Position numbers and translations under genes: made by a program
The notes under the pieces: generated by a model
The model's input: only the letters and a program-made list of their open reading frames with translations
Told to the model about the DNA's origin: nothing
Database searches by the model: none
Shown here: piece by piece, positions 1 through 64,000 of the stretch
How positions within the stretch are numbered: position 1 is the first letter of the stretch
How the letters are laid out: each line of letters begins with the position of its first letter
Assembly (NCBI GenBank): GCA_965287045.1
Contig: OZ336882.1
Coordinates: 72,912,001-72,976,000 of the forward strand
Length of the DNA stretch: 64,000 nucleotides
Source of the DNA: Carcharhinus amblyrhynchos
Lineage: Eukaryota
Reading direction: 5' to 3'

Positions 1-520
1 AGATCTAAATAAGGAGAAGTTCAAGCTGTTAGATGCATTATCACACAATTAGTAAAATAAGGAATAGTGACAAAGATACTGACTTCGACTAGTTTGCCTA
101 TATGGCCTATTAAAAAAAATGACATAAGTTATAGGTTAACTGAGGATTACACATCTCCAAACAGATATGCAACATGGGCACACCCAATAGTTGCAAATCC
201 AGTTAAATAAAATAAATACAATCGGGACAGATCAAATAATTTTCACTGTACTAGATGTAGCCAGTGGCTTTTTGGTCTATTCCAATAGGAAAAGAACAAC
301 AGTACAAATTGGCTTTCACAGTGGGAAAGCAACAGTACACTGGATTTTGTTTATCTTTGGAAGACTTTGTTCATCAAGGATGCTTTTTAGAATTCTCTAA
401 GGTAGTCCAACCACCAAAATAGAATACCTTGACTTCAACCGCCGAGTTGTTCCTGCTATTCAAAATGACCATGGATGATATTTTGTCTAAGTTCCATCTA
501 CCTGAATGCGAATTGAAATA
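1..520 (+). mobile_element. Decayed retroviral/LTR-element reverse transcriptase fragment (class III/spuma-like motifs)
   Basis: Hand translation across frames with stops and frameshifts: ...LPIWPIKKNDISYRLTEDY...HPIVANP and FTVLDVASGF/xSIPIGKEQQYKLAFTVGKQQYT, matching the RT motifs PIWPVKK..RLTIDY and LDxAxGFWSIP..AFT..QYT. Confidence 0.7.
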
Positions 521-1145
521 ATAAAGAGGAAAGACTTGCGAGGAAATGGAGGCGCACGTTGTGGTACGTTATTTACTTTGGGACCAGTGTTGCCTGTTAT
601 ACATTGCGTTCACACTCACCTTCCTTAGAATGCTGTGGCAGTTTCCCTTTACTCCCACAGAGCAGGAACAAACTGTCTCACTTTTCTAAAGCCCTTCATC
701 CTGAAGAAACATCTCTCCCCATTCCCCGCCTGGCCCACAAAATTTAGATGTCATATCTTCCAATGCTGGTGTTCACTTGAATATGACAATACGTGTAACC
801 TGCACATCACCTTTTATATCCTGTTCACTAGTCTTCCTGCCTAAAGTAATCCCATCCGGTCATATACGGACACCTGAATTACATTTGTCGCCCTTATCCG
901 TTTGCATTGTCCAAAGTAGAGCACTTTTATCTAATAAATGCACCTGCATTCTGGAACATGATGCCTATAGTCGCAGATGGTTAAATTTAAACTCGATAAA
1001 ACATCCTGACTTGAAGTATAATAAAATGTATGAAACACTTGACATTCAACGCATTTATTTCACTAACGTCCATTCGCAGAAAATCTCTAGAGCAACGTGT
1101 CTGACTCTTAATTGTCCCCCCCTCCCCTCCCCCGCTAGTGATTAT

Positions 1146-1236
1146 CTGGCAAGCCACTCAAGAGCAATTGGGGACAGGTAATAATCCTGGTCCAGCCAGC
1201 ACGGACCACGCCGAAGGAATGAATAATGAAAAAAGT
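1146..1236 (+). mobile_element. 3' tail fragment of SacSINE1-like SINE or its partner LINE
   Basis: ggcaagccactca...gcaattggggacaggtaataatcctggtccagccagc...gaatgaataatgaaaaaa resembles the shark SINE/LINE tail as I recall it. Confidence 0.45.
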
Positions 1237-1820
1237 AATGCAGTTAACTTCTCCCGTCAACATCAGCTCCCAAGCCTCCTACGCCCTCCCGCTTCCCACC
1301 TAACGCAGCACCGTTTCACCATTCCTGGGCGACAGACTTTTGCTGTCTGAGTCGTTGTCTTGGACATCCGCATCGGCCAGATCCATTCCTGTATGCTGCC
1401 TTTCCTATTATGCTCGATGCCATTCTTATTGTTTTCCAAACAATTTATTAACTATTTTCTTAATTAAAGTTTTTTCAATGTTCCCAATCTTTTTGTGCAC
1501 GTGTTCTTTGCATTTCGAGCAATGTTACACCTATCCCGAATGCAACTCTTAATATAAACGTGGAAAATAGTCATTTACTTCTCACCATCGGCTCCCATGT
1601 GCTGTTGCGCTTAAATTGTCTTTCCAAAGGTGCGCTCTGAACCCTGATTTTGGCTACTGTCTTTAATATCCCAGGGCATTCTTACTCTCGCCAACCATCC
1701 CCGGTATGAACTCTCGCTCTCTCCAGTGCTCTGTTGCGCCCACTCCTTCCAACCTCTCTTCCAGGGTCAGAAAAATATCATAGATCCTTCAATCAATATG
1801 GGAACTGCATTGCCCAAGGT

Positions 1821-2124
1821 AAAGATTTCTTATTAGTACCACACGTATGCTTACATTAACAGTCCTATAAATTTACTGTGAAAATTAACTAGTCAACATG
1901 GTGCGTTGCTTTTTCAGGTATAGCGAGGGACAATTTAGAATGGCCAATCCAACTAACCAGCTCGTTTTTCGGATTCTGAGAGGAATCCGAATTGCCCAGG
2001 GAAAACCCATACAGACACGGGAGAACTGCAGACGGCACAAAATCAGTAACCCAAGCCAGCAATCGAACGCGGGTCCCTGGAGCTGAGATGTAGCAGTGCT
2101 AATCATTGTGTTGCCGTGCCGCAC
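1821..2124 (-). mobile_element. tRNA-derived V-SINE (HE1-type head, alternative tail)
   Basis: Minus strand begins gtgcggcacggcaacacaatgattagcactgc...gttcgattgc (A/B boxes), has a V-domain, and ends ttaatgtaagc...tactaataag. Confidence 0.75.
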
Positions 2125-2267
2125 GTTTAACTTGGGAGCAATCTCTCTAAGGCCTACACAGTGGTAGCAAGTCTTTCTTCTCGGAGCAACTCAATTCCCT
2201 TGCGAGAAGAGTGCCTGTCACCTGCGTTCCTAATTGCTTGCTGTATGTTTAACTTATATGTAATCTG

Positions 2268-2726
2268 TGTGACAGAGGGTTTGATTTGCAAGTTGGCATG
2301 GGAATAGAGTATCGCTGTTATCGCTGACTCCGCATGTGATAATCACAGGAGACACAGAGCAGGTTAAAAAGATTTATTCAAGCGTATGTAGGGAAAGTTG
2401 GTTCTTCCAGCAGCTAATCCAAACGTTGCTGTTTACGAAGGATTTGCATGCTTATATAACATTCGTTGCCCGTTTATAAATGTTTAAATTTATATTTGAT
2501 CAAAATGAAACATATTTTATAATAGCCACGCATTTACACCTATACCTTCTGCAAAAGCTCCAATCTGATCTTGGTATTATTTCTGCTTCTTTCCCTTCTT
2601 GCTCTCTTGACTCCAGGACTTAGTTGACGCTGAAGGTGTCAGCTATTTCCGTCATTGCGAGGCGTTAGGCGCAATTGGAGATCTTGCTGACGGGTCTAAA
2701 TTGTAAGTATTTCGTTTGCTATTACA
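2268..2726 (-). mobile_element. Possible solo LTR
   Basis: TG...CA ends; minus-strand TATA-like box (~2455) followed by AATAAA (~2375); it abuts a CR1 relic. No clean TSD. Confidence 0.35.
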
Positions 2727-2984
2727 ATATCATCAATGCTCAATTTAGCAACAAAGGGATATGTTGATTCTTCGTAAGAAAGAGAACTGTAACACCTTTT
2801 TGATATTTTCTATTTATTTCTTCAACCTTACAACAGAACCTCACGAAAACCCTAACCTTTATTATTTCGTTCCCCTGAACTGCACACTCTGCTGCATGTT
2901 TGAATTATGGCACAAGGAATTAATGCCTCAGCCTGTGAAGGTGATGAATATGAAAAGTGCTGCCAAAAGTGTTGGATTGTCAAG

Positions 2985-3800
2985 AATTCATTGAGTGTTG
3001 CTGGATTCACACTCATTCATGCAGACAGTATTCCAGCACACGACTGACTTCTGTCGTGTAGATTCTGGCCAGTACTTTGGGGCGTCCGAAGATACATTGT
3101 CCGCCATTATATTCTTATAACCACAGTACTTACGTTACTTTTCTAGTTACATTTCTGTTCAATGTTAATTCACTCATATTGCTGTTTGAAATTCCGAATT
3201 TTGTAGCGCAATTGAATATCAATGTAAATCGGAAGATTCTGAACTGCTGGAGATGTCTGGTTTCTGTGATAGGTTTTCCTTGAATCTTATAAACACAATC
3301 CTCAACGTGACGAGATTCTATTCAGGTGGGCACAGACTGTTCCAGCATTTGAAGACTTATGAATTCTACTGAACGCTGTGCAATCATCAGCGTTCATCCT
3401 CACTTCTGACTTTGTATTATATCGAAGGGCATTGATGTTGCATCTGAGGAAGTTCTTTGCCATTGCTATCCTGCACTTGTGAACTCGCTCAGCGATGTTC
3501 AACTTTGAGATGATTCACTTTTAACAGCCACAGTCATCATATGGTATGCAAGAGTGTGAAGTATTCTGCTTGAGTCATATTATTTTCAATTTAATGTCAT
3601 GCTTGGTCAAATATTGCTATGCTGTGAACTCCCCTCACTTATTGGATTGAGGCATTTTGTCCATGTTTGGAGGAAGGCTGGAATGAGGTCAGGAGTTTGT
3701 AGAAACCAAACGCTGCATCTTTCAGCAGATTATTGCTGTGTACATGCTGATTAATATCACTTCCCTTGGTGATGGAAAGCAGAATGATGATGCGAACATC
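2985..3800 (-). mobile_element. Old non-LTR retrotransposon (CR1/L2 group) RT relic
   Basis: Same family as 12150-12850 (ttgagtgttgctgga...cactcat...agtattcc...tgacttc...gtagat), heavily decayed. Confidence 0.55.
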
Positions 3801-6209
3801 TTCCGCATTCGATCTGTCCTGTTTTATGCGGTAAACAAAATATCTGTACATTCTCTACGTTATCGAGCAGTTGTCAATGCTGTAGAATTACTGTATTAAA
3901 GCTGCGGTCTCAGTTTTTTTTTTCTCAAGCAAGGAAGTTTCCTACAAGAGCGGGAGTGTTGCTCTGACACATGGGCTTGGCAATACATTGCTCGCTGAGC
4001 GACTGTTTGACATCAGGCAGAGCGAATCCAGATAATCGAAGACTGAAATCTATGATGCTGGGAACGTTAAGAGAAAGCTAAGTTGAATAGTGTACTTCTT
4101 ACTGAAGGAGAGAAAAAAACTCGCCTTTTGCAAGACTATACTAGATAAGAGTATCTATGACGCGAGGGGAACAGTTGGAAATTCCTCAACCAGTTGGTTG
4201 GTTAATTGTCGACCAGATTCATGACTGGATGGGTACAATTTCATATAGAGGCACCAAAAGAAGGGCGTGGTGAGACTTCATAAAAATGTGCACACGCACA
4301 GACAAAGTGCCGAAAATTCAAAATGTGATGCGAGTGAGATGGCAGTGGACTTCCCAAAAATCCTGCGAAGAGTAGGAAGACCATACAAAGAAACGCTGTA
4401 CAGCAGATTAGTTTAACCACTCTACCCGAACTCTGACACAGCAGATTTACTGTCAGGGCTATCTTGTACATCTTTTCCGTTTGAAATATAACAAGAACCA
4501 TATTGCACACTCAACCCCGTAATAAAAGCGAATGTTTTACGTTTTCCGGAATGTATGAATACACATGAACTACAATTTTAGGGGCAGAATCTCTGTGCAG
4601 TACCAATTTTCATACACGAGCTATAGTACAAATTTTGCTGAATCTTACCAACCTTAAAATTTGCAGCCTAAATAATGAAGTTATTAAATAACAATCTGAA
4701 TGTTACCTTTGTCATTGTTACTATCTTCCTCAATTTAGTGCCTACACAATTTGTTACATGTCTAATTCATCTCTATTTATATCTCCCAGTCTTTTCATTC
4801 TATTTCTACACATTTCCTTAATCCTTTGTCTGCCCTCTACTTACATATTTGGTTAAGGAAATGAGATCCATAATCGGAAATGAAATTGAGCATTGTGCCT
4901 TTTTGATCAGGAAGATCAAATTGAGATTAAATACATTTTTTTGAGAATAAGTACCAATTCTGGAAGTACAATAGAAGAATACAGTGTGATACGAGGATAC
5001 CAGGACAGACAGTAAGCAGCACTGAGGGTAGATTGCGAGGTTGAAAATAGCCTACTGAGGTCAGTATCTCAATAAAGCAGTATGGGAACCTGCGGAGTGG
5101 CAAGTGGGAACAGGTGAGTATCTATTCTACTTTTTGATAATATAGTCATAATGCTTCCAACAATAATAAAAGTACAAATATAAATAATATTTGTTCTATA
5201 GACTCATAATCTAAAATAGAAAGGTATTAATATAATCAAAATTCATAGCAATAAAGGGAGGGATCAAAGTGCGTGGCTTGACAGGACAGCTTGACTACAT
5301 GGATGATCCTGCTGTACTATGTTGGAAACGACTGACACATCGAGTTTCCAAGATGAGCATACGTGAATGAAGTGTCTCCAGCTACAACTCCTGGTTGTCT
5401 ATATATCAAATCTAGGGCAGTGGCTGGAGTGACTAAAGAGTCCCAGTGAGGCTGAAATTTTATTAACCAGCACACCCCCCCCGGATAAGTCCGAGCAGTC
5501 AGAAATGGAATCAGCAAATTTGCGATGAGTGGCTAGTCAGGAGCGCCTTTGCACCACACCCCGTCTGCCCTGATGGGATATCATGTTCTATGAAACATAA
5601 CCCTGAGCCTCTAAATTAATAGCCCAGTAGTGAACCACGATACAACTGCCTCCCGTAAAGACAATGATACCATTTGAAAGTTTCAATTGCAGAGGCCAAT
5701 TGGTAAAAAGACATTTTGTTTTGCTTGTACATTCCATTGATGCTTAATCTTTGAATTTTATACAATATGGTCACAAATTTATGCAATAGAATGCAGAATG
5801 CATTGAGAAGAGATACCCGATTTTGAATGTGAATTATTAATAAACAAAGGAGAGTGAGAGACAGCAGAAAAATTACATGAGGTCTAAGAAGGATATTAAT
5901 GAACATCATCACTGATAGGAGAAAATGGTTCTTTGTTTTCATCTTCCAAATAACGTGGTCAGAATCTTCTGGTCTTTGTGTTTATTTTTATACGTTATCA
6001 GACTTTGACAAAACTCTGTCATCAACATTTGATAAAAAGAAAATAAGAATAATAGATGCTGGAAAATTCTGAAATATTGCCACAAAGGACCACATTTATG
6101 GATGCTCATCAAGATTATTGCACACTAGCCTAAGTTTTGCCCATTTATAGCAACCCTTTCTGCAATTTTGAGATAACTATATTCCATTGTGTAACATTGG
6201 CAACTGAGC

Positions 6210-6292
6210 TTGTTTATTCACTACTTGTAATTAATCTCTGTCTTAGCTAATTAGAAATTTTCTCAAGGGACGGATTCTTACTGCTATAAATA
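6210..6292 (+). promoter_or_regulatory. Putative proximal promoter of GPCR gene 1: forkhead site, TAATTAAT, CTAATTAG, O/E-like site, TATA box
   Basis: TGTTTAT (6211), GTAATTAATC (6227-6236), CTAATTAG (6247-6254), TCTCAAGGGA (6261-6270), TATAAATA (6285-6292) ~100 bp before the ATG; the module is conserved upstream of genes 2-4. Confidence 0.6.
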
Positions 6293-6385
6293 ATTGTACG
6301 ATTACTTCTCTCTGGTCAATATCAATTGAGATCTTATAATCCTGTTGTATAAGCTAGACTCCAGAGCTCTCAGTGTAAGTAACTC

Positions 6386-6482
6386 ATGGAAAGATGTCAA
6401 GTAACCGGACAAATTATCTTGAATGCATTGTATAAATTTGAAAAGATATATTATCCGCTCCTGGCTGCTGTTGGCGTTCCTG
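6386..6482 (+). CDS. GPR139-like GPCR gene 1, exon 1 (MERCQVTGQIILNALYKFEKIYYPLLAAVGVP+G)
   Basis: ATG 6386 with an in-frame stop upstream; IYYPLLAAVGVP is the start of TM1; donor G|gtgagt at 6482/6483, phase 1, matches the acceptor at 10348. Confidence 0.85.
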
Positions 6483-6631
6483 GTGAGTCACTGTACACAT
6501 CTATGATGTTAGCTATACGTAACCAATTTTACCCACTTTAATGCATTTCTGTTGTCCATTCAATAACCTTGTTTCGTGCATTTCACTTAGCTCTGTTCAT
6601 GCAGTAAGTATCTAGCTTTTGATGTAAGTTC

Positions 6632-6928
6632 AAGTTCATTTATTCGTTTCAGAAGTAGCTTACTTTAATAGTGCCGTTAATTTATTGTGAAATTCTCGTC
6701 ATTATCAGACTCCGGCCCCTGTTCAGGCGCTCTGATGGAGAATGTAGCATTCTCCATGAACCAAACCAGCATGTCTTTTAGACTATGGGAGGAAACAGGA
6801 GATCCCCAAGGAAACTCAGGCGTAAACCACGAGAATGTGCAGGTTCCCCACAGACATTGACCCAAACCAGGAATTAAATGGAGGACTTTGGCGTTGTGAG
6901 ACAGCAGTGCTGTGGCACGATGTGGCCC
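6632..6928 (-). mobile_element. tRNA-derived V-SINE, decayed
   Basis: Same family as 1821-2124 (head gggccacatcgtgccacagcactgctgtctcac, V-domain, aataaatgaactt tail). Confidence 0.65.
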
Positions 6929-7103
6929 ATTTTATTTCTTATCTGTTGCTGAGAATCTGCAGGTAAATTGCATCACAAAATTATTAGTAGCAAAATTAAT
7001 CATTGGAGTTGTTATTCAGAAGTTTAACCTTTAGCTCACGTCAAAGCTATCAGAGTTTTTAAGTCAGTGTTGTCCCAAAGGTCTTCTGCCAGTTTTAAAT
7101 AGG

Positions 7104-7277
7104 ACATAGAACTTCGGCCCACAAGTTGCGCTGATCCTATCCCCACCTATTAGGCCTATCTATAACCCTCAATCCCATTAAATTCCATGTACTCATCCAG
7201 AAGCCCCTTAAAAGACCCCAACGAGTTCACCTTCACCACCACCGATGGCAGCCGATTCCACTCACCCACCACCCTCT
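7104..7277 (-). mobile_element. 5'-truncated CR1/HER1-type LINE 3' end
   Basis: Reverse complement closely matches the insertion at 45994-46276 (gagtggaatcggctgcc...ggatgagtacatgg...gagggttatagatagg...gggccgaag). Confidence 0.75.
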
Positions 7278-7539
7278 AATCTTTGCTAATTGTTTCACAG
7301 GATTTGTTCATGTTAAATCCAAATTAGAATTTGGTGTGATAAAATCGGCAAACTTGCTGTTCCCCATCAAATTTCATTTTTATATGTCATGGATGATCAC
7401 TGCTTATTGCATTCTACATGTTGTTGTCAACCTACGAAAACTTAACGTGTCAAAAAAACATTAAAATTACAACTACTTGGGTATTTTTTAAAATATCTCC
7501 TTTGTGAGGGCAACAAACTGTGATTGGGATGTTGGGAAT

Positions 7540-10275
7540 GTTATGAAATCAGACGTGAATTAGATAAAGGAACATTTGTGATTCTGGGTGACTTCAATCT
7601 GCATATATTTCCGAAAGTGAAATCTGTCCCAGTGCAGAGAAGGATGAATTACTGGAGCGTAGATGGGATGGATTTGTGGGTCTATACTTTGGGCGGCACG
7701 GTAGCACAGTGGTTAGCACTGCTGCTTCACAGCTCCAGAGACCTGGGTTCTATTCCCGGCTCGGGTTACTGTCTGTGTGGAGTTTGCGCATTGTCCTCGT
7801 GTCTGCATTGGTTTCCTCCCACAGTCCAAAGACGTGCGGGTTAGGTTGATTGGCCATGCTATAATTGTCCCTTAATGTCCTGGGGTGTATAGGTTAGAGG
7901 GATTAGTGGGTAAATGTGAAAGGATATGGGGTAAGGCCTGGGTGGGATTGCAGTCGGTGCAGACTCGATGGGCTGAAGGGCCCCTTTCTGCACTGTAGGA
8001 TTCTATGATTCTAACAAGGGAACTGGATACTGTGTCATAAGAAAGAACATGTTGACAATCTAATTGCGAGATGGCCAAGGGGAATGTGTGACCATACTAT
8101 GATAGATGTTTTATCAAGGTGGATAGTGAGTGGTTGATTCTGAGACTTGGTTCTTGCACGTCAATAAAGGTAACTATGATGGTATGAGGGATGAGTTGAT
8201 TACAATGGAATAGAAAACAATGCTGAAAGAAAGGACGGTCAACAGTCAGTTGCAAGCATTCACGGATTGAATAAGTGAACTCCAAAGATGTTTATTCTTA
8301 TTTGGTGCAAGAGTGGAATGGAAACTATGGCCAATCAACGCTTTACAAGAGAAAGTGAGGATTGGGATCAGTTTAAAATTCAGCAAAGAAAGAAGGGTGA
8401 ATTGATGTATGACAGTGAGCATGTAGAGAACACAGGGAATTGACTGTAAATATATCTGTAGGTATGTGAAAGGAAAAAGACTGACGAAAACAAAAGCAGT
8501 ATGGACAAGTGGAATTCAGTACAAGAGCAAATAAATGGCTGAGGAAGTACATTTGTACTCTGTTTCTACGACAAAAAGGAGGGCATGAAAATCATACCCC
8601 AAGTACTGAGGAAAAAAATGTGTTACTGAGGAGCTTAAGCAAATCATTATTAATGAAGTCATTGTTTTAGGGAAATTAATGGGACTGAAGCTAGGCAAAT
8701 CGCCTGTACCTAATATTATTCATCACACAGTACTTCAGGAAGTGGCCCTGGAAACAGTAGATCAATTAGTGATCATGCTCCAAATTATTCTGGACTCTGG
8801 AATGTTTCCTACAGATTGGACGGTACCTAAAGTAAGTCTCTGATTCGAAAAGGTAGGTAGAGAGAAGGCAGAGGCCTATAGAGCAGTGAGCCTAACATCA
8901 ATATTGGGGTTGTTGTGAGAATGCAATATTCATGGTTTCATAGCAACACATTTGGAAACAGTGATATCAGCATTCAAAGTCAGCAGGGATTTACAAGTAA
9001 AAGCATGCCGGACAAATGGATTGGAATTACTTGAGGAAGTAACTGGAAGGGTTGACCAGGGTGAACCTGTGGATGTGCTTTACTTAGATATACAGAAGCA
9101 TTTTGATAAGGTGTAGCATTGCTATGTAAGGTGAAAGCACCTGTGATTGTGAGTAGTGTCTTGTGATCAATAGAAAGTTAGTTAGCAGATGGGAAGCAAA
9201 GGTTTGGAATTAAATGGTATTTTTCCAATTGGCAGGAAGTGACGAGGAAGGTACTGTAGTAACATGTGCTAGGATCACAACTGTTCAATCGCTATCTTAA
9301 TTATTTGGGCAATGGAACAACATGCATTAGCTTCAATTATACGGTTAGGTAGGAAGGTGAGCTTCAGGGATGTTTCAATATGACTTGGACAGGCTGAGTG
9401 AGTGAGCATATGCATGGCAGATAAAGTAACATATGGATAAATGTGAGTGTATCCACTTAAGCAGGAAAAAAAATCTAAGCAGTTTGCTAATTGAATTGGT
9501 GGAAATTGAGAAAAGTGGATAGCCTCTGGCGAGTTGCCCAGCGAGTTTCTCATTGACACTTTTTACCAACTCATTTATATTAGGGTGACCAGGACTTATC
9601 CTTGTATATGTGCATAGTGAACATTTTGGTGTCCTCGTGCATCAGTCGCTGAAGGGAAGTGTGCAAGTGCAGCAGACGGAAAAGTAGAGTAATAGTACAT
9701 TCCCATTCATAGTTAGGAGTTTTGGATACAGGATAAGAACGTTTTGCTACAATTGTGTGAGGCATTCCTGTGGCCAAACCTGAGCAAATTGTGCAGTTTT
9801 GGGTCCCTTTTTGAGGAAGGATGTGGTTGCATTCTTGGGAGCACAGCGAGTTTTTTTCGGCTGTTTCCTGTGATGTTATGTCTTTGATATGATGAGTGCC
9901 TAAATAGGTTCAGATTATGTTCACTTGAGTTTAGAAGAATGAAAGGGGATCTCTAAAATTCTAACAGGATGAGGCAGGGCATATTTATAAATGCTGTCGT
10001 TGATCAGGAGGATAAGGACTAAAGCACTTTGGAGTTTGAGGATAAGGAGTAAAACATTGGGACTGCAGTGAGCAGAAATTTCTTCTCCCAGCAGTTGGTG
10101 AACATGTGGAATTCAGCACCACGGAAAGCCATTTAGAACAAACACAGGTCGAATTTTGACATGACTTAGAAGAAGCTCTTGGAGCGAAACGGATGAACTG
10201 ATTTGGTGGGGAGGTGTGGAGTAGGCGAGATCAGGGTGTTAAATTTGACGATCGGACATGATCATAATGAATGCA
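7540..10275 (+). mobile_element. Old, long CR1 LINE filling most of the gene 1 intron
   Basis: Endonuclease motif ILGDFNLH (~7580), RT motif gaacctgtggatgtgctttacttagat..cagaagca.tttgataaggtg (~9060-9115), CR1 3' end near 10080-10270; many stops and indels. Confidence 0.75.
7691..8013 (+). mobile_element. HE1 SINE (tRNA-derived V-SINE of elasmobranchs)
   Basis: gggcggcacggtagcacagtggttagcactgctgc...gggttctattccc head, V-domain, and LINE-derived tail gatgggctgaagggcc...(gattctat)n; inserted inside the CR1. Confidence 0.9.
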
Positions 10276-10348
10276 GAAGCATGGTAGAACCCTACAATTA
10301 TACCTGTTCCCTACTGGTTGCATAAATTCATTTCCCTCTTCTCCACAG

Positions 10349-11271
10349 CGAATTTAGTAACGATTGTGATCTTCTCTCGGGGAAAGTGTGGTCTCTCCAA
10401 ATGCGTCACCCATTATTTGGTGGCCATGGCAGTTGCTGATCTACTGGTCGTTGTCATGGATCTGGTACTAAGACATATTCCAGTTGTCTATTGGCGCCAA
10501 TTTGTGTTTTTGTGGCAAGTTCCCTTGTGTAATATCCATGCCGTCTTCATTTACGCAGCAACAGATTGTTCTGTGTGGTTCACTGTGTCATTCACCTTTG
10601 ATCGATTTGTGGCTATTTGCTGCCAGAAGCTGAAAATCAAATACTGCACAGAGAAAACAGCAGCTATAATAATTGGAACACTGACAGTGCTCTTCAGTTT
10701 AAAGAATATTTTCTGGTACTTTCTCTACAGAAGTGAATATCTGCTTATCAATTACCCCTGGTTTTGTTTCATACCAAGTAGTTCATTATTCTCACAGGCA
10801 TGGATAACTATAGAATTCATTCATTATCTTATAAACCCTCTTCTTCCATTTGTTTTGGTTATATTATTCAATGCATTAACTGTCAGACATATCTTAGTGG
10901 GTAGCAGAGCCCGACAGAGGCTGCAGGGTCATGTCGAGGGAAACAGGCACCATGACCCAGAGATGGAGAGTCGAAGGAAGTCAATGACTGTGCTGTTTGT
11001 CATATCTGGTAATTTCATATTGTTATGGACAGTGTTTCTAATTTATTCTGTGTGGCGTCGGATGTGGTATTTAGGTTTTCGATCTTTACGGATGCATGAA
11101 TTTGTTAGAGAATTGGGCTTCATGCTTCAGCTGCTGAGCTGCTGTACAAATACCTACATTTATGCCATGACCCAGACTAAATTCAGAGTGAAGTTGTATT
11201 CTGCACTAACATGTGCCTTCACTCTAATTAATGCATTATTTAAACGAATCGCTGAAATAAAGGCTCCCTGA
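10349..11271 (+). CDS. GPR139-like GPCR gene 1, exon 2 (spliced product 339 aa, 7TM class A)
   Basis: Polypyrimidine tract + cag acceptor at 10348; reads A-NLVTIVI (N1.50), AMAVADL (D2.50), C3.25, FDRF, LLPF (P5.50), LW (6.48), NTYIY, KFR helix 8; open to TGA 11271. Confidence 0.9.
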
Positions 11272-12149
11272 TGGGGAATCCAGACATGACTCCTGTTCTC
11301 TTAATTTCACTTTGAACCTACTGCTTGAACACAAACATATGGATGAAAAATGTCTTCCAGTGCACCTGATACTTGTTATGCATCTTTTATCTTCACAGTT
11401 TTCCCATAACCCTTTACGTTATCGTTAATCAGTAATCTATCAAACCCTTCATTCAACTTACTCACTGACTGAGGTCCACAGGCCTTAGAGGTATCACAAC
11501 CGTGAAAGTAAAATATGTTCTGCTCAATTTAATCTCAACCGTGTACCCTCGTTCTTGAATCCGCAACAACAGGAAACGATTCACCTGCATGTACTCTGCC
11601 TATTCGTTTCAATATTTTGTAGAAAAGCTCAGCATTCTGTCGATTTGGAAAGCAATGAGTTGTGTGAAGAAGGAGATACATAGCGTCCTCTGCCGAGAGC
11701 CTTTGGTTCATAGCTGCAAAGGAAATTCGAATGTGATGGTGAATAAACCATGAGAGGGGCGATTATAATAAGGAATAGAATCAGAGGAAAGTGAAGTGGT
11801 TGGGAGAACTCATGATGAGCGTGGTGCAGGGAATTGACTGTGGAAATCAGAATGCTGTGAGACCAGTGTTGTCAGGACCACTGCCTCTCTTTGAGAAATG
11901 TGCAAATTTGCGTGCATCGAAAAAAAGTGAAGCCTGCCTTTAGGAGCGAGAGGAAGCGAATGGGGTGGGGTCCACATCAAAGTAGGTGGAGCCGAGTTGC
12001 TGATGAGCAAAATGTGGTGTGGAGGTCAGATATTGAATCTCACAGGAGATTTCGCATCGAAAGAATGCACGTTAGCAATGCTCAGAAGTCAATTCAAAAT
12101 CTCTTGTGAAAAATTCATTTAACAGTATGTGAGTGTCGGTGGTTAGGCC

Positions 12150-12850
12150 AGTATTTATTGTCCATCATTGGCTGCCCTTCGGAAAGAAGTGAGCAACCAT
12201 CTCGAACCACTGCTGTCCTTGCTGTGTAGATGCACGTGCAGTGCATTTGGGGAGGTGTGGATGGGTGGATTCAGAAAATTTTGATCCAGCGACAGTGAAG
12301 GAACGGTTATCAAGTCAGGTTGGTGAATGAATTGAAGTGCAACCTCCAGCTGCTGGTCTTCCAAGGTATCTGCTGCTCTTGTCCTTCCGGATATCAGTCG
12401 TTGTAGTTTGGAGTGTGCTGGCAAAGGGACCTTGCTGAGTTCCCAGCATGTATCTTGTTGATGGTTCGCAAGACTGTCACTCTGCCGTGTTGGCAGAGGG
12501 ATAGAATGTTTATTCTGGGTAGCAATCAAATAGGCTGCGCCGTCCTGGATGGTGTCAAGCTTCTTGAATATTATTAAAGCTACACTCATCAAGACAATTG
12601 AGGAGTATTCATTCGCACGTCTGACTTGTGTCTTGTTGATTGTGGACTGGCTTAGGGGTTCAGGAGATGACTTACTCGCCACAGTTTTCCCAGCCTTTTG
12701 TGAGCTCTGTTAGTCATAATATTTGTGAGAGTGGTCCAATTGAATTTCTGGTGAATGACAACCCTTAGGATATTGCTAGCGCATCATTCAGTGCCAGTGA
12801 TACCAATGTCGAGAGGCAACGGTTAGATGCTCTCTCATTGGAAATGCGGG
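12150..12850 (-). mobile_element. Non-LTR retrotransposon (CR1/L2 group) 3' portion
   Basis: ORF 12155-12682 contains TINKTQVRRANEYS...KKLDTIQDGAAYLI, a decayed TIYKAQVRSVMEYS...KKLDTIQDKAARLI LINE C-terminus. Confidence 0.75.
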
Positions 12851-14029
12851 GATTTGTGTATTTAATATAGTATTGAATTAAATGTTAACATAATCGTTAC
12901 ATATTGCAGAAAATGATGATCAGATTCTTTGCGATCAATAAATGCAGGTTTGGAAAGAGACTGGTGACTGAGTGCTGAATCAAGTTAATCACAGTTGAGA
13001 AGGAAAACTGCTATCTCCACTTTACTGCACATATTTGAGATGTTTTTAACTAATGGGACAGAATTAGAGAAACACATTTACATGGAGATCATAGAGTTAT
13101 ACAGGACTAATATCACAGAATCAGAGACTGCCAGAACTGTTATAGTGTAGGAGGAGGCTATGCTGACTGCACTCGCTCTCCAAAGGGCATCATGATTGAG
13201 TGCCGTTTCCGTGCATTTTCACCATACCCTTGCACACTGTTTCCATTCGTTTAATCGTTTACTGTCTTCCTGAATGCCTCCTTTGAACTTGCTTCCACTA
13301 CACTTGCAGGCAGAGAACACTCAAACCATTTACCATGTGAGTTTTTTTAATTCACATCACATTTGCTTAATTGGTAAATGACTTTCAATCTGTACCCTCC
13401 TAGTATTTATTCTTTTAATTACTGGACTTTTATTGCTACACGTTGGGTAATTGTGGACTAAGCGAGTTAAGGGAAGAATCATTTATAAGGTATGTTGAGG
13501 GGGACGCCTTTAATTAACATATTGATGAATCGATGGCAAGTGCACAATAATGGATCTGGTGCTGCGGCAGGAAGATAACCAAATAGAACAAGGACCGATG
13601 ACAGAAGAATACGAGGAGCGTCATCATCATATTATAATATTTTGACAAATAATGGAAAGGTGAAACGGACAATTCTAAACTGAAATGGTAAATTTGAAGA
13701 AGGTTAAGTATTGGCGGCGAGAGTGGAAGTAGCCATGGGAAAATGGGACCCTGCATTAACGGTGAAGCACGAGGAGATCAATGGGTAAACTTTCAGAAAA
13801 ATTTGTTTCACGTATTGCCTAGATACATTCGAATTCACAACATTAATGAAGTTCCATAGAACCAATGGCAGTTTTTCTTTCGTTTCGTTGCGTACAACAC
13901 AAAACGTGAGACGTGAGAATGATTCACAATAAATTGAACCCACGTGAGACTCGTCCAACCCTGAGAAACCCCATATGTCTGACTTCTTCCTGCGTTACGA
14001 GCTCGGAGCTGTACAGCTCAATTTATCAA

Positions 14030-15690
14030 ATTGGCATTGGTAGTCATCTTGTTCTGGACAGCTGCTGATAATGCAGCAGCCTGTATCATTTCGAAATGTT
14101 ATCCTCTAGAAAGCAGGCACCATCTCCTGCTTCATTTCTTCGAGCCCTGTTTTTTTTGTTTTTGGTTGAAGCTTTCACAAAATGTCTCTCAGAGCAAATT
14201 GCATCCATTTTAGAAATTCAAGATACATGCTTTAAATGAGAAATACTTATAATACACATGGAGCTGTTTTCTACAGAAACAACCCTTGTCAGTGCTCTCC
14301 ATAGACTAGAATCATTCCTTCTTAATTCAGTGTCATGTTCCTGTTCCTAAACCTATGGGCTTGTGCTTTCTTATCCTAATAGGCCACTTGCATTATTAGC
14401 ACCACTTCCCCCAACCCCACCCCCCACCCTGTCTCCCTCTTACTTGGCCATCGACTAAGCACAAACTAAGAACACTAAATAGATGGTTCTAAGAATCTAA
14501 CTTTAGTCCTCATTAATTCTTTGACTTTTTTTAAGTTTCCCCTTCCTTACCTTCACAGTCGTCACTGACGTTGTAACTTCGGTGGACTTGGAAAGTTACG
14601 CACATCCATGTTTGATTAGGTCCACAATTACTGCTAACACTGAGATCACGATAAAAAAAAATAATCCCTTGAAGGATCGATGTTTCCAGAAGGTCTATCC
14701 ATCTAAGGAAAATGGTGCAGGGCCTTTGAGTTTTCAATCTCTTTCTTGGTGTGCACAAATAGTTTACTTACATTTTCTGAACGGTCTGGTATATAAGTGT
14801 AACATACGGATCCAACTACGGCACAGGTTCTCCCCTTGTTGACGAGAGGCAATCCAATGCAATTTTATGTTGAAGTCCCTCTGTATGGATGACAACCATC
14901 CCATAATTGATACTCACGAAGATGATTTCTCTCCTGACAGCTTGTTCTCAATTTAGTTCAGATTTGTAATCTTTCGCATTGCTTTAACATTCAATAGTGC
15001 TTAAACGTTAATACAAAAGGAGTACTCCTCTCATAGCTCGCAGACGTCTTGGCAGGCGAAGGAGTTTATATCTGTACGATGTTCTTTCTCCTAAAACTTT
15101 CCCCGTGAGGTGAGGTCCCAGATTTGAATCTAAGTGAAGATCCAACCTAGGTATTATCTCATTTCCGAATCAAAGCCACTCTATTGGCTGCAGAATCTTT
15201 GCATGGAAACCAGGTAGACCGATCAATGGCCACCAGTTAATAGGTATTTCCTTGCGCTCTGTGCAAGGGCCCTGTAAACTCCGTCTGTCTATTTCCCCAT
15301 AGTCCTTTAGTCCGTGGTTGCTTTCCAACTTGGACCCTGAAGGGATGACCTGATTCCACTAAGGTGTACTGCAGGTACCTTTGACAATCACGCCACATCT
15401 CCTTGTCATTATACCTGCGGCTCCAGCCTGTGTGTGCTAATCCGTGAAATGCCTCCAATACACGCTTGTGTATTTCTTCTGGGGCCATTATTTTGTCTTC
15501 CCTTCTCCGTACGCCATCTTAACCTCTCTGTCCTCCATGTTTTCCCATTCCTGCTTCTCTTTCTCTGAAAGTGTACCGCCAGAAACCTCTTTTAGTCTCG
15601 CTGTTGGACTCCTGGAAAGGCTTGTGGTTCTCATTCTCCCCATATCACTTTCACCTCTAGCCTCTTCTCCTTTAATCAGATCTTGTTAAT
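14030..15690 (-). mobile_element. Internally deleted endogenous retrovirus relic (integrase + env TM), copy 1
   Basis: ORF 15237-15488 gives the integrase His-His motif (EAFHGLAHTG) then FTGPL..AQGNTY-LVAIDR; at 14875-14775 env TM reads LQHKIALDCL/xGRTCAVVGSVCYTYIPDRSENV (ISD + CX6C[C>Y]), followed by a hydrophobic anchor. LTR not delimited. Confidence 0.8.
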
Positions 15691-15885
15691 GCTCGGCAAA
15701 TACAGCATAACTGTACACAAAATCCCTGCAGTAATCAAACATATCCATTATTTCTCTTTGCCCTTTCTGGTCTTTGCATAAAAAAAAACATTTTTCCGGT
15801 CCTTTAGAATTCGTCGTTTTCCTTTCGAATTCGAGTAAAATAATAACATCTTTGAAACAGCAATCAAATCTTTCAATTTGATTCC

Positions 15886-16149
15886 AGGCAGTTAAGAGTC
15901 AAGGACATTGCTGTGGGTCTGGAGTCACGTCTGGGCCTTTCCAGCGAATCATGGCTGAATTGCTCCCTGGTGAATGAACCAGATTGGCTTATATGACAAT
16001 CGAAAATACTTTTGTATTAATCATGATACTTTTAATTGCAGGCAATAATTTAATTCAAGCTCCACCATGTGCCGTTGTCGGTCGCAAACTGGGCCTTGGG
16101 TCTCTGGATCAGTTGTGCAATGACAATACCAATACACCACTGCTTCTCA
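15886..16149 (-). mobile_element. SacSINE1-like DeuSINE
   Basis: Minus strand reads gagaagcagtggtgtattggtattgtcattgcac...atccagagacccaagg...tctggttcattca...gtgactccagacccacagcaatgtccttgactcttaactgcc, matching the SacSINE1 layout as I recall it. Confidence 0.7.
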
Positions 16150-16317
16150 CTGCTGGTAACAGCCTCCTTTTGCAAACACGATTTTACTTTCTAAAGCTAC
16201 GTTAACTCTGCCCAGTTAGATCGTATTTTCAAAATTTCCAGTTTGTTCCCTATTACTGATGGTTAACAGATCTGTAATTTATTGCTTTCTCTCAACTTGC
16301 TTTCTTATAAATAGATT

Positions 16318-16540
16318 GGTTTTGCTCAGCTGGCTGGGCGTCTGGATTGTGATGCAAATCAACGCCAAAAGTGCAATGCCAATTCCTGTGCTGGCGTAAA
16401 TTAGTTATAAAGACCTAACTTTTCAACCTTGCTCTTTGTCTTAGATGTCGTGATCCTCAGGTTAAATCATCACCAGCGACCAATTATCTTCTCAGGGGAA
16501 ACCAGCCTATGGTCACCTTGGAGTATGGCTATATTGACTG
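16318..16540 (+). mobile_element. tRNA-derived SINE, decayed (related copies at ~20875, ~37495, ~53895, ~61895)
   Basis: gctcagctggctgg...tgtgatgca...caattcc...tcaacctt...atcctcaggttaaatcatcaccag...cagcctatggtc. Confidence 0.5.
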
Positions 16541-17010
16541 AATCTATATTGTATAGACGATCACCAATGCATCCGTCATCTCCACGGCAACTTGTTTGAA
16601 CACTTGGAATGCACATAATCAATTCTGAGGATTTGAAAATTGTAAGCCCCATTTAATTCTCAAGCGCGAATATTTATGCATATGAATTTCCTTCAGTTTT
16701 TTTTCAGTCCTAGGCCACTATGAGTCCACTGGGTCAATATTAATTCCATTATATTTCTCGGATCTCCCCTTCTGAGAGCAGGTTCTCATTCTTTGGGATT
16801 TCACCTGCACCATTATAATTTCTGTTGTCCTTTCCAAGAATGGAGAAACGTTAGCCCTTGCTAATATCTTCCTTCTCATACCTATAGAAGGTTTCACAAT
16901 GAGCAGTTGTGTTGTTCGCCAGTACACTTTTAAATTCCATTCTCTTTCTTGATCAGTTTTTTTTTGGGGGGGGGGGGGCAATTTCGTTGAATTCATTAAC
17001 ACACTGTTGC

Positions 17011-18309
17011 ATTAAAGGGAAGTCGTGTCTGACAAATTTACTGGAGTTCTATGAGGATGTGTCTAGGGCGGTGGATAGAGGAGAGCCGGTGGATGTGGTC
17101 TTTCTTGATTTTCAGAAGGCGTTTGACAAAGTACCTCACAAGAGGTTATTGCAGAAGGTCGAGGGACATGGATTTGGGGGTAGGGTGTTAGCGTGGATAG
17201 AGGATTGGTTGTCAAATAGGAGGCAGAGAGTGGGGGTCAACGGGTGCTATTCGGATTGGCGGATGGTGACTAGTGGAGTGCCCCACGGGTCGGTGCTGGG
17301 GCCTCAGCTATTTACCATTTATATAGATGATCTGGAGGAGGGAACCGAGTGTAGGGTGTCGAAATTTGCTGATGACATCAAGATTGGGGGAACGGCAAAT
17401 TGTGCGGAGGGTGTGGAGAGTCTGCAGAAGGATCTAGATAGGCTGGGCGAATGGGCCAGGAAATGGCAAATGGAATTTAATGTTGGCAAGTGTGAGGTGG
17501 TCCACTTTGGTAGGAAGAATGGTAGGAAGGACTATTACTTACGGGGCGAAAAACTGCAGCAGGCGACGGTGCAGAGGGACCTCGGGGTCCTTGTGCATGA
17601 GTCGCAAAAACCCAGCCTACAGGTGCAGCAGGTGGTCAGGAAGGCGAATGGGATGCTGGCCTTCATAGCGAGGGGGATTGAATATAAAAGTAAGGAGGTC
17701 TTGCTGCAGCTGTATAGGGCATTGGTGAGGCCGCAGCTGGAGTACTGTGTGCAGTTTTGGACGCCGCACCTGCGCAAAGATATTTTGGCCTTGGAGGGAG
17801 TGCAGAGGAGGTTTACTAGGCTGATACCGGAGTTGAGGGGGTTGAGCTATGAGGAGAGGCTGAATAAACTGGGCTTGTACTCGTTAGAGTTTAGAAGAAT
17901 GAGGGGAGATCTCATTGAGACGTATAAAATGATGAATGGGATGGATAGGATAGAGGTGGAGAGACTCTTCCCGCTCAAAAAAGACAGTAGGACTAGGGGG
18001 CACAGCCTCAAGATAAAAGGGGGGGGGGCGGTTTAGAACGGAGTTGAGGAGGAACTTCTTCACTCAAAGGGTGGTGAATCTCTGGAATTCTCTGCCCGTT
18101 GAAGTGGTGGAGGCTGCCTCGCTAAATATTTTTAGGACGCGGGTTGATGGGTTTTTGATAAGAGAGGGGATTAAGGGTTATGGGGGGAGGGCGGGAAAGT
18201 GGAACTGAGCAGCGACAGATCAGCCATGATCTTATTGAATGGCGGGGCAGGCTCGAAGGGCTAGATGGCCTACTCCTGCTCCTATTTCTTATGTTCTTAT
18301 GTTCTTATG
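17011..18309 (+). mobile_element. Young 5'-truncated CR1 LINE (RT C-terminal half, 3' UTR, (TATGTTCT)n tail)
   Basis: Open RT ORF: LDFQKAFDKVPH, SGVPHGSVLGP, SKFADD, LVRPQLEYCVQFW. The frame breaks only in the G10 run at 18019-18028; the remainder (RFRTELRRNFFTQRVVNLWNSLP...KWN*) ends at TGA 18206-18208; tail tatgttcttatgttcttatg. Confidence 0.95.
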
Positions 18310-18645
18310 CAACGCTGATGTGATATTGGAATTTGATGTTGGTAAAAATGAAAACTTGTAAGAATGGTAGAGGGGAAAAATGTTTGCATTGTCCTTGAAA
18401 AAGTTGATGTTCTGTTTCAGTGCTTGGACGTTTAAAATGCAAAGCACATACAGAGTTCATGGTGAATTATTTGTACAAAAATGTTAAGCTGCCGTCTTGA
18501 CAACTTTTATCTGTTATCTGTGTTTAGCCCAGTGAATGAAAAGCAGGCACTCAGCTTCAAGGAATATATGAAACTTGAATTTGATGGTGTTGACAAACTC
18601 AGACCAATTCTGTTGTTAGACAATTGATTGTTATTGCATGGATAC

Positions 18646-19030
18646 ATGGATATAATGTAAACATTTCTGTACTAGTACTGCTTCATTATGCAAGGAGTTG
18701 GGAGAGGATCTCGGAATTGTGCAATCATTTGTAAACCACTTCTGATCTGTTGATGGACAGAAGGTTACTCACTGATAGAGCAGTTGAAGTTAATTGCTCC
18801 GTGGACACAACCCTGAAGAACTTCCGCAGTGATGTCCTGGAAGCAAATTGATTGAAATGCAACCACCTAAACCGCGTTCATTTGTGTCAGGTATGATTCC
18901 TACGAGCAGAAGACTTGACCTTGATTCCCATTGACACCAGTTTTGTTTGTGCTTCTTCAGCCAATACGTGGTCAACCGCTCCCTTGGTGACAAGAGAAGT
19001 CACCCTCAACTGGCTTCTTTGTAACGTCAC
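18646..19030 (-). mobile_element. LINE RT relic carried in every unit (also ~34600-35620, ~51610-51990, ~59625-60020)
   Basis: Minus strand aaaactggtgtcaatgggaatcaagg...atcatacctgacacaaa...ccaggacatcactgcggaagttcttcaggg is a decayed 'KLESMGI...QDITAGVPQG' RT segment. Confidence 0.65.
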
Positions 19031-19304
19031 ATTATTGCCTTTCATACAGGGTGGATCAGGCACTATTAGCAATTCATGGCAGGAAGTAAAAGTAGAATAT
19101 TATGTCCCTTTAATATCCCACATCATAAACGATCCATCAGAAATCAAAAGTAATGTTAAGTTCCACTGCTTCCAATTCCATTGGCTTCCAGTGAACCAGT
19201 AAATTGTATGGAATAATAATTGTGATCCTTTTGGAACTCTCTGTGCCCTGAGTTGCCTTACTGCAATCCTAAAGTACACAGCTTTGTACGTTCTCTGCTT
19301 TTTT

Positions 19305-19587
19305 GGTAGCACAGTTGTTATCACTGAAATCTCACAGCACCAGAGACCCTCGTTGTATTCTTCTTCTGGGCCAGGTTCTCTCCACGCCTGTATGGCTTTC
19401 CTCCGGGTGCTCTAGTTTCCTCCAAGTAGCAATGACATGCTGGTTAGATGCATTGGCGATGTTAAGTTCAGCCTCCCTGTACCTGAAGATGCGCCAGCAT
19501 GTAGCTTCTAGGTGATTTCCACAGTAATGCCGTTGCAATGTTAATGTTAGCCTACTCGTGACACTAATAAATAACCTTAAAACTTTT
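19305..19587 (+). mobile_element. V-SINE carried in every unit (also ~35936-36211, ~52323-52592, ~60341-60624)
   Basis: ggtagcacagttgttatcactg..tctcacagcaccagagacc head; ggctttcctccgggtgctc; tail tgttaatgttagcctactcgtgacactaataaataacc. Confidence 0.75.
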
Positions 19588-21044
19588 CAGGCCTATGCTG
19601 TGACAGAGATTTGCAAATTACTCGCAGCATAGCGCAGTCGCAGACATCTTTCACTCAATTGTACTCCGGCATCAGGAATTCAAAGTAACATAGATTTAGA
19701 CTAACCGTTCGAGTCTGCTTTTACCATTCAAAGATCTCATAACTAATTTGTGCCCAACTCCATAGACACACATATTACAATTCTCCATTCTCTACCTTAC
19801 AAATACATACAGATAAAACCATCCCTCTGGATAACTGATGAAACCTCTAACATTCTTAACCATCTCTCTATAGTTCTTTACATCTGAAGTTTCCGAGGTA
19901 TACCACGCAGGTAGCTGTAAGTTGTCGTTGCCAAAATGAGCACCCAGTATGTGCTGTGCATTCATGTGCTAATACATCACATGGTGTGGTCACCGATCCT
20001 GGGTTGCCTCTTTGATTCCTCAATCAGTTGACCTGCTGCTGTTAGGATACCTGCCCAGGGGATGAGCAGATACAGATGGAGACTTGCTGAGGAGCTGCTC
20101 TGCAAAATGTCGCGGTGAATTATAATCAGAATTCTGTCTCTGGAATGCAGGAGGAGTATTCTTAAAAATCTGGTTTTGTCCATTCCTCGATATCAATAAT
20201 TTAAACACCAGAATTCGAAATTATTTCATTAAATTGGCTCAAATTGTGGTGAAGTTCAATTTGTAAAGATAGAAAGGCTGGAAACAAAATGCATAAAAAA
20301 TTGTGAGTTCCCTATAAAAGCTGATATTTTGTTAAAATACTTGGAGGTTTAAAATGCAAAGCACATCCAAAGTTCAAGTCGAAATATTTGTATGTCAACG
20401 TTAGACAATACTCTTGAATAATAACCTGTTTGTGTTTGAATGTTGTCTAATTGATTTAAAACAGGCACTCAGCTACCGAAAACCTATAAGATTTGAATTT
20501 GATGTTATTGATAAGGGTCGACGAATCCTATTGTAGGAAAGTTGATCGGTCACTGTAGGTGCAAAAGAGATTGCAAGGGGAAGAAAAAAAAACATTTGGC
20601 TGGCAACTGCCATTATTCAAGCCTTGAGGGAGATCAAGCACTGAAATGCCACTTGCCAAGAACAAAGGGTTTTCAGCTCGACACACCTTGCCAGATTCAG
20701 ATATCTCTCAAGTGAACACACAATCTAACCAGTGAAAGGTGCAGCATCATAAATAACTCACAGACAGAAAATTCAACTGAAAAACTTCAGGAGATTCCAA
20801 AGGATACCAAACCTGGTTGCATACTTATTGAGAGTGAGAAAACTATTGTTTTGTTGTTAATGGATGGGCATTGCTTAGCTGAGATGAATGGCAAACTGGC
20901 CCGTAATGTGGAATAACACTAATCAGTGTGGGTTCAGTTCCAATATCGGTGAGGTTATTCAAAAATGATGGCCTTCTCAACCTTCACATTTTCTGGTTGA
21001 GTCACTACCAGCAAGTTGGGAAATATTTTTACAGACATGTTTTG

Positions 21045-21362
21045 TGGTGTGAAGGGCGGAGGTAGAGGGAGAGGGGTGAGTGAAGGGAAGCGGTGTGAAA
21101 GGAGGTAGTAGGGGAGGGAGGGGCAGGGGAGAGGGATGGAAATATGTGGAAGGAGGGGAGGGGGAGAGAAGGGGCATGGGAGTGGAAGGGTGTGGGAGGG
21201 GGAGGAGAGTGTTGAGGGTATGGGGGAGTGAGGGGAGAGTGAGGGGGAGGGTAGGGGATTGAGGGGTGTGAGCAAGGGGGAGAGGATGGTCAGGGGAGGA
21301 AGGAGATAATGTGTGGGTGAGTGGCAGGAGGTTGAGATTAAATCGGGGAAGAGGAAAGTGAA
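21045..21362 (+). repeat. G/A-rich low-complexity tract (also ~37668-37985, ~54062-54385, ~62068-62358)
   Basis: Dense GGG/GGAG runs, almost no C/T on the + strand; length and sequence vary between units. Confidence 0.85.
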
Positions 21363-21989
21363 CATGAGTCTACAATCCGATCATTCACGCTTCTGTATGT
21401 CACAATGTAAGTTCCCCATAATGTTCCAGTAATGTTCCAGTGTGTGAGAATTCTTAGAGAGTACTGGACTGAAATATGCAACTGCGGTGTTGAAAAACAG
21501 AAAATTGTTGATAATGTATTGGTGAATGTCGCAGTGAATGTGTTCATACATTTTCAAAGAGAATAAGAAAGGTGATGCATCCATAAACTATCTGAGAATG
21601 ATATTAAGGAATAATGCCAAGCGTTTGATTTTCCAGCATGGCTAACACGTGGTACTGCAAACCAGCAGACTCAGTTTAGTAAATACTTCGAATCGAACAA
21701 AGATAATTCTGGAAGGGTAGCTTACATAAAAGGTGCTATCAAATTTCAGATTAAAGTGCTGAAGCAGGTAATGTTGAAATCGGTATTTCAGGGTCATAGA
21801 CTCCAGGTGACCATCCAATGACATTGATGCAACTGTCGGTTTGCAGCATTACTTTGAAATAAGGCAGGTTTCCAAATCAGTCCGTATTGCTTACCACTTC
21901 CAGCCCAGCCTCCTCCCAGCTTTCCTTGTCTGATTCTAGTATCACACTCCACATTTTCCTTCTCGCTCACATACCTATGCAACTCCCTC

Positions 21990-22830
21990 CTCATTGCCCA
22001 TTCACCTTAACTAGGCATGGATTGAGAACTGTTTAGCAGACTGAAAACAAAGGGTAGGGACAAATGAATATTTTCGAAGTTACAGGCGGTGATATTGGTG
22101 AGACGACAACGGAAGTGTTGTGTGCAGTTTTGGCCTCATGATCTGAGAAAGGAGTGGAGCTAATTTACAACAGACTGATTTCTGGGGAAGCGTGTTTCCA
22201 GTATGAGATGAGAATGAGTTGAATGTACATGCATTAACTGTAAATTGGAATAATTTGAAAATACAAAAATATCTGATATGTTTGGAAAGATTGGTTGTTG
22301 GGATGCCATTTCGATGGCAGAGTGGGGTGGGGGTCAATAATAAGATGTCACGACTTTCGTGTATTGGTGGGCCATTAACGATTGAGATGAGGAGAAAAGT
22401 CTTCACTCAGAGGGTGATGAGCCTGCGGAATTCTCTACTACAGATGATGGTGGTGGTAAATAAACTGAATATATTAAATAGCAACATGTAGGCAGACAGA
22501 ATAAGTTCAGTAGATTGAAACCAGATAGGGAGGGATTTTCCTATGAGGAGACGTTGGGCAGGTTGTGCCTGTTTAAAAGAATGAGAGACGACCTCATTGA
22601 TGCATATAATACTCACCAACCTTCTTGAGACATATAAGGGGCTTGACAGGATGCATGCTGAAAAAGTTCTCCTTGTGGGACGGTCTTGGAATAGAGGGCA
22701 TTATCTCGACGAAAGCAGTCGTCCGTTTAAGACAAAAATGAGGTGTAATTTCTTCTTCCAGAGAATACTGAATCCATGGAATACTTCAATGCGTGGGCTA
22801 TCGAGGCAGTCTCGTTAAGTATACCCACAG
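21990..22830 (+). mobile_element. Decayed CR1 relics upstream of each array gene (also ~38630-39900, ~55030-56300, ~62860-63680)
   Basis: ggcatggattgagaactgtttagcagac, gtgtgcagttttggc, gagatgaggagaaaagtcttcactcagagggtg motifs. Confidence 0.65.
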
Positions 22831-23285
22831 TTGAAAAAAGGTTCATTGTAAGAGGGCTTCAGTACAGAAAAAAAGAAGATATCTGATTGGAGCTGTCTCT
22901 GGCTTTGATGAAACCACAACAGTGTTAGTGTTTAGTCGCTGCTATTAGCATCGCTATAAGATGAGCAACAGAAATGCCAAACAAACTTCAAAACAATCAC
23001 GTTAGAGTCGCATAACTATCGGCGAAAGCAGCGTTGGGATGTACCAGTCACATTTTTACTGAGTTAGCACCAATAACAGAATCTTTTAATGCCATTGCTG
23101 ACACTTTCAAGCATTTTCCATAAGCTACTTTTTTTTCCCAAAATATCAAACTCACAACCCGAAACACTTCAGCTCCGGGGATTTTGGTGCGTCAAGAGTG
23201 CAGTTCCTCTGAGATTCCAAAACATTCCACTTGGTGACTTCAAAGAGGGTCTGGACCCGGGTGCAATGAGGAAAAAAATACACCT

Positions 23286-23358
23286 TTATTTGTTCAGTTA
23301 CAGTAATTAATCACGTGCAACATTATGTCACTAGCAGGGACTAGAAAGTTACATAAAT
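23286..23358 (+). promoter_or_regulatory. Putative proximal promoter of gene 2 (forkhead, TAATTAAT, E-box, CATAAA)
   Basis: TATTTGT 23287, GTAATTAATC 23303-23312, CACGTG 23312-23317, CATAAAT 23352-23358; ungapped 20/27 match to gene 1 6210-6236. Confidence 0.6.
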
Positions 23359-23435
23359 GGGGCTCATTGACACTTGAGAGATCTACTTTGCGTGGAACAT
23401 AAGAATTCGGAGGGAAATCCCCACCTCTTCATGAA

Positions 23436-23505
23436 ATGGTGCACGCCGCAATCCTGCAAATAAAGGACATTTACTATCCTCTGCTTGCGACCTTTGGTGT
23501 TCCAG
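23436..23505 (+). CDS. GPR139-like GPCR gene 2, exon 1 (MVHAAILQIKDIYYPLLATFGVP+G)
   Basis: gaaATGg Kozak context; IYYPLLATFGVP; donor CCAG|gtaagt at 23505/23506, phase 1. Confidence 0.88.
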
Positions 23506-25132
23506 GTAAGTCCGAGTATATCCTGTCGATGAATAGGTATGAGACTATCTGAGAGCTTGAAATTTATTTCGCTGGCCCAGAATTGTCTTCCTATGTGTAC
23601 AGTTGGCAGCTCTTCTCTCTTCCCAATAATAACTGTAAAAGCTTTATATGCAATGAATGATTATTCGAGCTACAGTCACTTCCATCCCACCTCTTGGAAA
23701 GATAATTTGTCGATCATTTATTTAAAGAACAACAAACGCTTCAATGTGCATCCGGAGTTTCCTCCACGTGGTTTAACTCACCACTGAAGATCTCGTCATG
23801 TTATTGTGGGATGTACTCAGGCTCTGACAGGTCACGGTGGAGTACATTATGTAGCCGGGTGTAAACCATCGGCTGTATCTAGCTCCCAGGCAGCCTTTCA
23901 GGTGGCTGTCGATGTTAAAGGTGCATATTAAGGCGACAAAGAAGAACATGTCCTCAGGCTTCTTTGCCGAGCTGCTATGTTACTCTACAATGAAACGATG
24001 CAACATGAAAACAATTCCTGGCCATCTCTATGGGCCAGGGGGATTTCATGAGCTTCAGCAGGCATGAGCAATATAAAACGAAGTTTTGGAGTAATTTCCA
24101 CGATTTGACACATGTAGGTATAATGACAGTAAGTGAAAAAAAATCTTAAATGTCGTCATTCGCTTCCGGTTGTGCCACAGAATAGATGATGCGGCATCCA
24201 TGTCTCTCAGATTGTTTTTGCAGTGATTCGAACTCAACATGAGGAAATCCCTCTTTTTTTGCCCTGATGCCAACTGCCAGAAATGAATATCTACTTCAGC
24301 CTTTTAGCTCTTCCCAGTAATGACACAAATTATTCCGGGCCATTATTTGGAATTGCAAATGTCAGCTGGAAAAAAATGACAAGGAAACACATTACAGCCC
24401 AGTTGTGGTTTCCCCATAGGCCTTGGCTAGTGATTAATCCCCGCTCCATTATTCAGGTTTACGGATATGTGCAAGAAAAAAAATCTTCATGGATAGGACA
24501 GGAATGCTGAAGTCAAGCAGTAAGCGTTGGAGATAAGCAACACGTCAGGTGGCACATGGTGCTCAGGAGACAGGGGAGGACAGTCACCAAGCATAAGTGA
24601 GTATGGGACAGGACCATGGTGACGCTAAATGTGGAACTACATGCAAGCTAAACAAGTGACATAATGAGAAAAGAAAGAATTAGCATTTATACTTCTATTG
24701 ACAGCCCACAGAATTGAAAGGTTACCTCTGCTTCACTTTCCACACAGGCTGCCTGAATTGATTTCCAGCATTCCGGCACTGCACTCAGTGTTACGGAAGA
24801 ATCTCCCGCTTGTGTGTCGCTGTTGAATATTCCCCTTCAATCAGTGCTTAAAACTTGTAATACTACTCCCCCACCAACCCCCGGCCTTCTTCCACGCCCC
24901 CCATGCCTTTCCTCAGCTCCTTTGTTCCTTTATGTTCTCCAACAACGTCGATTCCCTTTTCTTCTGGGAGAGATTATTTAATTTGGTATTGATTTTTACC
25001 CGTTTATTCCCTCATTCCCATTAAAGTGTTCTGTTTACATGGCACATGCACACACTCTGCTAAGTAGTCAAAGAGACAAACCTATCTTTTAGATTGACGA
25101 AAGTGTTCTTATTTTCCTTCCTCTTCTTGCAG

Positions 25133-26028
25133 CGAACATTATGACCATCGTGATCCTCTCCAGAGGAAATTGTGGTCTCTCCAAATGTATCTCTGTCTAC
25201 ATGGTGGCTATGGATGTAGCGGATCTGCTGATCATGGTGTTCAATGTAGTCGTATATCTGATCTTCAATTATCACTTTCCGTACTCCATTCTGTCTTACA
25301 CTGCTGTGTGTAAGTTCATTCTGTACATGACTTTTGTAAATTTGGATATGTCAGTGTGGTTCACAGTTTCATTTACATTTGACCGCTTTGTTTCCATCTG
25401 TTGTCCGAACTTTAAAGAGAAATATTGCGCAAAGAGAACTGCAACTACGATTATAGTGACGGTCTTCGCCTTGACCTATTTAAAAGGTGCCCCGATGTTC
25501 TTTTCGTACGAAGCTGAACGAATCATTGACAATGTGCACTGGGGCTGTTGGACAACGCAGGCCGTTTATAGATTGCCCGCATGGTCTGTGTACAGCTGGA
25601 TGCAGTCGAGCTCAGTTGTGCTGCTGCCTTTTGCTCTCATGATGCTGTTTAATTCTTTAACCGTCAGACGTATTTTGTTGGCAAATCGTGTACGCAGAGG
25701 CCTCCGGAGTAGTGGAAATGAGAATCAGAGTGATCCCGAAGTGAAGAGCCGAAGAAAATCCATCCTTCTACTCTTCACGATATCAGGCAGCTACATAATT
25801 TTGTGGTTAACAACTGTTGGGAGTTTTGCGGCCACCAGAATGTCGAACAGCGTTTACCATCAAGGAGATTACTCCAATCCGGGATATATCGCCACCGAGA
25901 GTGGATATCTGCTCATGTACCTGAGTTCCTGTTCTAACACCTGCATTTATGTAGCGACCCAAAGGAAATTCAGAGGAGAACTACAGAATGTGCCGAAATT
26001 TCTTGGGCATATTTTTCCAAATTGGTGA
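25133..26028 (+). CDS. GPR139-like GPCR gene 2, exon 2 (spliced 321 aa; altered C-tail, possibly impaired)
   Basis: Acceptor ttccttcctcttcttgcag|CG AAC ATT ATG; 7 TMs, FDRF, NTCIY, QRKFR. A 1-nt loss at ~26002 relative to gene 3 changes the tail; AATAAA at 26051 and 26169. Confidence 0.85.
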
Positions 26029-27579
26029 AAGGTTAGAAAGAATTTAAGGCAATAAATGATTTCTCTCCAAACTGAAGCATTATTTTTCGTCTGTTTTCCT
26101 GTACAAGAATGTTCCCCTTCTTAGAATCTGACAATGGGAAATGTTGTTAAATGATATAAATGATGTTGAATAAAAGTTGATGAAAGCAAACACTTGAAGT
26201 GATCACCAAAGCACAACACCATCAGAGATCATTTGGTGCCACTGGAGAAGGGATGTGTGAACTCACCAACTACGATAGTGTCGTCAATGTTCATTCTTAC
26301 CACTTGCCTATTAATGGAATACTATAGTTGCTCTATTAATGTTTGTTCGGATAAGGAACCGTTGCTAAAATTGTGTGTGGGGGGAATTATGGCCGAAACG
26401 TTTTCTCTTACAATGGAGAGATAACGATCAGCACGAAAGGAGCCTGAATATTAGTTCGATAGATGCATGTGAGTGCATCACATTGTACAGAGAGCGAGGG
26501 AGAGATTTGTTGTTATCGAAAGGGAAAGGTACTTATGCAAAATGCTGGAGAAATGCAGCGCTTCAAGAAGAGGTGCTGGCCCAGCATGACATTAGATGGG
26601 TGGCGTTGGCTGGGCGGAGTGGGGTGGAATTGGGCTTAGGATGTGTGAATAGGTAGGAATGTGGCACAGTTGCATTTATTCACCGAGACACAGAATACAA
26701 TAGCAGGGAGCTTACGATGGAGCTGAATAAAGCAAACTTCAGGGCATAGCTCGTGTTCTGTCTGCATTTCTGGTCATCACACCACATAAGGGTTGTGTGG
26801 CCTGAGAGGGCGTAAAGGAGATTTACGACGTTGCCTGACCAAGGGAATTACCACTACAAAGAGAAACTCAGCTTGGCTTGGTTGTTTTCCCTAGAACAGT
26901 GAACGCTGAGGCGGGGGACGGGGGTGAGGAATAGGGGTGGGGTAACGATCGGAGTGTATAGATTTTGAGGTAGATGGGTAGGGAATTATCAAATTAATAA
27001 AGCTGTCAATGACCAGAGGACATAGGTTCATATATTTAAATATAATGTTCTGGCAGGAGATTTAGAGGGAATTTGAGGAAAATGCTCTTTCTACTAAGAG
27101 GATGTTGGAGAATCGGAAATCATAGACTGAAATTGTTGTAGGATTGGGGAACATCACGTTATTAAAAACACACACACATTTAGAGGAGCATTTAAAATGT
27201 CATGATCTATCAGGCTAAAACTCTACGAGATCTGAGGTTTGAGTGTTCGGAAAGAGTACCGACTGCCAAAGCACTTCATTCAAATCAGAATGTCGGAACA
27301 AGAGGTAATGTGTTGGTGAAAAACAATAGTAGCCGCATGCACCTGGGACAATGATAAGGAAATGACAACAGAGCCAGAAAGGAATGGGAAGAAAATGCTA
27401 ATAACAGTACTGGGCTAATTTTCTGGAATCCTAGAATGAAGGTCCATGAAATTTTGTTCCTGTCCTTGCATGGTACTGGGAAATTTACATTCAACGAATT
27501 ATTCCATGCTGATTCTTTTTAAATGTCCCAAAAATAACATACATAATATCAAATATTTTATAAAAAAGTACATAGACGG

Positions 27580-28100
27580 CTAAAGTGGGGAATTCTGGTT
27601 CTGGTGGCCGAAAAGAAAAAAAAGCTACTTTGATGAGTGAACTCTTGCGAGGTAAAAGCAACTTAGTCTTCAAAGTGTAATAAACGTTTATTTTAATGAC
27701 TAGATTTATTAAACATTGGAATGTTAGAATCAAAAACATTGCAAATTAAAATTATTCAGATTATACAAACATGCAATTAAGACAAGACAAATTTCTTTTG
27801 GCCGAGAATGCGTCCACGCTCATTTGCTGTGTCGATGAAATCATAAATGTCCCCTTCGGTTGAAGTAAGTTTGCCTTGTCTTAATTGCATGTTTGCATAT
27901 TCTGAATATTGTTACTTTGCAATGGTTTTGATTTTAATATTTCAATGTTGAAATAAAAGTAGTTTTAAATAAAATTTTACTACGCGTTGAAGATTGAGTT
28001 TCGTTTACCTTTGCAAGCGTTTCAATTTTAAATCAAATTTGGTTTTCTTAGAACTTTCTGATATAATCCAGCTACCAAAATAGAATTCTCTACTCCAGTT
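27580..28100. repeat. Long imperfect inverted repeat (foldback/MITE-like)
   Basis: The left arm ...aatcaaaaacattgcaaattaaaattattcagattatacaaacatgcaattaagacaagacaaa pairs with the right arm tttgccttgtcttaattgcatgtttgcatattctgaatattgttactttgcaatggtttttgatt...; loop ~27807-27853. Confidence 0.75.
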
Positions 28101-28914
28101 TAGCAACGGTGCGGGATGTCCTGGAACATAGACGATCCGCTAACTGTATCTTCCAGAACGGGGTGAGTATATTTTGATAAAAAAAACAAAAACATGTTCA
28201 CCTTACATTTCAATCGGGAGGTGCACTATAGATTGTCAAAATTCAGAATATATCTGAACTCTTGTGGGGTCGAAAAGGTAAAACTGGTTGCTGCTGTTCT
28301 GCACTTACAGGGAATGAAAGTGTGACAGTAAAGAGGCGCGCTTACTTCGGGTGGGGGTGGGGTGGGGTGCGGGGTGGGGGCAGGGTGGAAACGACCTGGT
28401 TACGCTCGAAGAGAAACAGAGGCGTTACTGTTCTGAAGTTTTTAAGAAAGGCCGTGGAAAGGAATGCTAAATTAAAGGGGGAAAGTTACACCTCCGACAG
28501 GAGCAATTGGTTTAATTTAGTATTGTCAGAAAACAAAAAAAAAGTTGGGGGAATCAGGAAATAGAGGGAAAATAACCACTTAATTTACTTATAGAACTCG
28601 GGAAATTAATAAAAAGAACTCAAAATTTTGTGGACACCAACAAAGGGTTTAACATCAATAAAACACTTAAAAATCAAGTTATGTTTTCTGTGTTAAAAAA
28701 AGGGCACATTGTCAAAAAACGAAATGCTGTAAACAAGCCAAGTTTGAAACAATCAGAACGTTAAGCCATTCAGTTCTATTCAGGATGAATCTTCGTGTTT
28801 TAAAAAAAATGCAGCAAATGATAGGAATTTTTCATTCAAATCTCAATACAATCGGAAAGGGGAAAATGTTTATTCGAAGTTACACAAAAAAAGGTGGGTG
28901 GCGAAGTTTAAACG

Positions 28915-31135
28915 TAAGAACTAAGAGTTCGAGTAGACCATCCGGCCCCTCGTGCATGCTCCCCCTTCAGCAAGATCATGGGTGGTTTTTTTCGAGGACT
29001 CGGCTCCACTTAGCAGCCCACTAACCATGGCCCTTCATTCCATTACTATTCAAAAAATTATCTATCCTTGCCGTAAAAAAAAGTGAATGAGGTAGCCGCA
29101 ACTGTTTCACTGGGCTGGAAATTCCACAGATTCACAACACTTTGTGTGAAGATGTTCCTCCTCAACTCAGTCCTAAATCTGTTTCCCCTTCTTTTTAGGC
29201 CACACCCCCAGTTCTACTTTCATCTGCAGTGGAAATAATTTCCCTTTTTCTACCATATCTAATCCCTTCATAATCCCATATCTTTCTATATGATCTCCCC
29301 TGATTATAATGAGTCTAGTCCCAATCTACTCAATCTCTCCTCATAAGCCAAACTTCTCAACTTCGAAATCAACCAAGTGAATTTCCTCGGCATCCCCTCC
29401 AGTGCGAGTAAATTCTTTCTCAGGTAAGGAGATCAAAACTGTACACAGTACTTCAGGTGTCGTCTCACCAGAACCTTATATAGTTGCAACAGAACTTCAC
29501 TTTTGTTTTTAAACTGCATCCCTCCAGCAATGAAAGATAACAAATCATTTGTCTTCTTAATGACTTGCTGCACCTTCAAAACAACTCCTTGCGATTCATG
29601 CACAAGGATACCCAGGTCGCTCTGCACAGCAACATGCTGCAATATTTTGCCATTTAATAATCATCAGTTGTGCTGTGTTTTCTGTTCTTACCAAAATGGA
29701 TGACGTCACATTTAGAAATATTCCTCTCCATCTACCAGATCCTTGCCTATTCATTTGACTATTATAGCCCTTTGCAGACTTTCAGAGTCCTCTGCACACT
29801 TTGCTCTGCCACTCATCTGAGTGTCATCTGCAATTTTCTTGACAAACTACACCTGGTCCCCAACTCCAAATCATCTGTGTAAAGCGTAAACAATTGTAGT
29901 CCCGTCACTGATCCCTGAGGCACATCAGTCGCCACCGATTGACAATCGGAAAAACAGCCATTTACCCCGAGTCTTTGCTTCGTGTTAGGAAACCAATCTT
30001 CTATCCGTGCTTATACATTACCCATGACACGGTGCACTTTTGTCTGATGCAGCAGTCTTTGGTGCAGCAACTTGTCAAATGCCTTCTGGAAATCCAGAAA
30101 CATTACATCCACAGATTCCCCATTGTCCACCGCACGTGTAACGGTCTCAAAGAATTCCACCAAATTAGTCAAACATGACCCTTCTTTCATGAACCCGTGC
30201 TATGCCTTGCTGATGGGACAATTTACACCTAGATGTTTCGCTATTTTTTCCCTGGTGATAGATTCAAACATTTTGCCTACTATTGAATTTAAGCTAACCG
30301 GTCTATAATACTCGCCGTTTATCTACCGTCTTTTTTAAAACAATGGCATCACATATGCTATGTTTTGACACAAAATACTGCTCAATTCCTCAGCCATTTT
30401 CTCATTTTCAGTTAGTGCATCTCCCATCTCGTCCACGAAAGGATCAATAATTATTTTAGCCACCCTTTTTCGTTTTATATATTAACAGAAATGTTTGCTC
30501 TCTGTTTTTATACTCTGAGCTCATTTACTGTCATATTCTATCTTACCTTTCGGTCTAACTTTTTAATGCCATTATGGACCCTTAAATATTTCCCAATCCT
30601 CTAGTTTCCCACTAATCTTTGAGACTCTGTATGTATTTTCTTTCAATTTAATACCCGCCTTTCTTTGCTTCGATGTCCATGGCTAATTATATCTTTTTCT
30701 GCAGTCCTTCCTTATCACTGGTAGATACCTTTGTTGTGTACTGTGAAAAATCGCTTTGAAAGTCCTCCACTGTTCCTCAATTGTCCCACCATAGCTTTTT
30801 GCTCCCAGTCTACCTTAGTCAATTCCTCCTTTATTCCATTGTATTCTATTCTGTCTTACGCACAGCCACGGGTATTGGATTTTACCTTCTCACACTCCAT
30901 CTGTATTTTAAATTCAAGAATACTGCGATTGCTTCTTCCGAGGGGATCCCTAACTGTAAGATCAATAATTATTCCTGTCTCATTATACAGGGCCATATCT
31001 ACGATAGCATGGTCTCTCATACCTTCCATTACAAACTGTTCAAGGAAGCTATCACAGATGCATTCTGTGAACTCCTTCTCGAGGCTGCCTTAACCGACTT
31101 GGTGTGAACATTGACATATAGATTAAAATCCCGAT
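28915..31135 (-). mobile_element. Old CR1 LINE, unit A (paralogous copy ~45606-48120 in unit B)
   Basis: Minus ORF QSDLGILVHESQ...LLQLYKVLVRRHLKYCVQF; cttgtcaaatgccttctggaaatccag is antisense LDFQKAFDK. Confidence 0.85.
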
Positions 31136-31339
31136 GATAATTAGTGTACTTTTTTTTTACTATTTTTCAAGATGACATTTATCCCTATTGACTATTTCGT
31201 GATAACAGCGCCAACTAATTTAGGGCTATTCAGAAATGGCAGTGACCTCACAGTAGTTTCGTGACATTGTGAGGAGTGGAAATTTAAAATCAGCAAAATA
31301 ATCATAAGAATGAGAATAGTGGTCCAAAAAACAGTGCGG

Positions 31340-32955
31340 ATTTAAACATGAATAGCCGTCTTGTTCCGGACAACTCCTGATAATGCAGCCTGCATTCACT
31401 CGAAATATTGTCCTCTGGAATGCAGGCACTATCTCATTCTTCATCTCCACAAGGCCTGCTGTGTTTTGCTGTTGTCTGAAACGCTCACACAATGTCACTA
31501 AAATGAAATTGCGTCCACTTTATAAATTCAATATTCATGTTTTAAATGAGAAATAATTTTTATTCATATGGTGCTGTTTGTTAAACAGCAGCCCTTGTCA
31601 GGCCTCTCCATAACCTAAGATCGTTTACTCTCAAGTCAGTTTAGTTAGTATTAGTAAACCTTTGGTCCTGGGTTTTACAAGCCGATTCCGCACTTTCTGC
31701 CCCCACCCGCCCCCGTCCACATCATTTGCCGCTCTCGGTCGTTGGGCAAAGACCTCCTGAAGCAACTAAATGGATATTTCTCAGTATCTAAACTTAGTTC
31801 TTACTACTTCTTTCGAATTTCCTATTTCTCCCTTCCTTACCCTATCTGCTGTCACTGATGCTGTAACGTCGGTGGATTTAGAAAGTCGTGGAAATCAATT
31901 TGTGATTAGATGTACAATTACTCCTAACATTAGGATCACAATTAAATAATAAACTTCCTTGAAGGAACGATGAATTCAGAGAAACTATCCAGCCTGGAAG
32001 CCAAGCACCTAAGGTAAATAGTGCAAGGTCTTTGTGTTTCCCACCTCCATCTTCATGGATACAACTAGATTACATACGTTTTCTGAACTCTCTTGTATAT
32101 AAGTGCAAATACTCTTCCAATTACTGCACATATCTCTCCTCTTGCTGCCTAGGTACAATCCAATGCCATACAATGTTGAAGTCCCTCTGTACGCATGACA
32201 ACCATCTCATGAATGATCATCTTGAGGGCAGTTCCTGTATTGACAATTTGTTCCCAATGTAGGTGAGCTTTGTAATTTCTTGCATTGTTCGAAGCACTCC
32301 ATATTGGGGAAACGTTATTGCAAAACCCGGGCTCCTTCTATCATAGCTCGCCAGCATCTTGGCATGTGAGTGAGTTTATATATTTACAAAGCTTTCTTCG
32401 TTTCACAAATATCCCTGAGAATTTGGTTCCCAGATCAGAATCCAACAGTAGAGGCATGCCTGAACGAAGTATTATTTCATTCATTAACCAAAACCATTGT
32501 TTTTGGCTGTAGCATCTTTGCACGGGAATGCTTCAACCTAACATTGAGGCTGCTAAATGATCACCACATAAGAGGTCTTTCCTTACACTTTGTGTAAGGA
32601 CCCTTTGAAATCCCTCTGCTTATTTCTCCATGGCCCTTTAGGTCATGTCGGATTACCCATCTTGACTCTGCAGCGATGACGTGATTCTACTCGGATGTAC
32701 TACTCGCTATATCTCCTCGTTGCTATATATGTGGTCCTTCTCTGTGTGCACTAATCTGTGATATGTCTTCAATAAGTTTTGTTGCATTACTTCAGGGGTT
32801 GTTATTTCGTGTTCCCTTCTCCATACGCCATTTTGACCTCTCTGCCCTCCCCGTTTTCCCATTCCTGTTTCTCTTCTTTTGTGGCCTGTTCCTGAATCTC
32901 TTTCACATCAGTATCTGTGATTTCCTGGCTTGTGCTGGTTTCCTGGACAGGTTTA
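31340..32955 (-). mobile_element. Internally deleted ERV relic, copy 2
   Basis: Colinear with 14030-15630; the minus strand near 32220-32050 reads EMVVMRTEGLQHCMALDCT*AARGEICAVIG/CTYIQESSENV. Confidence 0.75.
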
Positions 32956-34789
32956 TTGGTTTCTCTTTAAGTACCCACTGTCATTTGCAACACGTATTGG
33001 ATTAGGCACAAAACATAACACATTGGAGTTTTCATGTGTGAGCAGGAATTTCAGATAATGAAATCCACATTCCAACTTGATTTCCAGCATTTCGGCACCA
33101 GTGCCACACACCTAACGAATGTGGCATATCTTCGTATCAATGATATTCAAAATCAAAAGAGATTGAAATAAGGCAGGGTGAGAAGGTGGCATTCCACCCA
33201 ATCCATTGTTTGCTTCCCTTCCGAAACCTATTGAAACTTGACCTGGGTCTGTTCTTAAAAATTGAAATGGATCACTAGATTGTGTGAGTGTCCTGAACTC
33301 TTTCTGCAGACCATCTTATGATATTTCGTTCTTTCGCATTCAAGGTTCATCATCATTTTCTGTGTAAATGGACAGTACAATCTGTACATCACAAGTGGTA
33401 GACTTCGGTTACTGGTGGTATTGGTGACTCCCAGCTACTGAGTGCAGTGCTGGGATTAAACTTTGGAAACTCCCCTGATCTGCCTCCAATGCCAGGATGG
33501 TTTCCCCTCGATAAAACAAATCAATGACATTCATAATATTCAAGGGGTGGTGAAAATTATCTTTTGCACCGTTTAAATATACGTTCCCTCTTTTTTTCTT
33601 CATTCTGTTGGAAATAAAGGCAGACATTCCATTTATCTTGCCATTTATCTGCTGAATCAGAATGCTTGTATTTGTGATGTATACAGAAGGACGCCTAAAT
33701 CCTTCTGTGTTGTGATTTTCTGCAGAATGTCTTCAATTAAATAATAATCAGCTTCTTTATTGTTTCAGACTGAAACACAAAAGCTCACAATTTTTTTGCA
33801 TTATATTCCAGCTGCCAAGTTTATCCCATCTGACGTAACGAGTCCATATCTCTCTGTTGACTCCTTGTGTCATCACAATAACTTGCTTTCCCATTTTTTG
33901 TGTCAGCTGCAAACTTGACAAAAAAATCCATTCACTTCCATCTTCCATGTTAGTTTGTCACTTCATTGAGCTGCATGAAAAATAAACTCGTTGAAAGTAA
34001 CATATCTGATTCTCTATCATTCGTCCACCACATATTATCATTACACACAACACTAAATGCGGTGATGCTTGCCATGGATCACACTGCTATTCACCAAACA
34101 CAACGTGTTCGTTTCCCAATGAATCGCACAACTTGTCTTCTCATTTTTTTCTGCTTCATGAATAAGGTTTTACATTTGGATTGCCACTCAATGAGGTTCT
34201 GAATTTATGTTATGGAGCTTAACCAGTTATTCTATACAATTAATATTATGCTTATATTGGTGTATTGACAGTTTACATTATGTCCCAGTTTAAGGATGGT
34301 GGAGTTAAAACTCATGACTTCCTTACCTCTCCCCCTACCTAACACGCCTGGGCTTCAGCTCTCATTCTCGCTGTCTTCATCGCTCTCTTTCGAACTCGGT
34401 TTCTTTTTCTCCCTCGCTTTTACTGCATCTGTTTATGCATACAATGCCAGAAGATAAGGTATTCTCCCTCATTTCACGGAATTTCCCACTGACACATTTC
34501 CAATTCTTTTTGCACTTGTTCTCCCTTCATGCAGTCCTCAGCTGAACCGATGTGAAAAAATCTATATGTTGCCTCACTTACTTCACTCCTAACTTCCTGT
34601 TTCCACTATGCAAATGCATATTGTCACTTGTCAGCACAAGCATGGATATAACGTAAACATTTCTGGACTTGCACTGTTTCGTTATGCGAGGAGTTGGGAA
34701 AGGAGCTGGGAATTGTTCAATCATTTGCAAACCACTTCTGATTTGTTGATGGACAGAAGGTCACTGATGGAGCATTTGAAGATAGTTGG

Positions 34790-35390
34790 TGTAGAAAAAA
34801 TTAGATTCATATAAGCAATTAGGTTGCATAGAAAAGTAAGTCTGTTTTAAACGGACCTACTATAGTAGGGGCTAAAGCTGCGGCAGTAGCTAAAGGGTTA
34901 ATGATTCACTATATACTCACCATTATACCGAAAATCAAGAAACTAGCCGAAGCAGGCAGAGTTAGAAAAAACAGGGCCTAGCAGACACTCAAGGCCTAAA
35001 GGCCAGATAACGGGCCATCTGCCTTTTAGGAGGATAGAAAAATAAACCACCATTCTTCTTCCCTATCTAGTTACGGTAAATCACAAGGGACGGGGACTGT
35101 CGGATGGTTTAGACCAAGGAAACTATAGATAAGTCCTAGGACCATAGATTTAATTAATGGGACAATGATTAAAAGGGTAATAGAGATAGTAAGGATAATA
35201 GGGAGTATTGTAACCTGCTTGCAGAGTTGTTTGTTTCACTATAAAAATAGCGCGGGTTTGTTCAAAAAATCAGAGTTCTCTCGGTGTTGACTGAGGTGTA
35301 CTCTCCGTGGTATCACGACAATAAACTCTCCTGACGCCTGACTCTGAACGTCTCTGCCTGAGTTATTCTGAGCTAGGTGTTTCCTCGACA
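34790..35390 (+). mobile_element. Solo LTR, 601 bp, with 5-bp TSD
   Basis: TGTAGA...TCGACA termini; GTTGG at 34785-34789 and 35391-35395; TATAAAA 35240, AATAAA 35320; empty site agttggtccgtg in units C and D. Confidence 0.9.
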
Positions 35391-38300
35391 GTTGGTCCGT
35401 GAACACTACCTTGAAGAACTTCCACAGTGACGTCCTGGAAATGTAACCACCTAAACCACTTTCATTTGTGTCAGGTATGATTCCTACTAAGAGAAAACTT
35501 GACCTTGATTCCCATTGACACCGGTTTTGTTTGTGTTTCTTCAGCTGATACATGGTCAACCACTCCCTTTCTGACAAGAGAAGTCACCCTCAACTGGCTT
35601 CTTTGTAACGTCACGTTATTGTCTCTCATACAGGGTGGATCAGACACTATCAGAAGTTCATGGCGTCTGATTGACAGCCCTGGTCTATAAAGAAGAGATA
35701 AAGAAAGAGACAGGAGATAAAATAGAATATGACGCCCCTTTAATGTTCCACATCATAAACGATCCATCAGAAACAAAAAGTAATGTTAAAGTCCACTGCT
35801 TCCAATTCCATTGGCTTCCAGTGAATCAGTAAATTGTTTGGAATAATAATTGTCATCCTTTTGGAACCCTCTGTGTCCTGATTTGCCTTCCAGTAATCCT
35901 AAAGCATACAACTTTGTATTTTCTGTGTTTTGTTTGGTAGCAAAGTTGTTAGCACTGAAATCTCACAGCACCAGAGACCCTCGTTTTATTCCTCTCTTGC
36001 GTTAGGTTCTCTCCACGCCTGTGTGGCTTTTCTCCAGGTGCTCTGGTTTCCTCCTAATAGGGATGACATGCTAGTTAGGTGCATTGGCGATGTTTAGTTC
36101 AGCCTCCCTGTCCCTGAGAACGCGCCAGCATCCAGGTGATTTCCACAGCAAGACCATTGCAATGTTAATGTTAGCCTACTCGTGACACAAATAAATAACC
36201 TTAAAACTTTTCAGGCCTTTGCTGTGAGAGAGATTTTCAAATTATTCACAGCATAGCACAGTGGCAGACATCTTTCACTCGATGTACTCCGGAATCAGGG
36301 ATTCAAAGTAACACAGATTCAGACGAATCAATGGAACTTGCTCTACCATTCAAAGATCTCATAATTAATTTGTGCCCAACTCTATAGACATACGTGTTAC
36401 AATTCCCCATTCTCGACCTTAAAAATATATATAGATAAAGCCATCCTTCTGGCTAACTGATGAAACCTCTAACACTCTTAATCATCTCTCTATCGTTCTT
36501 TACATCTGAAGTTTCCGAGATATCTAACACAGATAGCTGTAAGTTGGCACTGCTAAAATGAGCACCCAGTCTGTGCTGTGCATGCATGTGTTAATGCATC
36601 ACACGGTGTGGTCACAGATCCTAGGCTGACTCTAAGATTCCTCAATCAGTTGACCTGCTGCTGTTAGGATACCTGCCCAGAGGATGAACAGAGACAGATG
36701 GAGACTTGTTGAGGAGCTGCATTGCAAAATGTACCGGCAAATTATAATCAGAACACTGCCTCTGGAATGCAAGAGGAGTATTCATAAAAATCTGGTTTTG
36801 TCCATTCCTCGATATCAATAATTTAAATGCCAGAATTCAAAATTATTTCAGTAACCCGGCTGAAATTGTTGTGAAGTTCAGTTTGCAAAGATATAATGGC
36901 TGGAGACAAAATGCATTAACAATTGTGTGTTCCCTATAAAAACTGATATTTTGTGAAAATACCCGGAGGTTTAAAATGCAAAGTACATCCAATGGTCAAG
37001 ATGAAACATTTGTATCTCAATTTCAGACAATAATCTTGAATAGTAACCTGGTTGTATTTGAATGTTGTCTAATTGATTTGAAGCAGGCACTCAGCAACCA
37101 AAAACCTATAAGATTTGAAATTGATGTTACTGATAATGGTGGACGAATCCTATTGTAGGAAAGTTGATCGGTCATGGGAGGTGCAAAAGAGATTGCAAGG
37201 GGGGAGAAGCAAAAAACATTTGGCTGGCAACTGCCATCTTTCAAGCCTTGAGGGAGATAGAGCACACAAATGCCACTTGCCAAGAACAAAGGGTTCTAAG
37301 CTCGACACACCTTGCCAGATTCAGATATCTCTCAAGTGAACAGATATCTAGCCAGTGAAAGGTGCAGAATCATAAATAACTCACAGACAGAAAATTCAAC
37401 CGAAAAGCTTCAGAAGATTCCAAAGGATACCAAACCTGGTTGCATACTTACTGGGAGTGAGAAAACTATTGTTTTGTTGTTAATGAATGGACATTGGTTC
37501 TGTCAAATGAATGGACAACTGGCCTTAATGTGGAGTAACACTAATCAGTGTGGGTTCAATTCCAATATCGGCGAGGTTATTCAAAAATGATGGCCTTCTC
37601 AATCTTGACATTTTCTGGTTGAATCACTATCACAAAGTTGGGAAATATTGTAACAGACATGTTTTGTGGGGTGAAGGGTGGAGGGAGAGGGGGAGGAAGT
37701 GAGTGGAGGGAAGGGATGTGGAAGGAGGAGTAGCGGAAGGAGGGGCAGGGAAGAGGGATGGAAAGGTGTGGAGGGAGGGGAGGGAGAGAGGAGGGGGGCG
37801 GGAGTGGCGGGGTGAGGGAGGGGGAAGGAAGTGTTGAGGGTATGAGGGAGTGAGGGGGAAGTGACGGGGAGAGTAGGGGGATGGAGGGGGTGAGCGAGGG
37901 GGGAGAAGATGGTCGGGGGAGGAAGGAGGTAATGTGTGGGTGAGTGGCTGGTGGTTGGGTTTAAATCGGGGAAGAGGAATGTGGATATGAGTCCACAATC
38001 CGATCATTCACGCTTCTGTATGTCACAATGTAAATTCCCCATAATGTTGCAGTAACGTTCCACTGTGTGAGAATTCTTAGAGAGTACTGGACTGAAATAT
38101 TGAATGCCAGCCTTGCAAAACAGTAAATTGTTGATAATGTATTGGTGAATGTCGCAGTGAACTGTGTTCATACATTTTGAAAGAGAATAATGAAGGCGAT
38201 GCATCCGTAAACTATCTGAAAATGATTTTAAGGAATAATGCGAAGCGTTTGATGTTCCAACATGGCTAACACGTGGTACTGCAAACCAGCAGAGACAGTT

Positions 38301-40363
38301 TAGTAAATACTTCGAATCGAACAAAGACAATTCTGGAAGGGCAGCTTACATAAAAGGTGGCTATCACATTTCTAATTAAATGAAGTTAAAGTGCTGAAGC
38401 AGGTAATGTTGAAATCGGTAATTCTGGGTCACAGACTCCGGGTGAGCATCCGATGACATTGATATAGGTGTCGATTTGAAGCATTGCTTTGAAATAAGCC
38501 AGGTTTCCAAATCAGTCCTTATTGCTGACCACTTCCAGCCCAGCATCCTCCCAGATTTCCTTGTCTGATTCTAGTACCACACTCCACAATTTCCTTCTCG
38601 CTCACATACCGATACAACTCCCTCCTCATTGCCCATTCACCTTAACTTGGCATGGATTGAGAATTGTTGAGCAGACTGAAAACAAAGGGTAGGGAGAAAT
38701 GAACATTTTCGAAGTTACAGGCAGTGATTTCGGGAACCCTCAGGGATCTGGGCTTGGGTCCAGCTATTTAAAAGATGCTTCAATGATTTTGATGAAGGAA
38801 CCAAAAATAACATTGGCAACTTTACTCTCACAAGACTTGTGAGGAATATGAGTGTTGTGAAGGATGCTCAGAGGCAGCAAATTGATTCAGGCAAGTTAAA
38901 TATGCGGGAAAACACGTTACAGATGCCGTACAATGTAAGTAAATGTAATGTAAATAACGTTGGACAGAGAAAAATAATGTTAGAATACTATTTATATCGT
39001 GATAGATGGGAAACGGTCGACAATGAAGGAGACCAAGATGTCGTTGTATACCAGACATTAAGGAAATCATGCAGGCAAGGCAAGCAGATAGGTGGCAATT
39101 GATAGGCTGGCCTTCATTGAAAGAGGACTTTAGTGAAGGAACAAGAATGTCGGGCTGGAGATGTCCAAGGCTTTGGTGAGAACACGACAGAAGTATTGTG
39201 TGCAGTTTTAGCCTCATGATCTGAGAAAGAAGTGGAGCTAATTGACATCGGACTGAATTCAGGGAAAGCGTGTTTCCAGCATGAGATGAGAATGAGTTGA
39301 ATGTACATGCATTAACTGGAAATTAGAATAATTTGAAAATGCAAAAATATTTGACATGTTTGGAAAGATTGGATGTTGGGATGCCTTTTCGATGGCAGAG
39401 TGGGAAGGGGCTCAATAATGAGATGTCACGACTTTTGGATATTGGTGGGCCATTAACGATTGAGGTGAGGAGAAACGTCTTCACTCAGAGGGTGATGAGC
39501 CTGTGGAATTCTCTACTACAGATGATGGTGGTGGTATATAAACTGAATATATTAAATAGCAACATGTAGGCAGACCAGGATAAGTTCAGGAGGTTGAAAC
39601 CAGATAGGGAGGGATTTTCGTCTGAGGAGACGTTGAACAGCTTGTGCCTGTTTAAAAGAATGAGAGACGACCTTATTGATGCATATAATACTCATCGACC
39701 TTCTTGAGACATATAAGGGGCTTGACAGGATGGATGCTGAAACAGGGATTCTCCTTGTGGGACGGTCTTGGACTAGAGGGCATTATCTCAGCGGAAGGGG
39801 TCGTCCGTTTAAGACAAAAATGAGGTGTAATTTCTTCTTCCAGAGAACCCTGAATCCATGGAAAACTTAGATGCGTGGGCGATCGTGGCTGTGTCGTTAC
39901 GTATATCCACAGCTGAAAAAAGGTTCATTGTAAGAGGGCTTCAGTACAGAAAAAAAATGACATCTGATTGGAGCTGTATATGGCTTTGTTGAAACCACAA
40001 CATTGTTAATGTTTAGTCGCTGCTATTAGCATCGCTATAAGATGAGCAACAGAAATGTTAAACTGACTTCAAAACAATCATGTTAGAGTTGCATAACTAT
40101 CAGCAAAAGCAGCGTTGGGTTGTACCAGTCACATTTTTATTGAGTTAGCACCAAGAACAGAATCATTTGATGCCCATGCTGACACTTCTAAGCATTTTAT
40201 ATAAGCTATTTCTTTTTCAAAAACATCAAACCCAGAACCCGACACACTTCAGCTCCAGGGATTTTGGTGCGTCAAGTGTGCACTTCCTCTGAGATTCCCA
40301 TACATTCCGCTTGGTGACTTCAAAGGGGGTCTCGACCCGGGTGCAATGAGGAAAAAAAAACCT

Positions 40364-40436
40364 TTATTTGTTCAGTTACAGTAATTAATCACGTGCAACA
40401 TTATGTCACTAGCAGAGACTAGATTGTTACATAAAT
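40364..40436 (+). promoter_or_regulatory. Putative proximal promoter of gene 3
   Basis: TTATTTGTTCAGTTACAGTAATTAATC 40364-40390, CACGTG, CATAAAT 40430-40436. Confidence 0.6.
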
Positions 40437-40513
40437 GGGGCTCATTGATCCTTGAGAGATCTACTTTGCGTGGAACATAAGAATTCGGAGGGAAATTCCC
40501 GCCTCTTCATGAA

Positions 40514-40583
40514 ATGGTGCGCGCCGCAATCCTGCAAATAAAGGACATTTACTATCCTCTGCTTGCGACCTTTGGTGTTCCAG
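40514..40583 (+). CDS. GPR139-like GPCR gene 3, exon 1 (MVRAAILQIKDIYYPLLATFGVP+G)
   Basis: gaaATGg; donor CCAG|gtaagt at 40583/40584. Confidence 0.88.
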
Positions 40584-42177
40584 GTAAGTCCGAGTATATC
40601 CTGTCGATGAATAGGTATGAGACTATCTGAGAGCTTGAAATTTATTTCGCTGGCCCAGAATTGTCTTCCTATGTGTCCAGTAGGCAGCTCTTCTGTCTTC
40701 CCAATAATAACTGTAAAACCTTATATGCAATGAATGATTATTCGAGCTACAGTCATTTCCATCCCACCTCTTGGAAAGATAGTTTGTCGATCATTTGTTA
40801 AAAGAACAACAAATGCTTCAATGTGCATCCGGAGTTTCCTCCATGTGGCTTAACTCGCCACTGAAGATCTCGTCATGTTATTGTGGGATGTACTCAGGCT
40901 CTTACAGTTCAATTTCGAGTACACCATCGGCTGTATCTAGCGCGCAGGCAGCCTTTGAGGTGACTGTCGATGTTAAAGGTGCATATTAAGGCGGTAACGA
41001 CTGATATGGACTCAGGCTTCTTTGCCGAGCTGCTATGTTACTCTACAATGAAACGATGCAACATGAAAACAATTCCTGGCCATCTCAATGGGCCAGAGGG
41101 ATTTCATGAGCATCAGCAGGCATGAGCAATATAAAACGTAGTTTTGGAGTAATTTCCACAATTTGACACACGTAGGTATAATGACAGTAAGTGAAAAAAA
41201 AACTTAAATATCGTCATTCGCTTCCGGTTGAGCCACAGAATAGATGATGTGGCATCCATGTCGATCAGATTGTTTTTGCAATGATTCGTACGCAACATGA
41301 GGAAATCCCTCTTTTTTTTGCTTTGATGCCAACTGCCAGAAATTAATATCTACTTCAGCCTTTTAGCTCTTACCAGTGATGGCACAAATTATTCCGGGCC
41401 GTTATTTGCTGGAAAAAAGTGACGAGGAATCACATTACAGCCCAGTTGAGGTTTCCCCATAGGCCTTGGCTAGTGATTAATCCCCGCTCCATTATTCAGC
41501 TTTACGGATATGTGCAAGAAAAAAAAAATCTTCATGGATAGGACAGGAATGCTGAAATCAAGCAGTGAGCGTTGGAGATAAGCAACACGCCAGGTGGCAC
41601 ATGGTGCTCAGGAGAACAGGGGAGGACAGTCACCAAGCATAAGTGAGTATGGGACAGGACCATGGTGACGCTAAATGTGGAACTACATGCACGCTAAACA
41701 AGTGATATATTGAGAAAAGAAAGAATTAGCGTTTATGCTTCTATTGGCAGCCCACAGAATTGAAAGGTTACCTCTGCCTGCCTTTCCACATCGGCTGCCT
41801 GACTTGATTTCAATCATTTCTGCACTGCGCTCACTGTGAAGGAAGAATCTCCCGCTTGTGTGTCGCTGTTGAATATTCCCCTTCAATTGGTGCTTAAAAC
41901 TTATAATACTCCTCCCGCACCACACCCCGACTTTCTTCCACGTCCCCCATGCCTTTCCTCTGCTCCTTTGTTCCTTTATGTTCTCCAACGCAGTCGATTC
42001 TTTTTTCTTCTGGAAAGATTATTTAATTTGGTATTGATTTTTATCAGTTTATTCCCTCATTCCCATTAAAGTGCTCTGTTTACATGGCACATGCACACAA
42101 TCTGCTAAGTAATCAGAGAGACAAACCTTTCTTTTAAATTGACTGAAGTGTTCCTATTTTCCTTCCTCTTCTTGCAG

Positions 42178-43106
42178 CGAACATTATGACCATCGTGATC
42201 CTCTCCAGAGGAAATTGTGGTCTCTCCAAATGTATCTCTGTCTACATGATGGCTATGGCTGTAGCGGATCTGCTGGTCATGGTGATTAGTGTACTGCTGT
42301 GTCACATCTTCGGTTATCAGTTTCCGAAATCCTTTTTGTCCTACACTGCTGTTTGTAAGTTCATTCTGTACAGTGGTTATGTTAATTTGGATATGTCAGC
42401 GTGGTTCACAGTTTCATTTACATTTGACCGCTTTGTTTCCATCTGTTGTCCGAACTTTAAAGAGAAATATTGCACGAAGAAAACTGCAACTACCCTTATA
42501 GTAACGGTCTTCGCCTTGACCTATTTAAAAGGTGTCCCTATGTTCTTTTCGTACGAAGCTGAACGAATCATTGACAATGTGCACTGGGGCTGTCGGACAA
42601 CGCAGGCCGTTTATACATTGCCCGCATGGTCTGTGTACAGCTGGATGCAGTCGAGCTCAGTTGTGCTGTTGCCTTTTGCTCTCATGATGCTGTTTAATTC
42701 TTTAACCGTCAGACGTATTTTGTTGGCAAATCGTGTACGCAGAAGCCTCCGGAGTAGTGGAAATGAGAGTCAGAATGATCCAGAAGTGAAGAGCCGAAGA
42801 CAATCCATCCTTCTACTCTTCACGATATCAGGCAGCTACATAATTTTGTGGTTAACAGCTGTTGGGAGTTTTGCAGCCACCAGAATGTCGAGCAGCGTTT
42901 TCAATCAAGGAGATTACTCCAATCCGGGGTATATCGCCACTGAGACTGGATGTCTGCTCATGTACCTGAGTTCCTGTTCGAACACATGCATATATGCAGC
43001 GACCCAAAGGAAATTCAGAGGAGAACTAAAGAATGTGCTGAAATTTCCTTGGACATATTTTTCCAAATTGGTGAATGATAAGAAAGAACTTAAGACAAAC
43101 CAATGA
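42178..43106 (+). CDS. GPR139-like GPCR gene 3, exon 2 (spliced 332 aa, intact)
   Basis: Acceptor cttgcag|CG at 42177/42178; 70+929 nt = 333 codons; full 7TM with FDRF, NTCIY and helix 8; AATAAA ~43220. Confidence 0.92.
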
Positions 43107-45993
43107 TTTCTCTCCAAACTGGAGCATTATTTTTCACACTTTTTTTCCCTTGTGCAAGAATGCTGCTCTTCTTAGAATCTGACTATGAGAGATGTTGTTA
43201 AATGATATAAATGATGTTGAATAAAAGTTGATGAAAACAAACCCTTGAAGTGATCACCAAAGCACAACACCATCAGAAATAATGTGGTGCAACTGGAGAA
43301 TGGATGTATGAACTGATTAAATACGATAGTGTAGTCAATGTTCATTCTTACACCTTGCCTGTTAATAGAATACTATCGTTGCTCTATCAACGCTTGTTCC
43401 GATGAGGAACCGTTGCTAAGATTGTGTGTGTGGCGACTTATGGCCGAAACGTTTTCTCTTACAATGGAGAGATAAAGATCAGCATCAAAGGAGCCTGAAT
43501 ATTTGTTTGATAGATGCACGTGAGAGCATCACATTGCACAAAGACCTAGGGAGAGACTTGTTGCTGTCGAAAGGGTAAGGTACTTAGGCAAAATGCGTGA
43601 GAAATGCAGCGCTTCAACGAGAGATGACGGGCCAGCATGATATTACATGGATGGCAGTTGGAGTTGGCGGGGGGTGGGAGGAGGGGGGCGGGGGGATGAA
43701 ATTGGCCTTAGGATGTGGTGAATAGGTAGAAATGTGGCACACTTGCATTTATTCACCGAGCTAAGGAATATAAGAGCAGGGAGCTTACGATGGAGCTGAA
43801 TAAAGCAAACTTCAGGGCACAGTTCGTGTTCTGTCTGCATTTCTGGTCATCCCACCATATAAGGGTTGTGTACGAGAGAGGGCGTGAAGGAGATTTACGA
43901 TGTTGCCTGACCAAGGGAATTACAACTACGAAGAGAAACTCAGCTTGGCTTGGTTATTTTCCCTTGAACAGTGAGCGCTGAGGCGGGGGTTGGGGGTGAG
44001 GAATAGGGGAGGGGTAACGATCGGAGTGTACAGATTTTGAAGTAGATGGGTAGGCACTTTTCAAATTAGTAAAGCTGTCAATGACCAGAGGAGATAGGTT
44101 CATATATTTAAATATAAGGTTCTGGCAGGAGATTTAGAGTGAATTTGAGTAAAATGCTCTTTCTACTAAGAGGATGATGGAGAGTCGGAAATCATAGACT
44201 GAAATTGTTGTAGTATTGGGGAACATCACGGTATTAAAAACACACACACATTTTGAGGAGCATTTAAAATGCCATAATATATCAGACTAAAACTCTACGA
44301 GATCTGAGGTTTGAGTGTGAGTAAAGAGCACCGACTGCCAAAGCACTTCATTCAAATCAGAATGTCCGAACCAGAGGTAATGTGTTGGTGAAAATCATGA
44401 GGAGCCGCATGCACTTGGGACAATGATAAGCAAATGTCAAAAGAGCCGGAAAGGAATGGAAAAATGCTAATACAAGTACTGGGCTAATTTTCTAGAATCC
44501 TAGAATGAAGATCCATTTACTTTAGTTCACATTCTGAATATTGTTACTTTGCAGTTCTTTTGATTTTAATATTTCAATGTTGAAATTAAAATAGTTTTAA
44601 ATAAAATTATATTACGCGTTTAAGATTGAGTTTCCTTTACCTATGCAAGCATTTCTATTTTTAAACAAATTTGCTTTTTGATTTAGAAGTTTCTGATGTA
44701 ATCCAGCTCCCAAAATAGAATTCCCTACTTCAGTTTAGCAACAGTACGGGATGTCCTTGGAATATCGACGATCCGCTGACTGTATCTTCCAGAACGGGTG
44801 AGGATATTTTGATTTTAAAAAAACAAAGACATGTTCACCTTACATTTCAATCAGGAGATGCACAATGGATTGCCAATATTCAGGATATATTCGAACTCTT
44901 GTGGGGTCGAAAAGGTAAAATTGATTGCTGTTGTTCTGCACTTACAGGGAATGAAAGTGTTACAGTAAAGAGGCGCGCTTAATTCGGGCGGAGGCGGGGG
45001 TGGCGGGGGGGCGCGGCGGGGGGAAGTGCGGGGTGGGGGCAGGATGGAAACGATCTGGTTACGCTGCTAAGGCAGTAAACTGGCCGTTTGGGAGAGAAAC
45101 AGAGGCATTACTGTTGCTGAAGATTTTAAGAAAGGCCGTGGAGAAGGAATGTTAAATTTGGGGGGAACGTTACACCTTCGACAGAGCAATTGGTTTAATT
45201 TAGTATTCTCAGAAAACGTAAAAAAAAGTTGGGGGTGGTGGTGGTGGTCAGGAAATAGAGGGAAAATAACCACTTTATTTACTTACAGAACTCGGGAAAT
45301 TAATAAAAATAACTTAAAATTTTGTAGACACCAACAAAGGCTTTAACATCAATAAAACACTTAAAAATCAAATTATGTTTTCTGTGTTAAAATAGGGGCA
45401 CATTGTCAAAAAAAAAATGCTGTAAACAAGCCAAGTTTGAAACAACCAGAACGTTAAGCCATTCAGTTCTATTCAGGATGAATCTTCGTGTTTTAAAAAT
45501 TTGCAGCAAATGCGAGGAATTGTTCATTCAAATGGAAATACAATCGGAAAGGGCAAAATGTTTATTCGAAGTTACACAAAAGAAAGTGGATGGCGAAATT
45601 TAAACACAAGAACATAAGAATTAAGAGTTCGTGTAGACCATCCGGCCCCTCGTGCATGCTCCACCTTCAGCAAGACCATGGGTGATTTTTTCGAGGGCTC
45701 GGCTCCACTTACCAGCCCAGTAACCATGGCCCTTCATTCCATTACTATTCAAAAAATTATCTCTCCTTGCCGTAAAAAAAAGTGAATGAGGTAGCCGCAA
45801 CTGCTTCACTGGGCTGGAAATTCCACAGATTCATAACACTTTGTGTGAAGAAGTTACACGTCAATTCAGTCCTAAATCTGTTCCCCCTTATTTTGAGGCC
45901 ATACCCCCAGTTCTAATTTCATCTGCACTGGAAATAATTTCCCTGTTTCTACCATATCTGATCCCTTCATAATCCCATATCTTTCTATAAGAT

Positions 45994-46276
45994 TTAAGGA
46001 CACAGATTTAAGGTGCGGGGAGGGAGGTTCAGAAGTGATGTTAGGGGTAAGTTTTTCACTCAGAGGGTCGTGAGTGAATGGAATCGGCTGCCGTCAGTGG
46101 TGGTGGAGGCGAACTCGCTGGGGTCTTTTAAAAGACTTCTGGATGAGTACATGGGGTTTAATGAGATTGAGGGTTATAGATAGGTCTGTAGGTTGGTAGG
46201 TGTTGATGTGATCGGCACAACTCGTGGGCCGAAGGGCCTGTTTGTGCTGTAGTGTTCTATGTTCTATGTTCTATGT
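45994..46276 (+). mobile_element. Young 5'-truncated CR1/HER1-type LINE end with 6-bp TSD
   Basis: TAAGAT at 45988-45993 and 46277-46282; (GTTCTAT)n tail; absent at the matching unit A site (~29290). Confidence 0.9.
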
Positions 46277-48324
46277 TAAGATCTCCCCTGATTATACTGA
46301 GTCTAGTCCCAAACTACTCAATCTCTCCTCATAAGCCAAACATTTCAACTTCGAAATCAACCAAGTGAATCACCTCTGAATCCCCTCCAGTGCCAGTAAA
46401 TTCTTTCTCAGGTAAGGAGACCAAAACTGTACACAGTACTTCAGGTGTTATCTCACCAGAACCTTATATAGTTGCAACATAACCTCACTTTTTTTAAAAC
46501 TTCATCCCTCCAGCAATGAAAGATAACATATCATTTGTCTTCTTAATGACTTGCTGCACCTTCAAAACAACTCCTTGCGATTCCTGCACAAGGATACGCA
46601 GGTCGCTCTGCACAGCAACATGCTGCAATGTTTTACCATTTAATAATAATCAGTGGTGCTGTGTTTTCTGTTCTTACCAAAATGGATGACATCACATTTC
46701 GCAATATTGCTCTCCATCTACCAGATTCTTGCCTATTCATTAAACTATTATACCCCTTTGCAGACTTTCAGCGTCCTCTGCACATTTTGCTCTGCCACTC
46801 ATCTGAGTGTCATCTGCAATTTTCCTAGCACACTACACCTGGTCCCCAACTCCAAATCATCTGTGTAAAGCGGAAACAATTGTAGTCCCGTCACTGATCC
46901 CTGAGGCACATCACTCGCCACCGAGTGACAATCGGATAAACAGCCATTTACCCCCAGTCATTGCTGACTGTTAGTTAACCAATCTTCTATCCGTGCTCAT
47001 ACATTACCCACAACACGGTGCACTATTATCTGATGCAAAAGTCTTTGGTGCAGCAACTTGTCAAATGCCTTCTGGAAATCCAGAAACATCACATCCACAG
47101 GTTCCCCATTGTCCACTGCATGTGTAACGTTGTCAAAGAATTCCACCAAATTAGTCAAACATGACCCTTCCTTCATGAACCCGTGCTATGCCTTACTAAT
47201 GGAACAATTTACACCCAGATGTTCCGCTACTTTTTCCCTGGTGATAGGTTCAAACATTTTCCCTACTATAGAATTTAAGCTAACCAGCCTATGATTACCT
47301 GCCGTTTGTCTATCTTCTTTTTTAACAATGGCGTCACATATGCTATACTTTGACACAAAATGCTGCTCAATTGTTCAGCCATTTTCTCATTTTCAGTTAG
47401 TACATCTCCCTTCTCATCTACTAAAGGATCAATGATTATCTTAGGCACCCTTTTTCGTATTATATATTAACTGAAATTTTTGCTCATTGTTTTTATACTC
47501 TAAGCTAATTTACTCTCATATTCCATCTTATCTTTCTTTCTAACTTTTTCATGGCATTATGGGCCCTTAAATATTTCCGAATCCTCTAGTTTCCCACGAA
47601 TCTTTGCCACTCTGTATATATTTTCTTTCAATTCAACACCGTCCTTTCTTTGCTTAGATGTCCATGGCTAATTATATCTTTTTTCTGCAGTCGTTCCTTA
47701 TCACTGGTACATACCTTTGTTGTGTACTGTGAGAAATCGCTTTGAAAGTCCTCCACTGTTCCTGAATTGTCCCACCATAGTTTTTTGCTCCCAGTCTACC
47801 TAGTCAATCCCTCCTTTATTCCATTGTATTCTATTCTGTCTTACCCACAGCCACGGGTATTGGATTTTACCTTCTCACACTCCATCTGCATTTTAAATTC
47901 AAGAACACTGTGATTGCTTCTTCCGACGGGATCCCTAACTGTAAGATCGATAATTATTCCTGTCTCATTATAGAGGACCATATCTACGATAGTTTGCTCC
48001 CTCATACGTTCTATTACAAACTGTTCAAGGAAGCTATCACAGATACATTCTGTGAACTCCTTCTCAAGGCTGCCTTAACCGACTTGGAGTGAACATTGAC
48101 ATATAGATTAAAAACCCGATGATAATTGCTGTACGTTTTTTTTTACCATTTTTCAAGATTACATTTATCCCTGTTCACTATTTCGTGATAACAATGCCAA
48201 CTAATTTAGGGCTATTCAGAAATGGCAGTGACCTCACAGTAGTTTCGCGACATTGTGAGGAGTGGAAAATTAAAATCAGCAATATAATCATAAGAATGAG
48301 ATAAGTGCTCCGAAAAACAGTGCG

Positions 48325-49960
48325 GATTTAAACATGAATAGCCGTCTTGTTCCGGACAACTGCAGATCAAGCAACCTACATTCACTAGAAATATTGTCCT
48401 CTGGAATGCAGGCACTATCTCATGGTTCATCCCAACAAGGCCTGCTGTGTTTTCCTGTTGTCTGAAACGTTCACACAATGTCACTAAAATGAAATTGCGT
48501 CGACCTTACAAATTCAATATTCATGTTTTAAATGAGAAATAATTTTTATTCATATGTTGCTGTTTGTTCAACAACAGCCCTTGTCAGCCCTCTCCATAAC
48601 CTAAGATCGTTTACTCTCAAGTCAGTTTAGTTAGTGTTAGTAAACCTTTGGTCCTGTGTTTTACAAGCCTATTCCACACTTTCTGCCCCCACCCGCCCCC
48701 GCCCACATCATTTGCCGCTCTCGGTCGTTGGGCAAAGACCTACTGAAGCAACTAAATGGATATTTCTAAGTACCTAAACTTAGTTCTTACTAATTATTTC
48801 GAATTTCCTATTTCTCCCTTCCTTACCCTATCTGCTGTCACTGATGCTGTCACGTCGGTGGATTTAGAAAGTCGTGCAAATCAATTTGTGATTAGATGTA
48901 CAATTACTCCAAACATTAGGATCACAATTAAATAATAAAATTCCTTGAAGGAACGATGAATTCAGAGAGACTATCCAGCCTGGAAGCCAAGTACCTCAGG
49001 TAAATTGTGCAAGGTCTTTGTGTTTCCCACCTCCATGTTCATGTATACGACTGGATTGCTTACGTTTTCTGAACTGTCTTGTATATGAGTGCAAATAAAC
49101 ATCCAATTACTGCACGTGTCCATCCTCTTGCTGCCTAGATTCAATCCAATGCCATACATTGTTGAAGTCCGCTGTACGCATGACAACCATCTCATGAATG
49201 ATCATCTTGAGGGCAGTTCCTGTATTGACAATTTGTTCCCAATGTAGCTCAGCTTTGTAATTTCTTGCATTGTTCGATGCACTCCATATTGGGGAAACGT
49301 TATGCCAAAACCAGGGCTCCTTCTATCAGAGCTCGCCAGCATCTTGGCATGTGAGTCAGTTTATGTATTTACAAAGCTTTCTCCGCTTAACAAATATCCC
49401 TGAGAAGTTGGTTCTCAAATCAGAATCCAACTGTAGAGGCATGCCTGAATGAAGTATTATTTCATTTATTAATCAAAACCATTGTTTTTGGCTGTAGCAT
49501 CTTTGCACGGGAATGCTTCAACCCAACATGGAGATTGATAAATGATCACCAGATGAGAGGTCTTTCCTTGCACTTCGCGCAAGGGCCCAAGAAAATCCAT
49601 CTGCTTATTTCTCCATGGCCTTTTAGGTCATGTTGGATTACCCATCTTGACTCTGCAGCGATGACGTGATTCTACTAGGATGTACTACGGATACCTCTGA
49701 CCATCTCGCTATATCTCCTCGTTGTTATCTTTGTGGTCCTTCTCTGTGTGCACTAATCTGTGATGTGTCTCCAATAAGTTTTGCTGTATCACTTCTGGGG
49801 CTGTTATTTAGTGTTTCCTTCTCCATACACCATTTTGACCTCTCTTCCCTCCCCGTTTTCCCATTCCTGTTTCGCTTCCTCTGTGGCCTGTTCCTGTATC
49901 TCTTTCACATGAATATCTGTGATTCCCTGGCTTGTGCTGGTTTCCTGGACAGGTTTATTG
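48325..49960 (-). mobile_element. Internally deleted ERV relic, copy 3
   Basis: Unit B paralog of 31340-32955; ISD region near 49070-49200 (GLQQCMALD). Confidence 0.75.
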
Positions 49961-51640
49961 GATTCTCTTTAAGCACCCATTGTCATTTGCAACACGTATT
50001 GGTTTAGGCGCAAAATATAACACATTGGAGTGTTCACGTGTCAGCAGAAATTTCAGACAATGGAATCCACATTCCAACTTGATTTCCAGCATTTCGGTAC
50101 AAGTGCCACCCACCGATCGAATGTGGCATCCCTTCATATCAATGAAATTCAAAATCAAAGGAGATTGAAATAAGGCAGGGTGAGAAGGTGGCATTCCACC
50201 CAATCCGTTGTTTGCTTCCCTTGCGAAACCTATTGAAATTTGACCTGGGTCTGTTTCCAAAAATTCAAATGGTTCACGACATTGTGTGAGGGTTATGAAC
50301 TATTTCTGCAGACCATCTTATGACACTTCATTCTTTCGCATTCAAGTTTCATCATCATTTTCTGAGTAAATGGACAGTACAATCCGTACATCACAAGTGG
50401 TAGACTTCGGTTATTGGTGGCATTGGTGACTCCCAGCTACTGAGTGCAGTGCTGGGATTAAACTATGCAAACTCCTCTGAGCTGCCTCCAATGCCAGTAT
50501 GATTTCCCCTCGATAAAACAAATGAAAGGCATTCATAATATTCAAGGGGTTGTGTGAATTATCTGTTGCACAGTTTTAATATGCCTTCCCTCTTTTTTTC
50601 TTCATTCTGTTGGAAATAAAGGCAGACATTCCGTTTATCTTCCCAATTATCTGCTGAATCTGCATGCTTGTATTTGTGATGTATGCACAAGGACGCCTAA
50701 ATCCTTCTGTGTTGTGATTTTCTGCAGAATGTCTTCAATTAAATAATAATCAGCTTATTTATTGTTTCCAACTGAAGCACAAATGCTCACAATTTTTTGC
50801 ATAATATTCCATCTGCCAACTTTACCCCATCTGACGCAAACGACTCCATACGTCTCTGTTGACACTTGTTTCATCACAATAACTTGCTTTCCCATTTTTT
50901 GTGTCATCTGCAAACTTGACAAAAAATCCATTCACTTCCATCTTCCATGTTCGTTTGTCCCTTCACTGAACTGCATGAAAAATAGGCTTGTTGAAAGTAA
51001 CATACCTGATTCTCTATCATTCGTCCACCACATATTGGCATTGCACACCGCACTAAATGCTGTGATGCTTGGCTTGGATCACACTGCTATTCACCAACAC
51101 AACGTGTTTGTTTCCCAATGGATCACACAACTTGTCTTCTCATTTTTTTCTGCTTCATGAATAAGGTTTTACATTTGGATTGCCACTCAATGAGGTTCTG
51201 AATTTATGTTATGGAGCTTAACTAGTTATTCTATAAAATTAATATTATGCTTACATTGGTGTATTGACAGTACATTATGTCCCAGTTTAAGGATGGTGGA
51301 GTAAAAACTCATGAATTGCTTACCTCTCCCCCTACCTAACACGCCTGGGCTTCAGCTCTCATTCCCGCTGTCTTCATCGCTCTCTTTCTAACTCGGCTTC
51401 TTTTTCTCCCTCGCTTTTACTGCATCTGTTTTATTCATACTACGCCAGAAGATAAAGTATTCTCCCTCATTTCACTGAATTCCCCACTGACACATTTCCA
51501 TTCTTCTTGCACTTGTTCTCCCTTCATACAGTCCTCAGCGTAACCTACGTGGGAAAATATATATGTTGCCTCTCTTACTTCACTCCTAACTTCCTGTTTC
51601 CACTGCGATGCAAATACATATTGTCACTTGTCAGCGCAAG

Positions 51641-54600
51641 CATGGACATAACGTACACATTTCTGTACTTGTACTGCTTCATTATGCGAGGAGTTGGGAG
51701 AGGAGCTGGGAATTGTGCAATCATTTGCAAACCACTTCTGATGTGTTGATGGACAGAAGGTCACTGATGAAGCAATTGAAGACAGTTGGTCCGTGAACCC
51801 TGAAGAACTTCCACAGCGATTTCCTGGAAATGTAACCACCTAAACCACTTTCATTTGTGTCAGGTACGATTCCTACTTGTAGAAAACCTACCTTGATTCC
51901 CATTGACACCAGTTTTGTTTGTGTTTCTTCAGCCGATACATGGTCAACCATTCCCTTTCTGACAAGAGAAGTCACCCTCACCTGGCTTCTTTGTAACGTC
52001 ACGTTATTGTCTCTCATACAGGGTGGATCAGACACTATCAGAAATTCATGGCGTCTGATTGACAGCCCTGGTCAAGAAAGAAGAGATGAAGAAAGAGGCA
52101 GGAGGTAAAATAGAATATGACGTCCCTTCAATGTCCCACATCATAAACGATCCATCAGAAACCAAAAGTAATGTTAAGTTCCACTGCTTCCAATTCCAAA
52201 GGCTTCCAGTGAACCAGTAAATTGTTTGAAATAATAATTGTGATCCTTTTGGAACCCTCTGTGCCCTGATTTCCCTTCCTGTAATCCCAAAGCATCCAAC
52301 GTTGTATGTTCTATGTTTTTTTGGTAGCAAAGTTGTTAGCACTGAAATCTCACAGCGCCAGAGACCCTCGTTTTATTCCTCTCTTGAGTCAGGTTCTCTC
52401 CACACCTGTATGGCTTTCCTCCAGGTGCTCTAGTTTCCTCCCAATAGGAATGACATGCTGGTTAGGTGCATTGGCGATGTTAAGTTCAGCCTCCCTGTAC
52501 CTGAACACACGGCAGGGTGATTTCCACAGCAACACCATTGCAATGTTAATGTTAGCCTACTCGTGACACGAATAAATAACCTTAAAACTTTTCAGGCCTT
52601 TGCTGTGACAGAGATTTGCAAATTATTCACAGCATAGCACAGTGGCAGAGATCTTTCACTCAATTGTACTCCGGCATCAGGGATTCAAAGAAACATAGAT
52701 TTAGACGAATCAATCGAGTTTGCTTTTACCATTCAAAGATCTCATAATTAATTTGTGCCCAACTCTATAGACATATGTATTACAATTCCGCGTTCTCGAC
52801 CTTAAAAAAATATATACAGATAAAGCCATCCTTTTGGCTAACTGATGAAACCTCTAACAATTTTAACCATCTCTCTATAGTTCTTTACATCTGAAGTTTC
52901 CGAGATATCTAACGCAGATAGTTTTAAGTTGGCATTGCTAAAATGAGCACCCAGTCTGTGCTGTGCGTGCATGTGTTAATGCATCACACGGTGTGGTCAC
53001 AGATCCTAGGTTGACTCTAAGATTCCTCAATCAGTTGACCTGCTGCTGTTAGGATACCTGCCCAGAGGATGAGCAGAGACAGATGGAGACTTGTTGTTGA
53101 GCTGCACTGCAAAATGTAGCGGCAAATTATAATCAGAAGTCTGTCTCTGGAATGCAAGAGGAGTATTCTTAAAAATCTGGTTTTGTCCATTCCTCGGTAT
53201 CAATAATTTAAACGCCAGAATTCAAAATTATTTCAGTAACTCGGCTCAAATTGTGGTGAAGTTCAGTTTGTGAAGATATAAGGGTTGGAGACAAAATGCA
53301 TTAAAAATTGTGTGTTCCCGATATAAAAGCTGATATTTTGTGAAAATACTCGGAGTTTTGAAATGCAAAGTACATCCGATGGTCAAGACGAAACATATGT
53401 ATCTCCATGTCAGACAATAATCTTGAATACTAACCTGTTTGTATTTGAATGTTGTCTAATTGATTTAAATCAGGCACTCTGCTTCCAAAAACCTGTAAGA
53501 TTTGATATTGATGTTATTGATAATGGTGGACGAATCCTATTGTCGGAAAGTTGATCAGTCATTGTAGGTGCAAAAGAGATTGCAAGGGAGGGTGGGGTGG
53601 GGGGGGGGGGCGGAAGATTTGGCTGGCAACTGCCATCTTTCAAGCCTTGAGGGAGTTCGAGTACAAATGCCACTTGTCAAGAACAAGGGATCTCAGCTCG
53701 ACACACATTGCCAGCTTCAGATATCTCTCAAGTGAACACATAATCTTACCAGTGAAACGTGCAGAAACATAAATAACTCACAGACAGAAAATTCAACCGA
53801 AAAACTTCAGAAGATTCCAAAGGATACCAAGCCTGGTTGCATACTTACTGGGAGTGAGAAAACTATTGTTTTGTTGTTAACGAATGGACATTGGTTCTCT
53901 GAGATGAATGGACAACTGTTCTTAATGTGGAGTAACACTAATTAGTGTGGGTTCAATTCCAATATCGGCGAGGTTATTCAACAATGATGGCCTTCTCAAT
54001 CTTGACATTTTCTGGTAGAGTCACTACCACACAGTTGGGAAATATTTTTTAGACATGTTTTGTGGGGTGAAGGGCGGAGCGAGAGGGGGAGGGAGTGAGT
54101 GGAGGGAAGGGGTGTGGAAGGAGGGAGGAGCGGAGGGAGGGGCACGGAAGAGGGATGGAAAGGTGTGGTGAGAGGGGAGGGGGAGAGGAGGAGGACGGGA
54201 GTGGCGGGGTGAGGGAGGGGGAAGGAAGTGTTGACGGTATGAGGGAGTGAGGGGGAAGTGACGGGGAGAGTAGGGGGATGGAGGGGGTGAGCGAGGGGGG
54301 AGAAGATGGTCGGGGAGGATCGAGATAATGTGTGGGTGAGTGGCTGGTGGTTGGCTTTAAATCGGGGAAGAGGAAAGTGGAAATGAGTCCATAATCCGAT
54401 CATTCACGCTTCCCTATGTCACAATGTAAATTCCCCATAATGTTCCAGTAACGTTCCAGTGTGTGAGAATTCTTAGAGAGTACTGGACTGAACTACTGTA
54501 ATGCCAGTCTTGCAAAACAGAAAATTGTTGATAATGTATTGGTGAATGTCGCAGTGAACTGTGTTCATACATTTTGAAAGAGAATAAGGAAGGCGATGCA

Positions 54601-57600
54601 TCCGTAAACTATCTGAAAATGATATTAAGGAATAATGCGAAGCGTTTGATGTTCCAACATGGCTAACACGTGGTACTGCAAACCAGCAGAGACAGTTTAG
54701 TAAATACTTCGAATCGAACAAAGACAATTCTGGAAGGGAAGCTTACATAAAAGGTGGCTATCACATTTCTAATTAAATGAAGTTAAAGTGCTGAAGCAGG
54801 TAATGTTGAAATCGGTAATTCAGGGTCACAGACTCCGGGTGAGCATCCAATGACATTGATATAGGTGTCGATTTGAAGCATTACTTTGCAATAAGCCAGG
54901 TTTCCAAATCAGTCCGTATTGCTTACCACTTCCAGCCAAGCCTCCTCCCAGCTTTCCTTGTCTGATTCTAGTATCACACTCCACAATTTCCTTCTCGCTC
55001 ACATACCTATCCAACTCCCTCCTCATTGTCCATTCACCTTAACTAGGCATGGATTGAGAATTGTTTAGCAGACTGAAAACAAAGGGTAGGGACAAATGGA
55101 CATTTTCGAAGTTACAGGCTGTGATTTCGGGAACCCTCAGGGATCTGGGCTTGGGTCCAGCGATTTCAATGATGCATCAATGATTTCGATGAGGGAAGCA
55201 GAAATAACATTGGCAACGTTTCTCTCACAAAACTTGAGCGGAACCTGTGTGGCATGGAGGATGCTTAGAGATAGAAGTTGATTTAGGCAAGTTAAGTGTG
55301 CGGGAAGACACATTACAGATGCCGTACAATGTGGGCAAATGTAATGTAAGTAACGTTGGACAGAGAAAAAGAATGTTAGAATATTATTTATATCGTGATA
55401 GATGGGGAAGTGTCGACAAGGAAAGAGACCTAGATGTCGTTGTATACCAGATATTAAAGAAATCATGGAGGCAAGGCAAACAGACAGGTGGTAATTGATA
55501 GGCTGGGCTTCAATGAAAGATGACTTCAGTAAAGGAACAAGAATGTCAGACTGGAGATGTCCAAGGCATTGCTGTGAACACTACAGAAGTATTGTGTGCA
55601 GTTTTGGCTCATGATCTGAGAAAGGAGTGGAGCTAATTGACACTAGAGTGATTTCTGGGAAAGCGTGTTTCCAGCATGATATTAGAATGAGTTGAATGTA
55701 TATGCATTAACAGGAAATTAGAATAATTTGAAAATGCAAAAATATTTGACATGTTTGGAAAGATTGGATGTTGGGATGCCATTTCGATGGCAGAGTGGGA
55801 AGGGGCTCAACAATGAGATGTCACGACTTGTGAATATTGGTGGGCCATTAACGATTGAAGTAAGGAGAGACATCTTCACTCAGAGGGTGGTGAGCCTGCG
55901 GAATTCTCTACTACAGATGATGGTGGTGGTAAATAAGCTGAATATATTTAATAACAACATGTAGGCAGACCAGAATATGCTCAGTAGGTTGAAACTAGAT
56001 AGAGAGGGATTTTCGTATGAGGAGACGTTGAGCAGCTTGTGCCTGTTTAAAAGAATGAGAGACGACCTTATTGATACATATAATACTCATCGACCTTCTT
56101 GAGACACATCAGGGGCTTGACAGGATTGATGCTGAAACAGGGGTTCTCCTTGTGGGACGGTCTTGGAGTAAAGGGAATTATCTCAGCGGAAGGGGTCGTC
56201 CGTTTAAGACAAAAATGAAGTGTAATTTCTTCTCCCAGAGAATACTGAATCCATGGAATACTTCAATGCGTCTGCTTTCAAGGCTATCTCGTTAAGTATG
56301 CGCAAAGTTGAAGAAAAGGCTCATTGTAAGAAGGCTTCAGTACAGAAAAAAAATGGTATCTGATTGGAGCTGTGTAAGTCTTTGGTGAAACCACAACAGT
56401 GTTAATGTTTAGTCGCTGCTATTAGCGTCGCTATAAGATGAGCAACAGAAATGTTAAACTAACTTCAAAACAATCATGTTAGAGTCGCATAACTATCAGC
56501 GAATGCAGCGTTGGTTTGTACCAGTAACTTTTTTTTATTGAGTTAGCACCAATAACAGAATCATTTAATGCCAGTGATGACACTTTCAAACATTTTCCAT
56601 CAAGCTATTTATTTTTTTCGAAAATATCAAACACAGAACCTGAGACACTTCAGCTCCGGGGATTTTAGTTCGTCAAGAGTGCACTCCCTCTGAGATTCCA
56701 ATCCATTCCGCTTGGTGACTTGAAAGCTTGGTGCTGAGGGGAATCATTACCGAATATCTGGACCCGGGTGCGATGAGGAAAAAAAAATACATCTTTATTT
56801 GTTCAGTGACAACAACTAATCACGTGCAACATTATGTCACCTGATTTTACTAGCAGAGACTCGATTGTTACATAAATGGGGCTCATTGATACTTGAGAGA
56901 TCGACTTTGCGTGGAATATAAGAATTCGGAGACAATTCCCCTCCTCTTCCTAAAATGGTGCGAGCCGTAATCCTGCTAATAAAGGACGTTTACTATTCTC
57001 TGCTTGCGGCCTTTAGTGTTCCAGGTAAGTCCGAATATATCCTGTCGATGAATAGTTATGAGACTATCTCACTGTTGCGTCGTCACTGAACATTTTAACA
57101 ACTTGCCCATCATAATATCATAAAGAGCTACACCAAAATTTCATGCAGGAGGCGAGACATCATCCAGGTGAACAAATCGCGGACAACGGCAGCTTGAAAT
57201 TTATTTCCCGGCCCAGAATTGTCTTCCTATGTGTACAGTAGGCAGCTCTGCTCTGTTCCCAATTATAAGTGTAAAGGCTTTATATGCAATGAATGATTAT
57301 TCGAGCTACAGTCATTTCCATCCCACCTCTTTGAAAGATAATTTGTCCATCATTTGTTTAAAGAGCAACAAATGCCTCAATGTGCATCTGGAGATTCCTC
57401 CAGGTGGCTTAACTCGCTCCTGAAGATCTCGTCATGTTATTGTGGGATGTACTCAGGCTCTTACCGTTCAAGGTGGAGTACATTATGCAGCCAGGGGTAA
57501 ACCATCGGCTGTATCTAACGCCCTGGCAACCTTTGAGGTGGCTGTCGATCTTAAAAGCTCATTTTAAGGCGATAAAGACCAACATGTCCTCAGCTTCTTT

Positions 57601-59652
57601 GCCGAGCTGCTATGTTATTCTATAATGAAACGATGCAACATGAAATCAATTGCTCGTCATCTCAATGGGCCAGAGGGATTTCACGAGCTTCACCAGGCAT
57701 AAGCAATATAAAACATAGTGTTGTAGTAATTTCCACGATTTGATACACGTAGGTATAGTGACAGTAAGTGAAAATAAAATCTTATATGTCGTCACTGGAC
57801 TCCACTTGTGCCACAGAATAGATGATGTGGCATCCATGTCTCTTAGATTATTTTTGCACTGATTCGAACTCAATGTGGGGAAATGCCTTTTTTTGCTCCG
57901 ATGCCAACTGTGAGAGATGAATATCTACTTCACCCTTTAAGCTCTTCCCATTAATGGTACGAATTATCTGGAATTGCAAATGTTCTTTGGAAAAACAAAT
58001 TGACAATGGAAATCATTAGACCCCCGTTGAAGTTTCCCTGTATGCCTCCGAGGGTGATTAACCCCCGTCCATTATTCAGCTTTACGGATATATACAACAA
58101 CAGCAAAAAAAGACATTATGGATAGGAGAAGAATGCTGAAATCAAACAGAAAGCGTTGGAGATAAACACCACGTCAGGTGGCACATGGTGCTCAGGAGAA
58201 CAGGGGAGGACAGTCACCCAGCATACCTGAGTGTCAGCAGCACCATGGTGACGCTAAATGTGGAACTACATGCACGCTAAACAAGTGATATAATGAGAAA
58301 AGAAAGAATTAGCGTTTATACTTCTATTGACAGCCCACAGAATTGAAAGGTTTTCTCTGCTTGCCTTTCCACATAGGCTGCCTGACTTGATTTCCAGCAT
58401 TTTTGCACTGCGCTCACTGTTGAGGAAGAATCTCCCGCTTGTGTGTCGCTGTTGAATATTCCCCTTCAATCGGTGATTAAAACTTATAATACTCCTCCCC
58501 CACCACCCCCCCAGCCATCTTCCACGCCCCCCATGCCTTTCCTCTGCTCCTTTCTTCCTTTATGTTCTCCAACATAGTCGGTTCTTTTTCCTTCTGGTAG
58601 AGATTATTTAATTTGGTATTGATTTTTATCCTTTTATTCCCTCATTCCCATTAAAGTGCTCTGTTTCCATGGCACATGCACACACGCTGCTAAGTAGTCA
58701 AATAGATAAACCTTTCTTTTAGATTGACTGAAATGTTCTTATTTTCCTTCCTCTTCTTGCAGCGAACATTATGACCATCGTGATCCTCTCCAGAGGAAAT
58801 TGTGGTCTCTCCAAATGTATCTCTGTCTACATGGTGGCTATGGCTGTAGCGGATCTGCTGATCATGGTGTTCAATGTAGTCGTGTATCTGATCTTCAATT
58901 ATCACTTTCCGTACTCCATTCTGTCCTACACTGCTGTTTGTAAGTTCATTCTGTACATTGCTTTTGTTAGTTTGGATATGTCAGTGTGGTTCACAGTTTC
59001 ATTTACATTTGACCGCTTTGTTTCCATCTGTTGTCCGAACTTTAAAGAGAAATATTGCACGAAGAGAACTGCAACTACGATTATAGTGACGGCCTCAGCT
59101 TTGACCTATTTAAAAGGTGTCCCTATGTGCTTTTCGTACGAAGCTGAACAAATCATTGACAATGTGCACTGGGGCTGTCGGACAACGCAGGCCGTTTATA
59201 CATTGCCACTCAATGTGGTTCTGAATTTATGTTATGGAGCTTAACCAGTTATTCTATAAAATTAATTTTATGCTTACGTTGGTGTATTGACAGCTTACAT
59301 TATGCCCCAGTTTAAGGATGGTGGAGATAAAACTCATGAATTGCTTACCTCTCCCCCTACCTAACACGCCTGTGCTTCAGCTCTCATTCTCGCTGCCTTC
59401 ATCGCTCTCTTTCGAAATCGGTTTCTTTTTCTCTCTCGCTTTTACTGCATCTGTTTTATTCATACAAAGCCAGGAGATAAGGCATTCTCCCTCATTTCAC
59501 TGAATTTCCCAATGACACATTTCCAATTCTTTTTGCACTTGTTCTCCCTTCATACAGGCCTCAGCTTAATACATATGTTGTCTCACTCACTTCACTCCTA
59601 AGGTCATGCTTCCACTGCGATTCAAATGCATATTGTCACTTGTCAGCACAAG
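51641..59652 (+). repeat. Tandem segmental unit C (~8.0 kb, shortened by deletion; contains gene 4)
   Basis: Colinear with units A/B up to 59207, then jumps to the sequence matching 34186/51185. Confidence 0.9.
56955..59244 (+). pseudogene. GPR139-like GPCR gene 4, truncated in ECL2 (exon 1 56955-57024, exon 2 58763-59207, 11 foreign codons to stop)
   Basis: Exon 1 MVRAVILLIKDVYYSLLAAFSVP, donor gtaagt 57025, acceptor 58762; homology to genes 2/3 ends at ...AVYTLP and TM5-7 are missing. Confidence 0.9.
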
Positions 59653-62600
59653 CATGGATATAATGTCAACATTTCTGGACTTGTACTGCTTCATTATGCG
59701 AGGAGTTGGGAGAGGAGCTGGGAATTGTGCAATCATTTGCAAACCACTTCTGATCTGTTGATGGACAGAAGGTCACTGATGAAGCAATTGAAGATAGTTG
59801 GTCCGTGAAGACTACCCCGAAGAACTTCCACAGTGATGTCCTGGAAATGAAACCACCTAAACCGCTTTCATTTGTGTCAGGTATGATTCCTTCTAGCAGA
59901 AAACTTGACCTTGATTCCCATTGACACCAGTTTTTTTTGTGTTTCTTCAGCCGATACATGGTCAACCACTCCCTTTCTGACAAGAGAAGTCACCCTCAAC
60001 TGGCTTCTTCATAACGTCACGTTATTGTCTCTCATACAGGGTGGATCAGACACTATCAGAAATTCATGGCGTCTGATTGACAGCCCTGGTCAAGAAAGAA
60101 GAGATAAAGAAAGAGACAGGAGATAAAAGTTGAATATGACGTCCCTTTTATGCCCCACATCATAAATGATCCATCAGAAACCAAAAGTAATGTTAAGTTC
60201 CACTGCTTCCAATTCCATTGGCTTCCAGTGAACCAGTAAATTGTTTGGAATAATAATTGTGATCCTTTTGGAACCCTCTGTGCCCTGATTTGCCTTCCTG
60301 TAACCCGAAAGCATACACCTTCGTATGTTCTGTGTTTTTTCGGTCGCAAAGTTGTTAGCACTGAAATCTCACAGCGCCAGACACCCTCGTTTTATTCCTC
60401 TCTTGGGTCAGGTTCTCTCTACGCCTGTAAGGCTTTCCTCCAGGTGCTCTGGTTTCCTCCCAATAGGAATGACATGCTGGTTCGGTGCATTGGCAATGTT
60501 AAGTTCAGCCTCCCTGTACCTGAAAACGCGTCAGCGTGTAGCTTCTACGGGATTTCCACAGCAACACCATTGCAATGTTAATGTTAGCCGACTCGTGACA
60601 CTAATAAATAACCTTAAAACCTTTCAGGCCTTTGCTGTGACAGAGAATTGCAAATTATTCACAGCATAGCACAATGGCAGACATCTTTCACTCAATTGTA
60701 CTCTGGCATCAGGGATTCAAAGTGGCATACATTTAGACTAATCAATCGAGTTTGTTTTTACCATTCAAAGATCTCATAATTAATTTGTGCCCAACTCTAT
60801 AGACATACGTATTATAATTCCCCATTCTCGACTTTCAAAATATATGCAGAGAAAGCCATCCTTCTGGCTAACTGATGAAATCTCTAACACTCTATAGTTC
60901 TTTACATCTGAAGTTTCCGAGATATCTAACGCAGATAGCTGTAAGTTGGCATTGCTAAAATGAGCACCCAGTCTGTGCTGTGCATGCATGTGCGAATGCA
61001 TCACACGGAGTGGTCAGAGATCCTAGGTTGACTCTAAGATTCCTCAATCAGTTGACCTGCTGCTGTTAGGATACCTGCCCAGAGGATGAACAGAGACAGA
61101 TGGAGACTTTTGAGGAGCTGCACTGCAAAACATAGCGGCAAATTATAATCAAAATTCTGTCTCTGGGATGCAAGAGGAGTATTCTTAAAAATCTGGTTCT
61201 GTCCATTCCTCGATATCAATAATTTAAACGCCAGAATCCAAAATTATTTCAGTAACTCGGCTCAAATTGTTGTGAAGTTCAGTTTGTAAAGATATAAGGG
61301 TTGGAGACAAAGTGCACTAAAAATTGTGTCTTCCCTATAAAAGCTGATATTTTGTTAAAATACTCGGAGGTTTAAAATGCCAAGTACAGCCGAAGGTCAA
61401 GATGAAACATTTGTATCTCAATGTCAAACAATAATCCTGAATAGTAACCTGTTTGTGTTTGAATGTTGTCCAATTGATTTAAAGCAGGCACTCAGCAACC
61501 AAAAACCTATAAGATTTGAAATTGATGTTGCTGATAATGGTGGACGAATGCTATTGTAGGAAAGTTGATAGATCATTGTCGGTGCAAAAGAGATTGCAAA
61601 GTGGGAGAAAAAAAACATTTGCCTCGCAACTGCTATCTTTCAAGCCTTGAGGGAGAAAGAGCACACAAATGCCACTTGCCAAGATCAAAGGGTTCTCAGA
61701 TCGACACACCTTACCAGATTCAGATATCTCTCAAGTGAACAGATAATCTAACCAGTGAAAGGTGCAGAATCATAAATAACTCACAGACAGAAAATTCAAC
61801 CGAAAAACTTCAGAAGATTCCAAAGGATACCAAACCTGGTTGCATACTTACTGGGAGTGAGAAAAGTATCCTTTTGTTGTTAATGAATGGACATTGGTTC
61901 TCTCAAATGAATGGACAACTGGCCTTAATGTGGAGTAACACTAATCAGTGTGGGTTCAATTCCAATATCAGCAAGGTTATTCAAAAAATGACGGCCTTCT
62001 CAATCTAGACATTTTCTGGTTGAGTCACTACCACAAAGTTGGGAAACATTTTTATAGACATGTTTTGTGAGGTGAAGGGCAGAGGGAGCGGGGGAGGGAG
62101 GGAATAGAGGGAAGTCATGTGGAAAGAAGGCGGAGCGGAGGGAGGGGCAGGGAAGAGGGATGGACAGGTGTGGAGGGAGAGGAGGGGGGCGTGAGTCGCG
62201 GGCTGAGGGAGAGGGTGGAAAGTCTTGAGGGTATGGGGGCGTGAGGGGGGAGTGAAGGGGGAGTGAGTGGGAGGACGGGGGGATGGAGCGGGTGAGCGAG
62301 GGGGGAGAGGACGGTCGGGGGAGGAAGGAGATAATGTGTGGGTGAGTGGTTGGTGGTTGGTGATAATGTATTGGTGAACGTCACAGTGAACTGTGTTCAT
62401 GCATTTTGAAAGAGAGTAAGGAAGGTACTGCATCCATAAACTATCTGAAAATGATGTTAAGGAATAATGCCAAACGTTTGATGTTCCAACATGGCTAACA
62501 AGTGGTCCTGCAAACCAGCAGAGACAGTTTAGTAAATACTTCGAATCGAACAAAGACAATTCTGGAAGGGCAGCTTACATAAAAGGTGGCTATCAAATTT

Positions 62601-64000
62601 CAAATTAAATGAAGTGCTGAAGCAGGCAATGTTGAAATCGGTAATTCAGGGTCACAGATTCCGGGTGACCATCCAATGACATTGATATAGGTGTCGATTT
62701 GCAGCATTACTTTGAACTAAGCCAGGTTTCCAAATCAGTCCGGATTGCTGACGACTTCCAGTCCAGCCTCCTCCCAGCTTTCCTTGTCTGATTCTCGTAT
62801 CACACTCCACATTTTCCTTCTCGCTCACATACCTATACAACTCTCTCCTCATTGCCCATTCACCTTAGCTTGGCATGGATTGAGAATTGTTCAGCAGGCT
62901 GAACCACAGGTGGGGATAAATGAATAATTTCGAAGTTACAGGCGGTGATTTTGGTGAGACCACGACAGAAGTATTGCGTGCAGTTTTGGCCTCATGATCT
63001 GAGAAAGGAGTGGAGCTAATTTACAACAGACTGATTTCTGGGAAAGCGTGATTCCAGTATGAGATGAGAATCAGTTGAATGTACATGCATTAGCTGTAAA
63101 TTAGAATAATTTGAAAATACAAATATATCTGACCTGTTTGGAAAGATTGGATGTTGGGATGCCATTTCGATGGCAGAGTGGGAAGGGGCTCAATAATAAG
63201 ATGTCACGACTTTCGTGCACTGGTGGGCCATTAACGATTGAGATGAGGAGAAAAGTCTTCACTCAGAGAGTGGTGAGCCTGCGGAATTCTCTACTACAGA
63301 TGATGGTGGTGGTAAATAAACTGAATATATTTAATAGCAACATGTAGGCAGACCAGAATAAGTTCAGGAGGTTGAAACCAGATAGGGTGGGATTTTCGTG
63401 TGAGGAGACGTTGAGCAGCTTGTGCCTGTTTAAAAGAATGAGAGACGACCTTATTGATACATATAATACTCATCGACCTTCTTGACACATATAAGGGGCT
63501 TGACAGGATGGATGCTGAAACAGTGGTTCTCCTTGTGGGACGGTCTTGCACTAAGGGGCATTATCTCAACGTAAGGGGTCGTCCGTTTCAGACAAAAGTG
63601 AGGTGTAATTTCTTCTTCCAGGAAATACTGAATCCATGGAACACTTCAATGCACGGGCTTATCGAGGCTGTCTCGTTAAATATACCCAAAGTTGAAAAAA
63701 AGCTCATTGTAAGAGGGCTTCAGTGCAGAAAAAAAAGATATCTGATTGGAGCTGTATATGGCTTTGTTGAAACCACAGCGGTGTTAGTGTTTAGTCGCTG
63801 CTATTAGCATCGCTATAAGATGAGCAACAGAGATGTTAAACAAACTTCAAAATAGTCATGTTAGAGACACATAACTATCAGCGAAAACAGCGTTAGGTTG
63901 TACCAGTCACATTTTTATTGAGTTAGCACCAAGGACAGAATCATTTAATGCCAATGCTGACACTTTTAAGCATTTTCTATCAAGCTTTTTTTTTGCGAAA
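59653..64000 (+). repeat. Tandem segmental unit D (partial; runs off the window before its GPCR)
   Basis: Colinear with unit A 18646-~23140; the last bases match acactttcaagcattttccataagctactttttt of unit A. Confidence 0.88.

Follow-up and report, generated by a model that had tools for sequence, protein, structure and literature searches.

A family of roughly two thousand GPR139-related receptor genes in the shark Carcharhinus amblyrhynchos and its possible role in olfaction

The window, a 64-kb stretch of the Carcharhinus amblyrhynchos genome, contains four co-oriented class A GPCR genes (g1-g4), each composed of two exons on the forward strand, as a first-pass annotation of this DNA had reported; g1 and g3 are intact. 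The g1 promoter module (6211-6290, +) consists of a forkhead-like site, TGTTTATTCA (6211), two homeodomain-like TAATTA sites (6228 and 6248), an O/E-like site, TCTCAAGGGA (6261), and a TATA element (6285), the forkhead, homeodomain and O/E labels reflecting likeness to what we take to be the consensus sites. Exon 1 (6386-6482, +) encodes the N-terminus and the first half of TM1 and ends in a phase-1 GT donor, and with exon 2 (10349-11271, +) it specifies an intact 339-residue class A GPCR. This gene belongs to a subfamily other than that of g2-g4, lies outside the tandem units that contain them and is 42% identical to g3.

The tandem units are 85-92% identical. Unit A (18645-34640; about 16-17 kb) contains g2, whose promoter (23287-23357, +) retains a forkhead-like site, TAATTA and a TATA-like CATAAA, with the O/E-like site between them degenerate; upstream of it, at 23172 and 23205, are O/E-like sites that each carry two mismatches. 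Exons 1 (23436-23505, +) and 2 (25133-26028, +) encode a 321-residue product with a one-base deletion in helix 8, and because this frameshift changes only the last ~9 residues, g2 is probably still a working receptor. Unit B (34641-51640) contains g3, with the forkhead-like, TAATTA and CATAAA elements at 40365-40435 (+) and exons at 40514-40583 and 42178-43106 (both +) encoding an intact 332-residue class A GPCR. Unit C (51641-59652) has been shortened by a deletion of ~8.56 kb, the breakpoint of which carries a six-base ATTGCC microhomology. Its gene, g4, has a promoter (56796-56876, +) with a decayed homeodomain-like site, a first exon (56955-57024, +) and a second exon (58763-59207, +) cut after ECL2, making it a pseudogene. 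The first-pass annotation had already called one gene frameshifted and one pseudogenised, and the fifth gene that it predicted is real: unit D starts at 59653 and continues past the window end (64000), and just outside, at window-extended positions 64,144-66,900, its gene has a promoter, a first exon and a second exon with an open frame. Several genes neighbouring the window are pseudogenes.

To a far greater extent than the earlier guess of a chondrichthyan expansion had envisaged, related genes occur throughout the genome. An exact 33-base TM7 motif returned 1,921 matches (913+1008; 4 in the control) and a TM3 motif 1,196 (584+612; none in the control). Within the range listed for both motifs 47 of 61 TM3 matches also carried the TM7 motif, and this overlap gives an estimated family size of about 2,490 loci (2,200-2,970). 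The family thus comprises roughly 2,000-2,500 class A GPCR loci, each with two exons, clustered in tandem arrays; the count of at least 1,917 is far from the handful of copies that had been named as evidence against an expansion. "Actively expanding", as the locus had been described, is too strong for the local units, which are not very young, since dS between copies is 0.08-0.11 and related copies exist in the three other organisms compared. Arrays elsewhere in the genome contain copies that are 98-99.9% identical.

Such numbers might arise if segmental amplification had generated most copies as a near-neutral by-product, or if they were haplotypes left unmerged, with only a small core at work. 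The pseudogenes beside the window would fit this explanation, as would the identical-score matches on some contigs (C68 and C173; pairs on C41). However, 3 OR matches and 51 matches to class C were obtained in the same genome, which shows that the assembly has not been doubled as a whole, and the V2R number is not inflated. The C41 copies are 90-99.6% identical and mostly too distant from one another to be alleles, and many family members are found in other sharks and rays. The exon-2 frame was open in 26 of 30 motif-picked loci and in 8 of 10 copies from contiguous stretches of C32, C41 and C52, dN/dS is about 0.4 even among recent copies, and promoter blocks are kept across paralogues that are 49% identical. 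Taken together, we regard the by-product explanation as improbable. Four of six read sets (X1-X4) covered the intron and contained no splice joint, thus behaving as DNA and having no bearing on expression.

The proteins are class A receptors: 7tm_1 is the sole Pfam family to score above its curated cut-off, seven helices are present, and the sequences carry N1.50, D2.50, DR3.50, P5.50, W6.48 and N7.49/Y7.53. D2.50, DR, N5.58 and W6.48 are invariant in all 65 sampled members. An AlphaFold model was mediocre (pLDDT 68, pTM 0.57); its listed Foldseek matches included numerous peptide receptors of class A but not GPR139, a result that bears out the fold and nothing more. Paralogues share a mean identity of 49%, distributed unevenly between the intracellular half (65%) and the pocket (34%), and entropy differs accordingly (1.06 versus 2.25 bits, p=1e-8). 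Between species the pocket is 74% identical (133 of 180 cells in 6 orthologue pairs). Other extracellular positions behave similarly (40% in paralogues versus 75% in orthologues), and pocket variability is not significantly higher than that of other extracellular TM positions (p=0.085). The "pocket-focused" divergence ascribed to the window genes was recovered when positions defined as pocket (13 of 30) were compared with the remaining TM positions (31 of 154; p=0.01), whereas a coarse division into outer and inner parts did not show it (39 of 138 versus 38 of 152; dN/dS 0.42 versus 0.44). Among eight local copies dN/dS ranged from 0.25 to 0.76 by region and nowhere exceeded 1. A hot spot at TM2-TM3 is also raised in synonymous divergence, which suggests a mosaic history. 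The birth-and-death turnover, variable pockets and common promoter proposed for the family are all supported.

These patterns bear on two explanations in which the receptors act inside the body. They could be innate immune sensors on leukocytes that, like MRGPRs or formyl-peptide receptors, detect microbial or parasite peptides. Large, fast-turnover arrays on small contigs (C32, C39, C40, C41 and C52) would suit such a role, and EBF1 and FOXO1 are B-cell factors. A conserved OR-kappa gene has been reported to be immune-cell specific (PMC13113109). Yet dN/dS is nowhere above 1, and the pocket is 74% conserved between orthologues of different shark orders, which an arms race would not be expected to leave. 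Homeodomain sites, moreover, are not known to be typical of lymphocyte elements, and we consider an immune function rather unlikely. Reproductive or internal neuroendocrine signalling, for example in sperm, the oviducal gland or the brain, would keep the family near the role of its single-copy relatives: GPR139 is described as a brain receptor (PMC5430874), and related FMRFamide-receptor-like genes have expanded in hermaphroditic snails (PMC11589774). Internal ligands are few, however, set against 65 sampled paralogues with 49% mean identity and differing pockets, making this the explanation to which we attach very little weight.

The family forms one chondrichthyan clade that includes sharks, rays and the chimaera. 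Its proposed membership in GPR139/142 did not survive analysis: the true single-copy orthologues of GPR139 and GPR142 lie separately, on C18 and C21, and a clade uniting the family with GPR139/142 alone was rejected (p-AU 0.006). Instead, the family is nested within a set of low-copy orphans that resemble GPR139, those of Latimeria, Odontesthes, Engraulis and Microcaecilia together with the shark gene L038 (98/94). The family, GPR139/142 and GPR210-like genes may form a single clade to the exclusion of invertebrate FMRFaR-like and other peptide receptors (91/85, unstarred, in a tree with one distant outgroup), but a further analysis has an open fork at this point. A phase-1 intron before N1.50 is common to GPR139, GPR142, L038 and all 62 family genes in which exon 1 was found. 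From these data the family appears to be a sister lineage to the GPR139/142 lineage, within the GPR210-like sister group. The accompanying idea of amino-acid ligands finds no support in the pocket. The L-Trp/L-Phe site described for GPR139 comprises F3x33, H5x43, W6x48 and N7x38 (PMC5430874), and it is not kept in the family, where F occurs in 20, H in 30 and W in 65 of 65 members and N7x38 falls outside the four commonest residues; W alone is retained in g3.

The promoter module seen in the window recurs family-wide as a compact series beside the start codon, in the order forkhead-like, homeodomain-like, O/E-like, TATA. An O/E-like site 16-26 bases before TATA was present in 22 of 53 non-redundant promoters and in none of 50 upstream controls (shuffled promoters: mean 1.3, maximum 5), with the spacing window and TATA variants picked after inspection of the data. 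Positional peaks behind the forkhead-like site mark the homeodomain-like site, two O/E-like sites and TATA, and the forkhead-homeodomain pattern was found 232 times genome-wide versus 41 in the control. Upstream of GPR139, GPR142 and L038 there is no ordered module, and isolated O/E-like matches occur at chance level. The O/E+TATA composite was absent from each of 12 V2R promoters of C. amblyrhynchos and the full module from each of 7 further V2R-like exon-1 loci, which means that the module is not linked to olfactory neurons in sharks. OR promoters of the mouse are recognisable by O/E, homeodomain and TATA motifs (PMC12547500), and O/E-like motifs are also reported in V1R promoters (PMC3247230). 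The module resembles mammalian OR/V1R promoters only, and not the V2R promoters of the same shark. EBF and forkhead factors also drive B cells and many other neurons, which counts against an olfactory reading.

Chemosensation outside the nose would account for the same copy number and variable pocket. Here the receptors would act in taste buds, in solitary chemosensory cells of skin and gill or in enteroendocrine cells of the gut, in a T2R-like or nutrient-sensing capacity. Forkhead and homeodomain sites suit endodermal cells, and GPR142 is an amino-acid sensor of islets and gut. The taste receptor genes of cartilaginous fishes are reported to number just 2-5 (PMC10869828). Against this, it is chiefly in OR/V1R promoters that paired O/E-like sites beside TATA are known, and two thousand genes greatly exceed the largest taste repertoire reported, 268 (PMC10869828). 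On balance an extra-nasal function seems unlikely.

The reading that we favour, at about even odds, is that the family constitutes an unrecognised olfactory receptor repertoire for water-borne molecules. Its many genes are clustered and undergo birth and death, and its pocket varies between paralogues and is kept in orthologues, as is characteristic of chemosensory families. According to the model, EBF, homeodomain (Lhx2/Emx2-type) and forkhead factors would read the promoter in sensory neurons, and each neuron would pick one or a few family genes, by analogy with mammalian OR and V1R promoters. Each receptor would then use its own pocket to bind a small soluble ligand or peptide distinct from those of the other members, and all members would share one G protein, probably signalling through the Go/Gq-PLC-TRPC2 pathway in the microvillous neurons of which the shark olfactory epithelium is composed. 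In catshark nearly all olfactory sensory neurons are Go/TRPC2-positive, and the V2R co-receptor labelled 5.9 cells per mm lamella and other probes 0.45-2.8 (PMC10116579); such sparse V2R labelling would leave room for a missing receptor family. Further observations count against the olfactory reading: Syed et al. account for the shark nose by V2Rs alone (PMC10116579), and the top-50 list of a catshark brain/olfactory library contains no GPCR, V2Rs included (PMC11979771). The dN/dS values, all below 1, and the lack of a significant excess of pocket variability over other extracellular TM positions also weigh against it.

More tentatively, and with somewhat less than an even chance of being right in full, we propose that this is a fifth olfactory family, specific to cartilaginous fishes, that originated in a gene sister to GPR139 before chimaeras and elasmobranchs diverged. 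With about 2,000 intact genes in this species it would rival the largest OR repertoires, and its genes would be chosen one by one, through an independently evolved forkhead-homeodomain-O/E-TATA promoter, in TRPC2-positive neurons that V2Rs leave unexplained. The automatic name "probable GPR139" may have kept it hidden.

No prior account of the family was found in the literature searched; it is not mentioned in the supplements of PMC10115646 (without file 1) and PMC13188829 or, for PMC8455134, in 12 of its 24 files. Cartilaginous fishes are credited with 20-62 olfactory receptor genes, the lowest of the vertebrate groups (PMC10869828), and a genome paper described a paucity of GPCRs in them (PMC8455134). 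Irrespective of function, about two thousand GPCR loci contradict that claim for C. amblyrhynchos. Syed et al. remarked that few receptors are at odds with large olfactory organs (PMC10116579). If the family is olfactory, this long-standing puzzle would be answered, the view of sharks as animals with very few smell receptors would change, and an independent case for the study of receptor gene choice would become available.

Among known systems, GPR139/142 resemble the family in several respects. Among solved structures the family profile matches GPR139 best (71.5 bits versus 52.0 for the next), although GPR139 ranked only fifth in a single-sequence PDB search, and a search with shark GPR139 returns GPR142 and then family members. 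They share the identical phase-1 intron, N5.58 and a non-proline at 7.50. The family nevertheless is only 23-26% identical to them. C3.25 is retained, most members are without P6.50 and R6.51, and N7.39 is not one of the four commonest residues. GPR139-like orphans of coelacanth, gar and fishes, "GPR210A/B", were placed beside GPR139/142 in a survey that makes no reference to sharks (Rinne et al, 2019; PMC6504862); these are low-copy, unlike the family, and our GPR210 label denotes likeness.

The direct sister of the family is an amphibian/sturgeon gene also named "probable GPR139" (e.g. XP_069092602.1; 100/99). It keeps P6.50, K6.51 and N7.39 and forms about one cluster, 68-74% identical, per amphibian species and one in Acipenser. 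Of 2,913 candidates 136 were scored, and at E<=1e-35 none of these was a closer shark orthologue. This single conserved gene is the bony-vertebrate counterpart, and the single-copy Xenopus gene offers a route toward the ancestral ligand.

Like OR, TAAR, V1R/ORA, V2R/OlfC and T2R genes, the family occurs in tandem clusters with birth and death, varies in its pocket and has compact promoters in which TATA is accompanied by O/E-like and homeodomain-like sites. It differs in its TM1 intron and peptide-receptor-like origin, and by sequence it is not a member of the OR, TAAR, V1R, V2R or T2R families, as 7tm_1 is its only Pfam match above cut-off and OR and class C searches match other loci. Nematode srw and Aplysia rhinophore receptors are chemoreceptors. 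The nearest non-chordate Atlas clusters are FMRFamide-receptor-like with Srw matches, and this branch is the one that expanded in snails (PMC11589774); it forms a separate clade (100/98), and the invertebrate expansions and that of the shark family are independent.

Stop-to-stop frames at 10288, 25093, 42147 and 58732 of the window (G000:C13:72912001-72976000; assembly of 2.92 Gb in 1,520 contigs) matched Pfam 7tm_1, and each was preceded by a short exon whose product ends in G-V-P and whose GT donor is in phase 1. The four two-exon class A GPCR genes reported in the first-pass annotation could thus be modelled as g1 (6386-6482 and 10349-11271; 339 aa), g2 (23436-23505 and 25133-26028; 321 aa), g3 (40514-40583 and 42178-43106; 332 aa) and g4 (56955-57024 and 58763-59207), and the predicted fifth gene (g5) was found immediately beyond the window end. 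Self-comparison of the window placed tandem-unit starts near 18.6, 34.6, 51.6 and 59.7 kb, with 85-92% identity, bearing out the ~17 kb tandem units. Unit C lacks ~8.56 kb, with a 6-base microhomology at the breakpoint; TM5-TM7 of g4 are thereby gone, and g4 is the pseudogene that had been noted. The frameshift noted in g2 is a single base in helix 8 and, because the sister copies stop three residues later, g2 is probably not dead. In g5 (L008) the frame is open but R replaces W6.48, a position invariant in 65 non-redundant family members, and the gene may be an early pseudogene. An RVT_1 LINE reverse-transcriptase fragment lies at 16903-18033 of the window (+ strand), with decayed relatives within the tandem units at ~28911-30179 and 45603-47165 (- strand).

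Genome searches with g3 and g1 returned 3,418 and 3,423 first-look candidates, of which 128 and 129, spread over many contigs, were scored, all at E<=1.8e-81. Complete counts of exact motifs gave 1,196 TM3 matches (control, 0) and 1,921 TM7 matches (control, 4), far beyond a handful of copies and in keeping with the proposed expansion. Within the range listed for both motifs, 47 of 61 TM3 matches also carried the TM7 motif; this overlap suggests a family of about 2,490 loci (2,200-2,970), an estimate that presumes the jointly listed range to be typical, with motif carriage differing between subfamilies. Exon 2 was open at 26 of 30 motif-picked loci and, across contiguous stretches of C32, C41 and C52 that together span 140 kb, in 8 of 10 copies. 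Unmerged doubling of the assembly would offer another source of copies; however, the same genome yielded only 3 OR and 51 NCD3G matches, the latter taking in V2R, T1R, CaSR and mGluR-type genes and agreeing with the 34 V2Rs given for catshark in the available text of PMC10116579, and global doubling is therefore unlikely. Redundant-looking small contigs do exist (e.g. C68/C173), and halving the count would still leave about a thousand loci. On C9 (98.9-99.55 Mb), TM7-motif matches repeat every ~85 kb with 3-4 genes each, a higher-order tandem array, and megabase stretches of C32 (0.1-4.1 Mb), C41, C52, C39 and C40 are apparently full of family genes, one per 12-20 kb.

A homologue search returned 702 clusters; among the 120 listed, 119 were named, every one from a shark or ray, and 113 were called 'probable GPR139', the name that automatic database annotation mostly gives to the family. 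Nineteen of 20 further representatives checked were named directly or via a cluster member (one was unnamed), all chondrichthyan and including Callorhinchus milii. One additional looked-up protein proved not to be a family member. In a tree of 33 proteins, a chosen subset with one outgroup, a chimaera protein fell within the starred subclade holding g1 (97/94), which indicates that diversification started before the chimaera-elasmobranch split.

In the same tree the family was sister to a single-copy amphibian/sturgeon gene (100/99), the two were nested in low-copy orphans of fish, coelacanth and caecilian (98/94), and this orphan group adjoined GPR139/142 with weaker support (91/85). Human GPR139 topped the solved structures for the family profile (71.5 vs 52.0 bits), and an intron before N1.50 is common to the family, GPR139 and GPR142. 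Membership of GPR139/142, as first proposed, did not hold. A GPR139 motif picked out a single site, on C18, and the gene there is the true orthologue, 87% identical to human GPR139 and 99% to a Mustelus asterias cluster, which marks the genome as that of a shark; GPR142 sits on C21, followed by family members at 24-32% identity; the family with GPR139/142 alone, a grouping from the first-pass annotation tested after an earlier tree had been inspected, was rejected (p-AU 0.006). The surrounding orphans resemble 'GPR210A/B' in the available text of PMC6504862, a likeness only. L038 (G000:C7:106816752-106817630; exon 1 in L215) is a separate low-copy GPR139-like orphan that groups with Engraulis and Microcaecilia proteins, its 19 kb intron lying at the family position. 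The amphibian/sturgeon sister (P0327, P0414-P0433), conserved, single-copy and misnamed GPR139 in databases, carries N, not D, at 2.50, and its 25 listed matches included no amniote or teleost.

Across 65 non-redundant members from this genome (mean identity 49%), D2.50, D3.49, R3.50, N5.58 and W6.48 were invariant. Mean entropy was 2.25 bits at the thirty positions that we take to form the ligand pocket, 1.93 at other extracellular TM positions (p=0.085) and 1.06 in the intracellular half (p=1e-8 against the pocket). Pocket identity was 74% across six orthologue pairs vs 34% among paralogues. The proposed pocket-focused divergence stands for the window's own subfamily, where 13 of 30 pocket positions (2.57, 2.61, 3.32, 3.33, 6.51 and 7.39 among them) and 31 of 154 others vary (p=0.01). 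On the inner and outer sides alike dN/dS was ~0.4, with no sign in either of a ratio above 1. Such values indicate purifying selection, and they argue against mostly neutral amplification of the copies, which we regard as distinctly unlikely. Aromatic amino acids, the ligands first suggested, are not a supported guess, because among the four residues required for Trp/Phe activation of GPR139 (PMC5430874, available text) W6.48 alone is fixed in the family. A predicted fold of a family protein had seven helices and confirmed nothing further. The N-terminus is very short in most members, and an exon-1 sequon occurs in only 8 of 62; in one subfamily (L143 on C52, L130, L102, L146, L154, L155) it is longer, being made up of 14-residue repeats that vary in number, several of them with an N-glycosylation sequon (4 in L143).

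Very many clustered genes that differ in their pockets, keep a single signalling face and share a compact promoter are what characterises receptors for an open-ended range of external molecules. On these sequence features we give an olfactory role an even chance. The available text of PMC10116579 reports that nearly all catshark olfactory neurons are Go/TRPC2-positive, and that a probe for the V2R co-receptor marks 5.9 cells per mm and every other probe <3; from this we infer a possible gap between TRPC2-positive neurons and V2R labelling. Cartilaginous fishes have 20-62 olfactory receptors in a vertebrate-wide survey (PMC10869828), and the whale shark paper describes a paucity of GPCRs (PMC8455134), both as given in the text available. 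Immune sensing is an unlikely alternative to the olfactory reading, service in chemosensory epithelia other than the nose about as unlikely, and a reproductive or neuroendocrine role the least probable. Searches of open PubMed Central and bioRxiv found no description of shark or chondrichthyan GPR139-like, novel chemoreceptor or orphan GPCR families matching this one, and 'GPR' is absent from the main text of the catshark sensory genome paper; the family is probably undescribed so far.

Exon 1 was located for 62 family genes in 80 genomic stretches and the window, with introns of 135-7,866 bases, and 53 promoter flanks were left once near-duplicates were removed. The top de novo motif was forkhead-like, TGTTTGTTCA; the factor names used here (forkhead, homeodomain or HD, EBF-type O/E) presumably apply, by likeness to known consensus sites. 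With this motif as anchor, usable in 46 of 53 flanks (background 0-5 sites per bin), peaks lay at +10 to +19 for TAATTA-type sites (12), at +30 to +39 and +50 to +59 for O/E-like sites (13 and 14) and at +70 to +79 for TATA (13), substantiating the shared promoter module claimed earlier. An O/E+TATA pair, its spacing set after inspecting the data, occurred in 22 of 53 flanks vs 0 of 50 upstream controls and in <=5 in any of 60 shuffles. The forkhead-HD pattern had 232 genome-wide matches vs 41 for controls, the excess falling in family clusters among the matches listed. Because the flanks are homologous, their agreement indicates conservation, not independent gain. Between HD and TATA, g2-g4 have a degenerate O/E-like site.

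The control with this shark's V2R promoters went against the olfactory reading: the O/E+TATA pair was found in 0 of 12, and the full module in none of 7 other V2R-like loci. In the V2R clusters on C3 (L232-L271), a TATA box lies close upstream of the start codon in most genes, and farther upstream several carry a TTGGGA/CGGGA half-site; a V2R-specific promoter signature may exist. The O/E, HD and TATA sites of the family resemble the motifs that mark mouse OR promoters (PMC12547500), and its O/E-like sites resemble those of V1R promoters (PMC3247230), as described in the available text of both papers.

Follow-up and report, generated by a model that had tools for sequence, protein, structure and literature searches.

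The promoters of a tandem cluster of genes for G-protein coupled receptors (GPCRs) in the shark Carcharhinus amblyrhynchos appear, as read from the DNA, to combine homeodomain, O/E (Olf1/EBF) and TATA-like elements in the layout of odorant-receptor (OR) promoters, on a receptor family that is not an OR family. The predicted O/E sites and this OR-like layout on a large shark receptor expansion are, as we read them, what is new here; the proteins themselves are already in databases. Because public annotations contain these proteins, the family counts as known to databases and undescribed in the literature searched, in which (few subscription journals and part of the supplements being covered) we found no description of the expansion or of its promoters.

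The window, that is, the whole stretch of 64 kb that was analyzed, holds four two-exon class A GPCR genes, all on the plus strand (Table 1). Each has a short coding exon 1 ending in GVP and a long exon 2, which encodes a rhodopsin-family GPCR in all four genes; no further exon or gene of the receptor family was found in the 64 kb. Gene 1 belongs to a different subfamily from genes 2–4. Tandem duplication in units of 16–17 kb gave rise to genes 2, 3, and 4 and to the beginning of a fifth unit, which are 87–91 per cent identical over kilobases. Because genes 2–4 are recent copies of about 90 per cent identity, we count them once, and the window therefore offers only two independent promoters. 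The start of the fifth unit occupies 59793–64000, and the window end falls 144 bp before that unit's core. A LINE-type reverse-transcriptase element lies between genes 1 and 2 (16903–18033), LINE-type copies lie within the repeat units (near 28911–30179 and 45603–47165, minus strand), and a second repeat family is found at 14041–15567, 31353–32875, and 48339–49883.

Two of the genes carry lesions. A deletion of ~8.6 kb with 6-bp microhomology truncates gene 4 at 59207, within the second extracellular loop. In gene 2 (25133–26028), Asp stands in place of a nearly invariant Ala of TM2, and the loss of 1 bp near 26001 puts the C-terminal tail out of frame and makes it shorter; these lesions may impair the gene. 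The divergence between genes 2 and 3 is strongest around TM2-ECL1-TM3. At 25200–25299 (gene 2 coordinates; TM2-ECL1), gene 3 has 18 private changes per 100 bases where genes 2 and 4 agree, and this cluster could reflect either conversion from another paralog or diversifying selection at the ligand side.

Table 1. Coordinates of genes and promoter elements in the window.
Feature	Position	Strand	Remarks
Gene 1, 27-bp core	6210..6236	+	forkhead-type site 6211–6219; TAATTAAT 6228–6235
Gene 1, second homeodomain-type site TAATTA	6248..6253		
Gene 1, O/E-type site	6260..6270	-	11/11 to published consensus TCCCYNGRGAR
Gene 1, TATA-like box TATAAAT	6285..6291	+	
Gene 1, coding exon 1	6386..6482	+	start codon agrees with closest homolog (P0123), first five residues the same
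Gene 1, coding exon 2	10349..11271	+	whole protein 339 aa, class A GPCR
Gene 2, O/E-type core TCCCYNGRG	23173..23181	-	9 of 11 consensus positions; ~180 bp above TATA box
Gene 2, 27-bp core	23286..23312	+	forkhead-type site 23287–23295; TAATTAAT 23304–23311
Gene 2, CACGTG	23312–23317		directly after core
Gene 2, TATA-like box CATAAAT	23352..23358	+	
Gene 2	23436..26028	+	exons 23436–23505, 25133–26028; 321 aa
Gene 3, O/E-type core	40253..40261	-	
Gene 3, core and CATAAAT box	within 40364..40436	+	core 40364–40390; box 40430–40436
Gene 3	40514..43106	+	exons 40514–40583, 42178–43106; 332 aa; no lesion seen
Gene 4, O/E-type core	56654..56662	-	intact
Gene 4, core	56795–56821	+	forkhead-type site intact, first TAAT lost
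Gene 4, 10-bp segment and CATAAAT box	within 56795..56877	+	ancestral segment 56841–56850; box 56871–56877
Gene 4, pseudogene	56955..59207	+	exons 56955–57024, 58763–59207

Two homolog searches returned 559 and 2211 matches at E ≤ 0.001. Of the best 120 listed from each, 119 carry names, all of sharks or rays and nearly all 'probable G-protein coupled receptor 139'; by hand count, at least 77 clusters below 90 per cent identity among these best 240 come from one shark species. The 2211 clusters and a dN/dS of ~0.7 between genes 2 and 3 point to a large family with fast turnover. The genes group with the shark and ray 'probable GPR139' proteins and thus belong to a GPR139-related elasmobranch expansion. 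Searched as a profile of 25 members, the family has human GPR139 as its best solved-structure match (E = 4.2e-18; next match, 4e-12), and gene 3 alone matches human GPR139 at E = 2.2e-7. Only W241 of the GPR139 pocket residues F109, H187, W241, and N271 (named in the text available of PMC5430874) is present in the family profile consensus; gene 1 has His at the place of H187, as read from the alignment. Orthology with GPR139 was rejected given the low identity and the change of most pocket residues. Membership of the vertebrate OR family was likewise rejected: the best Pfam match is 7tm_1 with no olfactory family listed, there are two coding exons, and the nearest structure is that of GPR139.

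A profile search at E ≤ 1e-30 gave 137 representatives. Twenty of these were looked up; the near ones are proteins of sharks, rays, and a skate, whereas salamanders, the coelacanth, and teleosts supply those at greater distance. A quick tree was built from 43 rows, canonical GPR139 not among them. In it, 33 shark-type rows form one group (88 per cent support) beside a salamander pair (99 per cent), apart from the coelacanth and teleost GPR139-like proteins; the nearest outgroup to the shark expansion is thus the salamander genes, and the root carries long-branch warnings. The non-shark GPR139-related lineages are represented by P0323 and P0387 (salamanders) and by P0333, P0338, and P0367 (coelacanth and teleosts). 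A protein atlas gave only the same database names. The exon-1 donor pattern had 0 matches in metagenome contigs, and the family alignment led to no confirmed locus among 461 candidates from metagenome contigs and 46 from prokaryote genomes.

Upstream of exon 1, an earlier note on this DNA had described a 27-bp core that joins a forkhead-type site to the homeodomain-type motif TAATTAAT. Its match between gene 1 and genes 2 and 3 is borne out at 20/27 positions, and all four 27-mers were found (gene 1 vs. gene 4, 17/27; gene 2 vs. gene 3, 27/27; gene 4 vs. genes 2 and 3, 23/27). The distances claimed from the core end to TATAAAT or CATAAAT also hold, being 49, 40, 40, and 50 bp in genes 1, 2, 3, and 4, and the mismatches do spare the forkhead consensus, since both versions of the core fit the extended pattern TRTTTRYTY. 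The TATA-like boxes lie 101 and 84 bp upstream of the start codons, and transcription of gene 1 is predicted to start near 6315–6318; in the subset of ORs that have a TATA box, the box stands 10–60 bp above a mapped start site. About 31 bp below CATAAAT, genes 2 and 3 carry CTACTTT (23383–23389 and 40461–40467), which resembles the initiator consensus and is altered in gene 4 (56902–56908). Genes 2 and 3 also have an out-of-frame ATG 5 bases 5' of the start codon (23431–23463 and 40509–40541), absent from gene 4, which opens an overlapping frame of 10 codons in a weak context. In the leader of gene 1, a donor-like GTAAGT (6374–6381) stands right before the start codon, and its use would skip the start.

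Single elements are common in the window, with 30 occurrences of the forkhead pattern and eight of TAATTAAT. A count of all four motifs together was positive for genes 1–3 only, among 3187 windows; we discount it as evidence because three of its patterns were chosen from these same promoters. The core match was therefore compared with shuffled and real DNA. At fixed length, 20/27 was reached by 1/500 shuffled 300-bp pairs. With free length, the score of gene 1 against gene 2 was reached by 6/600 shuffles of 200 bp and 11/600 of 300 bp, and by 2/385 and 7/380 real non-promoter pieces of the window. When the comparison was anchored on the TATA-like box, 5/5000 shuffles reached the score within 12 diagonals and 1–2/5000 within 2 diagonals, the latter figure applying to the inferred ancestor; the anchored comparison of gene 1 with gene 4 was not significant (727/5000). 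One intronic T-rich site (41202, minus strand) likewise matches the gene 2 core at 20/27, and no other alignment at 18/27 or 12/15 was found between the 486-bp upstream regions of gene 1 and genes 2–4. The likeness of the two cores modestly exceeds chance.

The genes of the two promoters separated long ago. The proteins of genes 1 and 2 are identical at 133 of 316 positions (as proteins, the genes of the two promoters are 42–43 per cent identical), and their silent sites are near saturation, 35 of 55 four-fold sites being different and the NG86 dS being 2.8 or undefined. In a quick tree of 60 rows (the four genes and 56 of the 240 homologs, hand-picked for species spread from a set chosen by likeness to genes 1 and 3), gene 1 and genes 2–4 fall into two clades with 100 per cent support and ray proteins in each, which suggests that their split predates that of sharks and rays. 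Because neutral DNA would not align over such divergence, the core match is either selected or due to chance. The module that had been claimed as common to divergent paralogs is seen in two promoters, at a fixed distance to the TATA-like box in genes of such low identity; these are the only independent cases in the window, genes 2–4 being recent copies. A real shared module is, on balance, probable, and the cores of gene 1 and of genes 2–4 would then be homologous.

Contigs from four DNA runs of related organisms (X5, X8, X22, and X23) were aligned on 22950–23650; 40 of 169 differences, 12 of 18 gaps, and 28 of 112 pieces were listed in this comparison. One X23 contig (888 bp, depth 7.8) spans 23272–23503; it shows 34 differences and is longer by 11 letters net, and its alignment ends at the splice donor. 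Its inserted letters reproduce the 10 bp found in gene 4 between core and box. Three X23 contigs are longer by 110–202 letters at the point of the intron at which gene 4, too, carries extra DNA, and genes 2 and 3 also lack 26-bp and ~118-bp pieces present in gene 4. The 10 bp and the intron pieces, being shared by the X23 contigs and gene 4, were therefore lost by genes 2 and 3, and the ancestral spacing was accordingly ~50 bp, within one base of the 49 bp of gene 1. The missing 10 bp had earlier been read as one helical turn. The loss itself is real and derived; since a short AC repeat stands at the ends of the lost segment, slippage accounts for it, and a helical-turn constraint is possible but unneeded.

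At the core and its downstream edge, the X23 contig differs at 23302, 23303, 23309, and 23311–23313, keeping TAATT and not the rest; 5 of the 11 positions 23302–23312 are changed, and this copy therefore has no intact TAATTAAT. X5 and X8 have no change at 23302, 23303, and 23309 among the 40 of 169 differences listed, and the coverage of run X22 is confined to exon 1 (4/30 bins), with the promoter outside it. One half of TAATTAATC is preserved in gene 4 and altered in the X23 contig, and the reverse is true of the other half, so that parsimony assigns the full TAATTAATC to the ancestor of genes 2–4. The core changes in gene 4 are thus derived.

These changes had been presented as decay confined to the pseudogene, a claim that we reject. 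The 4/27 private changes of gene 4 fit its background of 6.7 per cent (P-value = 0.10), 14 per cent of 27-column windows are changed at least as much, and exon 1, with 7/70 private changes, and the leader, with 7/75, are altered as well. Identity of genes 2 and 3 over 27 columns is found in 18 per cent of windows. Gene 2 has coding lesions yet an intact motif, the X23 contig also alters TAATTAAT, and gene 4 itself retains the forkhead-type site, the O/E core, and the TATA-like box. The core changes in gene 4 do not detectably track function.

The gene 1 O/E-type site, absent from the earlier note, lies between the TAATTAAT and TAATTA sites and the TATA-like box. It was first spotted by eye through an EBF pattern and then checked against the consensus TCCCyngrgar as printed in Young 2011 (PMC3247239). 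The consensus has two matches in the 64-kb window against 1.12 expected, the second perfect match (16489–16499) lying away from any gene as an example of chance; in shuffles of the 300 bp of gene 1 a perfect match arose 34 times in 20000. Genes 2–4 have the 9-base core only, ~210 bp above the predicted start, and the core of gene 2 is seen in a loose end of run X23 as well. This core has seven matches in the window, of which four fall in the four promoters; 936/20000 shuffles gave the gene 2 core by chance, and the shortening was chosen after the site had been seen. The position of the O/E site differs between gene 1 and genes 2–4, and the varying positions of the core are CpG. Allowing two mismatches to the consensus gave 205 matches in the window, which is uninformative, and the perfect palindrome TCCCNNGGGA with one mismatch showed no enrichment in the window (16 vs. 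17.6 expected). Thus, an O/E-type site lies within ~200 bp of the predicted start in both promoters, complete in gene 1 (11/11) and as the 9-base core in genes 2–4. The motif TAATTAAT of genes 1–3, lost in gene 4, is the core of the LIM-homeodomain V$LHXF consensus in Table 1 of Young 2011 (PMC3247239), so that genes 1–3 have a homeodomain site of the Lhx2/Emx2 type. Because of the O/E-type sites beside the homeodomain and TATA elements, the analogy to OR promoter motifs is stronger than when it was first proposed.

We propose that the module would be a proximal TATA-type promoter, placed just upstream of exon 1 in the genes of a large GPR139-related family of elasmobranchs. Its forkhead-type and TAATTAAT homeodomain sites, ~50 bp above the TATA box, would have been inherited from an ancestor older than the shark–ray split and kept by selection. 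Fox and LIM-homeodomain factors would bind ~50–75 bp above the TATA box, an EBF dimer would bind nearby, at an O/E site of variable place within ~200 bp, and transcription would start ~30 bp below the box. LIM-homeodomain and O/E factors, perhaps with Fox, would allow expression of the genes in chemosensory neurons, those of olfaction being the most likely, as at an odorant-receptor promoter. The pointer to chemosensory neurons comes from the analogy to ORs and V1Rs, and the bound factors and the cell type are putative. For this explanation as a whole, olfactory neurons included, the analysis puts the chances a little short of even.

The promoter could also be real and shared, and serve another cell type: gut or islet endocrine cells, lymphocytes, or brain neurons. 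An endocrine code, as for the paralog GPR142, combines Fox with homeodomain factors, and a B-cell code combines EBF1 with FoxO and E-box factors. The E-boxes CACGTG and CACCTG in the spacer of genes 2–4 favor such a non-olfactory promoter, as does the forkhead site, which is not a reported OR-promoter motif in the available text of PMC3247239. Among relatives, GPR142 is described in islets and enteroendocrine cells (text available of PMC6323244) and GPR139 in habenula and hypothalamus (text available of PMC12208981 and PMC5430874). The combination of TAATTAAT, O/E, and TATA is that of ORs (PMC3247239, as far as available), and the size of the repertoire would fit chemosensation or immunity better than signaling in brain or islets. 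We hold a non-olfactory cell type to be unlikely, though well worth keeping in view. In bulk tissue, the level of an individual receptor gene is usually low. Catshark olfactory neurons are reported as nearly all microvillous and V2R-dominated (PMC10116579, in part), and no GPCR is among the 50 top genes given for a catshark library of brain plus olfactory tissue in the accessible part of PMC11979771; both speak against the olfactory reading.

That the likeness of gene 1 and genes 2–4 is a coincidence of AT-rich promoter DNA and post hoc motifs, the promoters having evolved independently, strikes us as improbable. It would agree with an unanchored P-value of only 0.01–0.02, with the 20/27 of an intronic site in DNA whose upstream regions are otherwise unaligned, and with a non-significant pseudogene contrast and a relative's copy that alters the motif; it agrees poorly with a match that falls nearly on the TATA-anchored diagonal once the ancestral 10 bp are counted, and with the perfect fit of gene 1 to an O/E consensus taken from print. 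Far less credible is a T-rich core that acts as a splice signal (pyrimidine tract, AG, and branch-point-like TTAAT) for an upstream non-coding exon, the TATA-like boxes being incidental. The best-scoring AG upstream of the start codon does lie inside the core of genes 2 and 3 (23303 and 40381; 12/16 pyrimidines), but the gene 1 core has no AG, gene 4 and the X23 contig have lost it, and the core tracts are weaker than true acceptors: no strong acceptor was found within 250 bp upstream of any start codon, the best having 12/16 pyrimidines against 15–16/16 in true acceptors.

Sharks have large olfactory organs, yet of all vertebrate groups their olfactory receptor repertoires are the smallest known, with a mean of 43.8 genes; the catshark has 34 V2Rs and 4–9 of each other receptor family, and the small repertoire has been explained as a trade of range for sensitivity (text available of PMC10116579). 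OR-like promoter elements on a large GPCR family would, if true, supply a different answer. We consider it doubtful, although conceivable, that the elasmobranch GPR139-related expansion is an unrecognized olfactory receptor family, the fifth, which would exceed the known shark repertoire in size, descend from amino-acid sensors, and be controlled by an OR-like promoter of O/E, homeodomain, Fox, and TATA elements older than the shark–ray split. Should expression of the family lie in the immune system or the gut instead, its promoter is still a first handle on a big receptor expansion. With motif evidence from two promoters, the value of the proposal is that of a testable lead.

The closest known counterpart of the proposed promoter is that of mammalian ORs. 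In 314 mouse OR promoters, O/E and homeodomain motifs are enriched and TATA is found in a subset (Young 2011, PMC3247239, in part), an enrichment that compares with two independent promoters in the shark; the analogy also draws on part of PMC5404925. Shared with mammalian OR promoters are the O/E-type site, the LIM-homeodomain-type TAATTAAT, and the TATA-like box within ~200 bp of the predicted start, as well as the AT-rich promoters of a clustered multigene GPCR family with pseudogenes (PMC3247239). Unlike mammalian ORs, the shark genes are GPR139-related with two coding exons, and their promoter lies directly above the coding exon and contains a forkhead-type site whose distance from the homeodomain site is fixed. 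The words 'forkhead' and 'Fox' have 0 occurrences in the available text of Young 2011 (PMC3247239), and 'Forkhead' is absent from that of Michaloski 2011 (PMC3247230); a Fox site would therefore be an addition to an OR-type code. Mouse V1R promoters, too, carry O/E-like motifs near the start (Michaloski 2011, PMC3247230, in part), like the shark promoters on a chemoreceptor family other than ORs, and so the OR-promoter code can extend beyond ORs; the shark receptors are, however, unrelated to V1Rs. In their proteins they resemble GPR139 and GPR142, class A GPCRs that sense aromatic amino acids, human GPR139 being the best structural match of the family profile, but they differ from GPR139 in their low similarity to it, their mostly changed pocket, and the large clade of their own that they form.

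Follow-up and report, generated by a model that had tools for sequence, protein, structure and literature searches.

In the primate red/green opsins and in RHD/RHCE, tandem gene copies with converted introns carry a peak of coding divergence at their function-determining sites, as described in PMC3924837. An array of receptor genes in the shark Carcharhinus amblyrhynchos likewise consists of tandem copies with converted introns and a coding peak at what may be function-determining sites. In the opsins and in RHD/RHCE the functional effect has been measured. The shark array, in which genes have been gained and lost, comprises 11 copies, and since its flanks are still 4–15% divergent, conversion in it is occasional.

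Human GPR139 was the best PDB match of the shark family's profile (7VUG and 9M42, E = 1.7e-17, with only two sequences at E ≤ 1e-12; a PDB profile search at 1e-22 gave no match). GPR139 residues F109 and N271 are required for activation (PMC5430874), V76A and, in ECL1, N93D are listed as gain-of-function single mutants (PMC6367278), and GPR139 is described as highly conserved across vertebrates (PMC12208981), whereas the shark family exists in hundreds of copies. For class A pockets in general, PMC3033908 mentions a 30-position list of Surgand et al. Because identity to GPR139 is only about 20%, the shark genes form, by this measure, a sister family and are not GPR139 orthologues. A one-to-one GPR139 orthologue was ruled out by that identity and by the at least 257 paralogous places.

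The OR, TAAR and V1R/V2R families and the molluscan/nematode Srw/FMRFamide-receptor-like expansions share with the shark family large tandem clusters, pseudogenes and hypervariable pocket columns. FMRFamide-receptor-like clusters with Srw matches also occur among the feature neighbours of the shark genes, which we treat as a lead only; by Pfam scan, the shark family is not OR, TAAR or VR. The catshark is described as having small OR, TAAR and ORA repertoires, and sharks as having very few such genes (PMC11979771), and according to the whale shark paper, cartilaginous fishes have comparatively few GPCRs (PMC8455134).

Eleven copies of a class A receptor gene in two types

In the window, that is the whole stretch of 64,000 nucleotides analysed, the + strand carries four class A GPCR genes of two exons each (genes 1–4). 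Genes 2–4 sit inside a tandem segmental duplication, and 3 of the 11 close copies fall within the window (Table 1). The genes belong to the class A (rhodopsin-like) GPCRs: the 7tm_1 match reached 78 bits against a gathering score of 30.5, and the seven-helix fold has D2.50, C3.25, DR3.50, W6.48 and N7.49/Y7.53, with W4.50 and P7.50 absent. The predicted structure (pLDDT 70.8) has helices at 16–48 and 57–90, and the top Foldseek matches of the model were all class A receptors.

Table 1. Positions of the receptor genes and of their type-specific features in the window
Feature	Position	Strand	Remark
Tandem segmental duplication	18645..64000	.	unit about 16.5–17 kb, 87–92% identity
Gene 1 exon 2	10349..11271	+	distant family member, another subfamily
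Gene 2 exon 1	23436..23505	+	
Gene 2 exon 2 (L010)	25133..26028	+	private changes and 1-bp frameshift near 26001
Gene 2 segment, top of TM2/ECL1/top of TM3 (type A, ancestral-like)	25231..25335	+	as in other-shark orthologue-clade proteins
Gene 3 exon 1	40514..40583	+	ATG, 23 codons and 1 base, GT donor
Gene 3 exon 2 (L001)	42178..43106	+	intact, TM1 end to stop; 7tm_1 E 1e-21
Gene 3 segment, top of TM2/ECL1/top of TM3 (type B, derived)	42276..42380	+	exon-2 codons 34–68; divergence peak
A3.40, type B stem change at connector position	42399..42401	+	V in type A
Y6.44, type B stem change, also in gene 2	42837..42839	+	F in 96/104 homologues
ECL3–TM7 cluster of type-linked changes, the weaker of two	42891..42953	+	codons 239–259
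Gene 4 exon 1	56955..57024	+	
Gene 4 exon 2 remnant (type A)	58763..59207	+	pseudogene; ends at codon ~149 at deletion junction

The deletion that truncated gene 4 to a pseudogene removed about 8.6 kb of the unit, and its junction lies at an ATTGCC microhomology (59202–59207, compared with 51179 and 42617–42622). Gene 1 represents a second local subfamily, whose 7 copies (78–100% identical) are interleaved with the 11-copy clade (C13:72.88–73.33 Mb). The window also holds a LINE-type reverse transcriptase fragment (RVT_1, E 2e-23) at 16903–18036, and older antisense reverse transcriptase copies lie near 28911–30179 and 46315–47165, within the duplicated units.

A DNA search with the tract gave at least 20 matches: the 11 copies, all within 350 kb, and then at most 76% identity. 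Gene 2, gene 4 and L006–L009 form type A; gene 3 (L001) and L002–L004 form type B. L005, an inverted copy on the minus strand (C13:73283347–73284270), is intermediate, with TTT at codon 37, S38, ancestral codons 40–48 and SGF at 66–68; it is derived at codons 38, 51 and 66–67. It is either a natural half-way receptor or a mosaic. Both types occur in contigs under three organism codes, the contigs being evidence of presence only.

The closest proteins of other sharks, 68–77% identical, come from Scyliorhinus (two species), Heterodontus, Rhincodon, Carcharodon, Pristiophorus and one more. In a protein tree made by a quick method, these 7 proteins group beside the 11-copy clade, and the type A pattern is found in all of them: 7/7 have H at 48, N2.65, F3.33, V3.40, F6.44, Y242, Y243 and Y7.39, and 6/7 have N2.57, Y2.61 and L2.62. 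V3.40 is also present in 100 of 104 homologues. Since all the orthologue-clade proteins show the type A pattern, the protein comparison shows type A to be ancestral and type B derived. The type B changes N2.57S, L2.62Q/H, N2.65G, I3.31S, T3.32G, V3.40A, F6.44Y and Y242F affect residues that are conserved across those sharks; L001 and L002 additionally have Y2.61C, F3.33Y and Y7.39C, the last of which, C7.39 in gene 3 and L002, belongs to the ECL3–TM7 cluster.

The two types differ in the state of their genes. All four type B copies are intact in exons and splice sites, whereas only 2 of the 6 type A copies are without an obvious lesion. Gene 2 looks damaged, judging by its private changes A2.47D, R140W (a CpG transition) and T147R and by a frameshift that alters and shortens the C-terminus. 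L008 carries W6.48R (codon 225) in an open frame. The frame of L009 is broken by two stops, and no exon 1 lies within 4 kb of it. Among the type B copies, L004 has M7.42K and Y7.43N (codons 262–263) in an open frame.

The divergence peak between genes 2 and 3

We compared gene 2 exon 2 (from 25133) with gene 3 exon 2 (from 42178) codon by codon. The initial annotation had reported that replacements pile up in one 35-residue stretch, and 14 of the 35 residues in codons 34–68 do differ; its total of 36 replacements is reached once codon 288 is counted (35 in 287 codons). The peak is real. Replacements cluster more than chance would allow (p = 0.00095 for the best 35-residue window in 20,000 permutations), and the segment differs at 25/105 bases, a threefold excess over the mean of 0.082 for non-coding parts of its duplicated unit (maximum 0.20 per 105-nt bin, in a 5.3-kb unit alignment). 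For codons 34–56 (42276–42344), the 19 nucleotide differences, 11 replaced codons and 2 silent-only codons were found as reported, but the silent changes inside replaced codons had been overlooked. In NG86 estimates for gene 2 versus gene 3, the segment has pS 0.285 and pN 0.225 (downstream, 0.088 and 0.039), a pN/pS of 0.8; the contrast of 11 replaced versus 2 silent therefore overstates the case.

The generic numbers that had been assigned, anchored on D31 = 2.50, C60 = 3.25, R85 = 3.50, W225 = 6.48 and Y273 = 7.53, are correct. As the class A pocket we used a set of 34 positions assumed to line it. Of the 35 gene 2/gene 3 replacements, 10 fall in this set where chance predicts 4.1 (p = 0.003); within the segment it is 7 of the 14, where chance predicts 4.0 (p = 0.03). 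Half of the segment's changes thus lie at these pocket positions, the other half being at 2.56, 2.59, 2.62, 2.67, 3.31 and two ECL1 positions. On the two main stems of the clade alone, 5 of 12 changes fall in the set versus 3.4 expected (p = 0.20), and 19 of 25 stem sites are extracellular (p = 0.001).

Several of the residues cited as paralog differences do not belong to the contrast between the types. W140, after the ECL2 Cys, is a gene-2-private CGG>TGG change, and all covering contigs in 4/4 runs read C. Position 6.51 (T/A) is no type marker, since gene 2 and two type B copies have T. The three-way difference MTF/SGY/IAF at 3.31–3.33 exists, but M3.31 is private to gene 2, and IAF is common to the gene 4 pseudogene (cut at codon ~149) and L006. 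In TM5–ICL3, noted as nearly identical, TM5 has 1 silent change in 30 sites versus about 2.5 expected, which is unremarkable, and ICL3 has 4 replacements.

In the alignment with GPR139, position 68 corresponds to F109, 259 to N271, 34 to V76 and 42 to D84. By analogy with other class A receptors, we infer that the changed residues 2.57, 2.60/2.61, 2.65, 3.32, 3.33, 7.39, 3.40 and 6.44 face the pocket or the connector. Because 3.40 and 6.44, which we take to be P-I-F connector positions, are among them, the activation threshold may have shifted too. GPR139 has F at 3.33 and W6.48, as does type A. The shark receptors have C3.25 and an ECL2 WGC, whereas the aligned GPR139 row is without Cys at 3.25; N271 of GPR139 is replaced by Y/C259, and R244 (a numbering we assume) by A/T. 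Among the residues for L-Trp/L-Phe activation (F3.33, H5.42/43, W6.48 and N7.38/39), the F (in type A) and the W appear to be kept, H would correspond to Q158 and N to Y/C259. Type B would likely have a ligand preference different from that of type A.

Selection, recombination and the origin of type B

Codon models were fitted with our own GY94 code to 9 of the 11 copies (287 codons), leaving out L009 (internal stops) and gene 4 (truncated), and NEB and a single tree were used despite recombination. The one-ratio omega was 0.42 and the segment-wide omega 0.48; over all branches, omega was lower in the extracellular half (0.36) than in the intracellular half (0.50). No site class with omega > 1 was found among the 9 copies (M1a = M2a, M7 = M8, 2dL about 0), site models having low power with 9 sequences and a total length of 0.74. 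Ancestral reconstruction on the same copies assigned 22 replacements and 6 silent changes (22 N:6 S) to the two stems versus 89:87 elsewhere (Fisher p = 0.007), and 13 of the 22 stem replacements fall within 12% of the codons (p = 2e-7). Within the segment, the stems have 13 N:3 S and the terminal branches 7 N:12 S, which shows that the segment changes lie on internal branches and that its terminal branches are under purifying selection.

On the B stem, omega was about 4 versus 0.37 (p = 0.0015 against one ratio). The branch-site test was applied to 15 branches, and the B stem alone fell below 0.05 (p = 0.022); with correction for the number of branches, this significance is lost. The size of the excess depends on the neutral reference: the 13 segment replacements compare with 5.7 expected at the downstream-flank neutral rate (p = 0.006; 0.046 after 8 windows) and with 8.1 at the segment's own silent rate (p = 0.07), and the excess over neutrality is 5.9-fold by the gene-wide silent rate (p 6e-7), 2.3-fold by the downstream flank and 1.6-fold by the segment's silent rate. 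Silent changes are somewhat denser in the segment (0.49 vs 0.30 per codon, p = 0.08). An omega above 1 on the B stem is therefore suggestive rather than firm. Of the diversifying selection first proposed, the pocket-related divergence stands (enrichment p = 0.003), but the site models (M7/M8) are null and the signal is episodic, on the type B stem, and modest in statistical terms.

PHI rejects a single history of the clade (p = 0.001), and the tree of the upstream intron disagrees with that of the coding sequence. In this intron, L001/L002 group with three A copies (L007, L008 and gene 2), and L003/L004 group with two others (L006 and gene 4), whereas B and A form separate groups at the start of the exon, in TM7 and in the flank downstream. 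Of the fixed A/B differences, 12 lie in the segment's 100-nt bin; other coding bins have 0–2 each, the upstream stretch as a whole has 2, and downstream bins have up to 7. These patterns show that recombination shuffled and homogenised the flanks and mid-gene between copies, while the segment remained type-specific. In a GENECONV-like longest-run test, none of 36 pairs was significant after Bonferroni (best L001–L005, 0.11), and the gene 2–gene 3 pair was outside the best 10.

In our reading of these results, to which we assign a probability of roughly 0.55, the pocket was remodelled in a single episode; a derived receptor type arose from it and has since been maintained in spite of recombination. 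A single shark orphan-receptor gene would have been tandemly amplified to 11 copies, and in the type B lineage, which includes gene 3, point replacements at the top of TM2, in ECL1 and at the top of TM3 would have become fixed in a burst, likely driven by a short episode of positive selection. Such a burst would alter ligand preference or activation threshold. As at exon 5 of the primate red/green opsins, selection may have driven the changes and may now resist conversion there. Both constraint after the burst, in the terminal branches, and an ancestral state kept by one type, type A, matching the orthologue clade, were found.

The main rival is local relaxation, under which the B lineage lost its ancestral ligand and the pocket drifted, the peak standing out only against the remainder of the gene, which constraint or conversion keeps uniform. 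This would fit a B-stem omega indistinguishable from 1 (p = 0.097 for the whole exon, 0.054 for the segment), the segment's pairwise pN/pS of 0.8, its raised silent density and the half of the TM2 changes that lie off pocket positions. Drift is expected to go on, yet the segment's terminal branches have more silent changes than replacements; the B stem has 7 N:0 S in codons 37–48, where 1.1 replacements would be expected (p = 0.003, corrected for 24 windows), the four B copies are all intact, and B-type contigs are almost constant under three organism codes. We consider relaxation possible, if rather improbable. Continuous diversifying selection on the pocket sites of every copy does describe the C41 sister cluster (2dL = 125; 22/25 flagged sites extracellular), and pocket positions lead the family-wide variable columns. 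In this clade it is unlikely and largely refuted: M2a and M8 collapse onto their nulls in the 9 copies, the segment is conserved within types, and of the apparent copy-specific residues, W140 and M3.31 are private to gene 2 and IAF recurs in the gene 4 pseudogene and L006.

The initial annotation had also offered a short conversion tract from another paralog. That the B segment came in this way from a more distant family member is very unlikely, although recombination is present in the clade and the B residues I2.56, H/Q2.62 and L2.60 are common in distant homologues. Among the matches listed, the tract search for a donor locus found nothing above 76% identity beyond the 11 clade copies. A distant donor would also have introduced silent differences, yet hardly any are fixed along the tract. 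From the type B ancestor, L005 differs in codons 37–48 by 7 non-synonymous and 0 synonymous changes, and its intermediate state fits stepwise change. Under the remodelling episode, the A/B pair makes a natural experiment: the proteins are about 85% identical, the ancestral state is known, about 25 residues are candidates and L005 is an intermediate, so the pair is a good entry for ligand finding. The evolutionary mechanism is already known, being a textbook pattern; the huge family is the notable part and merits its own study.

A large GPR139-like receptor family in sharks

Among the homologues listed (at least 120 of 1,071 at E ≤ 1e-30), the source was a shark or ray wherever it was named, and most carry the NCBI label 'probable G-protein coupled receptor 139'. 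The genome was searched twice at the protein level, with 128 and 129 scored places from 3,420 and 3,423 first-look candidates; since the scored places share no coordinates, the genome has at least 257 family loci, most without internal stops. They form dense clusters on contigs C13, C36, C39, C40, C41, C52 and others. If most candidates are genes, the family rivals the largest mammalian OR repertoires. Across 104 homologues, variability is highest in columns such as 3.33, 6.52, 5.46, 3.32, 5.39, 6.51, 4.60 and 7.39, and median entropy is 1.68 in pocket columns vs 0.85 in other TM columns (p = 0.0002).

In the C41 sister cluster (L051–L090, C41:0.24–4.2 Mb; 40 of 48 listed hits used, 38 distinct, aligned with MAFFT), M2a was strongly preferred over M1a, with 12% of sites at omega about 3.4. 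Its extracellular flagged sites (p = 8e-6 for the excess) include 42, 43 and 51, homologous to the clade segment, and the selected sites are mainly 2.61–2.62, ECL1, 3.28–3.30, ECL2, 5.36, 5.43, ECL3 and 7.34–7.36. Recombination in the cluster (PHI p = 0.001) tends to inflate tests of this kind, but 4/4 blocks with their own trees remain significant. In the cluster at C13:80–81 Mb (14 of 15 sequences, one with a stop dropped), the signal of positive selection was not significant (p = 0.12), and at C13:79.6 Mb the sequences (7 distinct of 8) were too alike, so that M0 alone was fitted.

Like a chemoreceptor repertoire, the family is large, clustered and variable, with positively selected pocket sites (significant in 1 of the 2 other clusters tested). 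Tentatively, the segment may represent a recent specificity switch in an unrecognised shark and ray repertoire of hundreds to about three thousand GPR139-like GPCRs with positively selected pockets, serving as a main chemosensory (or immune-sensing) system. If true, such a repertoire would exist in animals thought poor in such receptors. A literature search for GPR139/GPR142 or orphan GPCRs in cartilaginous fishes found no description, and 'GPR139' is absent from the main text of the catshark sensory paper (PMC11979771); subscription papers and supplements (e.g. bioRxiv 10.1101/2025.06.08.657570) may list the family. A very large, pocket-variable shark GPCR family thus apparently has gone undescribed.

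The subfamily at C13:80–81 Mb (L022–L030, L091–L098) is without the ECL2 cysteine, WGV or WGA replacing WGC, so the TM3–ECL2 disulfide is likely absent there. Three copies in the same region (L030, L093, L096) carry C3.25R in open frames.
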